A stretch of 64,000 bases of DNA from the NCBI GenBank assembly GCA_002269645.1, contig NIVC01003413.1, forward strand, positions 35,245 through 99,244, in the 5' to 3' direction. Below, piece after piece: positions 1 through 64,000 of the stretch. Source of the DNA: Macrostomum lignano. Its lineage: Eukaryota. The notes beneath the pieces were generated by a model. That model was not told the origin of the DNA and made no database searches. It saw only the letters and a program-made list of their open reading frames with translations. The position numbers were made by a program, and so were the translations under genes. The first letter of the stretch is position 1; the number at the start of each line of letters is the position of its first letter.

Positions 1-3000
1 AGCTCGCCCCTGACGCTGCCGATCCGACGTCCGTCGCTGCTGAAGACGTCGAGGTCGTCCGAGCTTTCGTTGCGGATCACCGACACGGCCAGCCCGTTGA
101 GGCCGGACTTCAGCGCGACGCCGACGAAGGCCGTAGCAGCTCCACCGGTGACTGGCGCGGTGCGCGCTTGCAGCCGCAGCGTCGGTGAGTTCGGCCACCG
201 CTCGCTGGTGAGCAGGTGGTACTCGCAGTGACCGTTGAATGTGTAGCTGCGGTTCGAGAGCGTGCTCAGGTGGGGGTCGCCTCGGTTGAAGCCTGGGGAT
301 CGGAGGTTGGTTGTTTGATTTGATGCTTAGTTGCTCAGGCTTTGGTTTGATGCTTAGTTGCTTAGGTTTTGGTTTGATGCTTAGTTGCTCAGGTTTTGGT
401 TTGATGCTTAGTTGCTCAGGTTTTGGTTTGATGCTTAGTTGCTCAGGTTTTGGTTTGATGCTTAGTTGGTTAGGTTTTGGTTTGATGCTTAGTTGCTCAG
501 GTTTTGTTTTGATGCTTAGTTGCTCAGGTTTTGTTTTGATGCTTAGTTGCTCAGGTTTTTTGTTTCGGTGCTTGTAAGATACCTAAAGCTGATTAGCTGC
601 CAAAAGCTGCCATGAGTGAATAAATAAATGAATGGCTCAAAATATATGTAGTCAAGCAAAGCAGTTACCTCCAGCAGGTTGCTGGTAATCCTGGCTGGTG
701 CACACGGGTCTGACGGTAGAATAAGCGGACATCATATTGGCCGCTGAGCAGATTTTTTGGCCATGCAACTCATTTTGATACTGCTTAGACCAGAGGCTAA
801 ATCGAACACTATCAGTCCTGCCTTGCCGAAAGAAGTACATTGCGTGTCCTGTACCGTCTGAGCTGGTGCTGATGAGGTGGCCAGCTGCAAATGATTGTTT
901 TTTTAATCAATTGAGAAATACGAAATATATAATTACCTCTTCATTGCTTAGGTTGTGACTCACTGGCTGAAATGTTGAACATGATCCGTCGCAAGGCAGC
1001 TCTCACTTTCCAAAGGGCATCACTTCTACGGCACAGCTGACTGATTTCGCTGCCAGCAGCTGCCAACGACATTTTGTAGCAGCACCTGGACGACACCAAT
1101 TGACTGCACTTGTGGAGCTGGCAGGCCCAAGTTTTGTAGGGTCTACAACTGTACCATGCACAACCCCTAAGTGTGGTCGAGTAGTACCAACAAAGTCTGT
1201 ATTTCCTTTCTGCACACTTGAAGCTGCTGTTGCGAAAGCACATCCGGATGCTGTCACTGGAGCACTCAAACTCGTACGGACTGTACCGCTTGTCAAGGAC
1301 TGCTGTGCGAAAATCGAAGGGACAGTCGGAGCAGCCTGGAAAGGCAGAGCTGCTCTGGTTGGCTCTGGCGGCTGCGATCCAATTGCTGCACTTTAACGAG
1401 TCGCTTGTCTGTTGATACCAGCTGCTAAGCTGCAGCACGTGACGCCCGGGTCTTCCCGAACTTCCGGGACTTAGGTTGGGCAGCTCGGGCCAGTCTGGGC
1501 GCAGGCTGAATGGCAGCTGATTTTTAAAGAAAGCAATATCCGTGAATCCCGAGAATGCCATCAGGTTCAACGTTGGATGGCTCCAGTTGAGAATTCTCGG
1601 CACAGGCAGGTGGAAGTCGCCGTAGTTGAAAATGGCGTATGAGTGAGTCTCGTTGCGCGTTACAACTGCTTGGAACTCGATGCTCTGAAATTGCATGCAG
1701 TAAGCAATTGCGCTTGATTGAGAAAGAGCTGAAAAGCTTGATTTTGCGGTCAGCTCTCAAAAGACGAAAAAAGTGTAAATCTGTTACTTTTTGCTTCGTT
1801 TAGACTGCTTTGCACGTTAGCTTTCCTTTTAATTGCCAAATACTGCCCATTATGAGCGTTTAAGTTTGGGCTTCTAAGCAAGCAGTGTAAATTCGTGATG
1901 TTTTTTCGTTCGGACTGCGTTGTGTTATAGCTTTATCAATTATCTTCGCACTCGCAAGCATGGGCAGATCTAGTTACGAAAGAAATGCAGGCTTGACACG
2001 CTTCGCTTCGACTTTGGCTTCGCTATGAAATAACTATTGAAGCTGAATCTTTGGGATCTTATCAGTGACAGAAAATTCTAAAGTAGATGTACAGCTGTGC
2101 AAGAATATTTTGCGTCCATTGATACAGGTTTAGTAGCTGAGCTGCAAGAATCCTAGCAGATGCGCTACAAACTCTTAAATGCCGTTTCAGCCTAAGCTAC
2201 TAACTACGATATTTTCTTGGTCATTGCCAAAAAACGGAAGTGCAAAATATTTCTCTGGGAATGAGCTCTGTCACTCCGGAGAGATTTCCCCACTTACAGC
2301 ATTTGCCTTGGCTCGAGAACACAGGCCCAGGCAGAGGTCGAGCCAGCCGTTTTTCTCGTCCCAAGCTTGCCTAGAAGTGCAGTTCGAGACGCAGTCGAAT
2401 CGGTTCCCATAAGGCAGTGACGGCGTCAGAATGCGCCAAGTCACGATGAGCGCCGTCAGAGGGTTGAACTTGGACCGAATCTCCTGCTCTATGATCTGCT
2501 TGACCGCGCGCCAGTTCGAGCTAGAGCTATGGTTCCTCGAATTCAGCAGCTCGAAGGAAACCTTCGGAGTCCAATATCTTCGGTAGTAGTTGGTGGCAGG
2601 CTTAACGAACCAGTAAGGCGCCACGATGGCTCCAGTAAAGTTGATCTTCGCCGAGGTGGAGTTGTATGGTAAATACGTCAGGCGATAACCAGAGAAATTG
2701 ATTGCTCCGTATTGGCTAACCTAGGGTGTTGAGAGTATTTTTTCACATTAGGTAGACATAAAGAGATAAAAACACATCAAAGAAGTTGATTAAAGCTGCG
2801 AATTCCCGCCAGCTCAGTAGAAAAAATGTCAACTCGAAGTTACAGTTAAACTCTGTATGCAAAGTAAGATGTTGCGAAGCAGGACTCACTCGACAAGACA
2901 AGCTTTCCTGACTGCCAATCAGAAATGGAATGCTTTGTGTTGCGTTAACAGTGTGATTTAGCCGGATACGGGTGTACCAGCTGATTCGGTAGTACCGGAT

Positions 3001-3455
3001 ACGGGTTGCATTTACTGTCGATAGGAGCATTTGAGCTGAAAAATGCATCCGGGATTGAGAAAACTCGAGTGACTTTAGCCAAATATAATTACAAATATAT
3101 CACGTCAACTCACGATAACAGACAGTCCCGTTGCCATAGTAACCCGGCTTGCAAATGCAATCAAATGAGCCAATCAGGTTGATGCAGTCGGCATGAGCAC
3201 TGCATTTGGAGCTACTGAGACACTCGTCAACGTCTTTAATTGGGTTCAGTTGATTGCCGATCAAATACAAGCACAAGTTTAGTTATAATAAGCCGAATTT
3301 ATTAAAAGTTAGTAAAGTCGAAAGTTTTCACTTACCGGTGCAATTATCAGTTCCGTTGCCTTGAAACCCATCGAAGCAGGTGCAGTTGTACGACCCCGGC
3401 GTGTCGGTGCAAGTTGCGTAGAGACCGCAGGGCTTCGAATCGCATTTTCTCACGT
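1..3455 (-). CDS. Module 5 exons (VWD exon truncated by window edge)
   Basis: Exons 3336-3455, 3114-3233, 2890-3035, 2298-2720, 964-1684, 669-884, 1-292. Confidence 0.85.
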
Positions 3456-6400
3456 CTGCAATGGTAGCATCAGCCGGATAAAGAAATAAAAAAAAACGGG
3501 TGATCAATGGAATCTACAGAGCATGCTGTAGTCGGCTTGTTAGTGCTCGTGCACTGCTGAGGGGATTGTTTGTTATCGCGTGCACATTGGGGTGAGCGTA
3601 CCCACCACACCGTTTTAGTTGAAACTCAAAATATAATGGGATGCGCAGTGAGGATGGACTCACATTTTTTTGGTTACTCAGTCTCAAGACCACGCTCTTA
3701 CACTTGTGGCAGCGATTTCAAAATGGCCAAACAAGAAAAAAATAGTTTACTGCCTCCAAAATTTAGAGGCAATTGCAATGTTAGAATGTCTCTTAGCACT
3801 TTTAATGACCTCGCCGATGACTGCGAATGGGACGATAAGAAGACGGCAAGGAAGCTGAAACTGCTGTTGACAGGCGAAGCGCATAATCTTCGTCTGGGAG
3901 CAGCCGGCGGATGTGGCAGCCAGCTACGAGCAGCTGAAGCAAAAGTTTATCGAGTGCTTCGGCAACAGCCTGAGCTGCTACAAGGCAATAGAGGAGTTGA
4001 AGAGCGAAAGCGGCAGCCAAACTCGCCTACAACCTCGCCTACTCGCCTGAGGGAGCTCGCCTACAACCTGAAGCTTCTCCACCTTCGAGCTCGCCCGAAC
4101 GACTCCGTAGGAGCTTGAAAAAAAGGATGTTCAGTTTCGCCTGATGCGCTTACCCCCATCGGCCGTGAGAGATGCGCTGCTAAAGGACAAGGACTCTGCC
4201 TCGTACTCGCTGGCATCGTCGACCGAGCTGCGCGACTTGAGCTGGAATCTGGCAAGATAGGCCACGCGACTCCGGTTGAAGCAGCTGCCGTGGCAGTCAG
4301 AGGATAAGCCCGCTCGAGCAGCAGATGCAGCAGCTGACAGCCAGTATCCAAGGAGGCTCATCCCATATTAACAGGCGTCAAGGTTGGCATCAAGTGCCAC
4401 AGCTGCTGCAAGCCAGGTCACATCGCCAGGTGGTGCCCGAAGGCTATCAGCTGTCGTTGCAGCCGGTGCTCAGGCAAGGGCCACACTGCAGCGGTGTGCC
4501 CGACTCCAGCTGGCAAGCCGCAGGGAAACTTCTGAGGGTCGGCAGCCTTGAGTCAACACCGACCCGCTCTAATGGGGCCCTTGGCGTCGCGCCCTCGGTC
4601 CTCGCGAAGGTGCGTCTCGGCAGTTTGTCAGCGCCGGCTCTGCTAGACACTGGCGCTCAAGTTTCTTTGAAGGATAAGTCCTTGTTCGACAGACTGGCCC
4701 GCCAAATCGACTCCACTAGTGTTGATGCCTTGCCGACAGCGGTTGAAGGTTCGAGGCTGCCCTGCTTCGGCCTTTCGGCAGTGGAAGTAGCAATCGGCAA
4801 GATCATCCCACTGCGTCATCGCTTCACTATAGTGGACGGCACCCAGCCTAGCCTGATCATCGGCATGGATCTCATCGACCAGATGTCAGAGGCGATGACC
4901 GTTGGCTTGAAAGAGGGTATCGTCAAGTTCGATGACACCACGGTGGCTCGGGAGGCGTAAACCACGGAGCTGCCCTCACGCAGCGAGAAGCTGGTGCGGC
5001 TTAAGGTGGATTCCACTGGCGAGCAAGGGCCATTCGAGCCGTCTGACAACTTCGTCAAGTCGACCGCCACCCTGCCTGCTCGCGTGCTGGTGGTCTCGGA
5101 CGAGTGTCGCATACCGGTTAAAATGTACATCATCGTCTTCAGTAGGACCCTCGACAAGCATCTGGTGAGACTGGAGCGCGTTTTTCAACAGCTGCGAGAT
5201 GCGGGTCTCAAACTGCACAAGGCCAACAGCGTTTCCGGCCATCGCTGGGTGCTGTACCTGGAACACCTGATCAGCTAGCAGGGTATTGCACCGGACCCCA
5301 GCAAGGTTGAGGTCATTCACATCATGCCTAGTCCAAAGTCCGTCGAAGAGGTGAAGCGGTACTTAAGCATGCTAGGATTCTACCGCCGTTTCATCGAAAG
5401 ATTCATCCAGAAGGCGAGAGTCCTGCACGAGGTAGGTGTGAAATCGAGAGACTTCGCGTGAACCAGCGACTGCGAGCGAGCTTTCAAAGAGCTTAAGGAC
5501 CAGCTGACGAATGCTCCGGTTCTGAGACAAAGCAGTTTTTGTTACTCACACACTTTTTTGGTGACTCAGTTTTAAGACAACGCTCCGAACCACATAAAAA
5601 CATCAGAACTACAAAATAACACACATCGGACCCACAAGAAAACACACATCAATTCCAAAAGAAAACACAACAGGTGTTAGCAGACACAGAAGAACACGAG
5701 TGAAAAGTTTACAAAAAAATCAGGTTTTTGAAACACCTGAAATCCGTTAATTTACTCAGCAACTGCTCACCCTGCGGCTCCTGGCAGCCAGATGTCAGGC
5801 AGATTTTCACTGAATGCTCGCACTGGGGCCCCGTGAATCCCAGATCGCACTTGCACTCTTCACGGTGATAGTAAGCTGCAATGGTGACGAGTGGGTGAGT
5901 GAGTGAGTGAGTAAGTCAGTCAGTCAGTCAGTCAGTCAGTCAGTCAGTCAGTCAGTCATTCAGTGAGTCAGTCAGTCAGTTAGTCAGTCAGTCAGTCAGT
6001 TAGTCAGTCAGTCAGTCAGTTAGTCAGTCAGTTAGTCAGTCAGTCACCCACTCACTCAAGTCAGTCAGTCAGTCAGTCAGTCAGTCACCCACTCACTCAA
6101 GTCAGTCAGTCAGTCACCTACTCACTCAAGTCAGTCAGTCAGTCAGTCAGTCAGTCAGTCAGTCAGTCAGTCAGTCATTCAGTGAGTCAGTCAGTCAGTT
6201 AGTCAGTCAGTCAGTCAGTTAGTCAGTCAGTTAGTCAGTAAGTCACCCACTCACTCAAGTCAGTCAGTCAGTCAGTCAGTCACCCACTCACTCAAGTCAG
6301 TCAGTCAGTCACCTACTCACTCAAGTCAGTCAGTCAGTCAGTCAGTCAGTCAGTCAGTCAGTCAGTCAGTCAGTCAGTCAGTCAGTCAGTCAGTCAGTCA

Positions 6401-9400
6401 GTCAGTCATTCAGTGAGTCAGTCAGTCAGTCACCCACTCACTCAAGTCAGTCAGTCAGTCACCTACTCACTCAAGTCAGTCAGTCAGTCAGTCAGTCACC
6501 CACTCACTCAAGTCAGTCAGTCAGTCACCTACTCACTCAAGTCAGTCAGTTAGTCAGTCAGTCACCCACTCACTCAAGTCAGTCAGTCAGTCAGTCAGTC
6601 ACCCACTCACTCAAGTCAGTCAGTCAGTCACCTACTCACTCAAGTCAGTCAGTCAGTCAGTCAGTCAGTCAGTCAGTCAGTCAGTCAGTCAGTCAGTCAG
6701 TCAGTCAGTCAGTCAGTCAGTCACCCACTCACTCAAATCAGTCAGTCAGTCACCCACTCACTCAAGTCAGTCAGTCAGTCAGTCAGTCAGTCAGTCAGTC
6801 AGTCAGTCAGTCAGTCAGTCAGTCAGTTAGTCAGTCAGTCAGTCAGTCAGTCAGTCAGTCAGTCAGTCAGTCAGTCACCCACTCACTCAAATCAGTCAGT
6901 CAGTCAGTCAGTCAGTCAGTCAGTCAGTCAGTCAGTCAGTCAGTCAGTCAGTCAGTCAGTCAGTCAGTCAGTCAGTCAGTCAGTCAGTCAGTCAGTCAGT
7001 CAGTCAGTCAGTCAGTCAGTCAGTCAGTCAGTCAGTCAGTCAGTCAGTCAGTCAGTCAGTCAGTCAGTCAGTCAGTCAGTCAGTCAGTCAGTCAGTCAGT
7101 CAGTCAGTCAGTCAGTCAGTCAGTCAGTCAGTCAGTCAGTCAGTCAGTCAGTCAGTCAGTCAGTCAGTCAGTCAGTCAGTCAGTCAGTCAGTCAGTCAGT
7201 CAGTCAGTCAGTCAGTCAGTCAGTCAGTCAGTCAGTCAGTCAGTCAGTCAGTCAGTCAGTCAGTCAGTCAGTCAGTCAGTCAGTCAGTCAGTCAGTCAGT
7301 CAGTCAGTCACCCACTCACTCAAATCAGTCAGTCAGTCACCCACTCACTCAAGTCAGTCAGTCAGTCAGTCAGTCAGTCAGTCAGTCAGTCACCAACTCA
7401 CTCAAGTCAGTCAGTCAGTCAGTCAGTCAGTCAGTCAGTCAGTCACCAACTCACTCAAGTCAGTCAGTCAGTCACCCACTCACTCAAGTCAGTCAGTCAG
7501 TCAGTCAGTCAGTCAGTCAGTTAGTCAGTCAGTCAGTCAGTCAGTCAGTCAGTCAGTCAGTCAGTCAGTCAGTCACCAACTCACTCAAGTCAGTCAGTCA
7601 GTCACCCACTCACTCAAGTCAGTCAGTCAGTCAGTCAGTCAGTCAGTCAGTCAGTCAGTCAGTCAGTCAATCAGTCAGTCAGTCAGTCAGTCAGTCAGTC
7701 AGTCAGTCAGTCAGCTACTCACCCGTTTCGTCAGCCATGCCGCAGTCAGGGCAGCAGCGGCCCCTGCTCCCGCAGTCGCACACCACAATCCTGGGAGTCC
7801 ACACCGTGACGGCTCCGACCTCGTCCACCGCCGCCAGCTGCAGTTTGATGTCGCCTCGCCAGTTGTCGACGGGCTGCCACACGAGCTGCCAGCTGCCGCT
7901 GGCTCCAGCCTCCAGCTTCGCGGTCCCCCCGACGGCCTCCAGCACGGTGACATTCGGTGAGGCGCCGTCGGGATCCGTGACGGAGAAGGTGACATTGACG
8001 CTATTGTTGCCGCTCACTCGCAGCTGGGTCGGGGCGCTCACGAACTGCGGTGGTCGGTTGGCCAGGACGACCCGGGTTCGAGTCTCGTCTCGAATGGCGA
8101 CGGCCGCGTCTTGAGCGGCTGCGACCGAGCGAAGCTGAGCGGCGTCGAACATGCAGGTGAGGTAGGAGGAGCCGGAGCTGCGGCACACCTGCCAGGGTAC
8201 AGCAGGGGGTCGATGCACGATTTTTTACGGACTGTTCAATAAGTTTTTGTGAGTGATTTTCCTGATTGTAAAAATCCGGTAGTGAGGCGCTAGAAACAAC
8301 TTTTGAAATAAAGAAGTGGGTCGAGAATGGTTCTCAATGGAGCTAACCTTTTCATTTATTCTGCAATTCATTGGAGTCATGTCACGGCGAACTAGATTTC
8401 AGTACTATTTTTACCAGATTTTTATTTCGCTAGAAAAATGAGATCGTGACGCCTTTGCACGAATCTTTTCGGAAGCTATCAGGAATCTTCTCAGGTCAGC
8501 CAACCCCAATAATCCACATTAGGTCCCATGTGTTGCATTATGAGCCTTTTAGCTCGTAGATAAGGCAATCCCTTGTAGCAACTTTTCTTTCTATGGACCA
8601 AATATATATGACAGGCATTAAGCCCCGTGCCCACCGGGGACAAACCTCATTATCGTTCAAATGGCATGAGCCACAACATGGCTTCGAAAGCGGCGGAATA
8701 AGAAGCCCGAATTTAAAACGAAGTGGGCAGAAGACAAAACATTCTGTTGCAATGGCGCCCAAGATACACCTGCGGAACGCGCCACAGTTCGACAGTGAAA
8801 GCCAGATGACTTTATTCCCACAGTGGAAGCTTATGTGGGAGAATTTCAAGGAACTGTCTGGATAAAACGAAATTCAAGATGACGTAAAGAAAAATAAATA
8901 TAGCCTCTTCGCACTGCGCGCATGTCTAAACATCATCGCCAGCATGCACCATCGCCTTAACCGGACTGCTGTCCACAATTACGGGCTGGCGAATGTGGGA
9001 CGAGGACTTGCTCTCGGAACACCGTTTTATCCGCTTTTGCATTGAGCCGACCAAGCAAAAGCCTAAGGTCGCTTGGAGTCGGAACGTCAAGAAAACCGAT
9101 TGGGCCGTCTTTAGCTCGTAGCTGAGCCACGGCCTTCGGGATCTTGACCTCCCCAGTAACCTTTCTGACTGCCGGGTTGTGGATGATCTCGCCTGCTCCC
9201 TGGGTGGGGCGATCACCACTGCCTATGAGGCAGCCTGCTTTCTAAAGGCCTGCAAAGCTCTAAAGGCCTACAAAGGCAAGAAATCTGCTCCCTGGTGGAA
9301 CCCAGAACCCTGGAAAGAGCGACTACCAATCTTTGAAGGCCTTCAGCCCCATCAGCCTCACCTCTTGCTGCCTTGAGCTCCTCGAAAAACTGGTACTTTG

Positions 9401-12400
9401 GCGCCTACTTTCAAACGAGCTGAAGCGCTTCCCACTCTCGCCGAACTTGCCGAGTCATTGTTGACTTCCTGGAGAGGGCCGTTCTTGGCAGCGGCTTTGC
9501 CCTCTCGCTTTTTCTGGACATTGAGTGGGCCATCAACAATGTTATCTTTGAGACCTTTTGCAGAGCCCTGAAATCCAGGGCCACGCACCCTCACCTTGTC
9601 CGGTGGATCATGTTCATGATCTGGAACCGCACTGTCGTGGCCCACCTAAATGGCAGCTCTCTTACGGCGCCTGTCCAGAAAGGGGGTCCCAAGGGCGGGG
9701 TCACCCGATGATGTGACCGCAATATGCGCGGGCCCCTCGGTTTATAGCATCAGAGATCTTCTGCAGGACATTCTGGGACAAGCGGAGCGTTGGCCAAACC
9801 AATTTGGCCTTAGACTCTCAGATTCGAAAACCACAGCGGTCATGTTTACCAACAAACTGCTCTGGAATATTAAGCCCCTCACTCTCTATGGAAAGGATAT
9901 TTCCATGGAGAAGCAGGGGGGCAGGGGGAACCTGGGGGCTCGCCCCCAGAGAGCTGCTGTGGATTTACACTTCCATTATCCGCCCCTCAATCAGTTACGC
10001 CAGCCTCGTGTGGGCCAGCGGCCTGAGCGTCAAGAGCAACCTCGATGCTCTTTACAAAATCCAGGGCAGAGCCTGCCGCATGACCATGGGCGCTCCACCC
10101 TCTACTCCTTTTAAAGGCATGAATTTCTTCCTCTATGCTCCTCTTCTGGATATTTATATCAAATGAGAGGCGACGAAGAGCAACCAGCGTCTTCTGGATG
10201 CTGGGGTGGCCTTCAAGAAAGTTCGGGCCTTTAAGAAGCGATCGCTTATCCCACACTCTGATCTCTGCCTCAAGGCTCTCAAGGAGTTTGGTAGGCTCAA
10301 CATCCTCACGGACTGGATCCCAGCTACCCTTTGCCTGAGGCAAAGGTATAAGGTCACTATTCAGCCTCGGCACGAGGCGAGTTACAGCTGGAGCGATTCT
10401 GAAGTCCAGTGTTACACTGACGGCTCTATGCGGCATGGTCTCTCAGGCTTAGGAGCTTGCGGCTTATTCAAGGGAGAAGTGGTGTGGAGCTCTCCCAGCA
10501 CACTGGGCTCAACTCCAGTGTTTTTCAGAGCGAGGTGCTTGCCATCAGCTCCTGCGCGGCAGAGCTGCGCCGAAGGCAGCTTAGCGGTAGGAAATTTATT
10601 TTTCACTCTGACAGCCAAGCAGCCCTTCAGGCCCTCTGCCGCAGCACCACCAGCTCCAGATCTGTACTGGATTGCAACGCCCAGCTCAAAAGGCTTGCGC
10701 AAGGCAACCAGGTAGAGCTCAGCAGAATCCCGGGCAACGCTAGTTTCCGAGGTCAACGAGGGCGCTGACCTGATGGCCAAGGCTGGCTCCGCCGGCGTGC
10801 TGCTGGGGCCGGGCCCGGGGGCCCCCATCCCCGCCTCGGCGATCAACTCCCGCGTTAAGCGCTGGACTGATTCCAAGCATCTCCGTAGGTAGCACGACAC
10901 CCGGAATTGTAGGCAATCCCGTGCTGCCGTCCCCTGCCCCTCTCCTCTCCTCCTCAGGCTCAACTGCAGAGACCTCAGAGCAGTAAACATGGCCCTCTAC
11001 GGGCATGCCTGCTTCTCTCGCCACCGCTTCCTTCAAGGCTAAGTACCCGAGGAGCGGTGCCCCTTCTACCGCTCATGCAGTGAAAACGCCGAGCACTTTA
11101 TCTGTCAATGCCCGGTTTTCATCAGGGCGAGGCGCACTCAGGCCCGAGTTTGCAGGCCCGAGAGCATCCCGCTGCTCGCCCGGTACCTCAGGGACACGGG
11201 ACGAGCTGATTTCTTCCCCACCGTCAGTGAGGAGGACCGCGCTGCAGGCGAGACCGACGGCTCCCCCTGAGCGACATCACTTCAACGAAAGTCATTGGTC
11301 GTCAGGGGCTAGCGAAATGGACGGTCTCGTCCGCCCCCTCGCTGCATCCGCCGGACGCCCCCTGCGGCTAAGTCAAGTAAGTCAAGTCAAGCCTCGAACC
11401 CATGGGGGCAAACCCCATTGTTCTTCACATGGCATAAGCAACAACAACATGTACCTTTAAAATTGTCATTGCTTTCGCATATCATTGGCTCATCCAGGCG
11501 CGTTGCCACCGCAGGGAACAGGGGGCACATGTCCCCCCAAGTAAAATCTATGGGGGGACATGCCAATGCTTTGTCCCCCCACCAAACTTTTTGACCCGTT
11601 GTGGTAATTAATAACTTTTTCAGGGCGCCAAAGTATAGCGCCTTCGGCGCCAAACTGAGTTTCTGCGTCGCTAAAAGGAATGCCTGCGGCGATAAAATAA
11701 GTGCCTGCGGCGCAAAATGAGCGCTGACAACAGGGTTCGCAAAAAATGGAAATATAGGAATTTAGTCTTGTACATGTTGAATTCCTGGCTTTGTCCCCCA
11801 CCATAAAATCTATGGCGACGCCCCTGGGCTCATCCTGACTTCCACCCGTCATGGCTACTCACCTCTTCCGAAGCGTTCTTGAGCTCCGCGTTCCCGCCGA
11901 AAAGCGCCAGCATGTTGTCTTTAAAGTCCTCGGCAAAGGCCGGCACGAAGCTGAGATTGCAGAAGTCAGCTCGGCCCTTGCCAGCCGGGTAGTGCAGGTA
12001 GCTCGGCTCTGAGCTGTTGAGTCTCCAGCTGTTCCCGAACTCAAACAGCTGCCTCTCGGAGCTGCCAGCTTGCAGGACGCTGCCGTTTCTCAGTCTGAAT
12101 CCGCTCGCGTTGCTGTTGCCTAGCAACCCGTTCAGTCCGCTCGGGTATTTTCCTGCCAAGTCCAGTTGAACGCCGATTCTAAGCGAGCTCGTCTCCATGG
12201 TAACGGTGACGCTGACGCCGACAGACTCGTCGAAAATCTCGATGCTGCTGTTGTCAGGGACTTCCAGCCGGTAGCTGTCCAGTCTGGTCGCGTTGCTCAG
12301 CGCCGCCAGCTCACCCCTGACGCTACCGATCCGACGTCCGTCGCTGCTGAAGACGTCGAGGTCGTCGGAGCTTTCGTTGCGGATCACCGACACGGCCAGA

Positions 12401-15400
12401 TCGTTGAGGCCGGACTTCAGCGCGACGCCGACGAAGGCCGTGGCGGCTCCACCGCTGACTGGCGCGGTGCGCGCTTGCAGCCGCAGCGTCGGTGAGTTCG
12501 GCCACTGCTCGCTGGTGAGCAGGTGGTACTCGCAGTGACCGTTGAATGTGTAGCTGCGGTTCGAGAGCGTGCTCAGGTGAGGGTCGCCTCGGATGAAGCC
12601 TGGAGATCGGAGGTTGATTGTTTGGTTTAATTGCTTAGTTGCTCAGGTTTTGGTTTGATGCTTAGTTGCTCAGGTTTTGGTTTGATGCTTAGTTGCTCAG
12701 GATTTTGGTTTGATGCTTAGTTGCTCAGGTTTTGGTTTGATGCTTAGTTGCTCAGGTTTTGGTTTGATTCTGTAAGTGACCTAAAGCAGTTGAGCGGCCG
12801 GTAGCTGCCAAAAGTGAATAATTTTTCAAAATACTTAAAATATCGCAGTCAGAGCTACAATTAAAGCGAAGCAGTTACCTCTAGCTGGTTGCTGGTAGTT
12901 CTTGCTGGTGCACATGGGTCTGACGGCATAATAAGCGGCCATCATTCCGGCCGCTGAGCAGACTCTTAGGCCGTACAACTCATTTTGATACTGCGGAGAT
13001 CCGAAGCCAAATTGAAAACTATCAGTCCTGCTATGCCGATAGAAGTACATTGCGTGTCCTGCTTTGTCTGAGCTGGTGCTGATGAGTTGGCCAGCTGTAA
13101 ATGATTGTGTTTTGCAAATCAATGAATTAAAACTTATTTATATCTTATTATCTGGTTCAGTTTATTCAACTCCTCAATCCTCAAGTTCTGACTCACTGGA
13201 TGGCATGCTGAACATGATCCGTCGCATGACAGCTCTCACATTCCAGAGGGCATCACTTCTACGGCACAGCTGACTGATTTCGCTGCCAGCAACTGCCGAT
13301 GACATTCTGTAGCAGCATGTAATCCAAACCAGTCGGCTGCACATTTGGAGCCGGCAGGTCCAAGAAGAATGAGGCCGACAGCCACTGAACGCGCTGCAAT
13401 GGCACGTTTGTGAGCACTGGTAGTTGGTTTTGCGGAAGCACATCCTGATGCTGTCACCGGAGCACTCAAACTCGTACGGACTGTACCGCTTGTCAAGGAC
13501 TGCCGTGCGAAGATCGAAGGGACAGTCGGAGCAGCCTGGAAAGACAGAGCTGCTTTGGTTGGCTCTCGCGGCTGCGATCCAACTGCCGCACTCAGATAAA
13601 ACCCTCTTCCCGATGCTCAGCACGTGTCGTCCGGGTCTTCCCGAACTTCCAGGACTCAGGTTGGGCAGCTCGGGCCAGTCGGGGCGCAGGCTGAATGGCA
13701 GCTCTTTCCGAACGAATAAATTATCCATGAATCCTGAGAATGCCATCAGGTTCAACGTTGGATGGCTCCAGTTGAGGATTCTCGGCACAGGCAGGTGGAA
13801 GTCGCCGTAGTTGAAAATGGCGTATGAGTGAGTCTCGTTGCGCGTTACAACTGCTTGGAACTCGATGCTCTGAAATTGCATGCAGTAAGCAATTGTGCTC
13901 GATTGAGAAAGAGCTGAAAAGCTTGATTTGCGGTCAGCTCTCCAAAGACGAAAAAAGTTTAAATCTGTTACTTGTTGCTTCGTTTAGACTGCTTTGCACG
14001 ATAGCTTTCGTTTTAATTGCCAAAGACTGCCAATTCTGATCATTCAAGTTTGTGCCGTTAAGCAAGCAGTGTATATTCGTGATGTTTCTTTGTTCGCACT
14101 GCCTTGCGTGACAGTTTTATTAATTACCAAAACATGCTAATTCTTAGCACTCCCATGCATAAGCAGAGCTTTACGAAAGAAATGCAGGCGTGACACGCTT
14201 CGCTTTAAGTTTTCCATGAAATAACTATTGAAGCCCTACAAGAAGCTAAATTTCTGAAATCTTATTAGTGACAGGAAATTCTAAAGGTGTACAGCTGTGC
14301 AAGAATATTTTGCGTCCATTGATACCAGTTTAGTAGTTGCGCTGCAAGAATCCTAGCAGATGCGCTACAAACTCTTAATGCCGTTTCAGCCTAAGCTACT
14401 AACTACGATATTTGGGGGGCCGTAGCCGAGCGGTAGCGCAGCTGCTCTGGTGTACCAGCGACCCAGGCTCGATTCCAAGTGCAGTCACATTAATTTGGGG
14501 CTGAATTGGAATCTCGGCTTGGCTCTGCTCGTGCAATTAACGGCCTTGAGAGACAACCCCCAAGGCGCAGTGAAGTTTACATGCCTAACGATAGAATAAA
14601 GTTAGGGCCGCTGTACACTCCTGTGTGAGTGTGTGCCTGCGTACGTATCCGCGCGTTTTTATGCCTGCTCAAGGAAGTCGGCGGAATGGGCAGTAATGCC
14701 TCTCGCCGGTTGTGTGCCTATGTCGCTTAAAGTGCACCAGGGTGCACACAACCCCCTGCCTCTAATAAAAAAGAACTAAGATATTTTCTTGGTCATTGCC
14801 AGCAAACGGAAGTGCAAATTATTTCCGTGGGAATGAGCTCTGTCACTTCGGAGAGATTTCCCCACTCACAGCATTTGCCTTGTCTCGAGAACACAGGCCC
14901 AGGCAGAGGTCGAGCCAGCCGTTTTTCTCGTCCCAAGCTTGCCTAGAAGTGCAGTTCGAGACGCAGTCGAATCGGTTCCCATAAGGCAGTGACGGCGTCA
15001 GAATGCGCCAAGTCACGATGAGCGCCGTCAGAGGGTTGAACTTGGACCGAATCTCCTGCTCTATGATCTGCTTGACCGCGCGCCAGTTCGAGCTAGAGCT
15101 ATGGTTCCTCGAATTCAGCAGCTCGAAGGAAACCTTCGGAGTCCAATATCTCCGGTAGTAGTTGGTGGCAGGCTTAACGAACCAGTAAGGCGCCACGACG
15201 GCTCCAGTAAAGTTGATCTTCGCCGAGGTGGAGTTGTATGGTAAATGCCTCAGGCGATAACCAGAGAAACTGATTGCTCCGTATTGGCTAACCTAGGGTG
15301 TTAAGATTTTTTTATTTAAAGCACACAGAAAAAGTTAAAGGACAATTAAAAAGTTGATTTGAGCGAAATCTCCATCAGCTCAGTAGAAATAACTGTCAAT

Positions 15401-17402
15401 TCGAAGTTACAGTTCAACTTTGTACGCAAAGCCAGATGTTGCAGAGCAGGACTCACTCGAAAAGACAAACTTTCCTGACTGCCAATCAGAAAAGGAGCAC
15501 CACGTGGTGCGGAAATGGAGCGTCTGTCGCCGTACCAGATACGGGTGTACGAACTCATTCGGTAGTACCGGATACGGGTTGCATTTACTGTCGATAGGAT
15601 CATGTGAGCTGAAAAATGCATCCGGGATTGAGAAAACTCGAGTGACTTTAGCCAAATATAAATACAAATATATCACGTCAACTCACGATAACAGACAGTC
15701 CCGTTGCCATAGTAACCCGGCTTGCAAATGCAATCAAATGAACCGATCAGGTTGATGCAGTCGGCATGAGCATCGCATTTGGAGCTGCTGAGACACTCGT
15801 CAACGTCTTTAATTGGGTTCAGTTTATGGCCGTTCAAATACAAGCTCAAGTTTAGTTATAAGTAGCCGCATTTATTTAAAAGTTAGTAAAATAGAAGGTA
15901 GAGTAGCTCGCTTAATAAATAGGAATAAAATGAATGAGAGAACAAACATTAACTCGTTTTTTTACTTTAATTCAATTGCCAATGCATTTCGACCCTCGTA
16001 GGTCATCGTCAGGGCAGTAGTGAAATTGAAAATTCTAATAAACAGTTGAATAAATATACCTGTGATAAGTTGAATACACAATATAAATTATTGTACGTAG
16101 TTTTCAATCGAAACAAGTTAACACACGGTGCAGTAGCGTACACTCAAAGCTAAAACACGCTGAGTATGTCCCAGTATGTCTGCAACTTGAAGTCTCGTGT
16201 CCCTCGGCCTCTCAATGCAGGTGTCGTTTATAAATTTCATTGCTCTGGCGACCAGAGTATTTCGTACATCGGAAAAACTAAGCCACACTTGTACACTAGG
16301 GTCAAGGAGCACTGGACCAAAAGATCTGCTGTACAGGAGCATCTTCTCACATGCAACTCATGCTGTAACAACAAACCGATTGATTTATTTAAGATTATCG
16401 ATTCTTGCCGCCATGAGCACACTTTGAATATCTTAGAGGCTATGTACATCAAAGATCAGAACCCGAGCCTAAACTGCCAGCTAGCTATGGGGGGGTGCCA
16501 GCCGCCAACTCAGCGTGTTTTAGCTTGGAGTGTACGCTACTGCACCGTGTGTTAACTTGTTTCGATTGAAAACTACGTAATAATTTATATTGTGTATTCA
16601 ACTTATCACAGGTATATTTATTCAACTGTTTATTAGAATTTTCAATTTCACTACTGCCCTGACGATAACCTACAAGGGTCGAAATGCATTGGCAATTGAA
16701 TAAAAGTAAAAAAACGAGTTAATGTTTGTTCTCTAATTAAAGTCGAAGGTTTTCACTTACCGGTGCAATTATCTGTTCCGTTGCCTTGAAACCCATCGAT
16801 GCAGGTGCAGTTGTACGACCCCGGCGTGTCGGTGCAGGTAGCGTACAGACCGCAAGGCTTCGAATCGCATTTGCTCACGTCTGCAATGGTAGGTCGTTAC
16901 AGCAGATACGGATAACGAAATAAAGGAAAACGGGTGATCAATGGAATCAACAAAACATCACATCAACCTCACACTAGCACACACATCAGATCCACAACAA
17001 AACACATACACATCGGAAAAACAAGAATACACACATAAGACCCGCAAGCTCAAAACACAGATTAAAATGCAACCACCAGAAACAATAACACGAGAGGAAA
17101 GTTTACGGCAATAAATTTCAGATTGTGTGAATCTACTGCAATCCGGTAATCTACTGCGCAACTGCTCACCTTGCGGCTCCTGGCAGTCAGATATCAGACA
17201 GACATTCACTGACTGCTCGCATTGGGGTCCTGTAAATCCCAGATCGCACTTGCACTCTTCACGGTGATAGTAAGCTGCAATGGTGACGAGTGGGTGCGTG
17301 AGTGAGTGAGTGAGTGAGTGAGTGAGTGAGTGAGTGAGTAAGTGAGTGAGTGAGTGAGTCAGTCAGTCAGTCAGTCAGTCACCCACTCACTCCAGTCAGT
17401 CA

Positions 17403-17445
<43 letters not shown>

Positions 17446-17447
17446 TA

Positions 17448-17486
<39 letters not shown>

Positions 17487-17736
17487 CCCACTCACTCAAA
17501 TCAGTCAGTCAGTCAGTCAGTCAGTCAGTCAGTCAGTCAGTCATCCACTCACTCAAATCAGTCAGTCAGTCACCCACTCACTCAAGTCAGTCAGTCAGTC
17601 AGTCAGTCAGTCAGTCAGTCAGTCACCAACTCACTCAAGTCAGTCAGTCAGTCAGTCAGTCAGTCAGTCAGTCAGTCAGTCACCAACTCACTCAAGTCAG
17701 TCAGTCAGTCACCCACTCACTCCAGTCAGTCAGTCA

Positions 17737-17779
<43 letters not shown>

Positions 17780-17781
17780 TA

Positions 17782-17824
<43 letters not shown>

Positions 17825-18276
17825 CCCACTCACTCAAATCAGTCAGTCAGTCAGTCAGTCAGTCAGTCAGTCAGTCAGTCATCCACTCACTCAAATCAGT
17901 CAGTCAGTCACCCACTCACTCAAGTCAGTCAGTCAGTCAGTCAGTCAGTCAGTCAGTCAGTCAGTCACCCACTCACTCAAATCAGTCAGTCAGTCACCCA
18001 CTCACACAAATCAGTCAGTCAGTCACCCACTCACTCAAGTCAGTCAGTCAGTCAGTCAGTCAGTCAGTCAGTCAGTCAGTCAGTCAGTCAGTCAGTCAGT
18101 CAGTCAGTCAGTCAGTCAGTCAGTCAGTCAGTCAGTCAGTCAGTCAGTCAGTCACCCACTCACTCAAATCAGTCAGTCAGTCACCCACTCACTCAAGTCA
18201 GTCAGTCAGTCAGTCAGTCAGTCAGTCAGTCAGTCAGTCAGTCAGTCAGTCAGTCAGTCAGTCAGTCAGTCAGTCA

Positions 18277-18310
<34 letters not shown>

Positions 18311-21300
18311 AAGTCAGTCAGTCAGTCACCCACTCACTCAAATCAGTCAGTCAGTCAGTCAGTCAGTCAGTCAGTCAGTCAGTCAGTCAGTCAGTCACCC
18401 ACTCACTCAAATCAGTCAGTCAGTCAGTCAGTCAGTCAGTCAGTCAGTCAGTCAGTCACCCACTCACTCAAATCAGTCAGTCAGTCAGTCACCCACTCAC
18501 TCCAGTCAGTCAGTCAGTCAGTCAGTCAGTCAGTCAGTCAGTCAGTCAGTCAGTCAGTCAGTCAGTCAGTCAGTCACCCACTCACTCAAGTCAGTCAGTC
18601 AGTCAGTCAGTCAGTCAGTCAGTCAGCTACTCACCCGTGTCGTCAGCCATGCCGCAGTCAGGGCAGCAGCGGCCCCTGCTCCCGCAGTCGCACACCACAA
18701 TCCTGGGAGTCCACACCGTGACGGCTCCGACCTCGTCCACCGCCGCCAGCTGCAGTTTGATGTCGCCTCGCCAGTTGTCGACGGGCTGCCACACGAGCTG
18801 CCAGCTGCCGCTGGCTCCAGCCTCCAGCTTCGCGGTCCCCCCGACGGCCTCCAGCACGGTGACATTCGGTGAGGCACCGTCGGGATCCGTCACGGAGAAG
18901 GTGACACTGACACTGTTGTTGCCGCTCACTCGCAGCTGGCTCGGGGCGCTCACGAACTGCGGTGGTCGGTTGGCCAGGACGACACGGGTTCGAGTCTCGT
19001 CTCGAATGGCGACGGCCGCGTCTTGAGCGGCTGCGACCGAGCGAAGCTGAGCGGCGTCGAACATGCAGGTGAGGTCGGAGGAGCCGGAGCTGCGGCACAC
19101 CTGCCAGGGCGGAGCGGCAGCGGCATGGGTTTCCATGCGCAAAATGTTTTTCTCGAAATGCATAGTAGGTCTTTACTGGCAATTTTCTCACCAAGAATCC
19201 GGTAGTGACGTTAGCAACAACTTTTTAATTTTTTCGAGCTCGTACATTAAATAACTGATTACACCTGTTCTGATAAGCAGATGTGCAACCGACAGCTGCG
19301 CCGCAGCTATCGGGGGGAGCATCTGAAAGCTGCGTACGGCTGTTCAGTCAAAGTACTGCGGGCTCACCAAACTCACCCTATACTATCGCAGCTAATGCTG
19401 ATTGTCATTTTAGAGCAGGTTTAACTGAAGAAATGTAGAGTTAAGTGTCTTGTTCGAGGACACTAATGGTTCCAGTGAGATCGGGAATCCAACGGTCAAC
19501 CTTCATGTCGAGAGCTACAACCCCTTATAGATTAATGAGTGGATCCAGGGTGGCCAACCATTTTTTGATCAGGGGTACATCAGAAATTTATACCACAACG
19601 AGCGAGGTATCAGCGCAATTTTACCACCACAGGTCAACATTTTCATTTCGCTTGAAAATAGGATCATGACCGTATCTCAGGAAATTTTTCTCTTAAGTGT
19701 CCGATGACCCAATAAATTCACACCAGGACTCATGCATCGTAAAAATTTCTGCTTTTTCCCGAATACTGTAGTTCCACATTAGCACTTCTTAACTTCAACC
19801 TGCCTGTCCGCTCACCTCTTCCGAAGCGTTCTTGAGCTCCGCGTTCCCGCCGAACAGCGCCAGCATGTTGTCCTTGAAGTCCTCAGCAAAGGTCGGCACG
19901 AAGCTGAGATTGCAGAAATCAGCTCGGCCCTTGCCAGCCGGGTAGTGCAGATAGCTCGGCTCTGAGCTCTTGATTCTCCAGCTGTTCCCGAACTCAAACA
20001 GCTGCTTCTCGGAGCTGCCAGCTTTTAGGGCGCCACCGTATCCCAGTCTGAATCGGTATGCGTACCTGTTGCCTAGCAACCCGTCCAGTCCGCTCGCGCA
20101 TTTTCCTGTCAAGTCCAGTTGAACGCCGACTCTGAGCGAGCTCGTCTCCATGGTAACGGTAACGCTGACGCCGGCAGATTCGTCGACAATGTCGATAGTG
20201 CTGTTGTCAGGGACCTCCAGCCGGTAGCTGTCCAGTCTGGTCGCGTTGCTCAGCGCCGCCAGCTCGCCCCTGACGCTGCCGATCCGACGTCCGTCGCTGC
20301 TGAAGACGTCGAGGTCGTCGGAGCTTTCGTTGCGGATCACCGACACGGCCAGCTCGTTGAGGCCGGACTTCAGCGCGACGCCGACGAAGGCCGTGGCGCC
20401 TCCACCGCTGACTGGCGCGGTGCGCGCTTGCAGCTGCACCCTCGGTAAGCGCCAGCAAAATATGTTGTAGAGCAGGTGGTACTCGCAATGACCGTTGAAT
20501 GTGTAGCTGCGGTTCGAGAGCGTGCTCAGGTGAGGGTCGCCTCGGATGAAGCCTGGATATCGGACGTTGGTGTTTGGTTTGATGCTTATAAGTGACCTAA
20601 AGTATTTGAGCTTTAATTACTTTATGAAATACTCAAAATATGGGTGCTTAGAGCTACAGTTACAGCAAATCAGTTACCTCCAACAGGTGGCTGGTAGTTC
20701 TTGCTGGTGCACACGGGTCTTACGGCAGAATAAGCGGCCATCATTCCGGCCGCTGAGCAGACTCTTAGGCCGTACAACTCATTTTGATACTGCTGAGACC
20801 GGAGGCCAAATCGAACTCGATCAGTCGTCATTTGCCGATAAAAGTAAATTGCGTGTCCGGCGCCGTCTGAGCTGCTGCTGATGAGGTGACCAGCTACAAA
20901 TGATTGTTTTTTTTAATTCAGTGGACTAACACTTGGTAAATATTTTACCGTATTTTACATTTTACATTTATATTTAAATACATTTTACCATGTTATTCAA
21001 ACTTTCACGGTCAAGTTGTGACTCACTGGATGACATGTTGAACATGATCTGTCGCATGGCAGCTCTCACTTTCCAGACGGCATCACTTCTACGGCACAGC
21101 TGACTGATTTCGCTGCCAGCAGCTGCCAACGACATTCTGTAGCAGCAACTGGTCGACACCAGCTGACTGCACTTTTGAAGCCGGCAGGCCAAGGAATAAG
21201 AAGGTCTACATCTGCTGTACCTGAACCTTTGTGCGCACAGGTAGCTGGTGTTGCGAAAGCACATCCTGATGCTGTCACCGGAGCACTCAAACTCGTATGG

Positions 21301-24300
21301 ACTGTACCGCTTGTCAAGGACTGCCGTGCGAAGATCGAAGGGACAGTCGGAGCAGCCTGGAAAGACAGAGCGGCTCTGGTTGGCTCTGGCGGCTGCGATC
21401 CAACTGCCGCACTCAGATAAAACCCTCTTCCCAAAGCTCAGCACGTGACGTCCGGGTCTTCCCGAACTTCCGGGACTCAGGTTGGGCAGCTCGGGCCAGT
21501 CGGGGCGCAGGCTGAATGGCAGCTCTTTCCGAACGAAAACATTATCCGTGAATCCTGAGAATGCCATCAGGTTCAACGTTGGATGGCTCCAGTTGAGGAT
21601 TCTCGGCACAGGCAGGTGAAAGTCGCCGTAGTTGAAAATGGCGTATGAGTGAGTCTCGTTGCGCGTTACAACTGCTTGGAACTCGATGCTCTGAAATTGC
21701 ATGCAGTAAGCAATTGTGCTCGATTGAGAAAGAGCTGAAAAGCTTGATTTGCGGTCAGCTCTTCAAAGACGAAAAAAGTGTAAATTCGTGATGTTTTTTC
21801 GTTCGGACTGCGTTTTATCAATTACCAAAGCATGGCAATTCTTAGCACTCCCATGCATGGGCAGATCTTAATGAAAGAAATAAAATGCAGGCGTGACACG
21901 CTTTGCTTCGAATTTGGCTTCGCTATGAAATATTCGTAACTATTGAAGCTAAATCTTTGGGATCTTATTAGTGACGCAAAATTCTAAAGTAGATGTACAG
22001 CTGTGCAACAAGAATATTTTGCGTCCATTGATACAGGTTTAACATTTGAGCTGCAAGAATCCTAGCAGATGCGCTACAAACTCTTAATGCTGTTTCAGCC
22101 TTAGCTACTAACTACGATATTTTCTGGGTCATCGCCAGAAACCCCCCTGCCTCTAATAAAAAAGAACTAAGATATTTTCTGGGTCATTGCCAGCAAACAG
22201 AAGTGCAAAATATTTCTCTGGGAATGAGCTGTGTCACCTCGGAGAGATTTCCCCACTTACAGCATTTGCCTTGGCTCGAGAACACAGGCCCAGGCAGAGG
22301 TCGAGCCAGCCGTTTTTCTCGTCCCAAGCTTGCCTAGAAGTGCAGTTCGAGACGCAGTCGAATCGGTTCCCATAAGGCAGTGACGGCGTCAGAATGCGCC
22401 AAGTCACGATGAGCGCCGTCAGAGGGTTGAACTTGGACCGAATCTCCTGCTGGATAATCTGCTTGACCGCGCGCCAGTTCGACCTGGTGCTGTGGTTCCT
22501 CGAATTCAGCAGCTCGTAGGAAACCTTCGGAATCCAATATCTTCTGTAGTAGTTGGTGACAGGCTTAACGAACCAGTAAGGCGCCACGACGGCTCCAGTA
22601 AAGTTGATCTTCGCCGAGGTGGAGTTGTATGGTAAATACCCCAGGCGATAACCAGAGAAACTGATGGCGCCGTAGTTTGTGAGCTAGGGTGTTGATGATT
22701 CTTTATTATTAAGTACACACAAAAAGTACAAGCACAATTATCGTTATCATGTTTCAAGACATCCTAAAGTAAAGATATAAAGATCTATACTTTAAGATAT
22801 AAAGATATTAAGTAAAGATATTTAAAGAATTTTTTTTTAAATGTAGTTGATTTGAGCCGATTTCCTCTCATCTCAGAAGAAAAAGTCGTCAATTTGAAGT
22901 TACCGTTTAACTCTGTATGCAAAGTAGGATGTTGCAAAGCAGGACTTACTCGACAAGACAAACTTTCCTGGCTGGCAATCAGAAACGGAGCGCCACGTGG
23001 AGCGGAAATGGTGCTACTGTACCATCCACTCGCACTGGTTGCATTTACTGTCGATAGGAGCATTTGAGCTGAAAAATGCATCCGGGATTGAGAAAACTCG
23101 AGTGACTTTAGCCAACTATAAATACAAATATATCACGTCAACTCACGATAACAGACAGTCCCGTTGCCATAGTAACCCGGCTTGCAGATACAATCAAATG
23201 AGCCGATCAGGTTTATGCAGTCGGCATGAGCATCGCATTTGGAGCTGCTGAGACACTCGTCAACGTCTGTAATTGGGTTCAGTTGATGGCCAAACAAATG
23301 CAAGCACAAGTTTAGTTATAAGTAGCCGCATTTAGTTAAAGTTATTAAAGTCGAAGGTTTTCACTTACCGGTGCATTTATCAGTTCCGTTGCCTTGAAAC
23401 CCATCGATGCAGGTGCAGTTGTACGACCCCGGCGTGTCGGTGCAGGTAGCGTACAGACCACAAGGCTTCGAATCGCATTTGCTCACGTCTGCAATGGTAG
23501 GTCGTTGCAGCAGATACGGATAACGAAATAAAGGAAAACGGGTGATCGATGGAATCAACAAAACATCACATCAATCTCACACTAGCACACACATTAGATA
23601 TACAACAACACACACATCGGAAAAACAAGAATACACACATAAGACCAGTAGGAACACACATCTGATCCACAAAAACACACAAAAGGCCTACCAGAATACA
23701 AACATTATAGAGCCAGTTGAAAACACAGAAACAAATTAAAAAGCAACCATTAGACACAATAACACGAGGGAAAGTTTAAGACAATAAATTTCAGATTGTG
23801 TGAATCTACTGCAATCCGGTAATCTACTACGCAACTGCTCACCTTGCGGCTCCTGACAGTCAGTTGTCAGAAAGACTTTCACTGACTGCTCCTTCACTCA
23901 CTGACTGAAATCTTCTATCTTCTGTCTTTTACATTCTTATACCCCGACTGCTGACTAAATCAAACTCACTTTTCTGGGACTGAGCTGTCTAATGGTTAGT
24001 GACTTTCGTTAGTGAGCCACGAGTGACTTTGATCATTATCTACCAATGAAACCGTACACATAATATTATTGTCACATGATTTCGTAGTAAAAGTGTGTTG
24101 AATAATCTGTCATTGTGTCATGCTGTACGCTCATTATTCAACGCTTAGGAATCATTATTTAAGGCTTCTAAAAATACATTCATGAGACAATGGGTTTGTG
24201 TATATGGTTTTGTCATAGACAATGATAAATTTTAGTCACTCCTTTTTTCGCCACTCGTAAAAATTTTATTATTGTCTACCTCCAAAACTATATAGACAAT

Positions 24301-27300
24301 CTATTATTATCAAACGTTTGATAATGATTGTTTAAATTTGGACTCTGATATGAGACATAGACATAGAAGAGGGACTCAGATAAATCCATAGAAAATTAAA
24401 ATTTGACCCAGAAAAGAAAGTGGGTAGTGTTACACTAAAACTAAGTAAGGTTTTATCAGAGAGTTTGTTTTCATTTGACTGCAGTATTTACAAGCTATGT
24501 CTATTGGGGCATCGAGAAGATGCCCAACTGGAGGACTTTATCCATTTCAATACCGATCATTCACGCTCTGAAGATCAGTTGCTCGGTGTCGTTCTACCGG
24601 ACGTCGAAGAAAGAAAAGATTTAAATACTAAGTACAGCATGGATAATGCCGAGTTGGATTCGCTTCCGAGAACAACCGAAGACTACATGTTCTCCTATGG
24701 TAACGCTTTTGGTAAATATATGAATGATTTGGGTCACTCTATCGACAGCCAGAAAACGATGGAGCATAGTAGCCTTAATGAGCACCTGCGCCTTTACTAC
24801 TTTCGGCTTATTAAACCCAATGGTGAGTTGTATTCTCCATCTAGTCTAGTTTGCATCCGAGCAGGTATCCAAAGATTTTTTTAATTATATAGTCAAGCGT
24901 CAGGTCAAAATTGTCGACGATCCTAGCTTTGCTACCGCCAATCGCATGCTTAGAGTTAAAGTGCGGGACTTTCAATCTAATGGAGGCAGTGTGAAGCGTT
25001 ATGAGCCAATAGAGCGCGCCGATCTAACCAAGTTGTCCAGCTACTTTGATCGCTCGACCGGAGAGAGGCTGCAGGATGAAGTTATATATACGTTGCTATA
25101 TATCCTAGGAGAGCGCGGTCAGGAACACCTCAAATACTTTCACCAGAAAGACGTCCTCATTGAAAAAGTCGACGGCGATGGCAACAACTATTTCGAGCTA
25201 CCGAGCCTCGTCACAAAGAATCAGAGTGCCGATCCAGCTAAGGCTAAGCGATTTAATCCAAAACAAGCGCGAATCTATGGAGCTCAATATGAGCTTATTA
25301 AGGCCTATCTCGAAGCTCTCCCTAATGAAACCAAGGACAATTCGTTTTTTCCAAAACCATTGGCCTACCGGGAAGGAAGGCTGCAGTTTTCCTCTAAGCG
25401 GGTGCGTGGTATTAATTGGCTAGGATCGTTCATGTCTCGACTAAGTACCCTGTGTGAGCTCAATAAAAAGTATACGAACCATTGCATTCGAGTTACTCGG
25501 GCTGCTGATTTACACGAAGCCGGCTACACATATTCCGACATTATAAGTACATTATGAGTATGACTGGACAGCAAAGCGAGTCTACTGTCAGGAGGCACCT
25601 ATCGAGGAAGAAGGATCATACACTGCGAGACATGGCTACGTCTGTTGGAGAAGCTTTACAACCAAGTGTGTCTTCTTCTAGCTCATTGGCCAAGACGTCT
25701 CGACCGTTTGAAGAAGAAATATCAACCGTGTCGCACATGACGGATGTTTCTAGCCAGAGCATTTCGCTTAGTAAGCAAAATGTCTCCAGTGTCTTCTCAG
25801 GCTGCCACTTCTCAAATTGTACGTTCAATTTGAGCAACTAGGTTTACAGTCACTAGAAATAGGTCGTCTCTGCTTCGTTGGGAATTTAGAATTTTAATCT
25901 TAAAAATGCATCAAACTTACTGTTCTATTTCGTACTGTACTGTGACTGTTTTCCAATGTACCTTTTGCCAATTCCGCACCATTCAATGCCACTTTGTGTT
26001 TATTCATATCAAAAATATGCTTAAACGTGTATTACAGTATGAGTTTACTAAATACGCTCGTATAAACCCTGTTATTTGACCATAGTCTATGGTCCAAAGT
26101 TGAAAAAATCGTTTGATAATGAATGCATTACTTTTGATAAGATAATGGATTAATAATCAGCGGTCCCAGTGCGTGACAACGATTGTCTGGCAAGCGCCGG
26201 TAGGCGCGAGCCATAGACAACTCGTTGTCACGTGCTGCGACCGCTGATTCTTTGCATTGTTTTTCTGTTTGACGATCCTACAGACAATGCATTGTTTTTA
26301 GTAATGGATTGTTCTGCATTAAAAGTGTGAATAATGATCGTCCAATCGCTAAACAATGAAAGAAAGAGTGTGATAATGACTAAATTAACTTCACGTATGT
26401 CCAAAAAATTGTTAAAAGGTATACTAAATCTCTAATCTATGTCTGTGGTAATTTTGCTTTAATGCTTCCCTGTAAAAATGCTTTGCCTTCAAGGCTCATG
26501 GAGGTAATTACTGGAATGCTGCGGCTGTTGGGAGAATCGCCGACGTTGTTAGGGTAAGATTAATCACATAAACTATAAATTAATTGGGCTGTCAAAGGTG
26601 AAAGACTCATTGGGGAATTGCTAAGATGTCAAGGCTCATGGAGATATCTGAATTATAGTGTGGCTTAATGCTCAGAGGGAATTGTTGTGATAGCGACACA
26701 TGAGGATATTGCCAACATCTTGTGGCTCAAAAAAAGTTGCTGAGATATCAAGGCTCATTGAAGGAATCGCTAGGATGTCAAAGCTCACGGGGGATCCCTG
26801 TAATGCTGTAGGCTGACTCTTGGGGTATTTCGGACTTCGGAGCATGCCAAGATTCACAGAGGAATGGCTAAGATTTCAAAGGCTCCTAAAGGGAATAGCA
26901 GAAATTCAAGAAATGTTAAAGTTCATTAGGTAATTGTTAAAATTCTGTGGTTCATGGTGAGGATTGCTGAAATGTCCTGACTTGGCACTTTCACACGATT
27001 CATATGATTGAACCCTAAATGTACCAATATCAAAAGGTTAATCCCTAAATTTTCAAGCTCATGGAGGAACGGCTAACATGCGAAGACTCACTTATGAGTT
27101 AGGGCAAGGAATTATAAATCCTACTGGAATGACAACTGTGAGGACTAGTTTATACAAGATGAGGCTTACTGCGATTGCCACAGACAGGATTTGTTTGCCG
27201 CATCAACTTAGATTGCCAAAAAGAAGAAGCAACTTCGTTCGCCTTATTTTTTCTTAGCCTGTAGGCACTAATATGTCAGAGTGACTTTGCTGAAACCAAG

Positions 27301-29106
27301 TCTCTGCGTCCTCTGCAGAATTTTTGCGTCCTCTGCATGCCAAATAAATGCGCCGTTTTTTTTGCAAGTTCGACAGCGAGTTGGCAACGGCACGGTCAGC
27401 GAGGATTTCATTCCACAAGTTTCCGAATCGAGACGACCTACTGGAAAAATGGTTAAAGAGCATTTCCCGAAAAGCAAATTTCAAACCATCGAAGCACATT
27501 CGAAGTTGCTCTCTTCTCTTCACGGAATCAGATTTTATTACGGAGAATCAGGACAACAATGCATATCGGAAAAAGAAACAACACGAAGAAGGTGCCAATC
27601 TTGAAAAAAATTAAGAGAAGATGCAGTTCCCACCCACTACAGCACGACCAGCATGCCATCATATTTTACAAAAACTCCGCCAGCTTCGCGATCAGGAAAC
27701 GCATCGTCGCAACGGCGTCACGAGATTGAAATCGCACAGGTGGAACAACAAGAGAGATTATTTCGCCAGTGAAAGAATTCACTCACTTGAATATTTTGTC
27801 GCTAAGTTTTCGAAAGAGAAGAAGCCGTGTGGATTTGCTGCGCGTCAATCAGCAAACAATCTCAGCATTATGCTTATAGCCAATGGTCTACCTCCCTTGA
27901 TCAAGAGTTGCATAGTCGTGAATTGTATGTTGGAAGTCCTAGTTTTTTATGGCAGTCGGGCAGCATCGCCAAAACAGTACAGCCACATCATTCCAGCGTC
28001 CTAAACTCTGAGTTCAGCCACGCAGCTTGTAAATTTAATGGCCATTGTGAAGTCTTCAACTGAATCCAATACATTCCACGTTGACCACAAAGAGAGGCTG
28101 CTCTAGATAATCTCAAACAGTTGCTCCAGCAGGACAATTGTCCGTCGGACGGCAGTGCGCCGTCTTGCCTGGCTTTTATTTCTAATCTGGCGGCCGAGAT
28201 TCGTGAAGAAGTTTATCTTAACTGTCTACCGGACAAAAGTGACATGGCCACAGTTTACTATGTTAGTGGTTTCTTTGCGAGCTCATCAGTTAGGAAGAAG
28301 AAGTGGGAATCATGCAAACAGACTCTGGTGTGCGAAAATTCGATTGTGGACTTTGAATTTGAAGAGACATCTCAAATGAAAGAATCGTCGGACCTTCTTC
28401 GTGAAATCGATCGAGGTGGTCTCTTCTGGTCGCAGGAGAATCTGTTTCAGTTGGGCATTATGTGCTGGCGTGTCTTCACAGAAGTCAAGAACACACCCAA
28501 CCTAAAAAGACAAACTTCTGTCAGCTTCCAATCAAAGGGAGACATTTTGTTTCGTGATGGACCTCCTGCTGACAGATCATGGTGACTTTCTATTTGGTAA
28601 GACACACTGCACCGCTGGCCATGATCTGGTCCGCGAGATCATCAACAAGTTTTTCAATTGCATGTCAAAGATGCTAACAAAGCAGATCAATAAAGATGAG
28701 ACAAACAAAACATTGAAGAGGAAGCTTACAGATAGATAAACGGTTTATTTCACTCGCCCAAAGAAAATATTAAAACGCTGCTTCTAACTGCTCACTTGGC
28801 ATAGACCAGACATCAAATTACGAGTAAATGGTGGATACAGCACATATTTCCCAATAATAGCAAGTGTCTAGGGCAAAAATGCTTTCGTGCCTAGCTTATA
28901 TATAACCATATATTTGGTTATATATACCATATATTTCCCATTTACTAAGCAGCTGCTCACCCTGCGGCTCCTGGCAGTCAGATGTCACACAGATTTTCAG
29001 TGACTGCTGGCACTGAGGTCCCGTGAAACCCAGATCGCACTTGCACTCTTCACGGTGATAGTAAGCTGAAATGGTGACGAGTGAGTGAGTCAATAAGTCA
29101 GTCAAT

Positions 29107-29138
<32 letters not shown>

Positions 29139-29139
29139 C

Positions 29140-29171
<32 letters not shown>

Positions 29172-32100
29172 AGTCAGTCAGTCAGTCAGTCAGTCACCCA
29201 CTCACTCAAGTCAGTCAGTCAGTCAGTCAGTCAGTCAGTCAGTCACCCACTCACTCAAGTCAGTCAGTCAGTCAGTCAGTCAGTCACTCAAGTCAGTCAG
29301 TCAGTCAGTCAGTCAGTCACCCACTCACTCAAGTCAGTCAGTCAGTCAGTCAGTCAGTCAGTCAGTCAGTCAATCAGTCAGTCAGTCAGTCAGTCAGTCA
29401 GTCAGTCAGCTACTCACCCGTGTCGTCAGCCATGCCGCAGTCAGGGCAGCAGCGGCTCCTGCTCCCGCAGTCGCACACCACAATCCTGGGAGTCCACACC
29501 GTGACGGCTCCGACCTCGTCCACCGCCGCCAGCTGCAGTTTGATGTCGTCTCGCCAGTTGTCGACGGGCTGCCACACGAGCTGCCAGCTGCCGCTGGCTC
29601 CAGCCTCCAGCTTCGCGGTCCCCCCGACGGCCTCCAGCACGGTGACATTCGGTGAGGCGCCGTCGGGATCCGTGACGGAGAAGGTGACACTGACGCTGTT
29701 GTTGCCGCTCACTCGTAGCTGGCTCGGGGCGCTCACGAACTGCGGTGGTCGGTTGGCCAGGACGACCCGGGTTCGAGTCTCGTCTTGAATGGCGACGGCC
29801 GCGTCTTGAGCGGCTGCGACCGAGCGAAGCTGAGCGGCGTCGAACATGCAGGTGAGGTCGGAGGAGCCGGAGCTGCGGCACACCTGCCAGGGCGGAGCGA
29901 CGAGGGAGTCCATGCACCATGTGTACAGTCTTTAATATATGCAACAACTTGTCTATTTTCACATTAAGTAGTGGATCCAGTACATCAGACAGCATGTTAA
30001 GACGGGCGGTTTTTTAGCGCTATTTTACCGCCACAGGTCAGAATTTTCATTTCGCTTGATCATGATCATGACCGTATGTCAGGAAATTTTACTCTCAAGG
30101 GTCAAATTACCCAATAAATTCACACCAGGACTCATGCAGCATAAACATTTCTGCCTTCTCCCGAATACTGTAGTTCCACATTAGCACATCTTAAATTCAA
30201 CCTGTCCACTCACCTCTTCCGAAGCGTTCTTGAGCTCCGCGTTTCCGCCGAACAGCGCCAGCATGTTGTCCTTGAAGTCCTCAGCAAAGGTCGGTACGAA
30301 GCTGAGATTGCAGAAGTCAGCTCGGCCCTTGCCAGCCGGGTAGTGCAGGTAGCTCGAATCTGAGCTCTCGAGTCTCCAGCTGTTCCCGAACTCAAACAGC
30401 TGCCTCTCGGAGCTGCCAGCTGGCAGGACGCTGCCGTTTCTCAGTCTGAATCCGCTCGCGTCGCTGTTGCCTAGCAACCCGCAAAGGCCTCGCGAGCATT
30501 TTTCTGCGTTTGAAAGTAGAACGCCGATTCTGAGCGAGCTCGTCTCCATGGTAACGGTGACGCTGACGCCGGCAGACTCGTCGACAATGTCGATGGTGCT
30601 GTTGTCGGGGACCTCCAGTCGGTAGCTGTCCAGTCTGGTCGCGTTGTTCAGCGCCGCCAGCTCGCCCCTGACGCTGCCGATCCGACGCCCGTCGCTGCTG
30701 AAGACGTCGAGGTCGTCGGAGCTTTCGTTGCGGATCACCGACACGGCCAGCTCGTTGAGGCCGGACTTCAGCGCGACGCCGACGAAGGCCGTGGCGGCTC
30801 CACCGCTGACTGGCGCGGTGCGCGCTTGCAGCCGTACCGTCGGTGAGTTCGGCCAGCACCTGCACCAGTTGTAGATCAGGTGGTACTCGCAATGACCGTT
30901 GAATGTGTAGCTGCTGTTCGAGAGCGTGCTCAGGTGAGGGTCGCCGCGGATGAAGCCTGGATATCGGAGGTTGGTGTTTGGTTTGATGCTTATAAGTGAC
31001 CTAAAGCAGTTGAGCGTCAGGAAGCTGCCAAGAGTGAGCAAATAAACAAACTACTTAAAATATTGGTACTCAGAGCTACAGTTACAGCAAATCAGTTACC
31101 TCCAACAGGTGGCTGGTAGTTCTTGCTGGTGCACACGGGTCTTACGGCAGAATAAGCGGCCATCATTCCGGCCGCTGAGCAGACTCTTAGGCCGTACAAC
31201 TCATTTTGATACTGCTGAGACCGGAGGCCAAATCGAACTCGGTTAGTCGTTCTTTTCCGATAGAAGTACATTGCGTGTCCGGCGCCGTCTGAGCTGCTGT
31301 TGATGAGGTGACCAGCTACAAATGATTGTTTTTTTTAATTCAGTGGACTAACACTTATATATATTTTACCATCAGCTTCGAGTTATTCAAACTTTTACGG
31401 TCAATTTGTGACTCACTGAATGACATGTTGAACATGATCCGTCGCAAGGCAGCTCTCACTTTCCAAAGGGCATCACTTCTACGGCACAGCTGACTGATTT
31501 CGCTGCCAGCAGCTGCTGATGACATTCTGTAGCAGCAACTGGTCGACACCAGCTGACTGCACTTTTGAAGCTGGCAGGCCAAGGAATAAGAAGGTCTACA
31601 TCTGCTGTACATGTAACTGAACTCTTTTGCGCAATGGTAGCTGGTGTTGCGGAAGCACATCCGGATGCTGTCACTGGAGCACTCAAACTCGTACGGACTG
31701 TACCGCTTGTCAAGGACTGCCGTGCGAAGATCGAAGGGACAGTCGGAGCAGCCTGGAAAGACAGAGCGGCTCTGGTTGGCTCTGGCGGCTGCGATCCAAC
31801 TGCCGCACTCAGATAAAACCCTTTTCCCGATGCTCAGCACGTGACGTCCGGGTCTTCCCGAACTTCCGGGACTCAGGTTGGGCAGCTCGGGCCAGTCGGG
31901 GCGCAGGCTGAATGGCAGCTCTTTCCGAACGAAAACATTATCCGTGAATCCTGAGAATGCCATCAGGTTCAACGTTGGATGGCTCCAGTTGAGGATTCTC
32001 GGCACAGGCAGGTGGAAGTCGCCGTAGTTGAAAATGGCGTATGAGTGAGTCTCGTTGCGCGTTACAACTGCTTGGAACTCGATGCTCTGAAATTGCATGC

Positions 32101-35100
32101 AGTAAGCAATTGTGCTCGATTGAGAAAGAGCTGAAAAGCTTGATTTGCGGTCAGCTCTCCAAAGACGAAAAAAGTGTAAATTCGTTACTTGTTGCTTCGT
32201 TCGGACTGCGTTTCATTAATTTCCAAAGCATGGAGATTCTTAGCACTCCCATGCATTGGCAGATCTTTATGAAAGAAATAAAATGCAGGCGTGACACGCT
32301 TTGCTTCGACTTTTGGCTTCGCTTTGAAAAAACTATTGAAGCTAAGTCCTTGGGATCTTATCAGTGACGGAAAATTCTAAAGTAGATGTACAGCTGTGCA
32401 AGAATATTTTGCGTCCATTGATACCGGTTTAGTAGTTGCGCTGCAAGAATCCTAGCAGATGCGCTACAAAATCTTAAATGCCGTTTCAGCCTTAGCTACA
32501 AACTACGATATTTTCTGGGTCATTGCCAGCAAACAGAAGTGCAAAATATTTCTCTGGGAATGAGCTGTGTCACCTCGGAGAGATTTCCCCACTTACAGCA
32601 TTTGCCTTGGCTCGAGAACACAGGCCCAGGCAGAGGTCGAGCCAGCCGTTTTTCTCGTCCCAAGCTTGCCTAGAAGTGCAGTTCGAGACGCAGTCGAATC
32701 GGTTCCCATAAGGCAGTGACGGCGTCAGAATGCGCCAAGTCACGATGAGCGCCGTCAGAGGGTTGAACTTGGATCGAATCTCCTGCTCTATGATCTGCTT
32801 GACCGCGCGCCAGTTCGACCTGGTGCTGTGTTTCCTCGAATTCAGCAGCTCGTAGGAAACCTTCGGAGTCCAATAGTTGGTGGCAGGCTTAACGAACCAG
32901 TAAGGCGCCACGACGGCTCCAGTAAAGTTGATCTTCGCCGAGGTAGAGTTGTATGGTAAATACCCCAGGCGATAACCAGAGAAACTGATGGCGCCGTAGT
33001 TTGTGAGCTAGGGTGTTGATGATTCTTTATTATTAAGTACACACAAAAAGTACAAGCACAATTATCGTTATCATGTTTCAAGACATCCTAAAGTAAAGAT
33101 ATAAAGATCTATACTTTAAGATATAAAGATATTAAGTAAAGATATTTAAAGAATTTTTTTTAAATGTAGTTGATTTGAGCCGATTTCCTCTCATCTCAGA
33201 AGAAAAAGTCGTCAATTTGAAGTTACCGTTTAACTCTGTATGCAAAGTAGGATGTTGCAAAGCAGGACTTACTCGAAAAGACAAACTTTCCTGGCTGGCA
33301 ATCAGAAACGGAGCGCCACGTGGAGCGGAAATGGTGCGACTGTACCATCTACTCCAACGGGTTGCATTTACTCTCGATAGGAGCATTTGAGCTGAAAAAT
33401 GCATCCGGGATTGAGACAATTCGAGTGACTTCAGCCAAGTTATAATACAAACAAGATATTGAAACCCGTGGATTTTGAACCTGCTGAATTCCAATCTATT
33501 TTTTTGCATACAGTTAATAAAAATTGGAGTAAATTCGTGTTAAGTTAAGATTTGAGGCTAGCATAGATCTTGTTGGTTGAAGCTGACAAGCAACGGCTGT
33601 CTAAGGCATCCAGTAAACTTAGGCCTCCAGCCTCTGCCTCGCTTTATATGTTCCTTAGGTCCCTTTAAAACTTCCATCTTCTTTTCTCTTCTCTCTCATC
33701 TCTTGTCTCTCGTCTTTCGTCTCTACTCTCTAATCTCTTTTCTCTCCGCTCTCCTCTCTCCTCTCTCCTCTCTCCTTTCTCCTCTATCCTTTCTCATCTC
33801 TTCCCACTCCTCTCTCTCCCTCTCTCCTCACTTCCCACGTCTCTCCTCTTTTCTGTCTCTCCTCTCCTTTCTTCTTTCTACCCTCTACTCTCATTTCTCA
33901 TCTCTCCTCTCATCCCTCCTCCCTTATCTCTCCTCACTTCTCCCTCTCTATCCCCCCTCTTTCTCTCGCTTTCTTCATGAGCTCATCTCTAATATGTACT
34001 TCCCTATTCTTCTTTAAACTCTCTTATCTTCGCTCTCTTATCATCTCTCATCGGTCTTCTCCTTGACAGAAGTCAATTTTCTGGACACATTACCGTCTTC
34101 TGGGACCGCGATGGCGACAACAAGAGTCTGGAAACCAGGGTGCACTTTAAGCCCACCGACAGTTGAGCCCTCATCCACCGCGGCTCCTTTCATTTCTGGT
34201 GAAGTCCCAGCTGCTCAGGTACGCCCGGCGGTGCTCCCGGATGGTCGACTTCGACACAGCATGCACCGGTTCTGATGTCGAATCTGGTGCAGCACCAAGG
34301 CTACAGCCGGCGTTTCCTCCGCACCATCAAATACGACGTGCCGACTGAGCTGGGCTTCTACCCGACCAGACGTTGGGAGTTCGGCTTTCTGCTGTGGAAC
34401 CCGGCTCGGCTCTGCAAGTGCCGCCCTGCCAGGCGCACGCCCAGTTCAACACCGTCTGTCGCGGTTCAGCAGCCACCACCGTCCAGATTCTCATCAGCCA
34501 TAGAATCGAATGTAACGCCACGAACACTGTCTATGCCGTGTTCGACAATACGGTCTACGTCGGCGAGACCGCCAACAGCATCCGCGATAACTCGAGTTCC
34601 ACACGGCGCCAACGAACTTGCCGGTGTACTGCACAAACCGACCATCCCGCTGATCCTGCCACTGTGCGACCTCCGACGCTCTGGCTGCCAAGGTGAAGCA
34701 CAGGGTGACACGGCACTGCGAGACCCCGGTGCTGCCCCCCTACACCAAGGGGAAAAGCCTCCGAACAAGCCTCCAAACTTTGCTCTGCCACAGTCGGCTC
34801 GAATCTGCCAACTAATTCCTTTTTTGACGCATGCACAGAGGTCATTTTACTTCTGTTTTTTGCACTCCTCTTTGATTTAATTTGCTTTATTTTGATGATT
34901 TTTTACTGCTTTTTTATTCGAAAGTATTTTTGACACTGTGTACAGTGCGCCTGCATGTTTTTCACTCAGCATTTACAAACTTTTTATTGTATTTACCGTG
35001 CCTACTTATTTTCCTTTATATATTTTCAATTGTTTTATTTTACTTAAAGGTTGTTTGGGCCCGCTTGTAAAGTGTTAGCGACCCCTCCGTATTTCTCAGA

Positions 35101-38100
35101 GTCTCAGACTCGTTTTAAAGTACTGGCCATGCGTACTGTTATATGTGCTTGTGCACTCTCTTTCATCGATTTCCCTCCCTGGCGTTATTGTCTTTTAATA
35201 TTGACGGCAATTCGTGCGATATAAATTTTATACTAGCTTACAGTCTTGATTAATAGTAAACCTACTCTAAATGTTTACTTTATTTTAATTGACTTTTCAG
35301 TCCTTATTTTACCGAGTCAGAGCCTGAGATTTGAGGTGCCCTTCTCTCTCTCCCTCCCCCCTCTCTTCATCCCTCCATTCATCTCTTCAGCTCATCTCTA
35401 ACATGTACTAGCCTATCTTCTCCTAACTCTCTCATCTCTTTTCTCTTTTCTCATCTCTCTGCTCTTTGCTCCCTCATCTCTTATCTATTTTTCTCATCTC
35501 TTGTCTCTTTCCTGTCTCCCCTTCCGTTTCGCCTTTTCTCTACTCTCATCTCTCATCTCTCATCTCTGCCCTTTCATTTCTACTCACTTTCTTTCTCTTC
35601 CCTTTCGCCTCTCTTCTCTTCTCTCTCCTCTTGCCTCTCCCCCCTCTTCTCTCCATCTCTTGCTTGTGTTTTCTCTCTTTTCTCTCCCCTTCTCTCTTTC
35701 TTTCTCCTTGCTCCCCTCTTCTCTCTTTTACGATCTTCGATCTCTTCTCTCATTCTCTCTCTCGCCTCTCTTCTCTTTTCTAATCATTTAAATTTCTTCT
35801 CCTTTCAACTCTCATCTGGCCCGCAGCCATGAGCTAGATTTTTTATCTGGCCATTAGGTAAAATTGAATTCCTAATTTCGCCCTGCTTCGAAAGTAAAAC
35901 CAGTTTGTGGGACATAGTACTCTCCTCATGGACAGTCATGGTTGATTCATTCCGTCCGCTGTTTGCTGACTGCTTTGATCACGTCATCTTTCTGGCCAAT
36001 TCTGGCCAAAAAGAGATAAAGTCCTGAGAGGAATTTATGTATCTCCAGTTCCACTGCAGTCTGCAGCGGTCTAACAACCAAGGAAATACACATTTCTATG
36101 GAGCATGCACGTTTAAGTAAAACTTAGTGATGAAATTTCCATGGCGTAGCTAATTTAGTAGGAGTATATGGCAATCATTTATTTTTCTCTTTTAGTTTAC
36201 AAACTATGCCGCCTTGCCAGTTACCATCCACTGTTAAACTGCCAGAGTTGCCTATACAGTGGACAGTGATTAGAACTTCTCACTAAACTGCTATGGCTAA
36301 ACGTATAGCTTCTCCATGGGGTGCAGAGAAGGCTATGAATAACGTTATTCCAAAACACTTCACATTTGCTATGTACACTGAGCCCTATCGCCTGACTCTT
36401 GGTCTGGGGTGGGGATTCGGTGAATGAGCGAGTGAGCGGACACAATCAACAGAAAAAGCAGACATATTTCACATGCTTACAGTTTCTGTTCTGATTGATA
36501 TACAGAGTTGAGAGTTGAGACAGATATCAAGTCAATAAAGAATTGTACAAGTTTGAAGTCAATGGCTTTACGTGGAGCAAACTTATGGCATCCTAATGGT
36601 ACGAGTAGTCAATTTTAAAACCCCCTTTTCAACATCTAGAGCAGATAAAGGGAGAGAGGCGGAGGTTGGGGTGGTTGCTACGCTGACAAAAAGCAGACTA
36701 ACTTTAAATGTGCACAGCGCCGTTCAGGATATGCTAAAAAAATTCGAGACTCGAAAATTTACACGATTGTATCAAAACAGTTGAAGATTGTTTGTGTCAA
36801 TTTTAAAGAGGATTGGTAAAAGTGGAGCGGCGCTATGGGGATTGAGTGAAAAAAATCCTGCTCTTTAGCAGTTGTTTGCTTTTAGGGTAGGAAGACTTGG
36901 ATTTAGGAAATTTTATTTAAGGTGGACTATGACACTTTCCTAATAGAGTTTAGGGTTGGTGCAAAATTTGTGTAACATGGCTGAGCAGTTTGGGAGTAAG
37001 GGAGACACGTCAAAGACACACACGGTTTTAATTTTTATAGGTATAGATATATCACGCCAACTCACGATAGCAGACAGTCCCGTTGCCATAGTAACCCGGC
37101 TTGCAAATGCAATCAAATGAGCCGATCAGGTTGATGCAGTCGGCATGAGCATCGCATTTGGAGCTGCTGAGACACTCGTCAACGTCTGTAATTGGGTTCA
37201 GTTGATGGCCGATCAAATACAAGCACAAGTTTTGTTATAATAAGCCGAATTTATTAAAAGTTAGTAAAGTCGAAGGTTTTCACTTACCGGTGCAATTATC
37301 AGTTCCGTTTCCTTGAAACCCATCGAAGCAGGTGCAGTTGTACGACCCCGGCGTGTCGGTGCAGGTAGCGTACAGACCGCAAGGCTTCGAATCGCATTTG
37401 CTCACGTCTGCAATGGTAGCATCAGCCGGATAAAGAAATAAAGAAAAACGGGTGATCAATGGAATCAACAAAACATCACATCAACCTCACACTAGCACAC
37501 ACATCAGATATACAACACACACACAACGGAAAAACAAGAAAACACACAATAAGACCCGCAAGACTAAAACACAGATTATAAAAGCAACAATCAGACAAAC
37601 AATAACACGAGAGGAAAGTCTACGACAATAAATTTCAGATTGTGTGAATCTACTGCAATCGGGTAATCTACTGCGCAACTGCTCACCTTGCGGCTCCTGA
37701 CAAGCAGATGTGAGACACATTTTCACTGACTGCTCGCATTGGGGTCCTGTAAATCCTAGGTCGCACTTGCACTCTTCACGGTGATAGTAAGCTGCAATGG
37801 TGACGAGTGGGTGAGTGAGTGAGTGAGTGAGTGAGTGAATGAGTGAGTGGGTGAGTGAGTGAGTGAGTGAGAGAGTGAGTGAGTGAGTGAGTGAGTGAGT
37901 GAGTGAGTGAGTGAGTGAGTGAGTGAGTGAGTGAGTGAGTGAGTCAGTCAGTCAGTCAGTCAGTCAGTCAGTCAGTCAGTCAGTCAGTCAGTCAGTCAGT
38001 CAGTCAGTCAGTCAGTCAGTCAGTCACTCAGTCAGTCAGTCAGTCAGTCAGTCAGTCAGTCAGTCAGTCAGTCAGTCAGTCAGTCAGTCAGTCACCCACT

Positions 38101-41100
38101 CACTCAAGTCAGTCAGTCAGTCAGTCAGTCAGTCAGTCACTCAGTCAGTCAGTCAGTCAGTCAGTCAGTCAGTCAGTCAGTCAGTCAGTCAGTCAGTCAG
38201 TCAGTCAGTCAGTCAGTCAGTCTGTCACCCACTCACTCAAGTCAGTCAGTCAGCTACTCACCCGTTTCGTCAGCCATGCCGCAGTCAGGACAGCAGCGGC
38301 CCCTGCTCCCGCAGTCGCACACCACAATCCTGGGAGTACACACCGTGACGGCTCCGACCTCGTCCACCGCCGCCAGCTGCAGTTTGATGTCGCCACGCCA
38401 GTTGTCAACGGGCTGCCACACGAGCTGCCAGCTGCCGCTGGCTCCAGCCTCCAGCTTCGCGGTCCCCCCGACGGCCTCAAGCACGGTGACATTCGGTGAG
38501 GCGCCGTCGGGATCCGTGACGGAGAAGGTGACACTGACGCTGTTGTTGCCGCTCACTCGTAGCTGGGTCGGGGCGCTCACGAACTGCGGTGGTCGGTTGG
38601 CCAGGACGACCCGGGTTCGAGTCTCGTCTTGAATGGCGACGGCCGCGTCTTGAGCGGCTGCGACCGAGCGAAGCTGAGCGGCGTCGAACATGCAGGTGAG
38701 GTCGGAGGAGCCGGAGCTGCGGCACACCTGCCAGGGCGGAGCGACGAGGGAGTCCATGCACCATGTGTACAGTCTTTAATATATGCAACAACTTGTCTAT
38801 TTTCACATTAAGTAGTGGATCCAGTACATCAGACAGCATGTTAAGACGGGCGGTTTTTTAGCGCTATTTTACCGCCACAGGTCAGAATTTTCATTTCGCT
38901 TGATCATGATCATGACCGTATGTCAGGAAATTTTACTCTCAAGGGTCAAATTACCCAATAAATTCACACCAGGACTCATGCAGCATAAACATTTCTGCCT
39001 TCTCCCGAATACTGTAGTTCCACATTAGCACATCTTAAATTCAACCTGTCCACTCACCTCTTCCGAAGCGTTCTTGAGCTCCGCGTTTCCGCCGAACAGC
39101 GCCAGCATGTTGTCCTTGAAGTCCTCAGCAAAGGTCGGTACGAAGCTGAGATTGCAGAAGTCAGCTCGGCCCTTGCCAGCCGGGTAGTGCAGGTAGCTCG
39201 GCTCTGAGCTGTTGAGTCTCCAGCTGTTCCCGAACTCAAACAGCTGCCTCTCGGAGCTGCCAGCTGGCAGGACGCTGCCGTTTCTCAGTCTGAATCCGCT
39301 CGCGTCGCTGTTGCCTAGCAACCCGCAAAGGCCTCGCGAGCATTTTTCTGCGTTTGAAAGTAGAACGCCGATTCTGAGCGAGCTCGTCTCCATGGTAACG
39401 GTGACGCTGACGCCGGCAGACTCGTCGACAATGTCGATGGTGCTGTTGTCGGGGACCTCCAGCCGGTAGCTGTCCAGTCTGGTCGCGTTGTTCAGCGCCG
39501 CCAGCTCGCCCCTGACGCTGCCGATCCGACGCCCGTCGCTGCTGAAGACGTCGAGGTCGTCGGAGCTTTCGTTGCGGATCACCGACACGGCCAGCTCGTT
39601 GAGGCCGGACTTCAGCGCGACGCCGACGAAGGCCGTGGCGGCTCCACCGCTGACTGGCGCGGTGCGCGCTTGCAGCCGTACCGTCGGTGAGTTCGGCCAG
39701 CACCTGCACCAGTTGTAGATCAGGTGGTACTCGCAATGACCGTTGAATGTGTAGCTGCTGTTCGAGAGCGTGCTCAGGTGAGGGTCGCCGCGGATGAAGC
39801 CTGGATATCGGAGGTTGGTGTTTGGTTTGATGCTTATAAGTGACCTAAAGCAGTTGAGCGTCAGGAAGCTGCCAAGAGTGAGCAAATAAACAAACTACTT
39901 AAAATATTGGTACTCAGAGCTACAGTTACAGCAAATCAGTTACCTCCAACAGGTGGCTGGTAGTTCTTGCTGGTGCACACGGGTCTTACGGCAGAATAAG
40001 CGGCCATCATTCCGGCCGCTGAGCAGACTCTTAGGCCGTACAACTCATTTTGATACTGCTGAGACCGGAGGCCAAATCGAACTCGGTTAGTCGTTCTTTT
40101 CCGATAGAAGTACATTGCGTGTCCGGCGCCGTCTGAGCTGCTGTTGATGAGGTGACCAGCTACAAATGATTGTTTTTTTTAATTCAGTGGACTAACACTT
40201 ATATATATTTTACCATCAGCTTCGAGTTATTCAAACTTTTACGGTCAATTTGTGACTCACTGAATGACATGTTGAACATGATCCGTCGCAAGGCAGCTCT
40301 CACTTTCCAGACGGCATCACTTCTACGGCACAGCTGACTGATTTCGCTGCCAGCAGCTGCTGATGACATTCTGTAGCAGCAACTGGTCGACACCAGCTGA
40401 CTGCACTTTTGAAGCTGGCAGGCCAAGGAATAAGAAGGTCTACATCTGCTGTACATGTAACTGAACTCTTTTGCGCAATGGTAGCTGGTGTTGCGGAAGC
40501 ACATCCTGATGCTGTCACCGGAGCACTCAAACTCGTACGGACTGTACCGCTTGTCAAGGACTGCCGTGCGAAGATCGAAGGGACAGTCGGAGCAGCCTGG
40601 AAAGACAGAGCTGCTCTGGTTGGCTCTGGCGGCTGCGATCCAACTGCGGCACTCAGATAAAACCCTCTTCCCGATGCTCAGCACGTGACGTCCGGGTCTT
40701 CCCGAACTTCCGGGACTCAGGTTGGGCAGCTCGGGCCATTCGGGGCGCAGGCTGAATGGCAGCTCTTTTCGAACGAAAACATTATCCATGAATCCTGAGA
40801 ATGCTATCAGGTTCAACGTTGGATGGCTCCAGTTGAGGATTCTCGGCACAGGCAGGTGGAAGTCGCCGTAGTTGAAAATGGCGTATGAGTGAGTCTCGTT
40901 GCGCGTTACAACTGCTTGGAACTCGATGCTCTGAAATTGCATGCAGTAAGCAATTGTGCTCGATTGAGAAAAAGCTGAAAAGCTTGATTTGTGGTCAGCT
41001 CTCCAAAGACGAAAAAAGTGTAAATTCGTTACTTGTTGCTTCGTTTTGACTGCTTTGCACGATAGTTTTTATTTTAATTGCCAAATACTGCTAATTCTGA

Positions 41101-44100
41101 GCGCTGGAATGGCTTATTCAGCATGCCAGTGAAGTATGAGACAGACCAGGCGCATGGGCTAAGGTCTGCGATGCTTCACGCCTGCCCTTATTTTCTGCAG
41201 GTCAAGTCTGGTGGGAGGTCTGCAACCTCTATTTTCCTCTGGCAACTGCAGACCCCCTCACGCTGTCTTGCAAGTCGACCCAGGGTACTCGTCCCCGCTT
41301 GTGTTCAAGGCAGATCCTAAGGCTGCTGGACAGACTGGGCTCCGGCGCTAGGGACCTATCTAGTGGCTTTTGCCGAACTTAGGTATGCGGGTCTGGCTCG
41401 CCAGTCCGCAGGCCGTGGTACTGCTCAACGTACCCTCTAATGCCTAAGGTGTTCGACCGTGCCGATGGGCTGGAAGGCCGAGGAGTAGTTGGGTCGCAAG
41501 CAGTTCCCCTCCTTCTTGTGTCGGACCAGCCTTGAGGGTTCTTTTGGCCTACTGCCCGGTCAGGTGGAGTGGCCGTGTGGGTACCGCGCCCCTTCGAGGG
41601 TAGCCCACCAACCTTTATCATGGCCTTCGAGCCGACTATGGATAAGCTAAATATATCTAGGGACAGGGACCCTTCTAAACCCCAACCTCAGTCCGAAGGA
41701 CCGGCCGGCCCTGCTGGCAGATCCCAACCGACTGATTCAAATGTGGCAAAGGAAGGACCGGCTGGCCCTGCTGGCAGATCCCAACCGACTGATTCAAATG
41801 TGGCAAAGGAAGGACCGGCTGGCCCTGCTGGCAGATCGGACCAGAGCTACCAAACTCAAAGTACCCAAAGACCTGCCAGCTCTGCTGATGAATCTAAGGG
41901 AACCGCGAGCTCTGAGCCTAAAAAACCGGCCAAATCTGGCAGATCCGATGAAGCTCAGCGGGTTCAGCTCGAGCGCAAATGCGCTAAGCAACGCGCCAAA
42001 AGGCAGGCCTAGAAGGGAGCTCCGGGGGCCAAAGCGGCGGCGTCCACGAAGGATACTGAAGCGACTGGCGTCCCAAGGGAACCAGACGGGCCGGCCGGTG
42101 GAAGCTCTAGAAGTTCAGCGGCGGCGCTCCCTGGAGATTCTGCTGCGGCTGCTGAGGCCGAAACCACGGCGCAACAAATGGCCACTGCCAACAAGGTTTC
42201 TTCGGGAGCTACCTTTGCGGCGAAGTCCAAGGCCAAAATCCCGGCAGTGATCGTTCAAGGTCGCGACCAGGACTGGACCAGTGGTCAGCTTCAAAAAGTG
42301 TGGAGTGCTATTGACTCCTATCTGATTGAGCTGACTGTCGAGGAGGGAATCTCCATCGGCATTGAGCGGATGGTGCTGCGAAGCACATTCGTTCTTATTG
42401 CTCCTAGCAGTGAGGAGGACGCTCAGCAGCTGCTCCAGCGCCTGCCGACGGTCAACTTGGATGCTGACCTTGGCGGAGCTCTTTTTCTTCGCGAAGGCCA
42501 GCGTCCAAAGATAATACCCTATCAGGTCTTTGTCCCTGCTAGGAGCACCGCAGCTGGACCAGACGTTATCTGCCGGGTCCTACTACGCCTGAATCCCGAC
42601 CTCCCTGCTAGTGGACTGGTGCATCACTGCAAAGTGCGCAGGGGGAGACGGACAATTCAATTGTCCTCGGCCTTTCCAACGCTTGGGCGAGTCGGTACCC
42701 TAATGGAACCTCCTTCCAACTGGGTGCCCTCAAGCTCAAGATGCGCCGAGGAAAGTCTGCCAAAGGGAAGGCTACTGCCAACCCCAGCATCTCCGATAAG
42801 AGCGGGGCGCAGTCTAAGGCCCAAGGAAAGGCGCAAGCCGATCCCAAAGCCGAAGCTGCGTCTTGCCCCTCTGCTAGCAGCAGTTCGACGACCACGTTGA
42901 CGGCTCCGGCCAAGCCCCGGGAACCAAATCTGCCAGCCGGAGAAGGAGTTGAGGACGAGGCCGGGTCTTCGGAATTCGAGCTCTCCTCGGCCACCATGGT
43001 GGGGTCTGAAGGCAAAGATGCAGATAAGGAAACTTCCTCCATCCTGTCATCGGAGCCCGAGGATTCTGCTGGGGTGTGGGGGGGCGGTGGGGGTGAGAAG
43101 GCCATGAACGTCGACTAACTCCCATCTCCCAGTCAAGCCCCAGCGGCCTGGAACGAGGACGATTTGCTGTCCAAGTCTCCTTGATGGCCCGGGGTTCGAG
43201 CCAGTCTTGCATTTAGTACAGTATTGGCTAAACTCCACGCTGCTAAAGGAGCGACATTCTGTCTGAAAATAAATTTACAGCATTGCGTATCTGCGTCAGT
43301 AAATCTGATGAAGATTGCTGAGCTGTACAGGCCAGGCCTTATCCTGATCCAGGAACCCTGGATGCTCAACGGTAAGTTTCCCAACATTCCTTGTGGCTAC
43401 TCTGATTTTATGTGGCCCGGGGAACCGCCGCCAGCTAGAGCGGCTATCCTCGCTGTCAGTCATCTCCAGGCTTGGCTGAGGACTGATCTCTCTGATGGAG
43501 ACCTCTGTGTCCTCCAATCTAATCATCTCTCTCCACGTCTCAGGCGACAGAGACCCTGCTCCCGAGAGTCTACTGCGCTTTGCGCAGTACTGCGAGTCCC
43601 AGAACGCTTGAGCTGTGCTTAGGGGGCGACCTCAACACACACCATAAGCACTGGGGCAGCAAAGACACCAATACTAGAGGGGAGAAGCTTCAGGCCCTCA
43701 TCTCTAACACAAACCTCATGCTCTGCAATCGCGGTAGCACTCCTACCTTTAACAATGGCAGATGGTCCGAGGTCCTCGACGCCACACTCGTTATCCCAAG
43801 ACTCTTTGACAGAGTTAAGGAGTGGAGAATCTGGTCTGAGGAGCCCTCCCTGTCTGACTACTGCTTTATCACCTTTAACATCGCGGAAACTAAACCCCAG
43901 TCCTCGATCACTTGAAGGCGCAATATCCGCAACACCGATTGGGCGGCCTATAAGGCTACCATTGATCTGCACCTGCATATCTGCAATCTGCACTCACGGA
44001 TTTACGTCCGATTACGAACGGGCAGTACTGGGTGACGGTTACGCCTTGGTTCTTTTTCTTGACATTGTTGGCGCCTTCGACAACGTTATCTTTAAAGCGT

Positions 44101-47100
44101 TTCAGAGGGCCCTTCAAAATCGCAAAGCTCATGCTAACCTTATACGATGGATCATGTACAGGATCTCCAACCGTACGGTCACAGCCTAACTCCTAGAGCA
44201 AACTGCCTCATGTACATGATCTCCAACCGTACGGTCACTGCCTAACTCCTAGGGCAAACTGCCTCCGCCAGAGTCTGTATGGGTGGGCCCCAAGGCGGAG
44301 TCCTCACCTCGACGCTCTGGAACCTGGTCATGGACGATCTTCTCCCGACCTGATCCCATCTTCATAGTCGGGTAGGCTGACGACGTCACGGCCATTGTAG
44401 CAGGGCCGTCTCCCAGCACGCTCAGGGATCTGATGCAGAGTTTTATCCGCAAAGCAGAATCCTGGGCCAATGACAACGGTCTGGAACTCTCCGAGCCCAA
44501 AACTGTTGCCATTATGTTCACCAGTAGAATACGCTGGAACATGCGTCCTCTGCAGCTTTACGGCAGAGATATCGCCTTCGCGCACCAGACCAGATGTCTC
44601 GGGGTCATACTATACCACCGGCTCAACTGGTCCTTCCACGTGCAAGCAAAAGCCAAGCGCGCCTCAGGCATCCTGGCCCAGCTTCGAGGAGCACTTGGCA
44701 CTTCTTGGGGTTTATCCCCAAGCGGCTTTGGTGGATCTAACTTCCGTAGTTAGACCTGCCGTTACGTACGCCTCTGTTGTCTGGGTTAGCGCTACCCAGA
44801 TCAAAAGCCATGCAGATTTGCTCAACACGATCCAAGGCAGAGCGTGTAGGCTTATCTGCAACGCCACCAGGTCCACGCCCTTTGCTGGCTCGGGGGCCTT
44901 TCTTCATCTACCGCCTCTTGACCTCTTCGTCACGGGTGAGGCGGCTAGAACGACGCGGCGTCTACTTGATGTCGGTGTCAAATTCCTTTACATGAGGGTA
45001 CCTGCTAAGCGGAACCTCGTCCCGCATAGCGACCTTTGCCTCAACATTCTCAACAAGTGTCAGGCCAATCGCGTCTTCAGCGATGGCATTGCCTCAACGC
45101 TCAACATGAGACAACGCTACTCCAGCTTCATTGCTACACCGACGGTTCCAAGCAGTCAGCCAACACTGGCTTTGGTGTTGTAATCTTCCCGAACGGGAAG
45201 GTCATCGCTACCCACGCTCAGTACACTGGGGTCAACTCCAGTGTCTTCCAAAATGAAGTTCTCGCCATCAGCTCCTGCACCACAGAGCTTCTCGCCACTG
45301 GCGTAACCGGTAAGAACATTTTTTTCCATTCGGACAGCCAAGCTGCCTTGCACGCCATTAGTGGCTGCAGCACCAATTCTGCTACAGTCCTGGACTGTAT
45401 AAAACTCCTCAACATGTTGGGTTCCACCAACAAAATTACCCTAAAGTGGGTTCCGGGGCATGTTGGGATCCGAGGGTAAGAGTTGGCTGACGCCCTTGTA
45501 AAAGTTGGCGCCTCTGGCTTCTCTCTCGGTCCCGAGCCTCTCGTCCCGATTCCCGGCTGTGTCATCGACTCGCGCATCAAAGCGTGGATCAGGACTCAGC
45601 ACCGCTCGACTTGGGCGAACTACACTAACTGCAGGCAATCAAGAGGCGCTGTCTCTCAGCCCTCTCACCAGCTCCGGAAGCTCCTCTTGCGCCTCTTGCG
45701 CAGAGACATCTGGCTGCCACCATGACCCTCTCGGGCCACGGATGCTTCTCCAGGCACCAGTACCTGGTGAGCAACGCCACTAACGCCATCTGCAGTTTTT
45801 ATAACCCAGGTGACGAAACCGCTGAGCATTTCGTCAGCATCTGTCCCGCCTTTACGCGGGCCAGACTCGCTTACCTCGGGCCACACACATCTAATACCGA
45901 AGCGTGCAAAATTGAAAAATTTAACCAGCTCATGCGCTACCTCCAGGCCACCCGCAGGGCTGAACTCTCCTTTCCAGAGAGCACTATAGCTGCTGGCGAC
46001 ACTGGGGGACCTTCCTGGGCGGCGCCAACCCTTCGTCCATAGCGACGCGTCGGCCGTTCAGGGATTAGCGGAATGGGCGCCCGCGCCTTCCCGCTGTGTC
46101 CCCTCCCGGACAGCCCTGCAGCTGAGTCCAAGTTAAGTCTAAGCCATTCTGAGCATTCAAGTTTGGGCTTCTAAGCAAGCAGTGTAAATTCGTAATGTTT
46201 TTTCGTTCGAACTGCGTTGCGTGATAGTTTTATTAATTACCAAAGCATGCCAATTCTTAGCACTCCCATGCATGGGCAGATCTTTACGATAGAAATAAAA
46301 TGCAGGCCTGACACGCTTCGCTTCGACTTTTGGCTTCGCTATGAAATAACTATTGAAGCCCTAAGCAAGCTAAATCTTTGAGATCTTATCAGTGACGCGA
46401 ACTTCTAAAGTACATGTACAGCTGGCCAAGAATATTTTGCGTCAATTGATGCCGGTTTAACATTTGAGTTGCAAGAATCCTAGGAGATGCGCTACAAACT
46501 CTTAAGGCCGTTTCACTCTAAGCTACTAACTACGATATTTGCTGAGTCATCGCCAGAAAACGGAAGTGTAAATTATTTCCGTGGGAATGAGCTCCGTCAC
46601 TTCGGAGAGATTTCCCCACTTACAGCATTTGCCTTGGCTCGAGAACACAGGCCCAGGCAGAGGTCGAGCCAGCCGTTTTTCTCGTCCCAAGCTTGCCTAG
46701 AAGTGCAGTTCGAGACGCAGTCGAATCGGTTCCCATAAGGCAGTGACGGCGTCAGAATGCGCCAAGTCACGATGAGCGCCGTCAGAGGGTTGAACTTGGA
46801 TCGAACCTCCTGCTCGATGATCTGCTTGACCGCGCGCCAGTTCGACCTGGTGCTGTGTTTCCTCGAATTCAGCAGCTCGTAGGAAACCTTCGGAGTCCAA
46901 TATCTTCGGTAGTAGTTGGTGGCAGGCTTAACGAACCAGTAAGGCGCCACGACGGCTCCAGTAAAGTTGATCTTTGCCGAGTAGGAGTGGTATGGTAAAT
47001 ACCTCAAGCGATAACCAGAGAAACTGATTGCGCCGTATTGGCTAACCTAGGGTGTTGAAATTGTTATAATTTAAAGTACACAGAAAAAGTTAAATTTCAA

Positions 47101-48099
47101 TTAAAGAGTTGATTTGAGCTAAATTTCCACCTGCTCAGTAGAGAAAAATCGTCAATTCGAAGTTACAGTTCAACTCTGTATGCAAAGTCAGATGTTGCAA
47201 AGCAGGACTCACTCGAAAAGACAAGCTTTCCTGACTGCCAATCAGAAACGGAGCATCACGTGGTGCGTCACCGGGGTGACGGTACCAGATACGGTTGTAC
47301 CGGATACGGGTCGCATTTACTGTCGATAGGAGCATTTCAGCTGCAAAATACATCCGGGATTGAGACAATCGAGTAACTTCAGCCAAAGTATAAATACAAA
47401 TATATCACGTCAACTCACGATAGCAGACAGTCCCGTTGCCATAGTAACCCGGCATGCAAATGCAATCAAATGAGCCGATCAGGTTGATGCAGTCGGCATG
47501 AGCATCGCATTTGGAGCTGCTGAGACACTCGTCAACGTCTTTAATTGGATACAGTTGATGACTGATCAAATACAAGCACAAGTTTAGTTATAAGTAGCCG
47601 CATTTATTAAAAAGTTATTAAAGTCGAAGGTTTTCACTTACCGGTGCATTTATCTGTTCCGTTGTCTTGAAAGCCATCGATGCAGGTGCAGTTGTACGAC
47701 CCCGGCGTGTCCGTGCAGGTAGCGTACAGACCGCATAGCACTGAAAAAGCAGTCGTTGGTTTTTTGAGTTTTTCAACAATTGAGCGGAATTTATCAAGCA
47801 CAAAAGTAGTCGCAGGTCATGCCAATTTACTGTATCAATACAGCAAAGCATTTTTGGTTTTTGGATATACCTCAGAGTTATGGATAGTTGGAACCAAATG
47901 TTAACTTGTCTTTTCATTAATACCAACAGCTGTAGATAAAACAACGCAAATAAAGTGACAAGAGCATCAATAAGTATGATGCCATCTCACCTGTTTTGCT
48001 GTCTCTGCAGACGCTGCAACTTCCCGCACCGACAAGCAGAAACAGACACAGTAGTTGCCAGCCGAAGTCACCAGCGACTGAAGCAAAGTTCAGTCCCAT
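1..48099 (-). CDS. Giant secreted multi-module NIDO-AMOP-VWD-EGF protein (MUC4/SUSD2/Mesh-like), spliced, 3' end outside window
   Basis: 44 exons with AG/GT boundaries traced manually; phases are compatible throughout; exon lengths sum to ~14,069 nt; recognisable motifs: EGF-Ca DVDECLSSSKC, NIDO VAPYW and FQAVVTRNETHSYAIFNYG, AMOP CPFD...CCY and RPVCTSxxYQ, VWD GDPHLSTLSNxSYTFNGHCEYHL. Confidence 0.85.
317..565. repeat. 27-bp minisatellite (TGATGCTTAGTTGCTCAGGTTTTGGTT) x9, intronic
   Basis: Direct reading; ~5 copies at 12626-12770 and a single partial unit at the equivalent site in modules 1-3. Confidence 0.95.
3570..5530 (+). mobile_element. Ty3/Gypsy LTR retrotransposon fragment (gag, protease, RT C-terminus), internally deleted
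   Basis: gag-like DDCEWDDKKTARKLKLLLTGEA; aspartic protease ALLDTGAQVSL; RT tail IIVFSRTLDKHLVRLERVFQQLRDAGLKL and LGFYRRFI; stops and frameshifts; no LTRs recognised. Confidence 0.8.
5771..16880 (-). CDS. Module 4 exons
   Basis: Exons 16761-16880, 15687-15806, 15457-15608, 14870-15292, 13197-13869, 12879-13094, 11863-12599, 7723-8188, 5771-5875. Confidence 0.85.
5895..7713. repeat. (GTCA)n microsatellite array with interspersed CACCCACTCACTCAA motifs
   Basis: Direct reading; fills the intron between the Ig-like and EGF exons of module 4. Confidence 0.98.
8930..11395 (+). mobile_element. 5'-truncated, degraded R1/I-group non-LTR retrotransposon (RT + RNase H)
   Basis: [43 protein letters not shown], RNase H CYTDGS / VFQSEVLAI / FHSDSQAAL; 3' tail of AAGTC repeats ending AAGCC. 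Confidence 0.85.
11495..11826. mobile_element. hAT-type MITE (332 bp)
   Basis: Imperfect TIRs CAGGCGCGTTGCCA ... TGGCGACGCCCCTG; perfect 8-bp TSD GGCTCATC at 11487-11494 and 11827-11834. Confidence 0.85.
14414..14773 (+). mobile_element. tRNA-derived SINE
   Basis: A box TAGCCGAGCGG, B box GGCTCGATTCC, A-rich tail TAATAAAAAAG; 13-bp TSD AACTA(C/A)GATATTT; absent at the equivalent site in modules 1, 2 and 5. Confidence 0.85.
15977..16016 (-). ncRNA. Minimal type I hammerhead ribozyme (Penelope-type)
   Basis: Minus strand reads TGCC-CTGACGA-T-GACC-tacgag-GGTC-GAAA-TGCA-TT-GGCA: core, stem II, palindromic stem III loop, stem I. Confidence 0.75.
16655..16694 (+). ncRNA. Second copy of the hammerhead motif, stem II mismatched
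   Basis: TGCC-CTGACGA-TAACC-tacaag-GGTC-GAAA-TGCA-TT-GGCA. Confidence 0.6.
17170..23488 (-). CDS. Module 3 exons
   Basis: Exons 23369-23488, 23147-23266, 22950-23068, 22261-22683, 21027-21690, 20678-20893, 19816-20552, 18635-19100, 17170-17274. Confidence 0.85.
17289..18626. repeat. (GTGA)n/(GTCA)n microsatellite array
   Basis: Direct reading; equivalent intron of module 3. Confidence 0.98.
23843..23891 (-). pseudogene. Orphan 3' half of the EGF-end exon
   Basis: Encodes EQSVKVFLTTDCQEPQ with an intact GTGAG donor, but the 5' half and acceptor are replaced by foreign sequence. Confidence 0.75.
24420..25841 (+). mobile_element. Crypton-like (DUF3504-type) tyrosine recombinase, degenerate
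   Basis: KPNGELYSPSSLVCIRAGIQRF, LGERGQE, YTNHCIRVT, MTGQQSESTVRRHL; frameshifts at a T7 run (24876-24882) and at an 11-bp tandem duplication near 25540-25560. Confidence 0.75.
26155..26249. other. 95-nt imperfect palindrome / hairpin
   Basis: AATCAGCGGTC/GACCGCTGATT, GTGACAACGA/TCGTTGTCAC, TTGTCT/AGACAA and GCGCC/GGCGC pair in nested order. Confidence 0.85.
26480..27070. repeat. Degenerate ~33-bp minisatellite (TCAAGGCTCATGGAG...AATTGCTAAGATG)
   Basis: Recurrent motif; the same family occurs in reverse orientation at ~48580-48990. Confidence 0.6.
27348..28739 (+). mobile_element. THAP-domain (P-element/THAP9-like) transposase remnant
   Basis: SFHKFP...WLKSI...CSLLFTESDF THAP signature; C-terminal YYVSGF and IDRGGL motifs; fragmented, catalytic core missing. 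Confidence 0.65.
28961..37407 (-). CDS. Module 2 exons
   Basis: Exons 37288-37407, 37066-37185, 33273-33391, 32597-33007, 31417-32086, 31100-31315, 30214-30956, 29418-29883, 28961-29065; same phases as module 1. Confidence 0.85.
29081..29409. repeat. (GTCA)n microsatellite array
   Basis: Direct reading; module 2. Confidence 0.98.
33680..34060. repeat. CT-rich low-complexity tract
   Basis: Polypyrimidine sequence; a related tract lies at 35340-35820. Confidence 0.9.
34060..34860 (+). mobile_element. Degraded Penelope-like element (RT tail + GIY-YIG)
   Basis: EVNFLD...TTRVWKP RT-tail-like motif; TVYAVFDNTVYVGETANS GIY-YIG motif; frameshifted. Confidence 0.6.
35340..35820. repeat. CT-rich low-complexity tract
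   Basis: Polypyrimidine sequence sharing AGCTCATCTCTAA(T/C)ATGTACT with the 33980 tract. Confidence 0.9.
37687..47740 (-). CDS. Module 1 exons
   Basis: Exons 47642-47740 (EGF), 47419-47538 (EGF-Ca), 47213-47340 (variable), 46624-47046 (NIDO-1), 40261-40930 (NIDO-2/AMOP), 39944-40159 (AMOP end), 39058-39800 (VWD), 38262-38727 (Ig/cadherin-like), 37687-37791 (EGF end). Confidence 0.85.
37806..38253. repeat. (GTGA)n/(GTCA)n microsatellite array
   Basis: Direct reading; module 1. Confidence 0.98.
41103..46145 (+). mobile_element. Near full-length R1/I-group non-LTR retrotransposon (ORF1, APE, partial RT, RNase H, Zn knuckle), decayed
   Basis: 9-bp TSD ATTCTGAGC (41094-41102, 46146-46154); APE INLQH / LIQEPW / GGDLNTHH; RT FLDIVGAFDNV; RNase H CYTDGS; C-terminal ETAEHFVSICP; AAGT-type tail ending AAGCC. 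Confidence 0.9.
47991..48099 (-). CDS. First coding exon, signal peptide (MGLNFASVAGDFGWQLLCLFLLVGAGSCSVCRDSKT)
   Basis: ATG at 48099, hydrophobic core WQLLCLFLLVGAG, phase-1 GTGAGA donor; joining to exon 47642-47740 completes a six-Cys EGF (CRDSKTVLCGLYATC...C.C...C). Confidence 0.75.
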
Positions 48100-49409
48100 G
48101 ATGATTTGCAAGAGAAAGTTCAAGTTTCACAGAAGGATTTATTTTCAATGAAAGTCTAACTGATGCAGGAAAAGTCTTTCACTCTGCGGTTTCCTAGAGC
48201 GGCACTCAGGGGTTTAAATAAAAAAAAAATTAAGGGAACTTCGTTGCAGAAAATCCGCGGCAATTCCGTCGACTGCCAGATGACTTGAGTTTTGCACAGG
48301 TACCTTGTTTCTTTTTTTAGTATCAAGGTGGTCTGTTTATTATTACCGTTTCAAGAGACTGTTTCTATTTTAAGCAACAGACTAGCAATCAGCGCCTCCC
48401 GTTTTGCGGAGGCAACGAAAAAGGGATAAAATATTACAATATTTTTAATAAACTACATTAAGATTTGACCTTGAATAGTTTCTATTGTCAGAATCGTAAG
48501 GAAAAAGATGTTTAAAGCAAAAAACATCAGCCCTCAAAGCCAGCTATCCAGTATAAATTAGCGTCTCCTCAAGACATCAATTTGACATCAAAGCTTTCCC
48601 TTAAGCCATGACCTAACCCTAATTCTCCCTTTGATATAACTTTTTCTTTGCCAGCTACCAACAAATTCAAATTGAACATCGAGCCTCAGCTTTTCAGCAA
48701 TCCCCCTGAGTCTTAAGCACAGAATTCTGTGGTATTAGCATCTCAACAATTCCCCCAAGACCCACAGCAAGGCCCGTGAGCCTTGACGTCTACGCAATTC
48801 ACCTCGTAAGACTTGACATCACAGCGATTTCTCCTGTGGACCTTAAAATCTCAGCACCTCCCCAATTTTAAATTTCAAAAACTCCACCCATAAGCCTTGA
48901 TATCTCAGCAATTTTCCAAATGAACCTCGACATCTCAAAAATTCTCCCACGAGCCTTGAAATCATAGCAATATTCCCTATGAGACTAGAACAGGTTTTAT
49001 TTTCCTGCTATCTTTTGCCCACAAGCCAGAAAGACTTTCTAACAAACTGGCCTCCAAGGGCCCTATTATGAGTGTGAGGCTCACATCTTAGAATTCCTTT
49101 TTCGACTGTATTTTATAGTCAAGCAAGCAAGCAGGTTAGTTGACAAAATGCAGAGCAATGCAGTTTTGAGCGAAGCAGGGTTATCGCTCAAGCCGTCCCT
49201 TTCTGTGCCATTCTTAGGCACCATATCACCCACCAAAGCATTTGCTGCGAGTCAACTGTGTCACGCGCTCGCAGGCTGCTGGCTTGGCTCTCAAACCTCA
49301 ACTTTGTTATTTGTAATTTAGTGTAGAGCTGGTCTGGCTGGATAGCCCCGGCCGAGACGAGAGGAGGCTGTTGTTTTTTTGCTGCGATGTAAGCACTTTT
49401 CCAGTGCTT

Positions 49410-49560
49410 ACGAAGACTGTTTCTATTTTTAGCAACAAGGTGGTCTGTTCCTATTGTCGCCGCTTGAAGAGACTGTTTCTATTTTTAGCAACAAGGTGGC
49501 CTGTTCTTATTGTCGCCGCTTGAAGAGACTGTTTCTATTTTTAGCAACAGATTCAGGTGC
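49410..49560. repeat. ~59-bp tandem repeat (AGACTGTTTCTATTTTTAGCAACAAGGTGG...)
   Basis: About 2.5 copies; a related copy at ~48305-48385. Confidence 0.8.
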
Positions 49561-49799
49561 CACTGCTGTAAACCTCTGAGCAGACTTTGCATTCCCACCA
49601 AGCAAGTTTCCTATAGCTAAACTTTGAATTATAAATCCAGGTTTGCAAATAAATGACCCAAGATGGCTTTGAAAAAAATTAGTCAATTGTTTCTGAACGC
49701 TGTCGTGAGTGCCGTGGTTGAACAGGAAAACAGAGTTACTCAAATAAACTGATGAGTAGAAGGCATGAGGGGGCTTTTGGGACAAAATTTTTCACCTCC

Positions 49800-50035
49800 T
49801 CCATAATCCACCTAAATCCATCCATATTATCCCTGACAGAATCAGAAAAAAGGGGGGTCGCACTCGCTCCGAAAACATCGTCCATAATCCACCTAAATCC
49901 ATCCATATTATCCCTGACAGAATCTTGAAAAAGGGGAGGGGTCGCACTTGCTCCGAAAACTTCGAACATAATCCTATTAAATCCATCCATATTATCCCTG
50001 ACAGAATCAGAGCATTATCCCTGACAGAATCAGAG
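49800..50035. repeat. ~81-84-bp tandem repeat x3, possibly subterminal to the first viral element
   Basis: CATAATCCACCTAAATCCATCCATATTATCCCTGACAGAATC recurs at 49800, 49881 and ~49965. Confidence 0.85.
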
Positions 50036-50223
50036 CATAACAGTAGGACACCTGTTATGCTCACTGACACCGACATCCACCCATAGCATGTTCGAAACAA
50101 TCAGAAAATAATCTGCATTCTTCTCCCCACATTCAATTTGCAAAGCGAAACCAGATCCCAAAGACTTTAAATCATCAGCGCAGGGTCCTTACCCTTTGAA
50201 AAAAATCTAAATTCTCAATAAAA

Positions 50224-50463
50224 ATGTTTCCAGTTGTCTCTCCAAGTTCTTATTACAAAGCGCACGAGCCTAATTACAAATCCAAGTACCGATGCAAACT
50301 TGAATGCAGCGAGTACATGAGAAAATATTGGCCCGGCATGGATATCAATGTCCCTAATATTAATCAAGCTCTCCAAAGACACTGGTTTGAAAAACATGGA
50401 GTAACCTATGTAAAAGATTACGACAGCTACTATAACTTTGCAGAAATCATTAAGCAATTGTGA
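50224..50463 (+). CDS. Hypothetical 79-aa protein of element A
   Basis: ORF with TAAAAATG start context like neighbouring viral genes; converges tightly on the penton gene. Confidence 0.55.
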   Translation: MFPVVSPSSYYKAHEPNYKSKYRCKLECSEYMRKYWPGMDINVPNINQALQRHWFEKHGVTYVKDYDSYYNFAEIIKQL

Positions 50464-50467
50464 TTTC

Positions 50468-51331
50468 TTACATTCTCTCAATGATCAACGTCAATACAAA
50501 CTCTTCCCCATTAAAATCAACGCCCATCCCATCTTCAGTCTCAAACTGTAGCACAATCTCGTGAATCTCCTTATTACTCAATACAACTCTTTTCACTGGA
50601 TTTGGTTTCTCTACCACCATCTGTCCTCCAGCTACAGAGTTGGAGATATTGTACAAAATATTCGTTCGCTTTCCCTTAAATACCCAATCAAGACTAAGAT
50701 TACTTCTGATTAGAATATTCAAACCCTTTACAATGTCTGCAATATTGGGTGCTAAGAACAAACCGCTTACATTTTCCCGGGCCATTTTAACGGTCCCCGA
50801 TGCTTGAGTGGCGGTCCGCGCCGCGGATTCTGCCTTATAAACTTTCTTCTCGAATCCTAATTCCCTATACCAAGTGTCATCTCTAAACTCAACCTCCGCA
50901 TCTTTGTGAACTTGCATGACCACTCTCATTACAGTGAGATCATAGGTTAGTTTGACAGGGAACAGTTTCTTCTCTGGCTTACTCGCATCAGGTGTCTCAA
51001 AATGGCCTCTTTTAGTAAAGACGTTTTCTAGAAAGTTATTGTAGGTATCCACACTTTGCGTGCTCACATGGAATACCACAGGGTCTGCTGCTGCACCTTT
51101 CCATTTGTAATAAAACTTATTATTTGCTGCCATCACATTGGGAACGTTTGACCAACCAGTGAAGTCGTTAAGATAGACATGGTAATTAGCGCCTGGATCC
51201 AGGCGAATCGCCTGCTCTAATTTTTCAACAAATATCCCGTTTGAGTCATTAATTAGCCCGGTTATTGTATTAGGAATGCTCTCCTTAGAGTGTGAAACAA
51301 TGTTGTTTAGTCTTTCGGCTATGGCTTCCAT
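50468..51331 (-). CDS. Minor capsid (penton) protein, Polinton/adintovirus-like element A
   Basis: WSNVPNV..ANNKFYY, NILIRSNL, TNILY, VVEKPNPV, VDFNGEEFVLTLII motifs; adjacent to the MCP. Confidence 0.75.
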   Translation of the reverse strand: MEAIAERLNNIVSHSKESIPNTITGLINDSNGIFVEKLEQAIRLDPGANYHVYLNDFTGWSNVPNVMAANNKFYYKWKGAAADPVVFHVSTQSVDTYNNFLENVFTKRGHFETPDASKPEKKLFPVKLTYDLTVMRVVMQVHKDAEVEFRDDTWYRELGFEKKVYKAESAARTATQASGTVKMARENVSGLFLAPNIADIVKGLNILIRSNLSLDWVFKGKRTNILYNISNSVAGGQMVVEKPNPVKRVVLSNKEIHEIVLQFETEDGMGVDFNGEEFVLTLIIERM

Positions 51332-51354
51332 TTTTTTCACCCACAAAAAAATAT

Positions 51355-52641
51355 TTAAACTTTACTGGATGAATTGTTGATCATGTTAAGCTTCACCTTC
51401 CTCTCAAATGCATAGACAATGTACAGGTCCACGGGTGTTGCGGCAGTCCTTTCAATGTTAGTCACGATATTCACAGGGCTGTTATCAGTAGGCATTTGTC
51501 TGGCAGACACATCAGCGCCAAACATCGGATATAGAGTTCCATATTGAAGAGCAGTGATAGCAATTCCATTGTTCTCTTTCACAGCCAAGTCGACCAACTC
51601 GCTGTAAAATTTGCTAATCTTGTTCTGACTGAAATTTCCATTTTGTGGCAGTGCAGGGTAAAGATTATCACTGATTTCATGCTGAATGGACCGCACGTCT
51701 CCATGCATGTAGCGTATAATGCTATTTGGGTTTCTCATGTTAATAATAATATACCGTGGATTGCTGCATGATCCCTCTTTAATGCAGATGTTTGTTCTAG
51801 TTTCGTTTCGCTCATCTCGACACATGTAGGCCGTGTATGCAACATCAATGTCCTTCTCTATTGCCTTAAGATAATCAGCTTTTAGTGCAGTCTTTGGCTC
51901 AATGACTTCCAAATACAGCTCGATTCCGGTTAGCTTCACATCCATCCTAGTGTGATCCGCCCCAGTCCACAACGCTCTACTGCGATCATCTCTAGTCAGT
52001 CTAAATGTGTAGCTAAAGTTGCTAGTCAGTCGATTAAATGTATTACAGAATCCACTCATGAATCTCAATGGTACAAATACATCAACAGACCGATACAGCG
52101 GGTTCTTAGCAGCATCATCAGCACCTTGCAATGCATAGTTGTATCTCTTCTTCCTCTTTTTATAGCCACTGTCATTGGTGTCTCCTTCTTTTTCATCTGC
52201 AATAAAACCCGCACCACTTCCCAACTGAATAAAATCAGGATTCTCAATCAAACAATGAGCGTCATAGACAATTCCAAAGTTGGCGATTCGCTCCAACTCT
52301 GTGTTCCCATTCGATACACTAAACTCCTTGAACATGTACGCCCAAAAGTTACTGATCAGAGCCACATCCGCATCATGCTTGTCAACGTTAGCACGAGCCG
52401 CATCCGCACCACCTTTTGTCTTGAATTGAAATGTCATATGGAAGCCGCTCTTAAGACTGTGCACACTAACCAGAGACGAACATCCATTGTATGTAAATGT
52501 CAGTGTTTGACCTGGACCCAAATTAGTTTCATTCTGGTTCTCGTGACTCGGAACTCTAACTTGTGTCGCTTTGATTGTGCTATCATCACTCAAAATAGGC
52601 TTGTTAATTTTGTAGAAAACTGGTGTCAGTGGGTCGTTCAT
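51355..52641 (-). CDS. Major capsid protein (double jelly-roll), element A
   Basis: 428 aa, intact; DDSTI, VALISNFWAYMF, VFVPLRFMSGFCN, FRLTRDD, YPMFGADVS resemble one Polinton/adintovirus MCP lineage. Confidence 0.75.
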   Translation of the reverse strand: MNDPLTPVFYKINKPILSDDSTIKATQVRVPSHENQNETNLGPGQTLTFTYNGCSSLVSVHSLKSGFHMTFQFKTKGGADAARANVDKHDADVALISNFWAYMFKEFSVSNGNTELERIANFGIVYDAHCLIENPDFIQLGSGAGFIADEKEGDTNDSGYKKRKKRYNYALQGADDAAKNPLYRSVDVFVPLRFMSGFCNTFNRLTSNFSYTFRLTRDDRSRALWTGADHTRMDVKLTGIELYLEVIEPKTALKADYLKAIEKDIDVAYTAYMCRDERNETRTNICIKEGSCSNPRYIIINMRNPNSIIRYMHGDVRSIQHEISDNLYPALPQNGNFSQNKISKFYSELVDLAVKENNGIAITALQYGTLYPMFGADVSARQMPTDNSPVNIVTNIERTAATPVDLYIVYAFERKVKLNMINNSSSKV

Positions 52642-52671
52642 TTTTTAACTAAAAATAAAATAAAATAAGAA

Positions 52672-53892
52672 ATGAAGCGGAAAAGTTCATATCATATCTC
52701 TGAACTAGAAAAGCTGGCGCAAGCAGAGAAACGAGTTACCGGACTAATCAACAAAGAACAACAATCTTACAATGAATTCGTCCAAGCAGCCACCGAATTT
52801 CACAAACCTGGATACACAGAAGCGAAGAAAAACATCGACACTGTGAAGGAAACAATTGATGATATTCAAGAGAGCCAGTTGCAAAACACATTGGGTAAAA
52901 TCCCATCTTCACCGGGACAACCACAGGCTCAGCAACCAGGACAACCAGTGCAGATGAAAGTGACGGATAACTTTTTTGGCCCCGTATTGGATGATGGAAA
53001 ATATATTTTTGGAATTAGCGCCTGGCGAAAAAATATTACCGGGGAACCGGCGGATTACAACATTGAAGTGACAAAGGAAAATATTTTAATCAATAAAGGC
53101 GCAGAAACTAAACGAATCCCCTTCACTCAAAGTTTACTCGACTACATGACTAAAAATCTAGAGAAAACGTCTAAAAAGCAGTTCGAAAATTACAAAGATC
53201 TTGTTACCTTCGCTTTAGAGAGGGATATAGATATGCTCAAGAACGACGGTGTTTTGAAAATTTTACATGAAAACGGGATTGTCTTGAACAGGTTTAAAAA
53301 ATACAAATACTTTCAACAATGGTTTGGTTTGCCGGATCAAGAAGAGGTCATAAGACAACAACCACAACAACCACAACAACCACAGCCACAACAGCAGCAA
53401 CCAAAACAACAACTACAACAACAACTACAACAACCACAACAGCAGCAACCACAAACACAACCACAACCACAACAACCTCCACCGCCACAGCAACAAATCA
53501 CACCCGAACAAGTACTAGAAGCGCTTGAAAAAGCAGGGCCAAATGAGATTTCCCAGTACAAAGATACAAACCCTGATACTTGGCGACAATTAGAGCGGCT
53601 CTCACCAGAACGAATGAAGCGAATCAATGACAGAGTATTCACACCTCAACAAAGACAAGCGCCACATGACAGTTCCTCCTCTGACCAATCATTCGAATCA
53701 CCTCCAAGCTCTTCCGGAAAAGGCATGCCTGAATTCTACAAGCGGTTAGCTGTTCTTCTAGGAGCGGCAAAGACCGGAATGAAAGACGAGAATAGAAAAG
53801 AATTTGTCAACATCCTGGACAAAATGCTTGAGAGAAAATATATCGATAAAAGAGCAAGAGAACTTTTGCTTTCACGGTTTAACAAAAAATAA
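52672..53892 (+). CDS. Polinton-associated protein with Q/P-rich linker
   Basis: 406 aa intact; C-terminal GKG...RLAVLLGAAKTG...EFVNILDKML resembles a motif common in Polinton accessory ORFs. Confidence 0.65.
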   Translation: MKRKSSYHISELEKLAQAEKRVTGLINKEQQSYNEFVQAATEFHKPGYTEAKKNIDTVKETIDDIQESQLQNTLGKIPSSPGQPQAQQPGQPVQMKVTDNFFGPVLDDGKYIFGISAWRKNITGEPADYNIEVTKENILINKGAETKRIPFTQSLLDYMTKNLEKTSKKQFENYKDLVTFALERDIDMLKNDGVLKILHENGIVLNRFKKYKYFQQWFGLPDQEEVIRQQPQQPQQPQPQQQQPKQQLQQQLQQPQQQQPQTQPQPQQPPPPQQQITPEQVLEALEKAGPNEISQYKDTNPDTWRQLERLSPERMKRINDRVFTPQQRQAPHDSSSSDQSFESPPSSSGKGMPEFYKRLAVLLGAAKTGMKDENRKEFVNILDKMLERKYIDKRARELLLSRFNKK

Positions 53893-53908
53893 ATTTCTAT
53901 TTAAAAGG

Positions 53909-54277
53909 ATGCCAATTATTTTCGAAAAAGACATTGACAAATACTACGACAAAGAGGAACTTAATCTCATTAAACGCGGATCTGGACTTTTCCCTGCAGG
54001 CCACTATCCAAGAAAAGAACGTTCTGGGAACGGTCTTGCCGATTTGATCGCTCAAGGGGCCAAGATTTTTAAGGTCATTGGAGAGAACAAAGAGAACATC
54101 AAGAACGTTGCCAAAGCGGCTGGCAGTGTAGCCACAGCAGCCAAAAAGATAAAGGATACTGTAACACCTAAACAAGATATTCAACCCCTTGCACCGAGTG
54201 CAGATAGTGTCGATCCAGCCATCTACGCAAAGATGAGAGCTGAATATAAGAAAGGAGGCGGTTTTAAATTTGACTAA
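53909..54277 (+). CDS. Small putative virion core / membrane-lytic precursor
   Basis: ATG at 53909; G-x-G motifs (KRGSG, RSGNG, KKGGG) and amphipathic helix GLADLIAQGAKIFKVI. Confidence 0.55.
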   Translation: MPIIFEKDIDKYYDKEELNLIKRGSGLFPAGHYPRKERSGNGLADLIAQGAKIFKVIGENKENIKNVAKAAGSVATAAKKIKDTVTPKQDIQPLAPSADSVDPAIYAKMRAEYKKGGGFKFD

Positions 54278-54473
54278 TTTGGTGCACCCTGACGGTAAAA
54301 GAGGTGTGAGGGTGTAGGACTAGTCGGATGTAGGACTAGTCGAAAAAAGACACACACAACCCGAAAAAAGACACACACATCCCGCAAAGAGACACACACA
54401 TACACATCCCGAAAAAAGACACACGCGTCTTAAATACACAAGTTTAAAAAGAAAAAGTTTTTTTACATAAAAA

Positions 54474-55273
54474 ATGGACTTCACAAACGACTTTCATCCC
54501 CACTGGACACGCAATCAGATAAAATTTGCTCACAACGAGATAATTCCAGGGCACTTCCGATGCATTGTTGTTGGCTCATCTGGGTCAGGGAAAACCTTCA
54601 GAGTTTTTAACATGCTCCTCAGACCTGGATTCCTCGATTATGACACACTACATATCTATTCACCCACTCTGTATCAAGATGAGTATAAAATGCTAGTAGC
54701 GGGCCTACAGAACAAACTCAACAAGGAAGATATTATTCAATGTTTTAGACATCAAAAAGACCTCAACAGCAACCCGGAAGTTGTAGCCACTGAATACGCA
54801 AAGCACATCCCAGACAATGAAAAATGGCAAAATATTAAAGTTTTCACTTATGGAGATCCACAGATAGATCCTAAAACTAAACTCTTACCTCAACCTGATG
54901 AACTAGAAAAGGGGAGAAAGCACCTAATTGTCTTTGATGACTGCATGACCGGTCCCAGAAACAGATAGAAAATTATTTCACCCGGGGTAGACACAATAAC
55001 TGCAATGTTATTTACATTGCCCAAAACTGGTTTGAACTGCCAAATAAAACAATTAGAGGTAACTGTAATTTGATTCTCCTTTTCCCAACCATACCACAGG
55101 ATCGACTGAAACGATTTTATAATGAAGTCATTGCCCCAGCTCACATTACATATCCAGCTAAGAACTCTAACAGAACAATATCACAGGAGGAATTTGTTAA
55201 CATATGCTATGAAAAGTGGAACCAACCTTATCAGTTTGTCATGATTAATAAGGAGAAAAGAATTTTAATTTAA
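54474..55273 (+). CDS. A32-like packaging ATPase, element A (one frameshift)
   Basis: Walker A GSSGSGKT, Walker B LIVFDD, then shifted frame ENYFTRGRHNNCNVIYIAQNWF; shift at GGTCCCAG ~54950. Confidence 0.9.
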
Positions 55274-55288
55274 TTTTTCATTTAAAAA

Positions 55289-56014
55289 ATGTCTATTAAT
55301 TTTGCAGGTGAGTCAACTACAAGCAACAGCACTCTCACAACTTCCTTCCTTGATAAGCGCTACATTAACACTGATGAGGAGATCCCAGAGATCAAACTGA
55401 ATAAAAACAGACTGAAAGCCCTAGAGCGCTCCATGCACCAGTTGCAAATAAACATGGAAGATCTCAGGCTTAAAGTAGCTAGGCAGAAGTTTGAAAGTGA
55501 TAAGCTTTATGTGCCGTTGTTAAACGCAACTAATGAACTTAGGTCAGAAATAACTTCGGCAGTCTCGCAAATCAACGGCTTAAGATCGACAGTTAATCTT
55601 CTGGGAAATTCCACTGATAGACGGATGCGTATTCTTGAAGGAGGAGTTTTCGCAAACACAGCTAAAGTGAGGAATTTAGAAGAGTTCATGAACCAGTCAA
55701 CAGCGTTGCATGATAGAATTAAAGAAAACGTCGCAACCAACACAGGTAAAGTGAGGAATTTAGAAGAGTTCATGAACCAGTCAACAGCGTTGCATGATAG
55801 AATTAAAGAAAGACTTGATGCAATTAAAGTCTATTTAGATTTAATTTTTACCGAATGGCAGAAATCGGTGAGAAGAATCGGTCGTCTTGAACGCTTGCAT
55901 AATCTCAAAAACATTGACGCTGAAGAGGCACCACAGACCTGCACAAGGGAAACAAGTGATCCAACCGACTTGTTTGAGATCATGCGTAGAATGGAGCTCA
56001 CAGACAATGAATAG
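55289..56014 (+). CDS. Coiled-coil protein with internal 27-aa duplication
   Basis: KVRNLEEFMNQSTALHDRIKE occurs twice (81-nt repeat); heptad-like composition. Confidence 0.65.
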   Translation: MSINFAGESTTSNSTLTTSFLDKRYINTDEEIPEIKLNKNRLKALERSMHQLQINMEDLRLKVARQKFESDKLYVPLLNATNELRSEITSAVSQINGLRSTVNLLGNSTDRRMRILEGGVFANTAKVRNLEEFMNQSTALHDRIKENVATNTGKVRNLEEFMNQSTALHDRIKERLDAIKVYLDLIFTEWQKSVRRIGRLERLHNLKNIDAEEAPQTCTRETSDPTDLFEIMRRMELTDNE

Positions 56015-56122
56015 GCAGATTCAGAGACCTGTTGCCGTCACTGCAGACAAAGCAATCAACCGTAAAACAAATCTAACCACCACCAACTAGTTGCCGATTT
56101 TTTTTTAAAAATTCCCTAAAAA

Positions 56123-56533
56123 ATGGATGCTCAAAATTCTCTTTATGATCCGAACGCTCCCACAACACCTAGTGCACCTAGTGCACCCCAATATGAGCAA
56201 CAAAAACTCTACCCCGTCATTACTTGTAACTCTCAACAGTTTCGACTAGTGGAGATTCAAAAAATGCGAGATGATCTTGAAAAAAATATTTTCCACAACA
56301 CAAAGAAAATTAAGCGCTATGACAGCCACTGTAAATTTTTCGACTACAGCAATATGATTCTAGGATCTGTGTGTGTTCTAACTGGGTCTGCTGCAGCTGT
56401 CTCAACGTTGCCAGTCATCACAGCCCCAATCGCAATTCCACTTGGTTCAGTAGGTGCTGCATGTGGACTTATTTCAGCAATTACTGGAGCATTAGCGCGA
56501 GTAGTAGGGCGAATTATGATACTGCCGCACTAG
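56123..56533 (+). CDS. Adintovirus-type hydrophobic membrane protein, C-terminally truncated
   Basis: LYPVI...FRLVEI...KRY followed by two hydrophobic segments; frame runs into AGTAGTAG at 56500 and stops. Confidence 0.6.
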   Translation: MDAQNSLYDPNAPTTPSAPSAPQYEQQKLYPVITCNSQQFRLVEIQKMRDDLEKNIFHNTKKIKRYDSHCKFFDYSNMILGSVCVLTGSAAAVSTLPVITAPIAIPLGSVGAACGLISAITGALARVVGRIMILPH

Positions 56534-56575
56534 CACTGGCGAGATAGGCGGCAATGCAAATGTATAGGGAAAAAT

Positions 56576-57070
56576 ACACTGCGGAGATATGAGCCCTATC
56601 TCTGTGCATTGGGGACGGCTAAGCACTGCAGAGATATGAGCTCTATCTCTGTGCATTGGGGACGGCTAAGCACTGCAGAGATATGAGCTCTATCTCTGTG
56701 CATTGGGGACGGCTAAGCACTGCAGAGATATGAGCTCTATCTCTGTGCATTGGGGACGGCTAAGCACTGCAGAGATATGAGCTCTATCTCTGTGCATTGG
56801 GGACGGCTAAGCACTGCAGAGATATGAGCTCTATCTCTGCTTAACACAGGAGTGATAGGAGAAGAGGCGGCCTATTTCTTTACACTGGAGATGGTTAACA
56901 CTGCAGAGATAGGAGGAGAGGCGGCCTATCTCTTTGCATTGGGGTGGTTAACACTGCAGAGATAGGAGGAGAGGCGGCCTATCTCTTTGCATTGGGGGTG
57001 GTTAACACTGCAGAGATAGGAGGAGAGGCGGCCTATCTCTTTGCATTGGGGGTGGTTAACACTGCAGAGA
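56576..57070. repeat. Tandem hairpin repeats: 47-bp unit x~5.5, then 53-54-bp unit x~3
   Basis: Stems CAGAGATA/TATCTCTG (7-nt loop) and AGAGATAGG/CCTATCTCT (11-nt loop). Confidence 0.95.
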
Positions 57071-57114
57071 TAAGATGTTAATCTATGTAATTGGAAATAA
57101 TGTTTGCGAAAGAG

Positions 57115-57175
57115 CCAATCACAGAGCCCGGAGTGGGATGGGTGGTTTGGGGTGGTTCGGTCGAGGGTATATAAG
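57115..57175 (+). promoter_or_regulatory. Putative Pol II promoter (CCAAT box + TATA box)
   Basis: CCAAT at 57115, G-rich tract, TATATAAG at 57168-57175, ~105 nt upstream of ATG 57280. Confidence 0.6.
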
Positions 57176-57279
57176 CCCCGAAACTGACAAGAAAGAATTC
57201 TCAATTTTTCAAATCCAAAATTTCATCCGAACTTTTCCTCAGCTTTTAACTTTTGTGAGTTTTCAATTGCGAAAGGAAA

Positions 57280-58056
57280 ATGGACATCTGTGAAGGCTAT
57301 AAGGCACAAGTCCAGGAGTTTGAAGGACAAAAATTTATCGCTATTCGCAAGTTTTACCGACACGGCAGCACGGCAAGTCTGAAGCCAGGCGTCCCAGGAT
57401 TCAACCTGAATGTTCACCAATGGAAGAAATTGAAGGAGGTGAAACGCTCACTTGTGATTTCTGCACGCAACAACGAGCCCAAGGTCGTGAAACTCGGCTT
57501 CGATAAGTTTGTGGAAGTCAAAGGCGGCATCATTTGGCTCAAACGGCTGCCGGAAGATTGCTGCGAGGAGTTTTTGAGACGAAACGCCGTACCACTGACT
57601 CCGCCGCTGTGGCAGAAGCTCTGGAAAATCGCCTCCTGGATCGACGGTCAGCTGGTGGCTCCCTTGAGGAACACAATGCAGTACGAGCTGGAGTCTGATG
57701 AGGAAGAGGAGGAAGAGGACAAGAAGCTCAAGTTGGAGGCTGACCAGGACACGAAGCCCATAATGGAGACTGATGAGGGCGGAGATCATGCTGATGACGA
57801 GGACGTTAGCTCGCCCACAAGGCCGCGCATTGTGACTGAGCCAATCACATCCACACCGATACCTTCGGTTGATTCTGATGCTGGACTGCTTCCGCAGCGG
57901 GACACCAACCTTGAGGAAGATCCGGTGTGGTATCAGTTCAGGGCGCATGCAGCGGCTTCGACGGTGAGCAGCAGCAGCAGGAAGCGAAAGCTGCCATTTC
58001 AACTTCGTCGGCAGGACGCGATGAGGCTGCAGCCCAATGTTCGCTTTGATAACTGA
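57280..58056 (+). CDS. PC4/Sub1-like ssDNA-binding domain protein with acidic tail, element B
   Basis: VQEFEGQKFIAIRKFY...PGVPGFNLNVHQWKKL is a PC4 signature; a second degenerate repeat follows. Confidence 0.75.
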   Translation: MDICEGYKAQVQEFEGQKFIAIRKFYRHGSTASLKPGVPGFNLNVHQWKKLKEVKRSLVISARNNEPKVVKLGFDKFVEVKGGIIWLKRLPEDCCEEFLRRNAVPLTPPLWQKLWKIASWIDGQLVAPLRNTMQYELESDEEEEEEDKKLKLEADQDTKPIMETDEGGDHADDEDVSSPTRPRIVTEPITSTPIPSVDSDAGLLPQRDTNLEEDPVWYQFRAHAAASTVSSSSRKRKLPFQLRRQDAMRLQPNVRFDN

Positions 58057-58376
58057 ACAGCTAGAATGCTTTGAATGCATTGGACTAACTAAATTACTTT
58101 TAGCTTGCACATGATTATCCAGCCTGACGGCACTATGCTGTTTTTTATCTCTGCTATTTCTGAAATGCTGGTGTGCGAGTGTTTTAGTGTTCGTTTTTAT
58201 GGATTGTTTGCTTTCGGAAAATACACCGACTGTTACGATGTTAGAGGTTTCAATCTGACAGTAATAAATTAATTTGCCACTCGTTTCTCTATCATTTAAT
58301 TGGAATATAAATTTCTACTTAAGAAAAAATACTGTACAGCTAGAGCAGGTGGATAGGCACGTATCTTGATAAACCC

Positions 58377-59447
58377 ATGATGGAGAAAATTTATTTGAAA
58401 CCTGAGCAACCGGCTAGTTTTTCTTGTGCCTCAAAGTTGCTGCATGAAGTGAGGCAAAGAGGTGATCGAATATCTGCAAAGAGCATTGAGCAGTGGCTCA
58501 GCGAGCAGCCAGTGCACACTCTGCACAAGCCAGCTAGGAGGCGATATCCAAGGGCCCCAATCATAGTGCGCGCAATCGATGATCAGTGGGAACTTGACTT
58601 AGTGGAAATGATTCCATTCGCAAAGCATAATAAAGGCTACAAATATATTCTCACATGCATTGACGTGCTCTCAAAATGTGCTTGGGCCAAGGCACTGAAA
58701 AATAAATCTGCTGCAGAAGTGAAGTCAGCATTCGAGAGCATACTGAGAAGTTCAAAGCGCCAGCCACGCACAGTTCGCACAGATCAGGGGAAGGAATTTA
58801 TCAACTCCACTTTCCGTCAATACTGCATTGACAGAGGGATTCTGGCTTTCCCAACTAACAGCGAGCAGAAGGCAGCTGTCATTGAGCGATGGAATCGAAC
58901 TCTGAAAAGTAGAATGTGGCGCTACTTCACCTACAAGAGCACACTGCACTGGCTTGATGTGCTGCCTAAGCTGGTAAAATCCTACAACAATACCTACCAC
59001 AGAAGCATCAAAATGGCACCCACTAGTGTCTGCAAAGAGAATGAATCTGAAGTGTGGATGAACCTGTACGATGGAAAAGCAGTCGAGACTCTAGAAAAAT
59101 TAAAGAAGCCTAAGTTCGCTGAAAACCAGTCAGTGAGAATTTCCAATGCTCCACGGATATTCAAAAAGGGATACAAAGCGAGCTGGAGTGAGGAAGTGTA
59201 CACCGTGGTGAGCAGAGCCCCAAAACATTATCCCTACATGTACAAGATTAAAGACATGCGGGGGCAAGAGATTCGAGGACTCTTCCATGAGCACGAGCTG
59301 CAGGCTGTCCCGGACTCACAGCGGCTGTATGTGATTGAGAAGATCCTGAAAACGGAGAAGCGGAAGGGAAAAATTCGCTATCTGGTGAAATGGGCGGGCT
59401 ACGACTCGACTGGCTGGGTGGATGAAAAAGACTTAAGAAAGGTTTAG
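58377..59447 (+). CDS. Maverick/Polinton rve (DDE) integrase with C-terminal chromodomain
   Basis: WELDLVEM, CIDVLSK, TDQGKEF, IERWNRTLK, YNNTYH; chromo IEKIL...YLVKWAGY...WV; intact. Confidence 0.95.
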   Translation: MMEKIYLKPEQPASFSCASKLLHEVRQRGDRISAKSIEQWLSEQPVHTLHKPARRRYPRAPIIVRAIDDQWELDLVEMIPFAKHNKGYKYILTCIDVLSKCAWAKALKNKSAAEVKSAFESILRSSKRQPRTVRTDQGKEFINSTFRQYCIDRGILAFPTNSEQKAAVIERWNRTLKSRMWRYFTYKSTLHWLDVLPKLVKSYNNTYHRSIKMAPTSVCKENESEVWMNLYDGKAVETLEKLKKPKFAENQSVRISNAPRIFKKGYKASWSEEVYTVVSRAPKHYPYMYKIKDMRGQEIRGLFHEHELQAVPDSQRLYVIEKILKTEKRKGKIRYLVKWAGYDSTGWVDEKDLRKV

Positions 59448-59475
59448 CTTTGGCACAGCCCTCATCATGTAGTTT

Positions 59476-60294
59476 ATGATTATAATGCGAACTATTTTGA
59501 TTAACAGTGAGCATGCTGAAGGTACTCCTAGTGACTTTAATTTTTACCTGCCTTCACCTATTTACTTGGATCGAAATGTGGACTATGAGGCAGGTCTGGC
59601 TGAAATCCATCTGCCTGCTGCATGGTTCAATGTTGACGAGCCTTACTGCTTCACTGTCTCAGATGGAAGAGAGCATGAGGCCCTGGTTCTTCAACCCGGA
59701 CGCTTTGCTAGAGTGGAGGAGCTGGTGGAGCGCCTGAATGAGCTGCTGGCCAACTCTGATTCGCTGTTCTTTGATGCAATGAGTGACAGGGAGTCTGAGA
59801 TGGAGGCTGATGAGTCCGGCCTGATGGGGCGTAGTGGCAACAGGGAATTTGGTATGAAGTTCGAAATCCGCAACTCACGAACTGTGGTGCACAACAACAC
59901 TGCGAGAGCAGAGCTGTTTCTTCCATCTAGTAAAATTCTGCATTGGCTGGGATTTGGAAACCAGGCTGTGAAAATCCAGCCAGGGAGCCGCGTATCCGAG
60001 CATTGCATTGGCTGCCCGCGCACCAGCTTAATCAATGTGCACTGCAGTATCGTTGAGTCAACTAATTGCAACTGGAGCTCCTTGTTGAGAACAGTTGGAA
60101 TGAAAGCTGGCATTGAATGGGGCAACTATCAAACAAAAATATTTAAGAAAACAATATTCTTCCCGATTCAACGAATCAGTCTTCTTCACAGCATTCGAGT
60201 TCAGCTGCGGGACATCTATGGTTGCCCACTGATTGCACAGACTCACAGCCCTGTTCTGCTTACAGTTCAAATTCAGGAGAAACGCATTCAATGA
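59476..60294 (+). CDS. Minor capsid (penton) protein, element B
   Basis: NSEHAEGTPSDFNFYLPSPIYL...YEAGLAEIHLP, INVHCSIVE, SIRVQLRDIYG; intact. Confidence 0.8.
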   Translation: MIIMRTILINSEHAEGTPSDFNFYLPSPIYLDRNVDYEAGLAEIHLPAAWFNVDEPYCFTVSDGREHEALVLQPGRFARVEELVERLNELLANSDSLFFDAMSDRESEMEADESGLMGRSGNREFGMKFEIRNSRTVVHNNTARAELFLPSSKILHWLGFGNQAVKIQPGSRVSEHCIGCPRTSLINVHCSIVESTNCNWSSLLRTVGMKAGIEWGNYQTKIFKKTIFFPIQRISLLHSIRVQLRDIYGCPLIAQTHSPVLLTVQIQEKRIQ

Positions 60295-60668
60295 ACTACC
60301 AGCAGCTAATCCAGCAATATTCGGGGGTGAGGACAGGACACGAAAAGCCTGCACTCTATGGCTGTGGGAGCTTCCCAGGGATCATGACATACCAGCCTCC
60401 GCCAGCGGCTATATCATCATCATCAGCCTCGACGCTTAGCAACGTCAGGCGCAAAAGAAATACTGAAGCAAGTCCGAAACGATTGAAGAAAAAGAAGGGC
60501 ACCCGAAAGGCAACTGGTGGAAATCGCAGTAAGAGGTCGAGCAAGGCTAGTGGGAAAAAGCTTAAGAATAGGAAGACGAAAGCAAAGAAGAATAGAGCAG
60601 GCGGAGGAAAGCGAAAGCAAAAAGTCAGCAAGAAAACTGTGAAACGCGTGCTCGACTCTCTGTCATAG
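60291..60668 (+). CDS. Basic K/R-rich putative core protein, element B
   Basis: ATGA overlap with the penton stop; YGCGSFPG then lysine/arginine-rich tail. Confidence 0.6.
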   Translation: MNYQQLIQQYSGVRTGHEKPALYGCGSFPGIMTYQPPPAAISSSSASTLSNVRRKRNTEASPKRLKKKKGTRKATGGNRSKRSSKASGKKLKNRKTKAKKNRAGGGKRKQKVSKKTVKRVLDSLS

Positions 60669-60670
60669 AC

Positions 60671-61952
60671 ATGGCTTACGGATTCAATCCCAGACTTGAT
60701 TTATTTAAGACGCCCGTTCTACAAACCTGCATTGAAAAAGCTACTTATGTTGATATTCACCCAGTTAATTCCATTGTTGCAAACTCTCCATTGAATTTGA
60801 CTGCCACCAATCTGCCGATGAATATACAGATCTGCTTAATTCTTTTCTTTATATTCGCTGCCGCCTTGTGAGACTGGATGGGGGTTTGCTGAGGGAGGAT
60901 GTTCGAGATGGAGATGGCATCATCACCGAGCGCAGAGACAGTGACGTGCACCCAGAAAATTTTGTTCTGTCTACAGCCTTCTCAGATGTAATTGTGAGCA
61001 TTAACCAGCGAGTGGTGTCTGGTGGAGACCAGCTCTATCCCTACCATGCGTACTTCAAAGCACTAATGAGCTCATCCGATGCCCAGCAACTAAAACTTTA
61101 CCCTGCTGGCTTCCTGGAGCCGAACTCGGCAGCTGAAGAGCACACGGAGAGCCACAGGGAATCCCAATGGATGGAGTATGCGGGGCCGCTCTTCAGCGAT
61201 GTTTTCCAGTGCCCAGTGTTTCTGCTAAGCAATCTGCACCTGCACATCAAACTGGTCCCAGCGATGGGGCCTTTGCCATCAGAACCCCGAATGCAAACAA
61301 CGCGGCATACCGAATGGAAATCTCTCACAGCATTCTGCATCTTCGCCGAGTCAAAGTGATGCCCCACATCAGCCTGGCCCATGAGCAGGGGCTGACAAAC
61401 CAAAATGCACTGTATCCCATCGAGCGAACTGAAATGCAGAACTTCATCCTACCCCAGGGTATTCAGTCAAAAAACATTGAAGGATTCACTCATGGAAAAT
61501 TGCCGAAGTTCATCATGCTGGCCTTCGTGAGCCACCGAGCATTCAACGGTCATCATCACGCGAGCCCGTTACAGTTCCAGAGCTTCAACCTTAGCCGATT
61601 GGCTCTAAAGAAAGGTGGGGAAACCGTGTGCCACGGCGCCTTCACACCTGAAAACAATTCCTTCGTAAGAGAATACTTGCACTACCTGAAAAGCTGTCAA
61701 TCTGCAAGCCACACAAACTCGGTCCCGTGGATCCCCTACCAGCTCTTCTCCAACAACACCACGGTGTTTGCATTCGATCTCACACCCGAGGGAGCGGCTC
61801 TGTGGTACGGACAGAAGGAGGGCAACCTGCGGCTGGAGATTCGCTTCCAACAGGCTCTGAATGAAGCGGTGTCCCTGATTGCTATGTGCCTGTATGACTC
61901 GCTGATTGAGGTCACCAAGCACCGAGAGCTTTTGCTGGACTATTCCTCTTAA
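60671..61952 (+). CDS. Major capsid protein, canonical Maverick type (two frameshifts)
   Basis: LDLFKTPVLQTCIE, YPYHAYF, YPIER, AFNG, FAFDLTP, GNLRLEIRF; single-base gaps at ~60790 and ~61260. Confidence 0.9.
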
Positions 61953-61957
61953 TTGAC

Positions 61958-62470
61958 ATGGATGCAATTCAACTACTTAATCTCGCCAGAAAATTTTTGC
62001 CTTACCAAAAATTTCTCATAGTTACTTTACATTTGCGCTATAAAAATTCTCTGCCCTTGAATGTAAAAAGAAAATTTAGATCATCAATTTCCTTTGAAAA
62101 CAAGTTTGTTTTTGTCCTACTTCAGCACAATGGCTCATTTGGTCACTGGGTGGTGTGCTATGTTGGGCAAGGAAATCGCATTGAGTTGTTCAACTCCCTC
62201 GGCTGGGAACCTGAAATTTTATCTTTGGTTTATAATTTGTTTCGAGAGATTAAAACAACTGGCTTTTGGCTCCGAAGCAATATAAACAGAGTTCAATGTG
62301 CTAACTCTAATAAATGCGGAATGTTTTGCATCTATTTTGCTTATCAAAAGTTTCTGTTCAATCGGTCATTTGAGGGGATTTTGAAGCATTTGCATGCTAA
62401 TGAGAAAAATCATTTGAATGATAGAATCTTACAGAGGTTTGAAGCCAACTTAAGAAAAAGATGTCCGTGA
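61958..62470 (+). CDS. Adenain-like cysteine protease
   Basis: GHWVVCY, IELFNSLG, VQCANSNKCGMFCIYF catalytic motifs. Confidence 0.9.
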   Translation: MDAIQLLNLARKFLPYQKFLIVTLHLRYKNSLPLNVKRKFRSSISFENKFVFVLLQHNGSFGHWVVCYVGQGNRIELFNSLGWEPEILSLVYNLFREIKTTGFWLRSNINRVQCANSNKCGMFCIYFAYQKFLFNRSFEGILKHLHANEKNHLNDRILQRFEANLRKRCP

Positions 62471-63139
62471 TTTCTAATATTTATGCATTAAACATGGGAG
62501 AAAAGCAAGTTTGCTACGATATCCGCCTCAGGCAGGGAAGCTGCATGATTGTCTGCGGGCCCACCAATGCAGGAAAAACAACCTTTGTCGAACACCTGAT
62601 CCAGTACAGAGACGTCATGTTTGATGTGAAGCCTGGCAGAGTTCTGTGGTACTATGGGATCTCACAGGCAGGCCATGCAGAACTGAACAGCCTAGGTGTG
62701 CAGCTGCGCCAGGGATTTCCCACCAACATCGAGGCAGCACTTAGGCCCAATGACCTGGTTGTTTTCGATGACTTAATAGAGGAAACTTCAAACTCTGCTT
62801 CAATGCGAAATTTTTTCACAGGAATCGCACATCACTTGCCGTGCTTTTGGTGATGCTGACTCAGAATATATTTTTCAAGGGAAAAGAGTCGCGAACAATG
62901 AGCTTGAATGTAATGTACTTAGCTATCTTGAAAAACCCCGAGACCAGCTGCAGATTGCAGCACTGGGCAGGCAGTGCTTTACAGAGAAGCCCGGCTTTCT
63001 GCTGTCAGTGTTCAAGCACGTGACCGCGCAGGGCAGGGGAGCCTACCTGTTCCTAGACTTTCACCCATCAACTCCCGATGAGCTGCGAGTGCGGGCCAGA
63101 ATTCTGCCCAACCAGCGACCCCATCTTGTATTTGCTTAA
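62461..63139 (+). CDS. A32-like packaging ATPase, element B (two frameshifts)
   Basis: GPTNAGKTT, VVFDDL, MLTQNIFFKG, shifted NPRDQLQI..LGRQ and YLFLDFHP. Confidence 0.9.
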
Positions 63140-63180
63140 GAAAGTGAAGCTTGTTTTTATCAGCTATTGTTTTCATCGCA

Positions 63181-63517
63181 ATGGAAGTGCTTGATTCATA
63201 TGCAAGTCTTTTTGCGGTTCTTGCGTCACCTAAATATACCGTGCGCTTCAAGCGGCTGTTGATAAAAAATTGTCCAAAAGAAGTGCGTTATTTTCTTGTC
63301 GAGGCCTGCCATAATCTCTTACAAAACAATCTATCGTTTTCGCTCGATGAAAAGCTGTTCTTGCAAAGTCAAAAGAGATAATTCGAAAAATTACTCACAA
63401 AAGAAAAAGACAGACTTGTTGAAGGCTGGCTTCATCAAAATACTCCCGATTCTGCTTAAGCTGGTAAAGAAGAAGAAGCAAAATGAACAAATTTTCAGAA
63501 ATGGTTCTGATTCCTAA
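63181..63517 (+). CDS. Conserved Maverick small ORF (frameshifted)
   Basis: LVEACHNLLQNNL and GFIKILPILL resemble the small Maverick ORF that follows the ATPase. Confidence 0.55.
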
Positions 63518-64000
63518 AGCAGAGTATGAGATGTTGATGCAGAATTTGAAGCCAAATGAGACTACCACTGAAGCTGACTTGAAGCAGGCTCAGAAGAAAT
63601 GCGATGACATCTTGTATGCCGAGGATTGTCCAGAAGATGTGAAAACCGCCATGTACCAAAGTGCAATGCAAAGTTTGCTGGCCAAGCGCAAGCACGCTGG
63701 AAAAGAAGGAGCACGCAATACTGAAGCCAAGTTGATGAAAACAGAGACACCCAGATAAGCACCTGGGAAGAGAAGATCAGCAAGTCGTGTGCCACAGAAA
63801 TTCAAAACCAGGGCTCGCAGTCTGTGGACGATCCTGTCCACCAATCCAGAGCTGATTCGAGTTTGTGAAAACGGGGAGGTGGAAATCGCCAGGCCACGTC
63901 AATCCCTTCCTCAAACATACTGCGACTTGATTCAGCACACAGTGAGGGATCGCCATGTGAGCGTGAACCAGTTGGGTGGGAACGAGTTCATCGATTTTCT
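63483..64000 (+). CDS. Maverick accessory ORF, interrupted, runs off window
   Basis: MVLIP start; downstream VPQKFKTRARSL...ENGEVEI motif. Confidence 0.5.

What the first reader, a model, noticed from the sequence alone, without database searches (positions are those of the whole stretch)
1060..1230. Hypervariable Cys/aromatic loop inside the AMOP domain
Between invariant IRMCF and CCY the modules read: M5 RNSSFKCAERKYRLCWYYSTTLRGCAWYSCRPYKTWACQLHKCSQLVSSR; M4 RKTNYQCSQTCHCSAFSGCRPHSSWTCRLQMCSRLVWIT; M3 RNTSYLCAQRFRYSRCRPSYSLACRLQKCSQLVSTS; M1/M2 RNTSYHCAKEFSYMYSRCRPSYSLACQLQKCSQLVSTS. Flanking scaffold is almost identical, length changes are multiples of 3 (exon sizes 670, 670, 664, 673, 721), and added Cys come in pairs. 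Inference: a CDR-like, disulfide-stapled recognition loop under diversifying selection.
Basis: partly seen in the sequence, partly recalled or inferred. Interest (0 to 1): 0.78.

Follow-up and report, generated by a model that had tools for sequence, protein, structure and literature searches.

The report
Variable cysteine loop in flatworm mucin-like modules
Five tandem modules of a mucin-4-like flatworm gene each carry a different cysteine-rich insert at one spot, but the differences look like old sequence cassettes that escaped copy-correction between repeats, not an antibody-like loop under selection to diversify.

Summary
On the minus strand of what is almost certainly Macrostomum lignano DNA, five tandem modules (EGF-EGF-NIDO-AMOP-like-VWD-Ig-like-EGF) each have one exon of 670, 670, 664, 673 or 721 nt. 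Between invariant IRMCF and CCY sits a loop of 38, 38, 36, 39 or 50 residues with 4, 4, 4, 6 or 6 cysteines.

- In the loop, synonymous and nonsynonymous divergence are both raised (pS 0.43, pN 0.25; scaffold 0.10 and 0.055). pN/pS is about 0.6 in both.
- Loop divergence (0.29-0.43) is about that of the adjacent intron (0.26-0.31).
- In paralogues at two other loci of the same genome the loop is the most conserved segment (94-96% nt identity, against 56-74% in the flanks).
- So the loop is not intrinsically hypervariable.

My best reading is discrete, old loop cassettes inside a family that evolves as a gene-conversion mosaic, with relaxed constraint on the non-cysteine residues.

The AMOP assignment rests on position and cysteine motifs only; Pfam and hhalign do not support it. 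The structure prediction was too poor to judge exposure. Interest is modest.

The parts
1085..1234 (-). M5 loop, 50 aa, 6 Cys (RNSSFKCAERKYRLCWYYSTTLRGCAWYSCRPYKTWACQLHKCSQLVSSR); this is the finding's interval
13318..13434 (-). M4 loop, 39 aa, 6 Cys
21148..21255 (-). M3 loop, 36 aa, 4 Cys
31538..31651 (-). M2 loop, 38 aa, 4 Cys (identical to M1)
40382..40495 (-). M1 loop, 38 aa, 4 Cys
964..1684 (-). M5 exon A (721 nt): C-terminal part of NIDO plus N-terminal half of the AMOP-like domain, including the loop
   Evidence: Pfam NIDO
13197..13869 (-). M4 exon A (673 nt)
21027..21690 (-). M3 exon A (664 nt)
31417..32086 (-). M2 exon A (670 nt); the A|B|V junctions match the independent gene model P0015
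40261..40930 (-). M1 exon A (670 nt)
669..884 (-). M5 exon B (216 nt), C-terminal half of the AMOP-like domain; homologous exons at 12879-13094, 20678-20893, 31100-31315 and 39944-40159
2890..3035 (-). M5 exon N0 (start of NIDO), a second length-variable patch (119/119/128/146/152 nt, all 2 mod 3); copies at 15457-15608, 22950-23068, 33273-33391 and 47213-47340
39058..39800 (-). M1 VWD exon, with two further variable patches; copies at 30214-30956, 19816-20552, 11863-12599 and 1-292 (cut by the window edge)
48004..48099 (-). The only signal-peptide-like exon in the window (MGLNFASVAGDFGWQLLCLFLLVGAGSC), upstream of M1; 78% identical to the N-terminus of paralogue P0010
37658..37792 (-). Last EGF exon of M1. 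It ends ...CAA G|gtgagc (phase 1) and joins in frame to the first EGF exon of M2 (ag|AC GTG AGC at about 37408). The same holds at the M2/M3, M3/M4 and M4/M5 boundaries

Best explanation
The window holds one long Macrostomum lignano gene, read on the minus strand. It encodes a secreted or membrane-attached MUC4/'mucin-like protein'-type glycoprotein with at least five serial modules (EGF-EGF-NIDO-AMOP-like-VWD-Ig-like-EGF).

In this flatworm family the short Cys-free turn that canonical AMOP domains have between C[FY] and CCY has been replaced by a 36-50-residue insert. The insert has a fixed C-terminal cysteine framework (C-x7-C-x4-C-x7-CC) and a length-variable N-terminal part of 8-22 residues, with 0 or 2 extra Cys. 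It is presumably a disulfide-stapled surface excrescence.

The insert exists as a few discrete cassette types: M1/M2/M3 type, M4 type, M5 type, and the 'SFTGSSASGCKPENSWRCELENCRHLVSTR' type at other loci. The striking picture in this window, identical scaffold and different loops, arises because the family evolves as a gene-conversion mosaic. In this array the exon scaffold has been homogenised, while the loop segments keep a much older divergence. Conversion tracts probably stop at the already diverged core. Elsewhere the loop cassette itself has been copied between otherwise diverged paralogues.

Non-cysteine loop residues are weakly constrained (omega about 0.6-1). Codon-level evidence for positive selection is absent.

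Shown: the anatomy, the divergence pattern, the mosaicism and the lack of omega>1. Inferred: disulfide stapling, surface exposure, a binding role, a single five-module transcript, and gene conversion as the process (inferred from discordant segment histories).
For: 1. Loop synonymous divergence is raised about as much as nonsynonymous.
- Loop pS is 0.34-0.72 and pN 0.26-0.35 for the deep pairs. Scaffold pS is 0.05-0.16 and pN 0.02-0.09. Pooled pN/pS is 0.59 in the loop and 0.56 in the scaffold.
- The ungapped, Cys-anchored C-arm alone has pS 0.41-0.78 and pN 0.20-0.30, so this is not an alignment artefact.

2. At other loci of the same genome (L001 = P0001 gene, L002 = P0010 gene, GCA_002269645.1) the loop is the most conserved part.
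- Loop pS is 0.063 and pN 0.062, against scaffold pS 0.31 and pN 0.14.
- L1a and L2a are 141/147 nt identical in the loop, against 308/429 upstream and 32/57 downstream (Fisher p 7e-13).

3. There is mosaicism elsewhere. M5's patch QLSSWYQQTSDSLKCSN is 87-90% identical to L1a but 53-63% identical to M1-M4. M2 equals M3 in some intervals. The P0014 loop looks like an M3-type N-part joined to an L-type C-part.

4. Intron divergence between modules is heterogeneous (0.10-0.31). The intron next to the loop exon is at 0.26-0.31, close to the loop's 0.29-0.43.

5. The modules look functional. All reading frames are intact, splice sites are kept, indels are in frame and Cys counts are even.

6. The insert is old. 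A 4-Cys, 38-aa loop is present in the 31%-identical homologue P0002, encoded as an uninterrupted ORF on a Logan contig. A 2-Cys, 21-aa loop is present in P0004. Sponge and mollusc homologues have about 12 Cys-free residues.

7. The one-gene model fits. There is a single signal-peptide exon, no terminal exon in the window, and phase-1 junctions that join modules in frame.
Against: - Only four distinct loop sequences are in the window, and about 22 synonymous sites per loop, so the omega estimates have wide errors.
- The N-arm of the loop (RNTSYHCAKE) shows 13 nonsynonymous to 1 synonymous inferred changes. This is in the direction of positive selection but not significant (P=0.20).
- M1/M2 vs M3 shows 6.5 nonsynonymous to 0.5 synonymous differences.
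- Within the recently homogenised L-type loops pN/pS is about 1, against 0.45 in their scaffold. That could be relaxed constraint or weak positive selection.
- Retention of three or four distinct cassettes in one otherwise homogenised array is also what selection against homogenisation would produce. The data cannot separate that from a passive barrier to conversion.
- Gene conversion is inferred, not observed.
- No transcript evidence for the five-module mRNA was available.
Confidence: 0.6

Rival explanations
1. The loop is a CDR-like recognition surface, and each module is kept different by diversifying selection, which also purges conversion events that would homogenise it.
For: - The divergence is sharply bounded, with in-frame indels, a preserved Cys framework and paired extra Cys.
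- The loop N-arm has 13 nonsynonymous to 1 synonymous changes.
- pN/pS is about 1 in recently homogenised L-type loops, against 0.45 in their scaffold.
- Loop pN (0.26-0.35) is 2-3 times the divergence of the long N1-A intron (0.10-0.13).
Against: - Overall loop pN/pS is 0.19-0.74, no higher than the scaffold, and pS is raised 4-8 fold, which selection on protein cannot produce.
- The sister multi-module gene (L002/P0010) carries the same loop type in all three modules, and the loop is shared with the P0001 gene.
- M1 and M2 have identical loops.
- Several other patches behave similarly.
- Exposure is untested.
Confidence: 0.2
2. The loop DNA is a local mutational hot spot, for example error-prone repair or targeted hypermutation, which raises synonymous and nonsynonymous change alike.
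For: Both pS and pN are raised in the loop, with sharp boundaries.
Against: - The homologous loop is the least diverged segment among L1a, L2a, L2b and L2c.
- M1 and M2 loops are identical.
- There are no internal repeats, microsatellite or slippage-prone structure in the loop DNA.
- No associated diversifying machinery was seen in the window.
Confidence: 0.05
3. The modules, or their loops, are decaying. The loop is an unconstrained linker or disordered spacer drifting neutrally in redundant modules.
For: - Loop divergence is about that of the adjacent intron.
- Family-wide omega is rather high, about 0.56.
- AlphaFold2 gives no confident structure.
Against: - The Cys framework C-x7-C-x4-C-x7-CC, the R/K-P after the second Cys and S-x-L-V are invariant.
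- Cys counts stay even, all indels are in frame, and there are no stops in five exons of any of the five modules (the VWD exon of M5 is cut by the window edge).
- C-arm pN is below pS.
- A 4-Cys loop is retained in a 31%-identical homologue.
Confidence: 0.1
4. This is an assembly artefact. Mis-joined or chimeric repeat copies in a highly repetitive, partly polyploid genome create the apparent array.
For: M. lignano assemblies are repeat-rich. M1 and M2 are 98% identical over 3.1 kb.
Against: - The five units differ in introns, in transposon insertions (41.5-45.6 kb, 8.3-11.8 kb, 24-28.8 kb) and in microsatellites.
- An independent gene model (P0015) matches M2.
- Similar multi-module loci exist in GCA_002269645.1.
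Confidence: 0.03

Closest known systems
MUC4 / SUSD2 / invertebrate 'mucin-like protein' (NIDO-AMOP-VWD extracellular module)
   Same: - The order is the same: NIDO, then a Cys-rich region of about 200 aa, then VWD, followed by an Ig/cadherin-like region and EGF domains, with a signal peptide and a hydrophobic C-terminus in the paralogues P0001 and P0010.
- P0001 aligns collinearly with the sponge Dysidea avara mucin-like protein over 917 columns (E 3e-33), with C-x2-W, C-P, RRY, CCY and RP...Y.P in register.
   Different: - There are at least five such modules in series in one gene, instead of one.
- Pfam AMOP is not detected.
- The Cys framework is remodelled: C-x2-C-P instead of CPC, a single C instead of the second CC, and extra Cys.
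- There are two lineage-specific inserts: the 36-50-aa Cys loop and a stretch of about 30 aa after CCY.
- No C8-3_MUC4 hit and no mucin PTS repeats were seen.
Drosophila/Anopheles Mesh (NIDO, AMOP, VWD; gut septate-junction and peritrophic-matrix protein)
   Same: It belongs to the same NIDO-AMOP-VWD class of invertebrate extracellular proteins. The class is named in papers listed; the rest is my own knowledge of the family.
   Different: Mesh has a single module with a sushi/CCP domain. No hypervariable AMOP insert has been reported for it. I did not compare the sequences here.
Concerted evolution with islands of divergence in tandem multigene families (process analogue)
   Same: Neighbouring segments have discordant histories. 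The scaffold is homogenised, the diverged core is retained and cassettes are shared between loci.
   Different: Here the units are modules inside one gene as well as separate paralogues. Conversion is inferred from sequence patterns only.
Germline-diversified invertebrate immune-type families with mosaic element patterns (e.g. sea-urchin Sp185/333, snail FREPs)
   Same: These are multi-copy families built from shared and variable blocks reshuffled among copies. This resemblance is recalled from my own knowledge and was not tested.
   Different: There is no evidence here of an immune role, of somatic diversification, of omega>1 or of high allelic polymorphism. Only 4-5 cassette types were seen.

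Membership tests
AMOP domain (Pfam PF03782) | Significant match to the AMOP profile | tested here: not met
   There was no PF03782 hit at E<=10 for exon-A ORFs, for spliced M1, or for a loop-deleted spliced AMOP-like region, and none in P0001 or P0002. The model is in the library, since it hits the fish mucin-like protein P0018 segment at E 1.4e-8. It also misses the sponge and mollusc segments that look canonical, so the model is narrow.
AMOP domain (Pfam PF03782) | Profile-profile similarity to bona fide AMOP regions | tested here: inconclusive
   hhalign of the flatworm alignment A4 against A5 (fish, frog, sponge and mollusc AMOP regions) gave probability 6.5% and E 0.0056 over 48 columns covering only the N-terminal C-x2-W...CP...RY part.
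AMOP domain (Pfam PF03782) | Conserved cysteine motif set (C-x2-W, CPC, C[FY], CCY, CC, C..Y..RP) | tested here: inconclusive
   C-x2-W, C-P, C[FY], CCY and RP align and are invariant or nearly so. CPC is C-x2-C-P, the second CC is a single C, and the C before Y..RP is missing.
AMOP domain (Pfam PF03782) | Position between NIDO and VWD, as in MUC4 and SUSD2 | tested here: met
   In spliced M1, Pfam places NIDO at 42-270 and VWD at 481-653, with the region in between. The BLASTP alignment to the sponge mucin-like protein is collinear.
MUC4-like / mucin-like protein architecture | NIDO, VWD and EGF domains present | tested here: met
   NIDO E 9e-9 and VWD E 1e-7. EGF_CA and EGF_3 are found in P0001, and EGF exons are found in every module.
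MUC4-like / mucin-like protein architecture | C8-3_MUC4 domain after VWD | tested here: not met
   PF23263 is found in the sponge, anemone and frog homologues but not in P0001 or P0002. The window exon after VWD gives only sub-threshold Big_9 and Cadherin_5 hits.
Loop under diversifying (positive) selection, CDR-like | dN/dS > 1 in the loop | tested here: not met
   NG86 pN/pS is 0.19-0.74 for the deep pairs and 0.59 pooled, equal to the scaffold at 0.56. Only the 10-codon N-arm (13 nonsynonymous to 1 synonymous, P=0.20) and M1-M3 (6.5 to 0.5) lean above 1, and neither is significant.
Loop under diversifying (positive) selection, CDR-like | Divergence above the local neutral level | tested here: inconclusive
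   Loop divergence is 0.29-0.43. The adjacent A-B intron is at 0.26-0.31, the B-V intron at 0.14-0.29 and the long N1-A intron at 0.10-0.13. The neutral yardstick is itself heterogeneous.
Loop under diversifying (positive) selection, CDR-like | Variability is a general property of the loop across family members and alleles | tested here: not met
   The loop is the most conserved segment among L1a, L2a, L2b and L2c. It is identical in P0001 and its near-identical copy P0006, which differ at 8 residues elsewhere. True allelic data were not available.
Loop under diversifying (positive) selection, CDR-like | Solvent-exposed, structured loop | tested here: inconclusive
   AlphaFold2 on P0015 with a 12-sequence alignment gave mean pLDDT 43.8, pTM 0.29 and loop residues below 50. 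There is no solved AMOP structure by sequence.
Gene-conversion mosaic (concerted evolution) | Adjacent segments with significantly discordant similarity relationships, including at synonymous sites | tested here: met
   L1a-L2a are 96% identical in the loop and 56-72% in the flanks (p 7e-13). The window modules show the reverse pattern (p down to 3e-20). The M5 linker patch is closest to L1a.

The most novel reading that the evidence does not exclude
The five (or more) modules form a multi-specific recognition or adhesion array. Selection keeps distinct disulfide-knotted loop cassettes in each AMOP-like domain, and exchange of whole cassettes between paralogues by gene conversion serves as a germline diversification mechanism for this flatworm surface-protein family. 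That would be a non-Ig, non-LRR variable-loop scaffold.
Probability: 0.13. Interest if true: 0.65.

Novelty: new variant of a known kind. Interest (0 to 1): 0.33.

Why it matters
If the best explanation holds, this is a clean, small example of how gene conversion in a tandem-module gene can mimic a 'hypervariable loop'. It warns against inferring diversifying selection from protein alignments of paralogous repeats without checking synonymous sites and other loci.

It also documents an uncharacterised flatworm family. In this family the NIDO-AMOP-VWD unit, which is single-copy in MUC4, SUSD2 and Mesh, is serially repeated, and the AMOP-like domain has acquired a large cysteine-stapled insert with a handful of cassette types.

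AMOP has no solved structure and no defined ligand. A natural series of insert variants at one position could help map a functional surface if the protein's role in Macrostomum (epidermis, gut or adhesion) were established.

Tried and rejected
- The search for homologous proteins with the M1 exon-A ORF found nothing. With an AMOP-region alignment it found a single weak hit. The word index seems to miss this family, which was found only by the exhaustive representative search and then by querying with P0001.
- Pfam AMOP was negative throughout. hhalign was weak.
- The PDB sequence search found only MUC5AC VWD, and no AMOP structure.
- AlphaFold2 on P0015 with 12 sequences was low confidence. 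I therefore ran no fold search and did not spend the second prediction, because no deeper permitted alignment was available.
- The metagenome scan for relatives found none.
- The look-up of P0015 for more flanking or allelic DNA returned 'not on record'.
- I looked for internal repeats or slippage as the source of the loop indels and found none.
- Literature searches found nothing on this family in Macrostomum or on variable AMOP inserts.
- I considered and rejected five separate tandem genes. Only one signal-peptide exon and no terminal exon are present, and the modules join in frame. This remains unconfirmed by RNA.
Full report
**What is in the window**

The window is animal genomic DNA. The nearest database proteins are all from the flatworm Macrostomum lignano: UniRef A0A1I8F4L1, A0A1I8GB96 and others, and loci from assembly GCA_002269645.1.

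On the minus strand there are five tandem units:
- M1 at about 37.9-47.9 kb
- M2 at about 28.9-37.6 kb
- M3 at about 17-23.7 kb
- M4 at about 5.6-17 kb
- M5 at about 1-3.6 kb, cut by the window edge

Each unit has the same exon series: two EGF exons; exon N0 and exon N1 (NIDO); exon A (end of NIDO plus the first half of a Cys-rich region); exon B (216 nt, the second half of that region); a VWD exon; an Ig/cadherin-like exon; and a last EGF exon. The exon junctions I derived are reproduced by an independent gene model, P0015, which equals spliced M2 except for three residues at one acceptor.

Only one signal-peptide-like exon exists (48099-48004), upstream of M1. No C-terminal exon of the kind seen in paralogues P0001 and P0010 is present. 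The last EGF exon of each unit ends in phase 1 and joins in frame to the first EGF exon of the next unit. There is no RNA evidence.

**Check of the observation**

Exon A is 670, 670, 664, 673 and 721 nt in M1-M5, with canonical splice sites.

The loop coordinates are M5 1085-1234, M4 13318-13434, M3 21148-21255, M2 31538-31651 and M1 40382-40495. Loop Cys counts are 6, 6, 4, 4 and 4, and the whole region has 14 or 16 Cys.

Loop nucleotide divergence is 0.29-0.43 for M1/M3 vs M4 vs M5, against 0.03-0.10 in the rest of the exon (Fisher p 3e-8 to 3e-20).

Minor corrections:
- Fifteen of M5's 51 extra nucleotides lie in a different patch upstream.
- M1 and M2 loops are identical, and M3 is close to them.
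- Aromatic residues are not enriched in loops overall, whereas Cys and Ser/Thr are.

**Is it AMOP?**

Pfam finds NIDO (E 9e-9) and VWD (E 1e-7) on the spliced module. It finds no AMOP even at E<=10, also after deleting the loop.

The AMOP model is in the library. It hits the corresponding segment of a fish 'mucin-like protein' (P0018, E 1.4e-8). It also misses the sponge and mollusc segments that look canonical, so the model is narrow.

hhalign between the flatworm region and those AMOP regions is weak (probability 6.5%, E 0.0056, N-terminal 48 columns).

On the other hand, P0001 aligns collinearly with the sponge mucin-like protein from NIDO to the EGFs (E 3e-33), with C-x2-W, C-P, RRY, CCY and RP..Y.P in register. 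These positions are invariant or nearly so in a joint alignment.

I therefore call the region AMOP-like by position and motif, not a demonstrated member. Canonical homologues have about 12 Cys-free residues between C[FY] and CCY. The M. lignano family has 36-50 residues with 4-6 Cys. The distant homologue P0002 has 38 residues with 4 Cys, and P0004 has 21 residues with 2 Cys. The loop is thus an old, lineage-specific insert with a conserved framework C-x7-C-x4-C-x7-CC and a length-variable N-terminal part.

**Selection test in the window**

Nei-Gojobori counts on a codon alignment give the following.

| Region | pS | pN | Source |
|---|---|---|---|
| Loop, deep pairs | 0.34-0.72 | 0.26-0.35 | |
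| Scaffold, deep pairs | 0.05-0.16 | 0.02-0.09 | |
| Loop C-arm (23 ungapped, Cys-anchored codons) | 0.41-0.78 | 0.20-0.30 | |

- For the deep pairs in the loop, dN/dS is 0.19-0.74.
- Pooled pN/pS is 0.59 in the loop and 0.56 in the scaffold.
- Because the C-arm alone shows the same rise in synonymous change, the rise is not an alignment artefact.
- Only the 10-codon N-arm (13 nonsynonymous to 1 synonymous inferred changes, P=0.20) and the M1-M3 comparison (6.5 to 0.5) lean the other way, and neither is significant.
- Introns between the same modules differ by 0.10-0.31. The intron next to exon A is at 0.26-0.31, about the loop's own divergence.

**Evidence from other loci**

The exhaustive profile search found P0001, a single-module gene with a signal peptide and a hydrophobic C-terminus. 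The follow-up search found P0010-P0015. I fetched the DNA of two loci, which gave four more exon-A copies: L1a, L2a, L2b and L2c.

Among these the loop 'SFTGSSASGCKPENSWRC[EK]LENCR[HQY]LVSTR' is the most conserved part. Loop pS is 0.063 and pN 0.062, against scaffold pS 0.31 and pN 0.14. L1a and L2a are 141/147 nt identical in the loop region, against 308/429 upstream and 32/57 downstream (p 7e-13).

So a loop cassette has been copied between otherwise diverged genes, and the three modules of the sister multi-module gene all carry the same loop type.

Other signs of mosaicism:
- M5's upstream patch is 87-90% identical to L1a but only 53-63% identical to M1-M4.
- M2 and M3 are identical over some intervals.
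- M1 and M2 are 98% identical over 3.1 kb, with identical loops.
- The P0014 loop looks like a recombinant of the M3-type and L-type cassettes (protein level only).
- A module-wide scan shows other variable patches: the N0 exon with in-frame length changes, the NIDO-AMOP linker, exon B, and two VWD patches, one with pN 0.32 against pS 0.07.

**Interpretation**

The loop is a real, conserved-framework, Cys-rich insert, and it is the largest divergent coding patch in this array. Its 'hypervariability' is specific to this array and is carried equally by synonymous sites.

The simplest account is a family evolving as a gene-conversion mosaic. In this array the scaffold was homogenised, while older, discrete loop cassettes were retained. 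Elsewhere the cassette itself was spread. A diverged core is expected to stop conversion tracts, which gives sharp boundaries without any selection.

An intrinsic mutational hot spot is contradicted by the conserved L-type loops and by the lack of repeats in the loop DNA. Decay is contradicted by intact frames, even Cys counts and the invariant framework.

Selection that preserves different cassettes per module cannot be excluded, but nothing measured here requires it. Whether the insert is exposed could not be tested. That inserts of this size sit on the surface, and that the Cys are disulfide-bonded, are inferences.

**Comparison with known systems, and novelty**

The gene belongs to the NIDO-AMOP-VWD class (MUC4, SUSD2, Mesh, invertebrate 'mucin-like proteins'). 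It differs in three ways: serial repetition of the whole unit, a remodelled AMOP-like Cys framework, and the large variable insert.

I found no literature on this family in Macrostomum or on variable AMOP inserts.

I rate it a new variant of a known kind with modest interest. Its main value is as a documented case where paralogue mosaicism imitates a hypervariable loop, and as a possible handle on the unknown function of AMOP.

Noticed in passing
window 50468-64000 (both strands): There are Polinton/Maverick-like virus-type transposon genes: a double-jelly-roll capsid-like ORF (51355-52641, minus), A32-like packaging ATPase fragments (54474-54968; possibly 62461-62853), an rve integrase with a chromodomain (58377-59447), an adenovirus-type C5 protease (61958-62470) and a PC4-like ORF (57280-58056). 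There may be two partial copies. I annotated ORF by ORF only and assembled nothing.
   Followed up: partly
window 2890-3035, 15457-15608, 22950-23068, 33273-33391, 47213-47340 (minus): Exon N0 (start of NIDO) is a second in-frame length-variable patch (146/152/119/119/128 nt). It has R/Y/W/S-rich variable peptides, e.g. RIRYYRISWYTRIRLNHTVNATQS against SASGWYSSTISAPRG; pN is 0.22-0.42 and pS 0.29-0.36.
   Followed up: partly
VWD exons, M1 about 39690-39730 and homologous sites (alignment columns 528-540): A short VWD patch (HLIYNWCRCWPN / HLLYNIFCWRLPR / HLLTSEQWPN) shows pN 0.32 with pS 0.07. This is the only patch where nonsynonymous change clearly exceeds synonymous change, and M1/M2 gain two Cys there.
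   Followed up: no
window 314-559: There is a 27-nt tandem repeat of 9.1 copies (95% matches) in the intron between exon B and the VWD exon of M5. It is absent or much shorter in the other modules.
   Followed up: partly
window 5898-7714; similar tracts near 17.4-18.6 kb, 29.1-29.4 kb and 37.9-38.3 kb: There are very long (AGTC)n microsatellites (448 units in M4) in the intron between the Ig-like exon and the last EGF exon of each module. They read as SQSV/LTHS pseudo-ORFs in the ORF list.
   Followed up: partly
window 41.5-45.6 kb, 8.3-11.8 kb, 3.5-5 kb, 16.1-16.6 kb, 24.4-28.6 kb: There are transposon fragments inside introns and between modules: RNase H (45036-45479) in a 5.7-kb insertion in M1's N1-A intron, a retroviral-type aspartyl protease (4325-4960), a GIY-YIG nuclease ORF (16166-16555, Penelope-like?), and unassigned ORFs at 24420-25557 and 27621-28585.
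   Followed up: partly
window 23814-23891 (minus): There is a remnant copy of the 3' part of a 'last EGF' exon (...VKVFLTTDCQEPQ|gt) just upstream of M3's first EGF exon. It is separate from M2's own last EGF exon at 28962-29066. This suggests a past unit boundary rearrangement around the 24-28.8 kb insertion.
   Followed up: no
L002 (GCA_002269645.1 NIVC01000862.1) 22205-22840: Exon-A copy L2a in the sister locus has an in-frame stop after ...WYVKAVLR and a 4-codon deletion (AAAR). It is possibly a decaying module inside the 52-kb P0010 gene model, which itself skips most of the locus.
   Followed up: no
P0002 / L003 (Logan SRR30276804 contig, 4733 nt): This distant homologue is encoded as one uninterrupted 1134-aa ORF, with a single module and a C-terminal transmembrane segment. 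It is strikingly rich in W/Y runs (e.g. CPWFWWSWYCSYY in the loop; YYYW and WWW elsewhere). The source organism was not identified.
   Followed up: partly

What the first reader, a model, noticed from the sequence alone, without database searches (positions are those of the whole stretch)
1..48099. One giant secreted protein made of five or more tandem NIDO-AMOP-VWD modules
Seen: a single signal-peptide exon at the 5' end, then nine-exon modules. Each module ends on a phase-1 donor and the next starts on a phase-1 acceptor, with no stop, ATG exon or TM exon between them; about 4,690 aa lie in the window and the gene continues. Established: MUC4, SUSD2 and insect Mesh carry this domain cassette once. 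Inference: this is a concatemeric, multivalent mucin/matrix/adhesive-type protein rather than a paralog cluster. I do not know of such an architecture, but have not searched.
Basis: partly seen in the sequence, partly recalled or inferred. Interest (0 to 1): 0.82.

Follow-up and report, generated by a model that had tools for sequence, protein, structure and literature searches.

The report
Five-module MUC4-like giant flatworm gene
A flatworm (Macrostomum lignano) gene strings together at least five copies of an about 1,000-residue EGF–NIDO–VWD adhesion cassette behind one signal peptide, so it probably encodes a giant multivalent surface or matrix glycoprotein, although no transcript yet proves that all copies end up in one mRNA.

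Summary
On the minus strand, an ATG and signal-peptide exon (48099-47991) is followed by four complete nine-exon modules and a fifth that runs off the left edge. That is 44 exons, all AG/GT. Every module ends in phase 1 and the next begins in phase 1. The spliced ORF is 4,689 aa with no stop.

The organism is Macrostomum lignano. Its paralogues are single-module genes with their own signal exon and a hydrophobic terminal exon. Neither of these exons occurs between the window's modules, and two inter-module introns are only 279 and 289 nt long. So an E1-E9 block was duplicated in tandem inside one gene.

All modules are under coding constraint: dN/dS is 0.4-0.65, every exon indel is in frame, and there are no stops where about 8 per module are expected. 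Internal modules have no start codon or signal peptide, so they can only be used as part of a longer protein.

The AMOP label is only partly supported. No full-length transcript was available, and the 3' end lies outside the window.

Precedents exist but are uncharacterised. One is an uninterrupted 7,101-aa ORF with ten AMOP-VWD-Sushi modules. Others are two-module NIDO-VWD proteins in Lingula, a shark and a frog. I rate this a new variant of a known kind, of moderate interest.

The parts
47991..48099 (-). Exon 1: start codon, signal peptide and the first Cys of the first EGF; phase-1 donor
   Evidence: Read directly and modelled. It is identical to the N-terminus of UniProt model P0179 and homologous to the first exon of the single-module paralogue L001. 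It is the only such exon in the window (tblastn).
37687..47740 (-). Module 1. Exons: 47740-47642 (short EGF exon), 47538-47419, 47340-47213, 47046-46624, 40930-40261, 40159-39944, 39800-39058, 38727-38262, 37791-37687
   Evidence: Exon model, all AG/GT. Pfam on the spliced product gives EGF_3/EGF_CA, NIDO at 34.8 bits (cut-off 25) and VWD at 31.9 bits (cut-off 22.9). Residues up to exon 8 are 100% identical to P0179. The intron between exons 4 and 5 holds a 5-kb retroelement.
37408..37686 (-). Inter-module intron M1>M2, 279 nt
   Evidence: It has a GTGAGC donor and a pyrimidine-rich ...CCATTGCAG acceptor. Every ATG in it runs into a stop before exon 1 of M2. Homology to the paralogue's last intron ends about 30-100 nt in.
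28961..37407 (-). Module 2. Exons: 37407-37288, 37185-37066, 33391-33273, 33007-32597, 32086-31417, 31315-31100, 30956-30214, 29883-29418, 29065-28961
   Evidence: It is 99.6% identical to UniProt model P0004. It shares a 3.1-kb block at 98% identity with M1.
23489..28960 (-). Inter-module intron M2>M3, 5,472 nt. It contains an inserted block and a 49-nt relic of the 3' half of exon 9 (23891-23843), followed by a normal junction intron
   Evidence: The relic keeps the phase-1 GT donor but has no good in-frame acceptor.
17170..23488 (-). Module 3. Exons: 23488-23369, 23266-23147, 23068-22950, 22683-22261, 21690-21027, 20893-20678, 20552-19816, 19100-18635, 17274-17170
   Evidence: Exons 5-6 appear in UniProt model P0005.
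16881..17169 (-). Inter-module intron M3>M4, 289 nt
   Evidence: It is a diverged copy of the M1>M2 junction intron, so the junction itself was duplicated and has since diverged.
5771..16880 (-). Module 4. Exons: 16880-16761, 15806-15687, 15608-15457, 15292-14870, 13869-13197, 13094-12879, 12599-11863, 8188-7723, 5875-5771
   Evidence: Exons 1 and 7 appear in P0005, joined to exon 6 of M3.
3456..5770 (-). Inter-module intron M4>M5, 2,315 nt, with a retroelement gag-protease fragment on the + strand
1..3455 (-). Module 5, partial. Exons: 3455-3336, 3233-3114, 3035-2890, 2720-2298, 1684-964, 884-669, 292-1. The VWD exon runs off the window
   Evidence: Exon 3 is 100% identical to the start of UniProt model P0019. 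That model continues through an exon-9 tail into an exon 1 and then an exon 3 that is not in the window.
48100..48548 (-). 5' flank (promoter/5'UTR region) conserved with the single-module paralogue
   Evidence: L001 3852-4511 aligns with window 48548-47886 at 87% identity.

Best explanation
This is one protein-coding gene of Macrostomum lignano, on the minus strand. A block of nine exons (EGF, cbEGF, NIDO, a Cys-rich AMOP-like linker, VWD with a GDPH motif, an Ig-like domain, EGF) was duplicated in tandem at least four times inside the gene.

The duplicated block lies between the signal-peptide exon and a terminal membrane-anchor exon that is presumed to lie left of the window. The block begins and ends in intron phase 1, so every copy splices in frame to the next. 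The primary product is therefore a secreted or membrane-anchored glycoprotein of more than 4,689 aa with at least five cassettes.

Shown here: the exon structure, the open frame, the absence of internal start, signal or anchor exons, and selection on all copies.

Inferred: a single mRNA; an anchor like that of the paralogues (GPI-like tail); a role as a multivalent cell-surface or matrix adhesion protein; and autocatalytic Asp-Pro cleavage at the GDPH of each VWD domain, as in MUC4, SUSD2 and FCGBP. That cleavage would turn the polyprotein into a chain of fragments that remain associated.
For: - Gene model: 44 exons, all AG/GT, giving a 4,689-aa ORF.
- Junction phases are 1/1 at all four module borders.
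- There is only one signal exon, and no copy of the paralogues' terminal exon.
- The paralogues L001 (NIVC01002355.1) and L002 (NIVC01000695.1) are single-module genes with both of those exons.
- Inter-module introns are 279 and 289 nt and are diverged copies of one another.
- Modules M1-M4 are more similar to each other (84-98%) than to any paralogue (84% or less).
- Constraint: dN/dS is 0.40-0.65. Exon divergence is 7.0% against 13.6% in introns. All 37 pairwise exon indels are multiples of 3, against 55 of 170 in introns. About 7.7 stops per module are expected under neutrality and none is observed.
- Domains: NIDO, VWD and EGF score above the Pfam cut-offs. GDPH is present in 5 of 5 modules, with 21-26 N-glycosylation sequons and 34-51 Cys per module.
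- Models crossing module borders: P0019 (...EPQ|DVSKC...), P0005 (M3 to M4) and P0001.
- Precedent: P0016 is an uninterrupted 21.3-kb ORF with 10 modules.
- GDPH cleavage is established for SUSD2 (PMC6696261) and FCGBP (PMC8267560, PMC10880436).
Against: - No transcript or protein in the databases spans a complete exon 9 to exon 1 junction between two full modules.
- Existing models split the locus. P0179 and P0004 both stop inside exon 8, and P0005 and P0019 skip exons.
- dN/dS of 0.4-0.65 is only moderate constraint. Gene conversion between copies (a 98%-identical M1/M2 block) could help keep unused copies open.
- M. lignano makes polycistronic, trans-spliced transcripts (PMC5730564).
- The 3' end and the total module number are unknown.
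- The locus could not be checked in a second assembly.
Confidence: 0.7

Rival explanations
1. Only the first module, or a small and variable subset of modules, reaches mature mRNA. Transcripts would end by intronic polyadenylation after exon 9 of M1, or modules would be skipped as in-frame cassettes. M2-M5 would be mostly unused duplicates kept intact by youth and gene conversion.
For: Database models are short: P0179 covers M1 only. The models that cross modules skip exons (P0005, P0019, P0001). All module borders, and several internal exons, are phase 1/1, so skipping keeps the frame. M1 and M2 share a 98%-identical block, which suggests ongoing conversion.
Against: Module-specific in-frame indels (12, 33 and 51 nt) and roughly two-fold lower divergence in exons than in introns, in every module, indicate selection on each copy and not only copying from a live one. 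No stops are seen where about 8 per module are expected. No terminal or anchor exon follows M1.
Confidence: 0.13
2. This is a cluster of separately expressed paralogues. Each module would give its own mRNA from an internal promoter or by spliced-leader trans-splicing of a polycistronic precursor.
For: SL trans-splicing and multi-gene transcriptional units are common in M. lignano (PMC5730564). Annotators called separate models for M1, M2 and M3/M4.
Against: Internal modules have no in-frame ATG before exon 3, no signal peptide and no anchor exon, yet they encode disulphide-rich, N-glycosylated extracellular domains. From my own recollection, not checked here, the M. lignano leader ends in ATG. 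Joined to the phase-1 exon-1 acceptor it would read ATG ACG TGA. Complete paralogues elsewhere do carry signal and terminal exons.
Confidence: 0.07
3. This is an assembly artefact. Haplotypes or homeologues of a single-module gene in this hidden polyploid were chained in tandem, or the copy number was inflated.
For: The M. lignano genome is highly repetitive and partly duplicated, with 180 Mb in blocks at 95% identity or more (PMC5730564). M1 and M2 share 3.1 kb at 98% identity. I could not look the window up in a second assembly.
Against: The modules differ by dS 0.05-0.18 and carry different transposon insertions. The exon 9 to exon 1 junction intron exists in at least three diverged copies and lacks signal and terminal exons, which mis-joining of complete genes could not create. 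P0019 shows a similar junction linked to a module that is not in the window.
Confidence: 0.07

Closest known systems
MUC4 C-terminal region (NIDO-AMOP-VWD-EGF-TM), and the wider MUC4-like family seen here (e.g. P0130, P0033, P0017)
   Same: The domain order is the same: NIDO, a Cys-rich linker in the AMOP position, a VWD that starts at GDPH, then EGF. Paralogues are membrane-anchored. The closest non-Macrostomum relative, P0017 (38% identity), is a single-module protein with EGFs and a TM segment.
   Different: The cassette occurs at least five times in series instead of once. There is no mucin Ser/Thr/Pro repeat domain. The Pfam AMOP and C8-3_MUC4 models do not score. There is an extra Ig-like (Big_9-like) domain. 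Paralogues end in a GPI-like tail rather than a TM segment with a cytoplasmic tail.
Single-module paralogues in M. lignano (P0003 on NIVC01000695.1; P0008/P0187 locus on NIVC01002355.1)
   Same: They have the same nine exons, the same splice phases and 70-90% identity. The 5' flank, signal exon and short first EGF exon of L001 match M1.
   Different: They have one module (about 1,069 aa, 5.8-9 kb). After exon 9 comes an 80-nt intron and a terminal exon encoding DKGDEEDG...SLVLLSVRLN*. That exon is absent from the window.
P0016: 7,101-aa ORF on ENA contig ERZ20067936 ptg000233l (Mesh/SUSD2-like concatemer, uncharacterised)
   Same: It has ten tandem cassettes of about 700 aa, each containing AMOP-VWD(GDPH)-C8-3, followed by one TM anchor. 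This shows that concatemers of this cassette exist as single reading frames.
   Different: Its module is TIG-like/AMOP/VWD/C8-3/Sushi, with no NIDO or EGF. It is intronless. Identity is about 29%, so it is an independent expansion in another, unidentified organism.
Two-module NIDO-VWD proteins: Lingula anatina XP_023930884.1, Carcharodon carcharias XP_041070867.1, Anomaloglossus KAM4041246.1
   Same: Each has two NIDO, two VWD and two C8-3_MUC4 domains, with EGF arrays, in one predicted protein.
   Different: They have two modules, separated by long EGF arrays. They are predicted and uncharacterised, and there is no sign of recent tandem block duplication.
FCGBP (IgGFc-binding protein)
   Same: It is a large secreted protein built of repeated VWD assemblies: 13 VWD domains, 11 with GDPH. 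All GDPH sites are autocatalytically cleaved, and the fragments stay together (PMC8267560, PMC10880436). This is the best functional analogue for a chain of GDPH-bearing modules.
   Different: Its repeat unit is VWD-C8-TIL, with no NIDO, AMOP-like or EGF domains. It is not anchored. It is analogous rather than a family member.

Membership tests
MUC4-like NIDO-AMOP-VWD cassette proteins | NIDO domain | tested here: met
   Pfam PF06119 scores 34.8 bits (cut-off 25) on spliced module 1, residues 152-380. Each half exon also hits weakly on its own.
MUC4-like NIDO-AMOP-VWD cassette proteins | AMOP domain between NIDO and VWD | tested here: inconclusive
   Pfam PF03782 is not detected, even at E<=10. 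hhalign against ten genuine AMOP copies gives E=0.058 and aligns only the last 40 columns. The AF2 model is unusable, pLDDT 43. However, phmmer alignments to P0112, P0115 and P0158 run from the VWD back into the C-terminal half of their Pfam-AMOP domains. Local motifs are shared (CxCP..A..D, CF, CCY, RP..C..YQPP). My reading is a divergent AMOP-like region with insertions.
MUC4-like NIDO-AMOP-VWD cassette proteins | VWD domain beginning with the GDPH autocleavage motif | tested here: met
   PF00094 scores 31.9 bits (cut-off 22.9). GDPH is present in 5 of 5 modules. Cleavage itself was not tested.
MUC4-like NIDO-AMOP-VWD cassette proteins | C8-3_MUC4 domain after the VWD | tested here: not met
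   PF23263 is not reported at E<=0.1 for module 1 or P0003, although it is present in most distant relatives.
Mucins (sensu stricto) | Long Pro/Thr/Ser-rich O-glycosylated tandem-repeat domain | tested here: not met
   The 4,689-aa translation has none. The tandem repeats in the window are intronic microsatellites.
Mesh / SUSD2 | Sushi (CCP) domain after the VWD, and a TM anchor | tested here: not met
   There is no Sushi hit in the modules or paralogues. The modules end in an Ig-like domain plus EGF instead.
Single concatemeric transcription unit | One start/signal exon, phase-compatible module borders, and no internal start, anchor or stop | tested here: met
Single concatemeric transcription unit | RNA molecules that join exon 9 of one module to exon 1 of the next | not testable with these tools
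   There is only indirect evidence. UniProt model P0019 contains ...EPQ|DVSKCDSKPC..., and P0005 and P0001 join modules with exon skipping. Whether these models rest on RNA evidence is unknown.
Membrane-anchored (GPI/TM) surface protein | C-terminal hydrophobic anchor signal | not testable with these tools
   The 3' end is outside the window. The paralogues end in ...SIIIASVGAVTSLVLLSVRLN*.

The most novel reading that the evidence does not exclude
The gene could be a 'valency-tunable polyprotein'. All module borders, and several internal exons, are phase 1/1, so whole modules or half-modules could be skipped in frame. That would give isoforms with different numbers and combinations of cassettes; the cross-module models P0005, P0019 and P0001 would be glimpses of this.

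Autocleavage at the GDPH of every VWD domain would then convert the product into a chain of links (VWD-Ig-EGF of module n joined to EGF-EGF-NIDO-AMOP-like of module n+1). These links would be offset from the genetic modules and held together non-covalently or by disulphides. The result would be a breakable, multivalent tether at the worm's surface.
Probability: 0.2. Interest if true: 0.65.

Novelty: new variant of a known kind. Interest (0 to 1): 0.45.

Why it matters
If it is made as one chain, this would be, as far as I know, the first described protein carrying the MUC4-type NIDO-(AMOP-like)-VWD cassette five or more times.

It is also a clean, recent example of how symmetrical-phase exon blocks let a whole 1,000-residue multidomain unit be amplified inside a gene. 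Single-module paralogues in the same genome serve as natural controls.

M. lignano allows RNAi, in situ hybridisation and transgenesis. The effect of cassette number on adhesion or barrier function, and the fate of multiple GDPH cleavage sites in one chain, could therefore be tested directly.

It also flags a locus that current annotations break into fragments.

Tried and rejected
- **Terminal or signal exons between modules.** tblastn and sensitive blastn with the paralogues' N- and C-terminal exons found none.
- **Read-through of the exon-9 donor.** It gives Cys/Val/Leu-rich 'hydrophobic' tails in some junction introns. I rejected these as TM exons. They are TG-rich low-complexity sequence, differ in frame and length between modules, and are absent in M2 and M4.
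- **The extra exon-9 copy near 23.87 kb.** It is only a 49-nt relic without a usable in-frame acceptor.
- **AMOP.** The Pfam scan, profile-profile comparison, PDB sequence search (only a weak MUC5AC VWD hit) and AF2 (pLDDT 43, so no fold search) were all inconclusive.
- **Extending the gene leftwards, or finding the window's contig.** Exact look-ups of P0004, P0005, P0179, P0001, P0002, P0019 and a window ORF all returned 'not on record'.
- **Junction-spanning proteins.** A second database search with an exon 8-9-1-2-3-4 query found only P0019 and P0188.
- **Literature.** I found no paper on a Macrostomum NIDO/VWD protein.
- **Two introns of identical length** (3,674 nt, in M2 and M4). They share no sequence, so this is coincidence.
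Full report
**What is in the window.** The sequence is eukaryotic. Six-frame open segments on the minus strand between 1 and 48.1 kb recur about every 10 kb. Self-BLAST shows five co-oriented copies at 80-98% identity, interrupted by unrelated insertions. Single open frames already hit Pfam NIDO (two halves), VWD, an Ig-like fold and EGF.

**Organism and relatives.** A rough module translation found eight clusters, all from the flatworm Macrostomum lignano, at 68-87% identity, and otherwise only generic EGF proteins. Two of them map to the NIVC01 assembly (GCA_002269645.1). P0003 (1,069 aa) lies on NIVC01000695.1 as a 5.8-kb gene. P0008 lies on NIVC01002355.1.

These paralogues have one module. 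It is flanked by a signal-peptide exon and, 80 nt after the last EGF exon, by a terminal exon encoding DKGDEEDGRVDDRWSGVFKVGRSVHGEHSIIIASVGAVTSLVLLSVRLN*. That is a GPI-signal-like or very short-tailed anchor.

**Gene model.** I used the paralogue junctions as a guide to locate every exon copy and read its splice sites. The model starts with the ATG at 48099. The signal exon runs 48099-47991 and encodes MGLNFASVAGDFGWQLLCLFLLVGAGSCSVCRDSKT, ending in a phase-1 donor.

Four complete nine-exon modules follow, and a fifth reaches the left edge inside its VWD exon. That gives 44 exons. All 43 acceptors are AG and all 43 donors in the window are GT. The ORF is 4,689 aa without a stop.

The incoming phases of the nine exons are 1,1,1,0,0,1,1,0,1. 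The last exon ends in phase 1 (…CCG CAA G|gtgagc). The next module's first exon starts in phase 1 (ccattgcag|AC GTG AGC AAA TGC). The junction therefore reads …CQEPQ-D-VSKCDSKPCGLYATC….

A UniProt model for M. lignano (P0179, 892 aa) is 100% identical to residues 1-892 of my model. P0004 is 99.6% identical to module 2. My splice choices in modules 1 and 2 therefore match existing annotation.

**Domains.** On spliced module 1, Pfam gives EGF_3/EGF_CA, NIDO (34.8 bits, cut-off 25), VWD (31.9 bits, cut-off 22.9) and a weak Big_9/cadherin-like Ig fold.

AMOP is not detected even at E<=10. A profile of the 205-aa Cys-rich linker compared with ten genuine AMOP copies gave E=0.058 over the last 40 columns only. 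An AF2 model had pLDDT 43 and was not used.

On the other hand, phmmer alignments of distant relatives that do carry Pfam AMOP (P0112, P0115, P0158) extend from the VWD back into the C-terminal half of their AMOP domains. The conserved motifs also line up by eye. I call the linker AMOP-like, partly supported.

Each complete module has 46-51 Cys and 23-26 N-glycosylation sequons; the partial fifth has 34 and 21. Every module has one GDPH at the VWD start. There is no Ser/Thr/Pro repeat, so this is not a mucin in the strict sense.

**Why one gene rather than a paralogue cluster.**

1. There is only one signal exon. There is no copy of either paralogue-type terminal exon anywhere in the window.
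2. Homology to the single-module paralogue stops 30-100 nt into the intron after exon 9. The sequence then runs directly into the intron that precedes exon 1 of the next module. Two of these junction introns are only 279 and 289 nt. Three are diverged copies of the same sequence, so the junction was itself duplicated and has aged.
3. The junction introns contain no ATG that reads into exon 1 in frame. The first Met of an internal module is in exon 3 and is not followed by a hydrophobic segment.
4. M1-M4 are closer to one another (84-98% over exons 5-7) than to any paralogue (84% or less). The copies therefore arose within this locus.

**Are the internal copies used?**

- Pairwise dN/dS is 0.40-0.65, with dS 0.05-0.18.
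- Exons differ by 7.0% and alignable introns by 13.6%.
- All 37 pairwise exon indel events are multiples of three (1.5 per kb). In introns, 55 of 170 are (15.7 per kb).
- Random substitution at 6.8% (half the intron divergence between modules) would give about 7.7 stop codons per module, and 0 of 2,000 simulated modules stayed open. Even at 3.5% the chance of staying open is 0.013.
- All 34 introns within M2-M5 keep canonical dinucleotides.

Every module is thus under selection for an open, spliceable frame. These are disulphide-rich, glycosylated extracellular domains without their own signal peptide. The only coherent way to use them is downstream of exon 1.

**RNA-level evidence is thin.** No database protein joins two complete modules.

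Three UniProt models cross borders. P0005 joins M3 exon 6 to M4 exon 1 and then M4 exon 7. P0001, from another locus or assembly, joins an exon 6 to a following exon 1. P0019 starts with M5's exon 3 (100% identical). It continues through 'EPQ' (a 10-nt tail of exon 9) into DVSKCDSKPC… (exon 1). It then enters an exon 3 that is not in the window and an exon 4 identical to M4's.

P0019 thus contains the predicted exon 9 to exon 1 codon junction and implies at least one further module. I could not establish whether these models rest on RNA evidence.

The NIVC annotation is transcript-based, and M. lignano has frequent SL trans-splicing and polycistronic units (PMC5730564). This keeps the 'separate mRNAs' rival alive. 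From my own recollection, not checked here, the spliced leader ends in ATG; joined to the phase-1 exon-1 acceptor it would hit a stop at once (ATG ACG TGA).

**Assembly artefact?** The modules differ in sequence and carry different transposon insertions. The junction without signal or anchor exons exists in several diverged copies. Chaining of complete alleles could not create that. The copy number could still be wrong, and I could not retrieve the locus from a second assembly.

**Comparison with what is known.** I searched 1.84 billion representative proteins with the EGF-free core (P0006). There were 478 hits at E<=0.001, mostly single VWD matches. The informative ones were these.

- **P0017:** 38% identity, from a Logan assembly. 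It is a single-module NIDO-VWD-EGF-TM protein.
- **Two-module proteins:** Lingula XP_023930884.1, white-shark XP_041070867.1 and a dendrobatid frog protein. Each has two NIDO, two VWD and two C8-3_MUC4 domains.
- **P0016:** 7,101 aa with ten about 700-aa repeats of TIG-like/AMOP/VWD(GDPH)/C8-3/Sushi and one TM segment. It is encoded by an uninterrupted 21.3-kb ORF on an ENA contig.

Concatemers of this cassette family therefore exist, but none is characterised, and none has five or more NIDO-containing modules.

Functionally, the nearest studied analogue is FCGBP. It has 13 VWD assemblies, and all of its GDPH sites are autocleaved with the fragments retained (PMC8267560, PMC10880436). SUSD2 likewise needs GDPH cleavage and inter-fragment disulphides (PMC6696261).

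**Mechanism proposed.** Steps 1-2 are partly shown and steps 3-4 are inferred.

1. One promoter and one signal peptide drive a pre-mRNA of 48 kb or more.
2. Phase-1/1 borders give an in-frame chain of five or more cassettes.
3. The protein enters the secretory pathway and is heavily disulphide-bonded and N-glycosylated. It is probably anchored by a terminal exon like that of its paralogues.
4. Each VWD may autocleave at GDPH, giving a chain of associated fragments that acts as a long multivalent adhesion or barrier molecule.

**Verdict.** 'AMOP' and 'mucin' need qualification, and the architecture is a new variant of a known kind rather than something unprecedented.

Noticed in passing
window 48,200-64,000 (both strands): A Maverick/Polinton-like integrated element lies just upstream of the gene. 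It has a double-jelly-roll capsid-like ORF (51358-52644, -), a Pox_A32-like packaging ATPase (54471-54965, +), a PC4-domain ORF (57259-58053, +) and an rve integrase with chromodomain (58344-59444, +). It also has 47- and 54-nt tandem repeats at 56577-57072. No polymerase was seen, so the element may continue past the right edge.
   Followed up: partly
window 41,100-46,140; 8,189-11,862; 3,500-5,700: Retroelement fragments sit on the + strand inside introns of the giant gene. They include RNase H (45030-45476) in the M1 exon 4-5 intron, a related piece in the M4 exon 7-8 intron, and a gag-aspartyl protease (4280-4957) in the M4>M5 intron.
   Followed up: partly
window 5898-7714, 17301-18626, 29080-29409, 37805-38253: The intron between exons 8 and 9 of every module is filled with an (AGTC)n microsatellite of 80-450 units, plus (GAGT)n in M1. 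Its length differs about six-fold between modules.
   Followed up: no
window 23,843-23,891: This is a 49-nt relic of the 3' half of exon 9, with an intact phase-1 donor. It is followed by a complete junction intron and lies downstream of a 5-kb inserted block in the M2>M3 intron. It is a scar of the rearrangement that inserted that block.
   Followed up: partly
window 24,384-25,554 and 27,615-28,582 (+ strand): Open frames of 130-235 aa lie on the opposite strand inside the M2>M3 intron and have no significant Pfam match. Their nature (transposon or nested gene) is unknown.
   Followed up: no
window 29,079-32,213 vs 37,929-41,056: Modules 1 and 2 share 3.1 kb at 98% identity, introns included. 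The rest of these modules is about 90% identical. This points to recent gene conversion or a very recent duplication.
   Followed up: partly
window 314-559 and 12,621-12,768; L001 10,456-10,945: A 27-nt tandem repeat sits in the exon 6-7 intron of M5 and M4. The M5 copy plus the start of its VWD exon is 95% identical to the single-module paralogue L001. The 5' end of L001 resembles M1 and its exon 8 resembles M4 (95%). The paralogue is therefore a mosaic, which suggests unequal crossover or conversion between loci.
   Followed up: partly
L003 1001-22306 (ENA ERZ20067936 ptg000233l): This is an intronless 21.3-kb ORF (7,101 aa) with ten TIG-like/AMOP/VWD/C8-3/Sushi modules and a TM tail. It lies next to an IgGFc_binding-domain gene. 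The organism is not identified.
   Followed up: partly

Follow-up and report, generated by a model that had tools for sequence, protein, structure and literature searches.

Introduction

The Mavericks/Polintons of animals have TIRs, 6-bp target duplications and genes for a pPolB, an rve integrase, a protease, an ATPase and capsid proteins, and their ends carry (AGT)2 or (AG)3 motifs, according to the available part of the published description (PMC8097293). For adintoviruses, the accessible text of PMC8502044 distinguishes two discrete capsid classes (Alpha and Beta), either of which can be found on the same polymerase class through module exchange, and gives PLA2 and adenovirus-pX-like genes as the hallmark of the Mayetiola (Alpha) module. 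Among nematode Polintons, pPolB1 and pPolB2 occur in one genome, with an HNH-type nuclease domain within pPolB2 (PMC10748475, in the part available).

Here, we analyzed a stretch of 64,000 nucleotides from the flatworm Macrostomum lignano (the window). At this locus, a 16.8-kb Maverick/Polinton (B) almost certainly sits within one gene of a 15.8-kb Maverick (A) of another capsid lineage. Each element has a separate pair of inverted ends and a separate 6-bp target duplication, and encodes an integrase, a polymerase, a protease, capsid proteins and an ATPase (a probable one in B). B is likely a chance arrival after A had inserted.

Both elements have the TIRs, 6-bp target duplications and gene set (the ATPase being a probable one in B) of the animal Mavericks/Polintons as given in the available part of PMC8097293. 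B has the (AGT)2 motif, whereas A ends in AGTAGA, which is neither (AGT)2 nor (AG)3; A and B moreover come from a flatworm and are nested, and nesting is not described in that part of the account. As in the Alpha adintovirus module, A has PLA2 and pX-like genes, but in separate ORFs; set beside the Terrapene (Beta) module, B gave no PLA2 or gasdermin match in the ORFs scanned (both modules as presented in the accessible text of PMC8502044). Two Polinton classes in one animal genome are likewise found in nematodes, where the capsid module is common and the polymerase differs, whereas the flatworm elements have the polymerase class in common and differ in their capsids (PMC10748475, same part). 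Work on mobile elements in PLVs and virophages likewise describes endogenous Polinton-like viruses with a gene broken by a second mobile element; the guests in the portion available are retrotransposons, whereas the flatworm guest is itself a full Maverick (PMC12220804). Within an incomplete coverage of the literature, we found no published description of these A and B families or of a Maverick within a Maverick.

Layout of the Locus

The window stops at the end of its own contig (base 64000), and the remainder of the locus lies on contig C4040, which overlaps it inside B. Across the two contigs, the order is host, CTGATG, left part of A, AGCGCG, B, AGCGCG, right part of A, CTGATG and host. 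Element A starts at 49755 and element B at 56500, within an A gene. Contig C4040 holds the rest of B with its pPolB, the AGCGCG duplication and A resuming at the empty-site base; past B, it has the protease, pPolB pieces, pX, integrase, PLA2 and far TIR of A, followed by CTGATG. The host tandem array outside this far end is the one flanking A in the window. A search of the neighboring host array copies for an empty-site paralogue of the A insertion found none.

As both junction pairs show matching 6-bp target duplications, the locus consists of two nested elements, the arrangement favored in a preliminary description of the window. That description had counted a single integrase and a single protease, with no pPolB, which is correct for the window (one rve, one Peptidase_C5 and no pPolB ORF in 36000-64000) but is not a property of the elements, since the window ends at a contig end; the pPolB genes and TIRs that it proposed to search for further on were found on C4040 for both A and B. 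Matches of A copies to the window end at 56500 and those of B copies begin at 56496-56501. Two other A copies run uninterrupted through the insertion site of B, and the uninterrupted A sequence was also seen in loose ends of Logan contigs from public runs, among the matches listed. None of the public runs listed was recorded as RNA. The TIRs at the locus are 100% identical for B and 96% identical for A, which fits B inserting later, and we infer that B arrived after A and that its family is the younger one. From known Maverick biology, each element would have been copied by its own protein-primed polymerase from the inverted ends and pasted by its own rve integrase, leaving the 6-bp duplication, and the insertion of B would have split the hydrophobic-protein gene of A.

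Gene Content of Element A

The target-site duplication CTGATG (49749..49754, plus strand) has its second copy beside the far end of A on C4040. The left TIR (49755..50462, plus strand) starts with AGTAGA, is about 710 bp long, contains 81-84 bp tandem units and pairs at 96% identity with the far TIR at C4040:44018-44729. Two genes follow on the minus strand, a putative minor capsid (penton) protein of 287 aa (50468..51331), so labeled from its position and from unnamed viral look-alikes, and the major capsid protein (MCP), an open frame of 428 aa (51355..52641) with a double jelly-roll and a weak PF21738 match. On the plus strand are an ORF for a Q/P-rich protein of 406 aa with no assigned family (52672..53892), a small protein of 122 aa without a Pfam family (53909..54277), the A32-like packaging ATPase (54474..55272, end approximate), a gene for a protein of 241 aa, internally duplicated over 84 bp and with weak helical-family matches only (55289..56014), and the gene with a hydrophobic stretch (56123..56499) that is broken by B and unbroken in other A copies. 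The ATPase is frameshifted here, its first frame ending at 54968; other copies encode 266 aa, and the one at C860 matches Pox_A32 with E 3.8e-6.

On its C4040 side, the A copy at this locus gave matches to the rve integrase (E 7.5e-11), Peptidase_C5 (E 1.4e-4) and, in a pPolB fragment, PF03175 (E 3.8e-12), so A does not lack those genes. PLA2 (PF08398, E 9e-14) and Adeno_PX (PF05829, E 4e-7) are carried as separate ORFs. In 10 further full-length copies of A, pPolB, integrase and PLA2 matches were present in 10/10 and a protease ORF of at least 80 aa in 8/10; the 6-bp duplications flanking A also match at C1151, C860 and C869. Element A is thus a Maverick/Polinton with AG-type ends on its TIRs, the 6-bp duplication, pPolB, rve integrase, adenain-type protease, A32-type ATPase and double jelly-roll MCP. 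That A is autonomous at present would follow from this gene content, and not from an intact copy.

Gene Content of Element B

All mapped features of B are on the plus strand. The duplication AGCGCG (56494..56499) recurs after the far end of B at C4040:53030. The left end (56500..57072) has a TIR that starts with AGTAGT, agrees with its far counterpart on C4040 at 340/340 bp and leads into 47-bp and 54-bp tandem repeats. Next come a protein of 258 aa that contains a PC4 domain (PF02229; 57280..58056), the rve integrase of 356 aa with a C-terminal chromodomain (58377..59447), a putative minor capsid (penton) protein of 272 aa (59476..60294) and a basic protein of 125 aa (60291..60668) that may be core-protein-like, judging by composition. 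The major capsid gene (60671..61952) encodes a double jelly-roll fold; it has two frameshifts here (near 60.8 kb and 61.3 kb) and is an open frame of 427 aa elsewhere. It is followed by the adenain-type cysteine protease (Peptidase_C5 by Pfam match; 61958..62470), a probable P-loop packaging ATPase (62461..63140, end approximate) and the start of a gene of 206-230 aa (63483..64000) truncated where the contig stops; the stretch 63132-64000 is shared with the end of C4040 at 98.9%. The ATPase frame stops at 62853, and its 130-aa fragment, labeled from motifs and position, has a P-loop motif and weak P-loop NTPase matches in Pfam, with no Pox_A32 match. B copies carry a pPolB with PF03175, which on C4040 was identified on a 1152-aa ORF (E 2.1e-12). 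With (AGT)2 ends on its TIRs, the 6-bp duplication, pPolB, rve integrase, protease and double jelly-roll MCP, B is a Maverick/Polinton as well.

Capsid Modules and Polymerases

The two MCP genes predicted in the preliminary description at 51355-52641 (minus) and 60671-61952 (plus) were confirmed, the first by its 428-aa open frame with PF21738 and the second by a fold that matches viral MCPs. For MCP-A, the PF21738 DJR-like match (E 2.8e-5) is below the curated cut-off, and PF21738 was found in 9/9 of its homologues; its model is of low confidence (pLDDT 53.5) and still matches viral MCPs, as supporting evidence only. The model of MCP-B, made from a natural open copy on another contig, has a pLDDT of 85 and Foldseek matches at E 1e-14 to 1e-15 to the MCPs of PBCV-1, mavirus and Sputnik.

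BLASTP detected no similarity between MCP-A and MCP-B (best E 5.6), between the two candidate pentons (E 0.52) or between the two ATPases (E 0.016, with the 130-aa fragment of the window as the B query), and the A and B families gave no blastn match. The homologue lists of MCP-A (9) and MCP-B (29) consist of different proteins. The MCP profiles, however, align with an HH probability of 95.8 at 12% identity over 323 columns; the two MCPs are only remotely related, both being double jelly-roll proteins. Recent paralogy, which would have counted against the preliminary description, is rejected on the lack of a BLASTP match and the 12% profile identity, but the term "unrelated" in that description was too strong. 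Its two "complete" capsid modules are both present, but not complete, given the frameshifts in MCP-B and the ATPase frames that stop early (164 aa in A and 130 aa in B, against 266 aa in an A copy). The two pentons are candidates without mutual similarity or a Pfam match; their look-alikes at 0.97-0.98 are unnamed, largely viral Atlas clusters, and the labels come from these, position and size, not from a named family or fold.

Identity between the pPolBs of A and B is 29-33%, and both contain an Endonuclease-VII-like insert; the integrases are 28% identical. A and B combine different capsid modules with polymerases of a single class.

Copies Elsewhere in the Genome

Exact end matches in the genome numbered 346 for A and 66 for B. 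A and B are two separate multi-copy Maverick/Polinton families, found apart at the other loci examined. Among the best 40 MCP matches of each, the only contigs common to both were that of the window and C759, where the A and B matches are 20 kb apart with other DNA between them. B copies are up to 99.9% identical; B has recently spread. The exact-pattern search misses B ends with altered first 25 bases (for example, C906). Among 64 other B ends, C4040:53030 alone lies within A, with the matching AGCGCG and A resuming at the empty-site base. Same-contig end pairs of B elsewhere had matching duplications in 7/11 cases and non-matching flanks in 4/11, which suggests that the assembly can mix B copies. 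A ends were checked for 30/346, against A and B only. The extra DNA of five oversized A regions gave no B match; it is retroelement-like or, at C716, belongs to a third Maverick family surrounding an A copy.

Alternative Explanations

Taken alone, with a single integrase, a single protease and no pPolB, the window could be read as a composite element with two capsids, A and B moving together as a unit of roughly 32.6 kb and A using the integrase and protease of B, and a nest bounded by the two TIRs of A could in principle be copied as a single unit. This reading, offered in the preliminary description, can practically be dismissed: A has its own integrase, protease and pPolB (the last in fragments) beyond B, B retains its own TIRs and target duplication, no second A-B join was found among 64 other B ends or 30/346 A ends, and the surplus DNA of the oversized A regions has no B match. 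There are two end pairs, two target duplications, two integrases and two polymerases, where a single element would have one end pair and one replication and integration module. It is also scarcely credible that the A-B junction is an assembly artefact joining two repeat families. Both contigs do end within B, their overlap, which sits inside B and alone is no proof of the join, has 10 gaps and no mismatches in 873 columns (crowded indels and no substitutions), and in six public runs no Logan contig bridged the left junction (56499/56500) among the matches listed, a filtered set of the longest records that counts neither for nor against the join. Against this, the two junctions come from separate contigs and carry one and the same 6-bp duplication, placed precisely at the empty-site base; the duplications at the outer ends match as well, and their flanks belong to one host array. 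A misjoin would not predict this. What the locus holds is a nested insertion of the ordinary kind, likely due to chance, rather than one element with two capsids.

Nesting might also be non-random, if Mavericks prefer Maverick targets or if such insertions are better tolerated, placing different capsid modules beside polymerases of the same class, where they could be exchanged. Two Maverick-in-Maverick nests were seen in a modest sample, the second in another pairing (A inside the third family at C716), and pPolBs at 29-33% identity with a common insert stand beside MCPs at 12%. We consider this unlikely: the 66 B ends collapse to 35 distinct 6-mer flanks, one of which is in A, and, since A makes up about 0.35% of the genome, the probability of at least one B site in A is 0.10-0.13 for 30-40 sites, so that one site of 35 is compatible with chance. 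The target 6-mers have no evident consensus, unrelated retroelement-like insertions are also present in A copies, and the lack of DNA common to A and B argues against recent exchange between them. It is improbable that the Mavericks of this flatworm genome insert into each other above chance and that the two-capsid nests (B in A and A in the third family) are physical intermediates of adintovirus module swapping. More doubtful still is a loss of the working polymerase in A, recent copies being made with a polymerase provided in trans, B being one possible source. Of the A copies with a match, 0/17 had pPolB as an open full-length frame, against 4/6 B copies (1220 codons), in a survey that omits five rows with no match above threshold (three more of B type and two more of A), and one break position is common to eight A copies. 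The breaks are nevertheless mostly scattered and private, as decay or long-read indel errors would give, the survey covered only 17 of roughly 170 A copies, and the terminal sequences of A and B agree in the first five bases only.

Significance

Nesting of mobile elements is commonplace. The candidate dual-capsid or helper-dependent virus-like element is removed, the seemingly missing genes being on the next contig. Same-class polymerases with differing capsid modules are a mosaicism already described for adintoviruses, as set out in the accessible text of PMC8502044. What is left is of modest weight: a clean, dated nest and two Maverick families of a flatworm whose capsid lineages lie far apart, one of these families (B) having recently spread.

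Structure of the nested locus

Two ordinary Mavericks are nested at this locus: element B, starting at 56500, lies inside a gene of element A, a Maverick/Polinton starting at 49755 (both starts were set by comparing the window with fetched copies). The position at which A switches to B is uninterrupted in two other A copies. Of the 65 other B ends, 64 had the sequence outside them compared with A and B (the last was read separately), and one of these 64, at C4040:53030 (another contig of the assembly), lies in A. There, the far end of B runs into AGCGCG, the hexamer that stands before B in the window, and A resumes at the empty-site base. This A part extends over 9.0 kb with protease, pX, integrase and PLA2 genes and pieces of the protein-primed DNA polymerase of family B (pPolB), up to the far terminal inverted repeat (TIR). 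After the TIR stands CTGATG, the six bases 5′ of A in the window, and beyond it the same host tandem array that fills the window's left.

The matching duplications at the ends of both elements bear out the nesting proposed in the preliminary description. Its count, a single integrase and a single protease with no polymerase, holds within the window, but the missing A genes lie on C4040; the window's right edge is the contig end, and the apparent gene shortage is due to this contig break. The two contigs overlap over 873 columns inside B. Where both B ends lie on one contig, their flanks disagree in 4 of 11 pairs, so a join within B is not dependable on its own; the duplications carry the case for the nest. 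The left A-B junction is bridged by no public-run contig among the filtered matches listed.

Boundaries, duplications, gene sets and independent copies of both families were all established. At the nest, the TIRs of B are 100% identical over 340 bp and those of A 96% over 712 columns, which fits a later arrival of B. Mavericks are copied from their TIRs by protein-primed pPolB and inserted by an rve integrase with a 6-bp target-site duplication; A and B would each have been copied and inserted in this way.

The nest interrupts the host array (window 1-47800 and C4040:27000-41000; period 8-14 kb, units 90-99% identical), whose ORF fragments may come from a mucin-type extracellular protein. An insertion at window 41620-46042 carries endonuclease/RT-like ORF fragments and is taken to be non-LTR retrotransposon-like; similar ORFs occur within an A region on contig C27. 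Tandem repeats of 56 bp (window 49414-49549) lie just left of the point where A inserted, and 1.1 kb to their left is a related copy (48302-48381).

Two separate families

In DNA searches with the major capsid protein (MCP) genes, the best 40 of 345 candidates scored for MCP-A matched the window copy at 97-98% identity; for MCP-B, the best 40 of 146 reached 96-100%. When co-occurrence of A and B elsewhere, raised in the preliminary description, was checked, the only contigs common to these best-40 lists were this one and C759. Searching for the exact end patterns returned 346 A and 66 B matches, against 0 for controls, and blastn between the families gave zero matches. Free-standing A copies measure 14.7-16 kb, or more where other elements sit within, and have TIRs and 6-bp duplications; outside the portion that the window covers, they carry genes for a protease, pPolB, a pX-like protein, an integrase and PLA2. 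Free-standing B copies (~16.8 kb) also end in TIRs flanked by duplications and have a pPolB gene of their own.

Three short derivatives of B, 5.5-8.4 kb long (G000:C318:55494-60959, C754:359773-368168 and C1228:17640-25492), retain both ends, flanked by duplications that match, and are probably internally deleted, non-autonomous copies. Contigs C3189 and C2301 each hold two opposite-orientation B MCP matches separated by ~4 kb, a layout suggestive of fold-back copies or assembly palindromes. In a B subfamily (L008-L009 on C759, L028-L029 on C114), the capsid block is near-identical, while PC4, the integrase start and the polymerase have diverged, with no pPolB frame sharing >70% identity with the main B type; this hints that sequence has been exchanged among B copies. 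The B right arm (L135:871-3665) holds two ORFs rich in repeats, of 460-472 aa and 159 aa, containing short tandem peptide units that vary in copy number among B copies; no convincing family match was found for them. In five of the seven A genes (window 50468-56123), an AT-rich tract is followed by five to seven consecutive A directly 5′ of the ATG. B genes lack this feature, which may serve as a common late-promoter or start-context signal.

Capsid, penton, ATPase and polymerase genes

Both capsid modules reported at 50224-64000 were found at those positions. MCP-A (51355-52641, minus strand) has a 428-aa open frame that matches PF21738 weakly, this domain being present in 9/9 homologues found. 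MCP-B (60671-61952, plus strand) has two frameshifts in the window, both absent from the five closest copies compared, and is open over 427 aa in 5 of 10 B-type copies with ORFs listed. A natural open copy gave a confident fold prediction matching double jelly-roll capsids, and a short part of MCP-B matches a Macrostomum lignano UniRef record at 100%. The two MCPs lack BLASTP similarity, yet their profiles align (probability 95.8, 12% identity); they are therefore remote homologues, so the reported unrelatedness holds at BLASTP level only, and recent paralogy does not apply. Sequence comparison found no real similarity between the putative pentons or between the ATPases, whose frames both contain a premature stop in the window.

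With the five rows that lacked an above-threshold match excluded (three B-type, two A), an open full-length pPolB was seen in 0 of 17 A copies (L004, L012, L015, L136, L142-L180) and in 4 of 6 B copies. This, with one break position common to eight A copies, would suit a polymerase supplied to A in trans, but most of the breaks are scattered and such a supply is very improbable; decay plus long-read errors explains them best.

Random or preferential nesting

The 66 B ends collapse to 35 distinct flanking 6-mers, one of them in A. If A makes up ~0.35% of the genome, as its end count indicates, the probability of at least one B site in A is 0.10-0.13 for 30-40 sites, a rough estimate because some sites are apparently present more than once in the assembly. 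A check of 30 A ends placed none of them within A or B, and five oversized A regions contained no B guest. On C716, an A copy (G000:C716:332389-348559, duplication CACCAT) sits inside a third Maverick family (319322-350888; L171-L174, L182; ends AGTAGTAGTATG, ~600-bp TIRs, duplication GCCGCT), with matching duplications for both; immediately to the left of this third element is a further A copy. These observations show that nesting occurs in more than one pairing, with no A-B bond apparent. Together with the separate gene sets and independent copies, this speaks against the dual-capsid element considered earlier.

Comparison with known systems

A and B both show the Maverick/Polinton features given in PMC8097293. 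Two discrete virion modules, exchanged across polymerase classes, are described in PMC8502044, PLA2X going with the Alpha module; PLA2 and pX genes are present in A, and neither was found in the B ORFs scanned. By sequence comparison, the pPolBs of A and B are 29-33% identical, both with an Endonuclease-VII-like insert, and the integrases 28%. Two Polinton classes are shown to share one animal genome, and an HNH insert is regarded as limited to the pPolB2 of oomycetes and nematodes (PMC10748475); diverse homing-nuclease inserts occur in polinton pPolBs (PMC11161782). Nested retrotransposons are reported in PLVs (PMC12220804), and flatworm insertions of Orthopolintovirales in a bioRxiv survey (10.1101/2025.04.19.649669). 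Within the accessible text of the literature searched, neither these families nor one Maverick within another was found described, and on that literature A and B are previously undescribed members of the known Maverick type.

What the first reader, a model, noticed from the sequence alone, without database searches (positions are those of the whole stretch)
56494..56533. Probable virus-in-virus insertion point: Maverick B interrupts a gene of element A
Seen: the membrane-protein ORF (56123) loses its family-like character at ...GALAR, exactly where AGTAGTAG begins (56500), followed by tandem repeats, a promoter and the B genes. Established: Polinton termini begin 5'-AG, often (AGT)n, with 6-bp TSDs. 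Prediction: beyond the window B ends in ...CTACTACT followed by AGCGCG (copy of 56494-56499), the rest of this ORF and the missing A genes (pPolB, integrase, protease).
Basis: partly seen in the sequence, partly recalled or inferred. Interest (0 to 1): 0.72.

Follow-up and report, generated by a model that had tools for sequence, protein, structure and literature searches.

The report
Polinton nested inside another Polinton's gene
One virus-like jumping element (a Polinton/Maverick) has landed in the middle of a membrane-protein gene of a second, distantly related Polinton in an animal genome; the junction looks real, but such nesting is already known and is an ordinary result of two busy element families sharing a genome.

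Summary
The ORF at 56123 matches its protein family up to the codon at 56498-56500; relatives run on about 60-100 residues. In public-run contigs, A-family copies leave the window's sequence at 56500 and continue the gene in frame (3 of 4 runs), while B-type ends begin at 56499-56500 behind other flanks. So 56500 is the left end of an (AGT)2-type Maverick (B: integrase-chromodomain, capsid, protease, ATPase; vertebrate/Beta-like gene order) inside a two-helix membrane-protein gene of a distant Polinton lineage (A; Alpha-like order). Not shown: B's right end, the 6-bp target duplication, the rest of A, and any contig bridging the junction; no whole genome was available. Nested Mavericks/PLVs are published (Trichomonas, Halocafeteria) and this scan noted nests on other DNA. 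Verdict: new member of a known kind, low interest. Side lead with more promise: the interrupted protein's family is strongly enriched in ESCRT late-domain-like motifs (P[ST]AP, YPxL), suggesting an orbivirus-NS3-like exit protein.

The parts
50468..51331 (-). Element A: 287-aa ORF, probable minor capsid (penton) protein
   Evidence: ORF; no Pfam hit; assignment is inference from position beside the major capsid gene and from recalled Polinton layout
51355..52641 (-). Element A: major capsid protein, double jelly roll, intact 428 aa
   Evidence: PF21738 23.9 bits, under the cut-off of 27; 9 homologues all carrying PF21738; AlphaFold model pLDDT 54.9 matches viral DJR capsids, 97 hits at E<=0.001
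52672..53892 (+). Element A: 406-aa ORF with a Gln/Pro-rich tract, function not assigned
53909..54277 (+). Element A: 122-aa basic ORF, possible core protein
   Evidence: ORF; no Pfam hit; role inferred
54474..55273 (+). Element A: packaging ATPase, broken by a frame change near 54941-54968
   Evidence: Pox_A32 E=6e-4, under cut-off; second piece in another frame
55289..56014 (+). Element A: 241-aa ORF with an 84-bp internal duplication
   Evidence: no Pfam hit
56123..56499 (+). Element A: 5' part of a membrane-protein gene (long hydrophobic stretch, PSAP twice near the N-terminus), cut off after Arg126; the frame runs on into B DNA to a stop at 56533
56494..56499 (.). Predicted left copy of a 6-bp target-site duplication
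   Evidence: position only; the right copy was not seen
56500..56576 (+). Element B: left terminus, (AGT)2 end motif and first unique part of the probable TIR
   Evidence: a 113-nt contig with 0 differences ends exactly at 56500 (X19 record 7); two ~90%-identical contigs align from 56499 with 181 and 176 nt of other flank (X19 record 6, X4 record 15); motif class in PMC8097293
56577..57072 (.). Element B: two tandem arrays (47 bp x 5.6; 54 bp x 4.3), probably inside the TIR
   Evidence: TIR length not determined
57115..57174 (+). Element B: CCAAT and TATA-like boxes upstream of the first gene
   Evidence: sequence; function untested
57280..58056 (+). Element B: PC4-domain accessory gene
   Evidence: PF02229 E=5.5e-8, above cut-off
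58377..59447 (+). Element B: rve integrase with C-terminal chromodomain, open 356-aa frame
   Evidence: PF00665 E=3.2e-13 and PF00385 E=1.4e-5, both above cut-off
59476..60294 (+). Element B: probable minor capsid protein
   Evidence: ORF; no Pfam hit; inferred from the published order int-mcp-pw-Mcp-pro
60291..60668 (+). Element B: Lys/Arg-rich ORF in the position of PW
   Evidence: ORF; positional inference
60671..61952 (+). Element B: major capsid gene in three frames (changes near 60790-60799 and 61257-61269)
   Evidence: tblastn of full-length relatives; model of natural relative P0017, pLDDT 65.1, matches viral DJR capsids, 88 hits at E<=0.001
61958..62470 (+). Element B: adenovirus-type maturation protease
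   Evidence: PF00770 E=7.2e-5, above cut-off
62461..63139 (+). Element B: P-loop ATPase, in pieces (first frame stops at 62853)
   Evidence: weak nSTAND3 hit E=0.0064 at the P-loop; pieces
63181..64000 (+). Element B: broken ORFs in the position of PM and PZ; element runs off the window
   Evidence: no Pfam hit; names recalled and positional

Best explanation
A Maverick/Polinton of one lineage (B) integrated into a resident Polinton of a distant lineage (A). B's rve integrase joined its (AGT)2 end to the target at 56499/56500, inside A's membrane-protein gene, leaving a 5' gene fragment that reads 10 codons into B's end before a stop. Shown: the gene is cut there, other A-family copies are uninterrupted, B-type ends start there in other contexts, and A and B differ in capsid lineage and codon composition. 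Inferred from the known mechanism: staggered cut with a 6-bp duplication, so B's far end should be followed by a second copy of 56494-56499 and the rest of A (integrase, protease and polymerase, which the window lacks for A). The site was most likely hit by chance in a repeat-rich region with two multi-copy families; both copies now carry lesions (A: ATPase; B: capsid, ATPase and the last ORFs).
For: Protein break at the motif; 144 of 147 family hits that start at least 30 positions before the break align at least 30 positions past it (best 150 of 483 hits). Uninterrupted copies: loose ends behind 56500 in X19 (2 contigs), X7 (1 contig, 255 nt) and X9 (1 contig, 181 nt); read by eye in the ORF's frame they begin with the same basic motif that follows Arg126 in the homologues. 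B end: X19 record 7 (depth 532, 0 differences) ends at 56500; X19 record 6 and X4 record 15 carry other flanks. Two lineages: capsid profiles A2 vs A3 prob 0.5, E=0.11, 16% identity; GC 40.5% vs 46.9%, GC3 0.31-0.44 in 7 of 7 A ORFs vs 0.495 or more in 6 of 7 B ORFs. End motif and TSD norm: PMC8097293. Label order of the Alpha reference map puts integrase, protease and PolB beyond FtsK, the side that is missing here (PMC8502044 Fig. S2 text layer).
Against: No right end, TSD or downstream A sequence was seen; no genome is held. None of the 28 listed contig pieces bridges the junction with 31 nt on each side (920 pieces and 55 loose ends were not shown). The continuing contig listed for X9 is only about 92% identical to this A copy, so it is a family member, not this locus. 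The two flank-bearing B contigs may be one locus seen in two runs. X4 shows no loose end behind 56500 among the rows listed. A variant (X19 record 8, depth 219) has the 56508-56620 stretch preceded by array sequence, so B-family ends are not uniform. A's own left end could not be found.
Confidence: 0.8

Rival explanations
1. B did insert here, but the structure was later rearranged (recombination between B copies, or a deletion from B's far end), so the rest of A does not lie behind B; the junction is real but is no longer a clean nest.
For: Both elements are decaying; the region is repeat-rich and has another abrupt break at 47735/47736 in a host EGF exon; many vertebrate Mavericks lack discernible TIRs (PMC8097293).
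Against: B's first 113 nt are identical to a high-depth contig, which suggests a young end with little time for rearrangement.
Confidence: 0.12
2. Assembly chimera: the assembler joined an A copy to a B copy; frame breaks in both elements are consensus errors.
For: No bridging contig among the listed pieces; both families are multi-copy; at several positions this A copy differs from nearly all contig depth (e.g. 56049, 56373).
Against: Misjoins usually need shared sequence; here A and B share only 1-2 bases at the junction, and the join falls exactly on the element's terminal motif, which is what integration gives.
Confidence: 0.04
3. B-family elements target A-family elements (chromodomain-guided hyperparasitism), and such nests between A's virion module and its replication module are the route to the Alpha-polymerase/Beta-capsid hybrids reported for adintoviruses.
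For: B's integrase has a chromodomain, thought to influence site choice in retrotransposons (PMC8502044); hybrids exist; element-in-virus preference is known for Ngaro retrotransposons (PMC8547959).
Against: One event only; other B-type ends sit in flanks unlike the 806 nt of window laid; no evidence of sequence-specific integration was found for related EMALE virophages.
Confidence: 0.04

Closest known systems
Animal Mavericks/Polintons of the 5'-(AGT)2//(ACT)2-3' end class (Barreat and Katzourakis 2021, PMC8097293); Beta/Terrapene-class adintovirus virion module (Starrett et al. 2021, PMC8502044)
   Same: Element B: AGTAGT left end, integrase-minor capsid-PW-major capsid-protease order, ATPase, chromodomain integrase, accessory gene next to the end; all genes on one strand as reported for X. 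tropicalis elements.
   Different: Polymerase, right TIR and TSD are outside the window; the order after the protease is ATPase then PM/PZ-like ORFs; this copy has frame breaks; class not confirmed by phylogeny.
Alpha/Mayetiola-class adintoviruses (PMC8502044)
   Same: Element A: penton and hexon at one side, then ATPase and accessory genes, with integrase, protease and polymerase expected beyond; PF21738-type capsid far from B's.
   Different: No PLA2 domain was detected in any A ORF; no polymerase in the window, so the defining Alpha PolB could not be checked; termini not found.
Nested Mavericks of Trichomonas vaginalis (PMC12289875, PMC7845603) and nested PLVs/virophages of Halocafeteria seosinensis (bioRxiv 10.64898/2026.07.28.741278)
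   Same: A virus-like integrating element inside another; Halocafeteria has 5 PLVs and 9 virophages embedded in other viral elements.
   Different: Those hosts are protists; this is an animal-type genome, and the nest joins two distant Polinton lineages with a base-resolved break in a gene.
SLATT-like two-helix membrane proteins of PLVs/MELD viruses (PMC12220804, PMC8502044) and orbivirus NS3 (PMC7409164)
   Same: The interrupted protein has a long hydrophobic stretch followed, in the family, by a basic tract; N-terminal PSAP as in NS3; weak SLATT and NS3 profile hits in a few relatives.
   Different: Hits are sparse (SLATT_5 2 of 70, SLATT_1 3 of 70, Orbi_NS3 1 of 70 members), so neither membership is shown.

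Membership tests
Maverick/Polinton (element B) | 5'-AG / (AGT)2 terminal motif at a true element boundary | tested here: met
   motif
Maverick/Polinton (element B) | Terminal inverted repeats at both ends | not testable with these tools
   right end outside the window; no genome; no inverted copy in the window
Maverick/Polinton (element B) | 6-bp target-site duplication | not testable with these tools
   only the left candidate is in the window; no right-end contig with it among rows shown
Maverick/Polinton (element B) | rve integrase (with chromodomain) | tested here: met
Maverick/Polinton (element B) | Double-jelly-roll major capsid protein | tested here: met
   via natural relative P0017 (72-81% identical over three pieces); moderate model confidence
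Maverick/Polinton (element B) | Adenovirus-type protease and packaging ATPase | tested here: met
   protease above Pfam cut-off; ATPase only by a weak P-loop hit
Maverick/Polinton (element B) | Protein-primed DNA polymerase B | not testable with these tools
   element runs off the window at 64000
Maverick/Polinton (element A) | Double-jelly-roll major capsid protein | tested here: met
   (below cut-off)
Maverick/Polinton (element A) | A32-like packaging ATPase | tested here: inconclusive
   Pox_A32 E=6e-4, under cut-off; gene broken
Maverick/Polinton (element A) | Integrase, protease, polymerase | not testable with these tools
   absent from the window: no second integrase or protease by tblastn; five ORFs in 49043-50086 gave no such Pfam hit; predicted beyond B
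Maverick/Polinton (element A) | Terminal inverted repeats | tested here: inconclusive
   no clear left end between 47736 and 50224
Alpha vs Beta adintovirus classes | PolB class and hexon clustering with Mayetiola or Terrapene references | not tested
   no labelled references were available; assignment rests on gene order and on the two capsids being distant
GasderminX (adintovirus) | Gasdermin C-terminal-like domain with pX-like tail, in a Beta-class virion module | tested here: not met
   no gasdermin family among the 25 listed Pfam families for 70 relatives; the gene sits in the non-Beta-like element
SLATT domain | Profile match to SLATT families | tested here: inconclusive
   SLATT_5 in 2 of 70 (best E=3.4e-6), SLATT_1 in 3 of 70; none for the window ORF
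Orbivirus NS3 | Profile match to Orbi_NS3; PSAP and PPxY late domains; two membrane helices | tested here: inconclusive
   1 of 70 at E=0.0022; Atlas feature score 0.78, a lead only; P[ST]AP enriched, PPxY not clearly

The most novel reading that the evidence does not exclude
The nest itself is ordinary, but the gene it breaks may not be: its family (483 representatives) carries P[ST]AP and YPxL motifs far above chance ahead of a hydrophobic stretch and a basic tract, the layout of orbivirus NS3. If these are working late domains, A-type Polintons encode an ESCRT-recruiting (TSG101/ALIX) exit protein, giving a concrete non-lytic release route for animal Polinton particles, and B's insertion has removed it from this copy. 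(A second, less likely reading, about 0.04, is that B targets A and that such nests breed Alpha/Beta hybrids.)
Probability: 0.35. Interest if true: 0.55.

Novelty: new member of a known kind. Interest (0 to 1): 0.27.

Why it matters
As a nest it matters little: it shows that two distant Polinton lineages coexist in this genome, that B was mobile after A, and it gives a base-resolved example in an animal of something already reported in protists. It is a caution for annotation (one locus, two capsid and two ATPase genes, two elements). The side lead on late-domain motifs would matter more, because how animal Polinton particles leave cells is not settled; a title-and-text search for 'Polinton' with 'ESCRT' returned 2 papers with 1 mention of ESCRT each, seen as listings only.

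Tried and rejected
Whole-genome check: no genome is held, so the right end could not be sought. My first label for the interrupted gene, GasderminX, came from recall and was dropped after reading PMC8502044 sections 3.1-3.2 and the Pfam scan of relatives; my first Alpha/Beta labels were the wrong way round. Searches for related loci found no relatives in viral contigs for the membrane protein, A capsid or B capsid or in metagenome contigs; the one integrase hit (L001, 26% identity) is a distant PLV-like contig and was not used. Broad alignments had no stretch conserved enough to search with. So gene neighbourhoods of intact A-type elements were not obtained. Neither capsid matched PDB by sequence. 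Runs X7 and X9 have no depth at 56517-56570: a hole in contigs, not evidence that B is absent. Contig depths are not copy numbers and were not used as such. B's first 121 nt do not fold better than shuffles (z=-1.02): no terminal hairpin. A's left end: only AGTAGT at 47805 and 48050 as candidates, neither supported. PDB profile hits of the membrane family (best E=2e-4, a bacterial translocator chain) and RTX hits in 17 of 70 members are read as generic hydrophobic-hairpin matches. PMC11131425 (passages) had nothing on nesting. Names for relatives: 1 of 13 listed members carried a name, 'hypothetical protein'.

Full report
Observation. AGTAGTAG begins at 56500 and is the only copy on either strand of the window; AGCGCG precedes it at 56494-56499. 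The hexamer AGTAGT has a chance of 2.5e-4 per position and occurs, with its reverse complement, 21 times in 64 kb, so the motif alone proves little. Two tandem arrays follow (47 bp x 5.6 at 56577-56839; 54 bp x 4.3 at 56841-57072), then CCAAT and TATA-like boxes (57115-57174, read; untested) and the first B gene at 57280.

Context. The first 47.7 kb is a tandem cluster of host gene copies with (AGTC)n arrays; EGF_CA domains pass the Pfam cut-off at 47405-47587 and a weak NIDO hit lies at 941-1696, so the host is animal-type. From about 50.2 kb come two virus-like gene sets. A (50468-56499) has a double-jelly-roll capsid (PF21738 below cut-off; 9 homologues with that domain; model of pLDDT 54.9 matching viral capsids), an A32-like ATPase broken by a frame change near 54941-54968 and several unassigned ORFs. 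B (56500 to the window's end) has PC4, rve integrase with chromodomain and adenovirus-type protease above Pfam cut-offs, a capsid gene in three frames whose natural relative P0017 folds like viral DJR capsids, and a broken P-loop ATPase. The two capsids are distant (profile match prob 0.5, E=0.11, 16% identity). Composition differs: GC 40.5% vs 46.9%; GC3 0.31-0.44 in 7 of 7 A ORFs and 0.495 or more in 6 of 7 B ORFs. These are two elements, not one.

The gene is cut at the motif. The ORF at 56123 aligns with 6 of 6 homologues through an invariant Arg126, whose codon is 56498-56500. Five of the six run on for about 60-100 residues; the sixth is 135 aa long and ends 8 residues later. tblastn of five full-length homologues ends at 56500 for three and 7-8 codons later for two, with no second piece in the window. 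A profile search found 483 relatives at E<=0.001; of the best 150, 147 start at least 30 profile positions before the break and 144 of those align at least 30 positions past it.

Other copies. No whole genome is held, but 19 of 21 listed public runs hold part of 52000-60000. I laid contigs of 4 of them (X4, X19, X7, X9) on 55815-56620. A-family contigs leave the window's sequence at 56500 in three runs: X19 (2 contigs), X7 (1, 255 nt loose) and X9 (1, 181 nt loose). Read by eye in the ORF's frame, the loose parts begin with the basic motif that follows Arg126 in the homologues. From the other side, a 113-nt contig with no differences and depth 532 ends exactly at 56500 (X19 record 7), and two contigs about 90% identical align from 56499 onward with 181 and 176 nt of unrelated flank (X19 record 6; X4 record 15; possibly one locus). 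The boundary is thus bracketed at 56499-56501, and the published end motif places it at 56500: (AGT)2//(ACT)2 is the commonest end of vertebrate Mavericks, with 6-bp TSDs (PMC8097293, passages and section 7).

What one search did not show. None of the 28 listed pieces bridges the junction with 31 nt on each side, and no listed contig shows a right end followed by AGCGCG; 920 pieces and 55 loose ends were not displayed. X4 lists no loose end behind 56500. The continuing X9 contig is about 92% identical to this copy, so it is a relative, not an empty allele of this locus. One variant (X19 record 8) has the 56508-56620 stretch preceded by array sequence. The TSD, B's right end and the rest of A therefore remain predictions. 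A's left end was not found: homology to the host cluster stops abruptly at 47735 and nothing between there and 50224 is a convincing terminus.

Mechanism. Shown: gene break, uninterrupted relatives, B-type ends in other flanks, two lineages. Inferred from established Polinton biology: B's rve integrase made a staggered cut and joined the element end, duplicating 6 bp; B arrived after A. A lacks integrase, protease and polymerase in the window (no second integrase or protease by tblastn), and the label order of the Alpha reference map puts those genes beyond the ATPase, on the side now occupied by B (PMC8502044 Supplementary Fig. S2, text layer only; the figure itself and the slide files could not be read). 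I give 0.8 to a clean nest, 0.12 to a later rearrangement, 0.04 to an assembly chimera and 0.04 to targeted nesting.

Comparison with what is known. B's order (integrase, minor capsid, PW-like, major capsid, protease) matches vertebrate Mavericks and the Beta/Terrapene module; A's order resembles the Alpha/Mayetiola maps, though no PLA2 domain was detected. Neither class was tested by phylogeny. [quoted passage not shown] Retrotransposons nested in PLVs and virophages are also described (PMC12220804, PMC8547959, passages). My searches brought up no paper devoted to a two-lineage nest in an animal, but most subscription papers are not in the library. Earlier notes of this scan report nested Polintons on other DNA (unchecked AI notes); none covers this place or sequence.

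Side lead. The interrupted protein has PSAP twice near its N-terminus and a long hydrophobic stretch. Among the best 150 relatives, P[ST]AP occurs in the first 60 residues of 53 (shuffled mean 0.29, maximum 3) and YPxL in 77 (shuffled mean 2.2, maximum 9). Restricting to the 87 whose scored alignment starts after the motif region, so that the motif cannot have helped the score, gives 32 and 54 of 87, either motif in 60 of 87 (shuffled mean 1.6, maximum 6); PPxY is not enriched there (3 of 87). Shuffles ignore relatedness, and I did not show that the distant relatives lie in Polintons. That PTAP and YPDL-like motifs bind ESCRT-I and ALIX is from an abstract listing (PMC2958808); bluetongue virus NS3 has two membrane helices and a PSAP that binds TSG101 (PMC7409164, passages). 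Profile links are thin: Orbi_NS3 in 1 of 70 and SLATT families in 2-3 of 70 relatives, and an Atlas score of 0.78 to an NS3 cluster. SLATT-like pore proteins of PLVs are published, with endosomal escape, abortive infection or lytic exit proposed (PMC12220804, 10.64898/2026.10.13.758929, passages). Searches pairing Polinton with ESCRT or late-domain terms found no paper making this link (listings only).

Verdict. Observation confirmed; interpretation supported except for the untested right end and TSD. A new example of a known kind; interest 0.27.

Noticed in passing
window 56123-56499 and relatives P0022-P0170: The interrupted protein's family is strongly enriched in ESCRT late-domain-like motifs (P[ST]AP, YPxL) at the N-terminus, ahead of a hydrophobic stretch and basic tract: an NS3-like exit-protein candidate.
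   Followed up: partly
window 47735/47736: Sharp break in a host EGF-domain exon: four other copies of the cluster unit (ending at 3429, 16854, 23462, 37381) continue alike, this one switches to unrelated sequence. It may be the edge of another insertion or of element A.
   Followed up: partly
window 1-47735: Tandem cluster of degenerate host gene copies (EGF_CA, weak NIDO and Ig/cadherin-like hits) with long (AGTC)n arrays at 5898-7714, 17301-18626, 29080-29409 and 37874-38253, and a 27-bp minisatellite at 314-559 and 12621-12768.
   Followed up: no
window 4325-4960: Retroviral-type aspartyl protease ORF, probably an LTR retrotransposon fragment inside the host cluster.
   Followed up: no
window 48302-48381, 49414-49549, 49800-50038: A 56-bp repeat family split by about 1.1 kb and an 84-bp array lie left of A's genes; they could be A's subterminal arrays. 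48802-48986 has weak inverted similarity to 26603-26792.
   Followed up: partly
window 56508-56620 (X19 record 8): A deep B-family variant has this stretch preceded by array sequence rather than by the terminal motif, suggesting higher-order repeats inside some B-family TIRs.
   Followed up: no
window 60671-64000: B's end is identical to a high-depth contig and its integrase frame is open, yet the capsid, ATPase and last ORFs are broken; real decay and consensus errors were not told apart.
   Followed up: no
window 57280-58056: PC4-domain accessory gene with an acidic, low-complexity tail next to B's left end.
   Followed up: no
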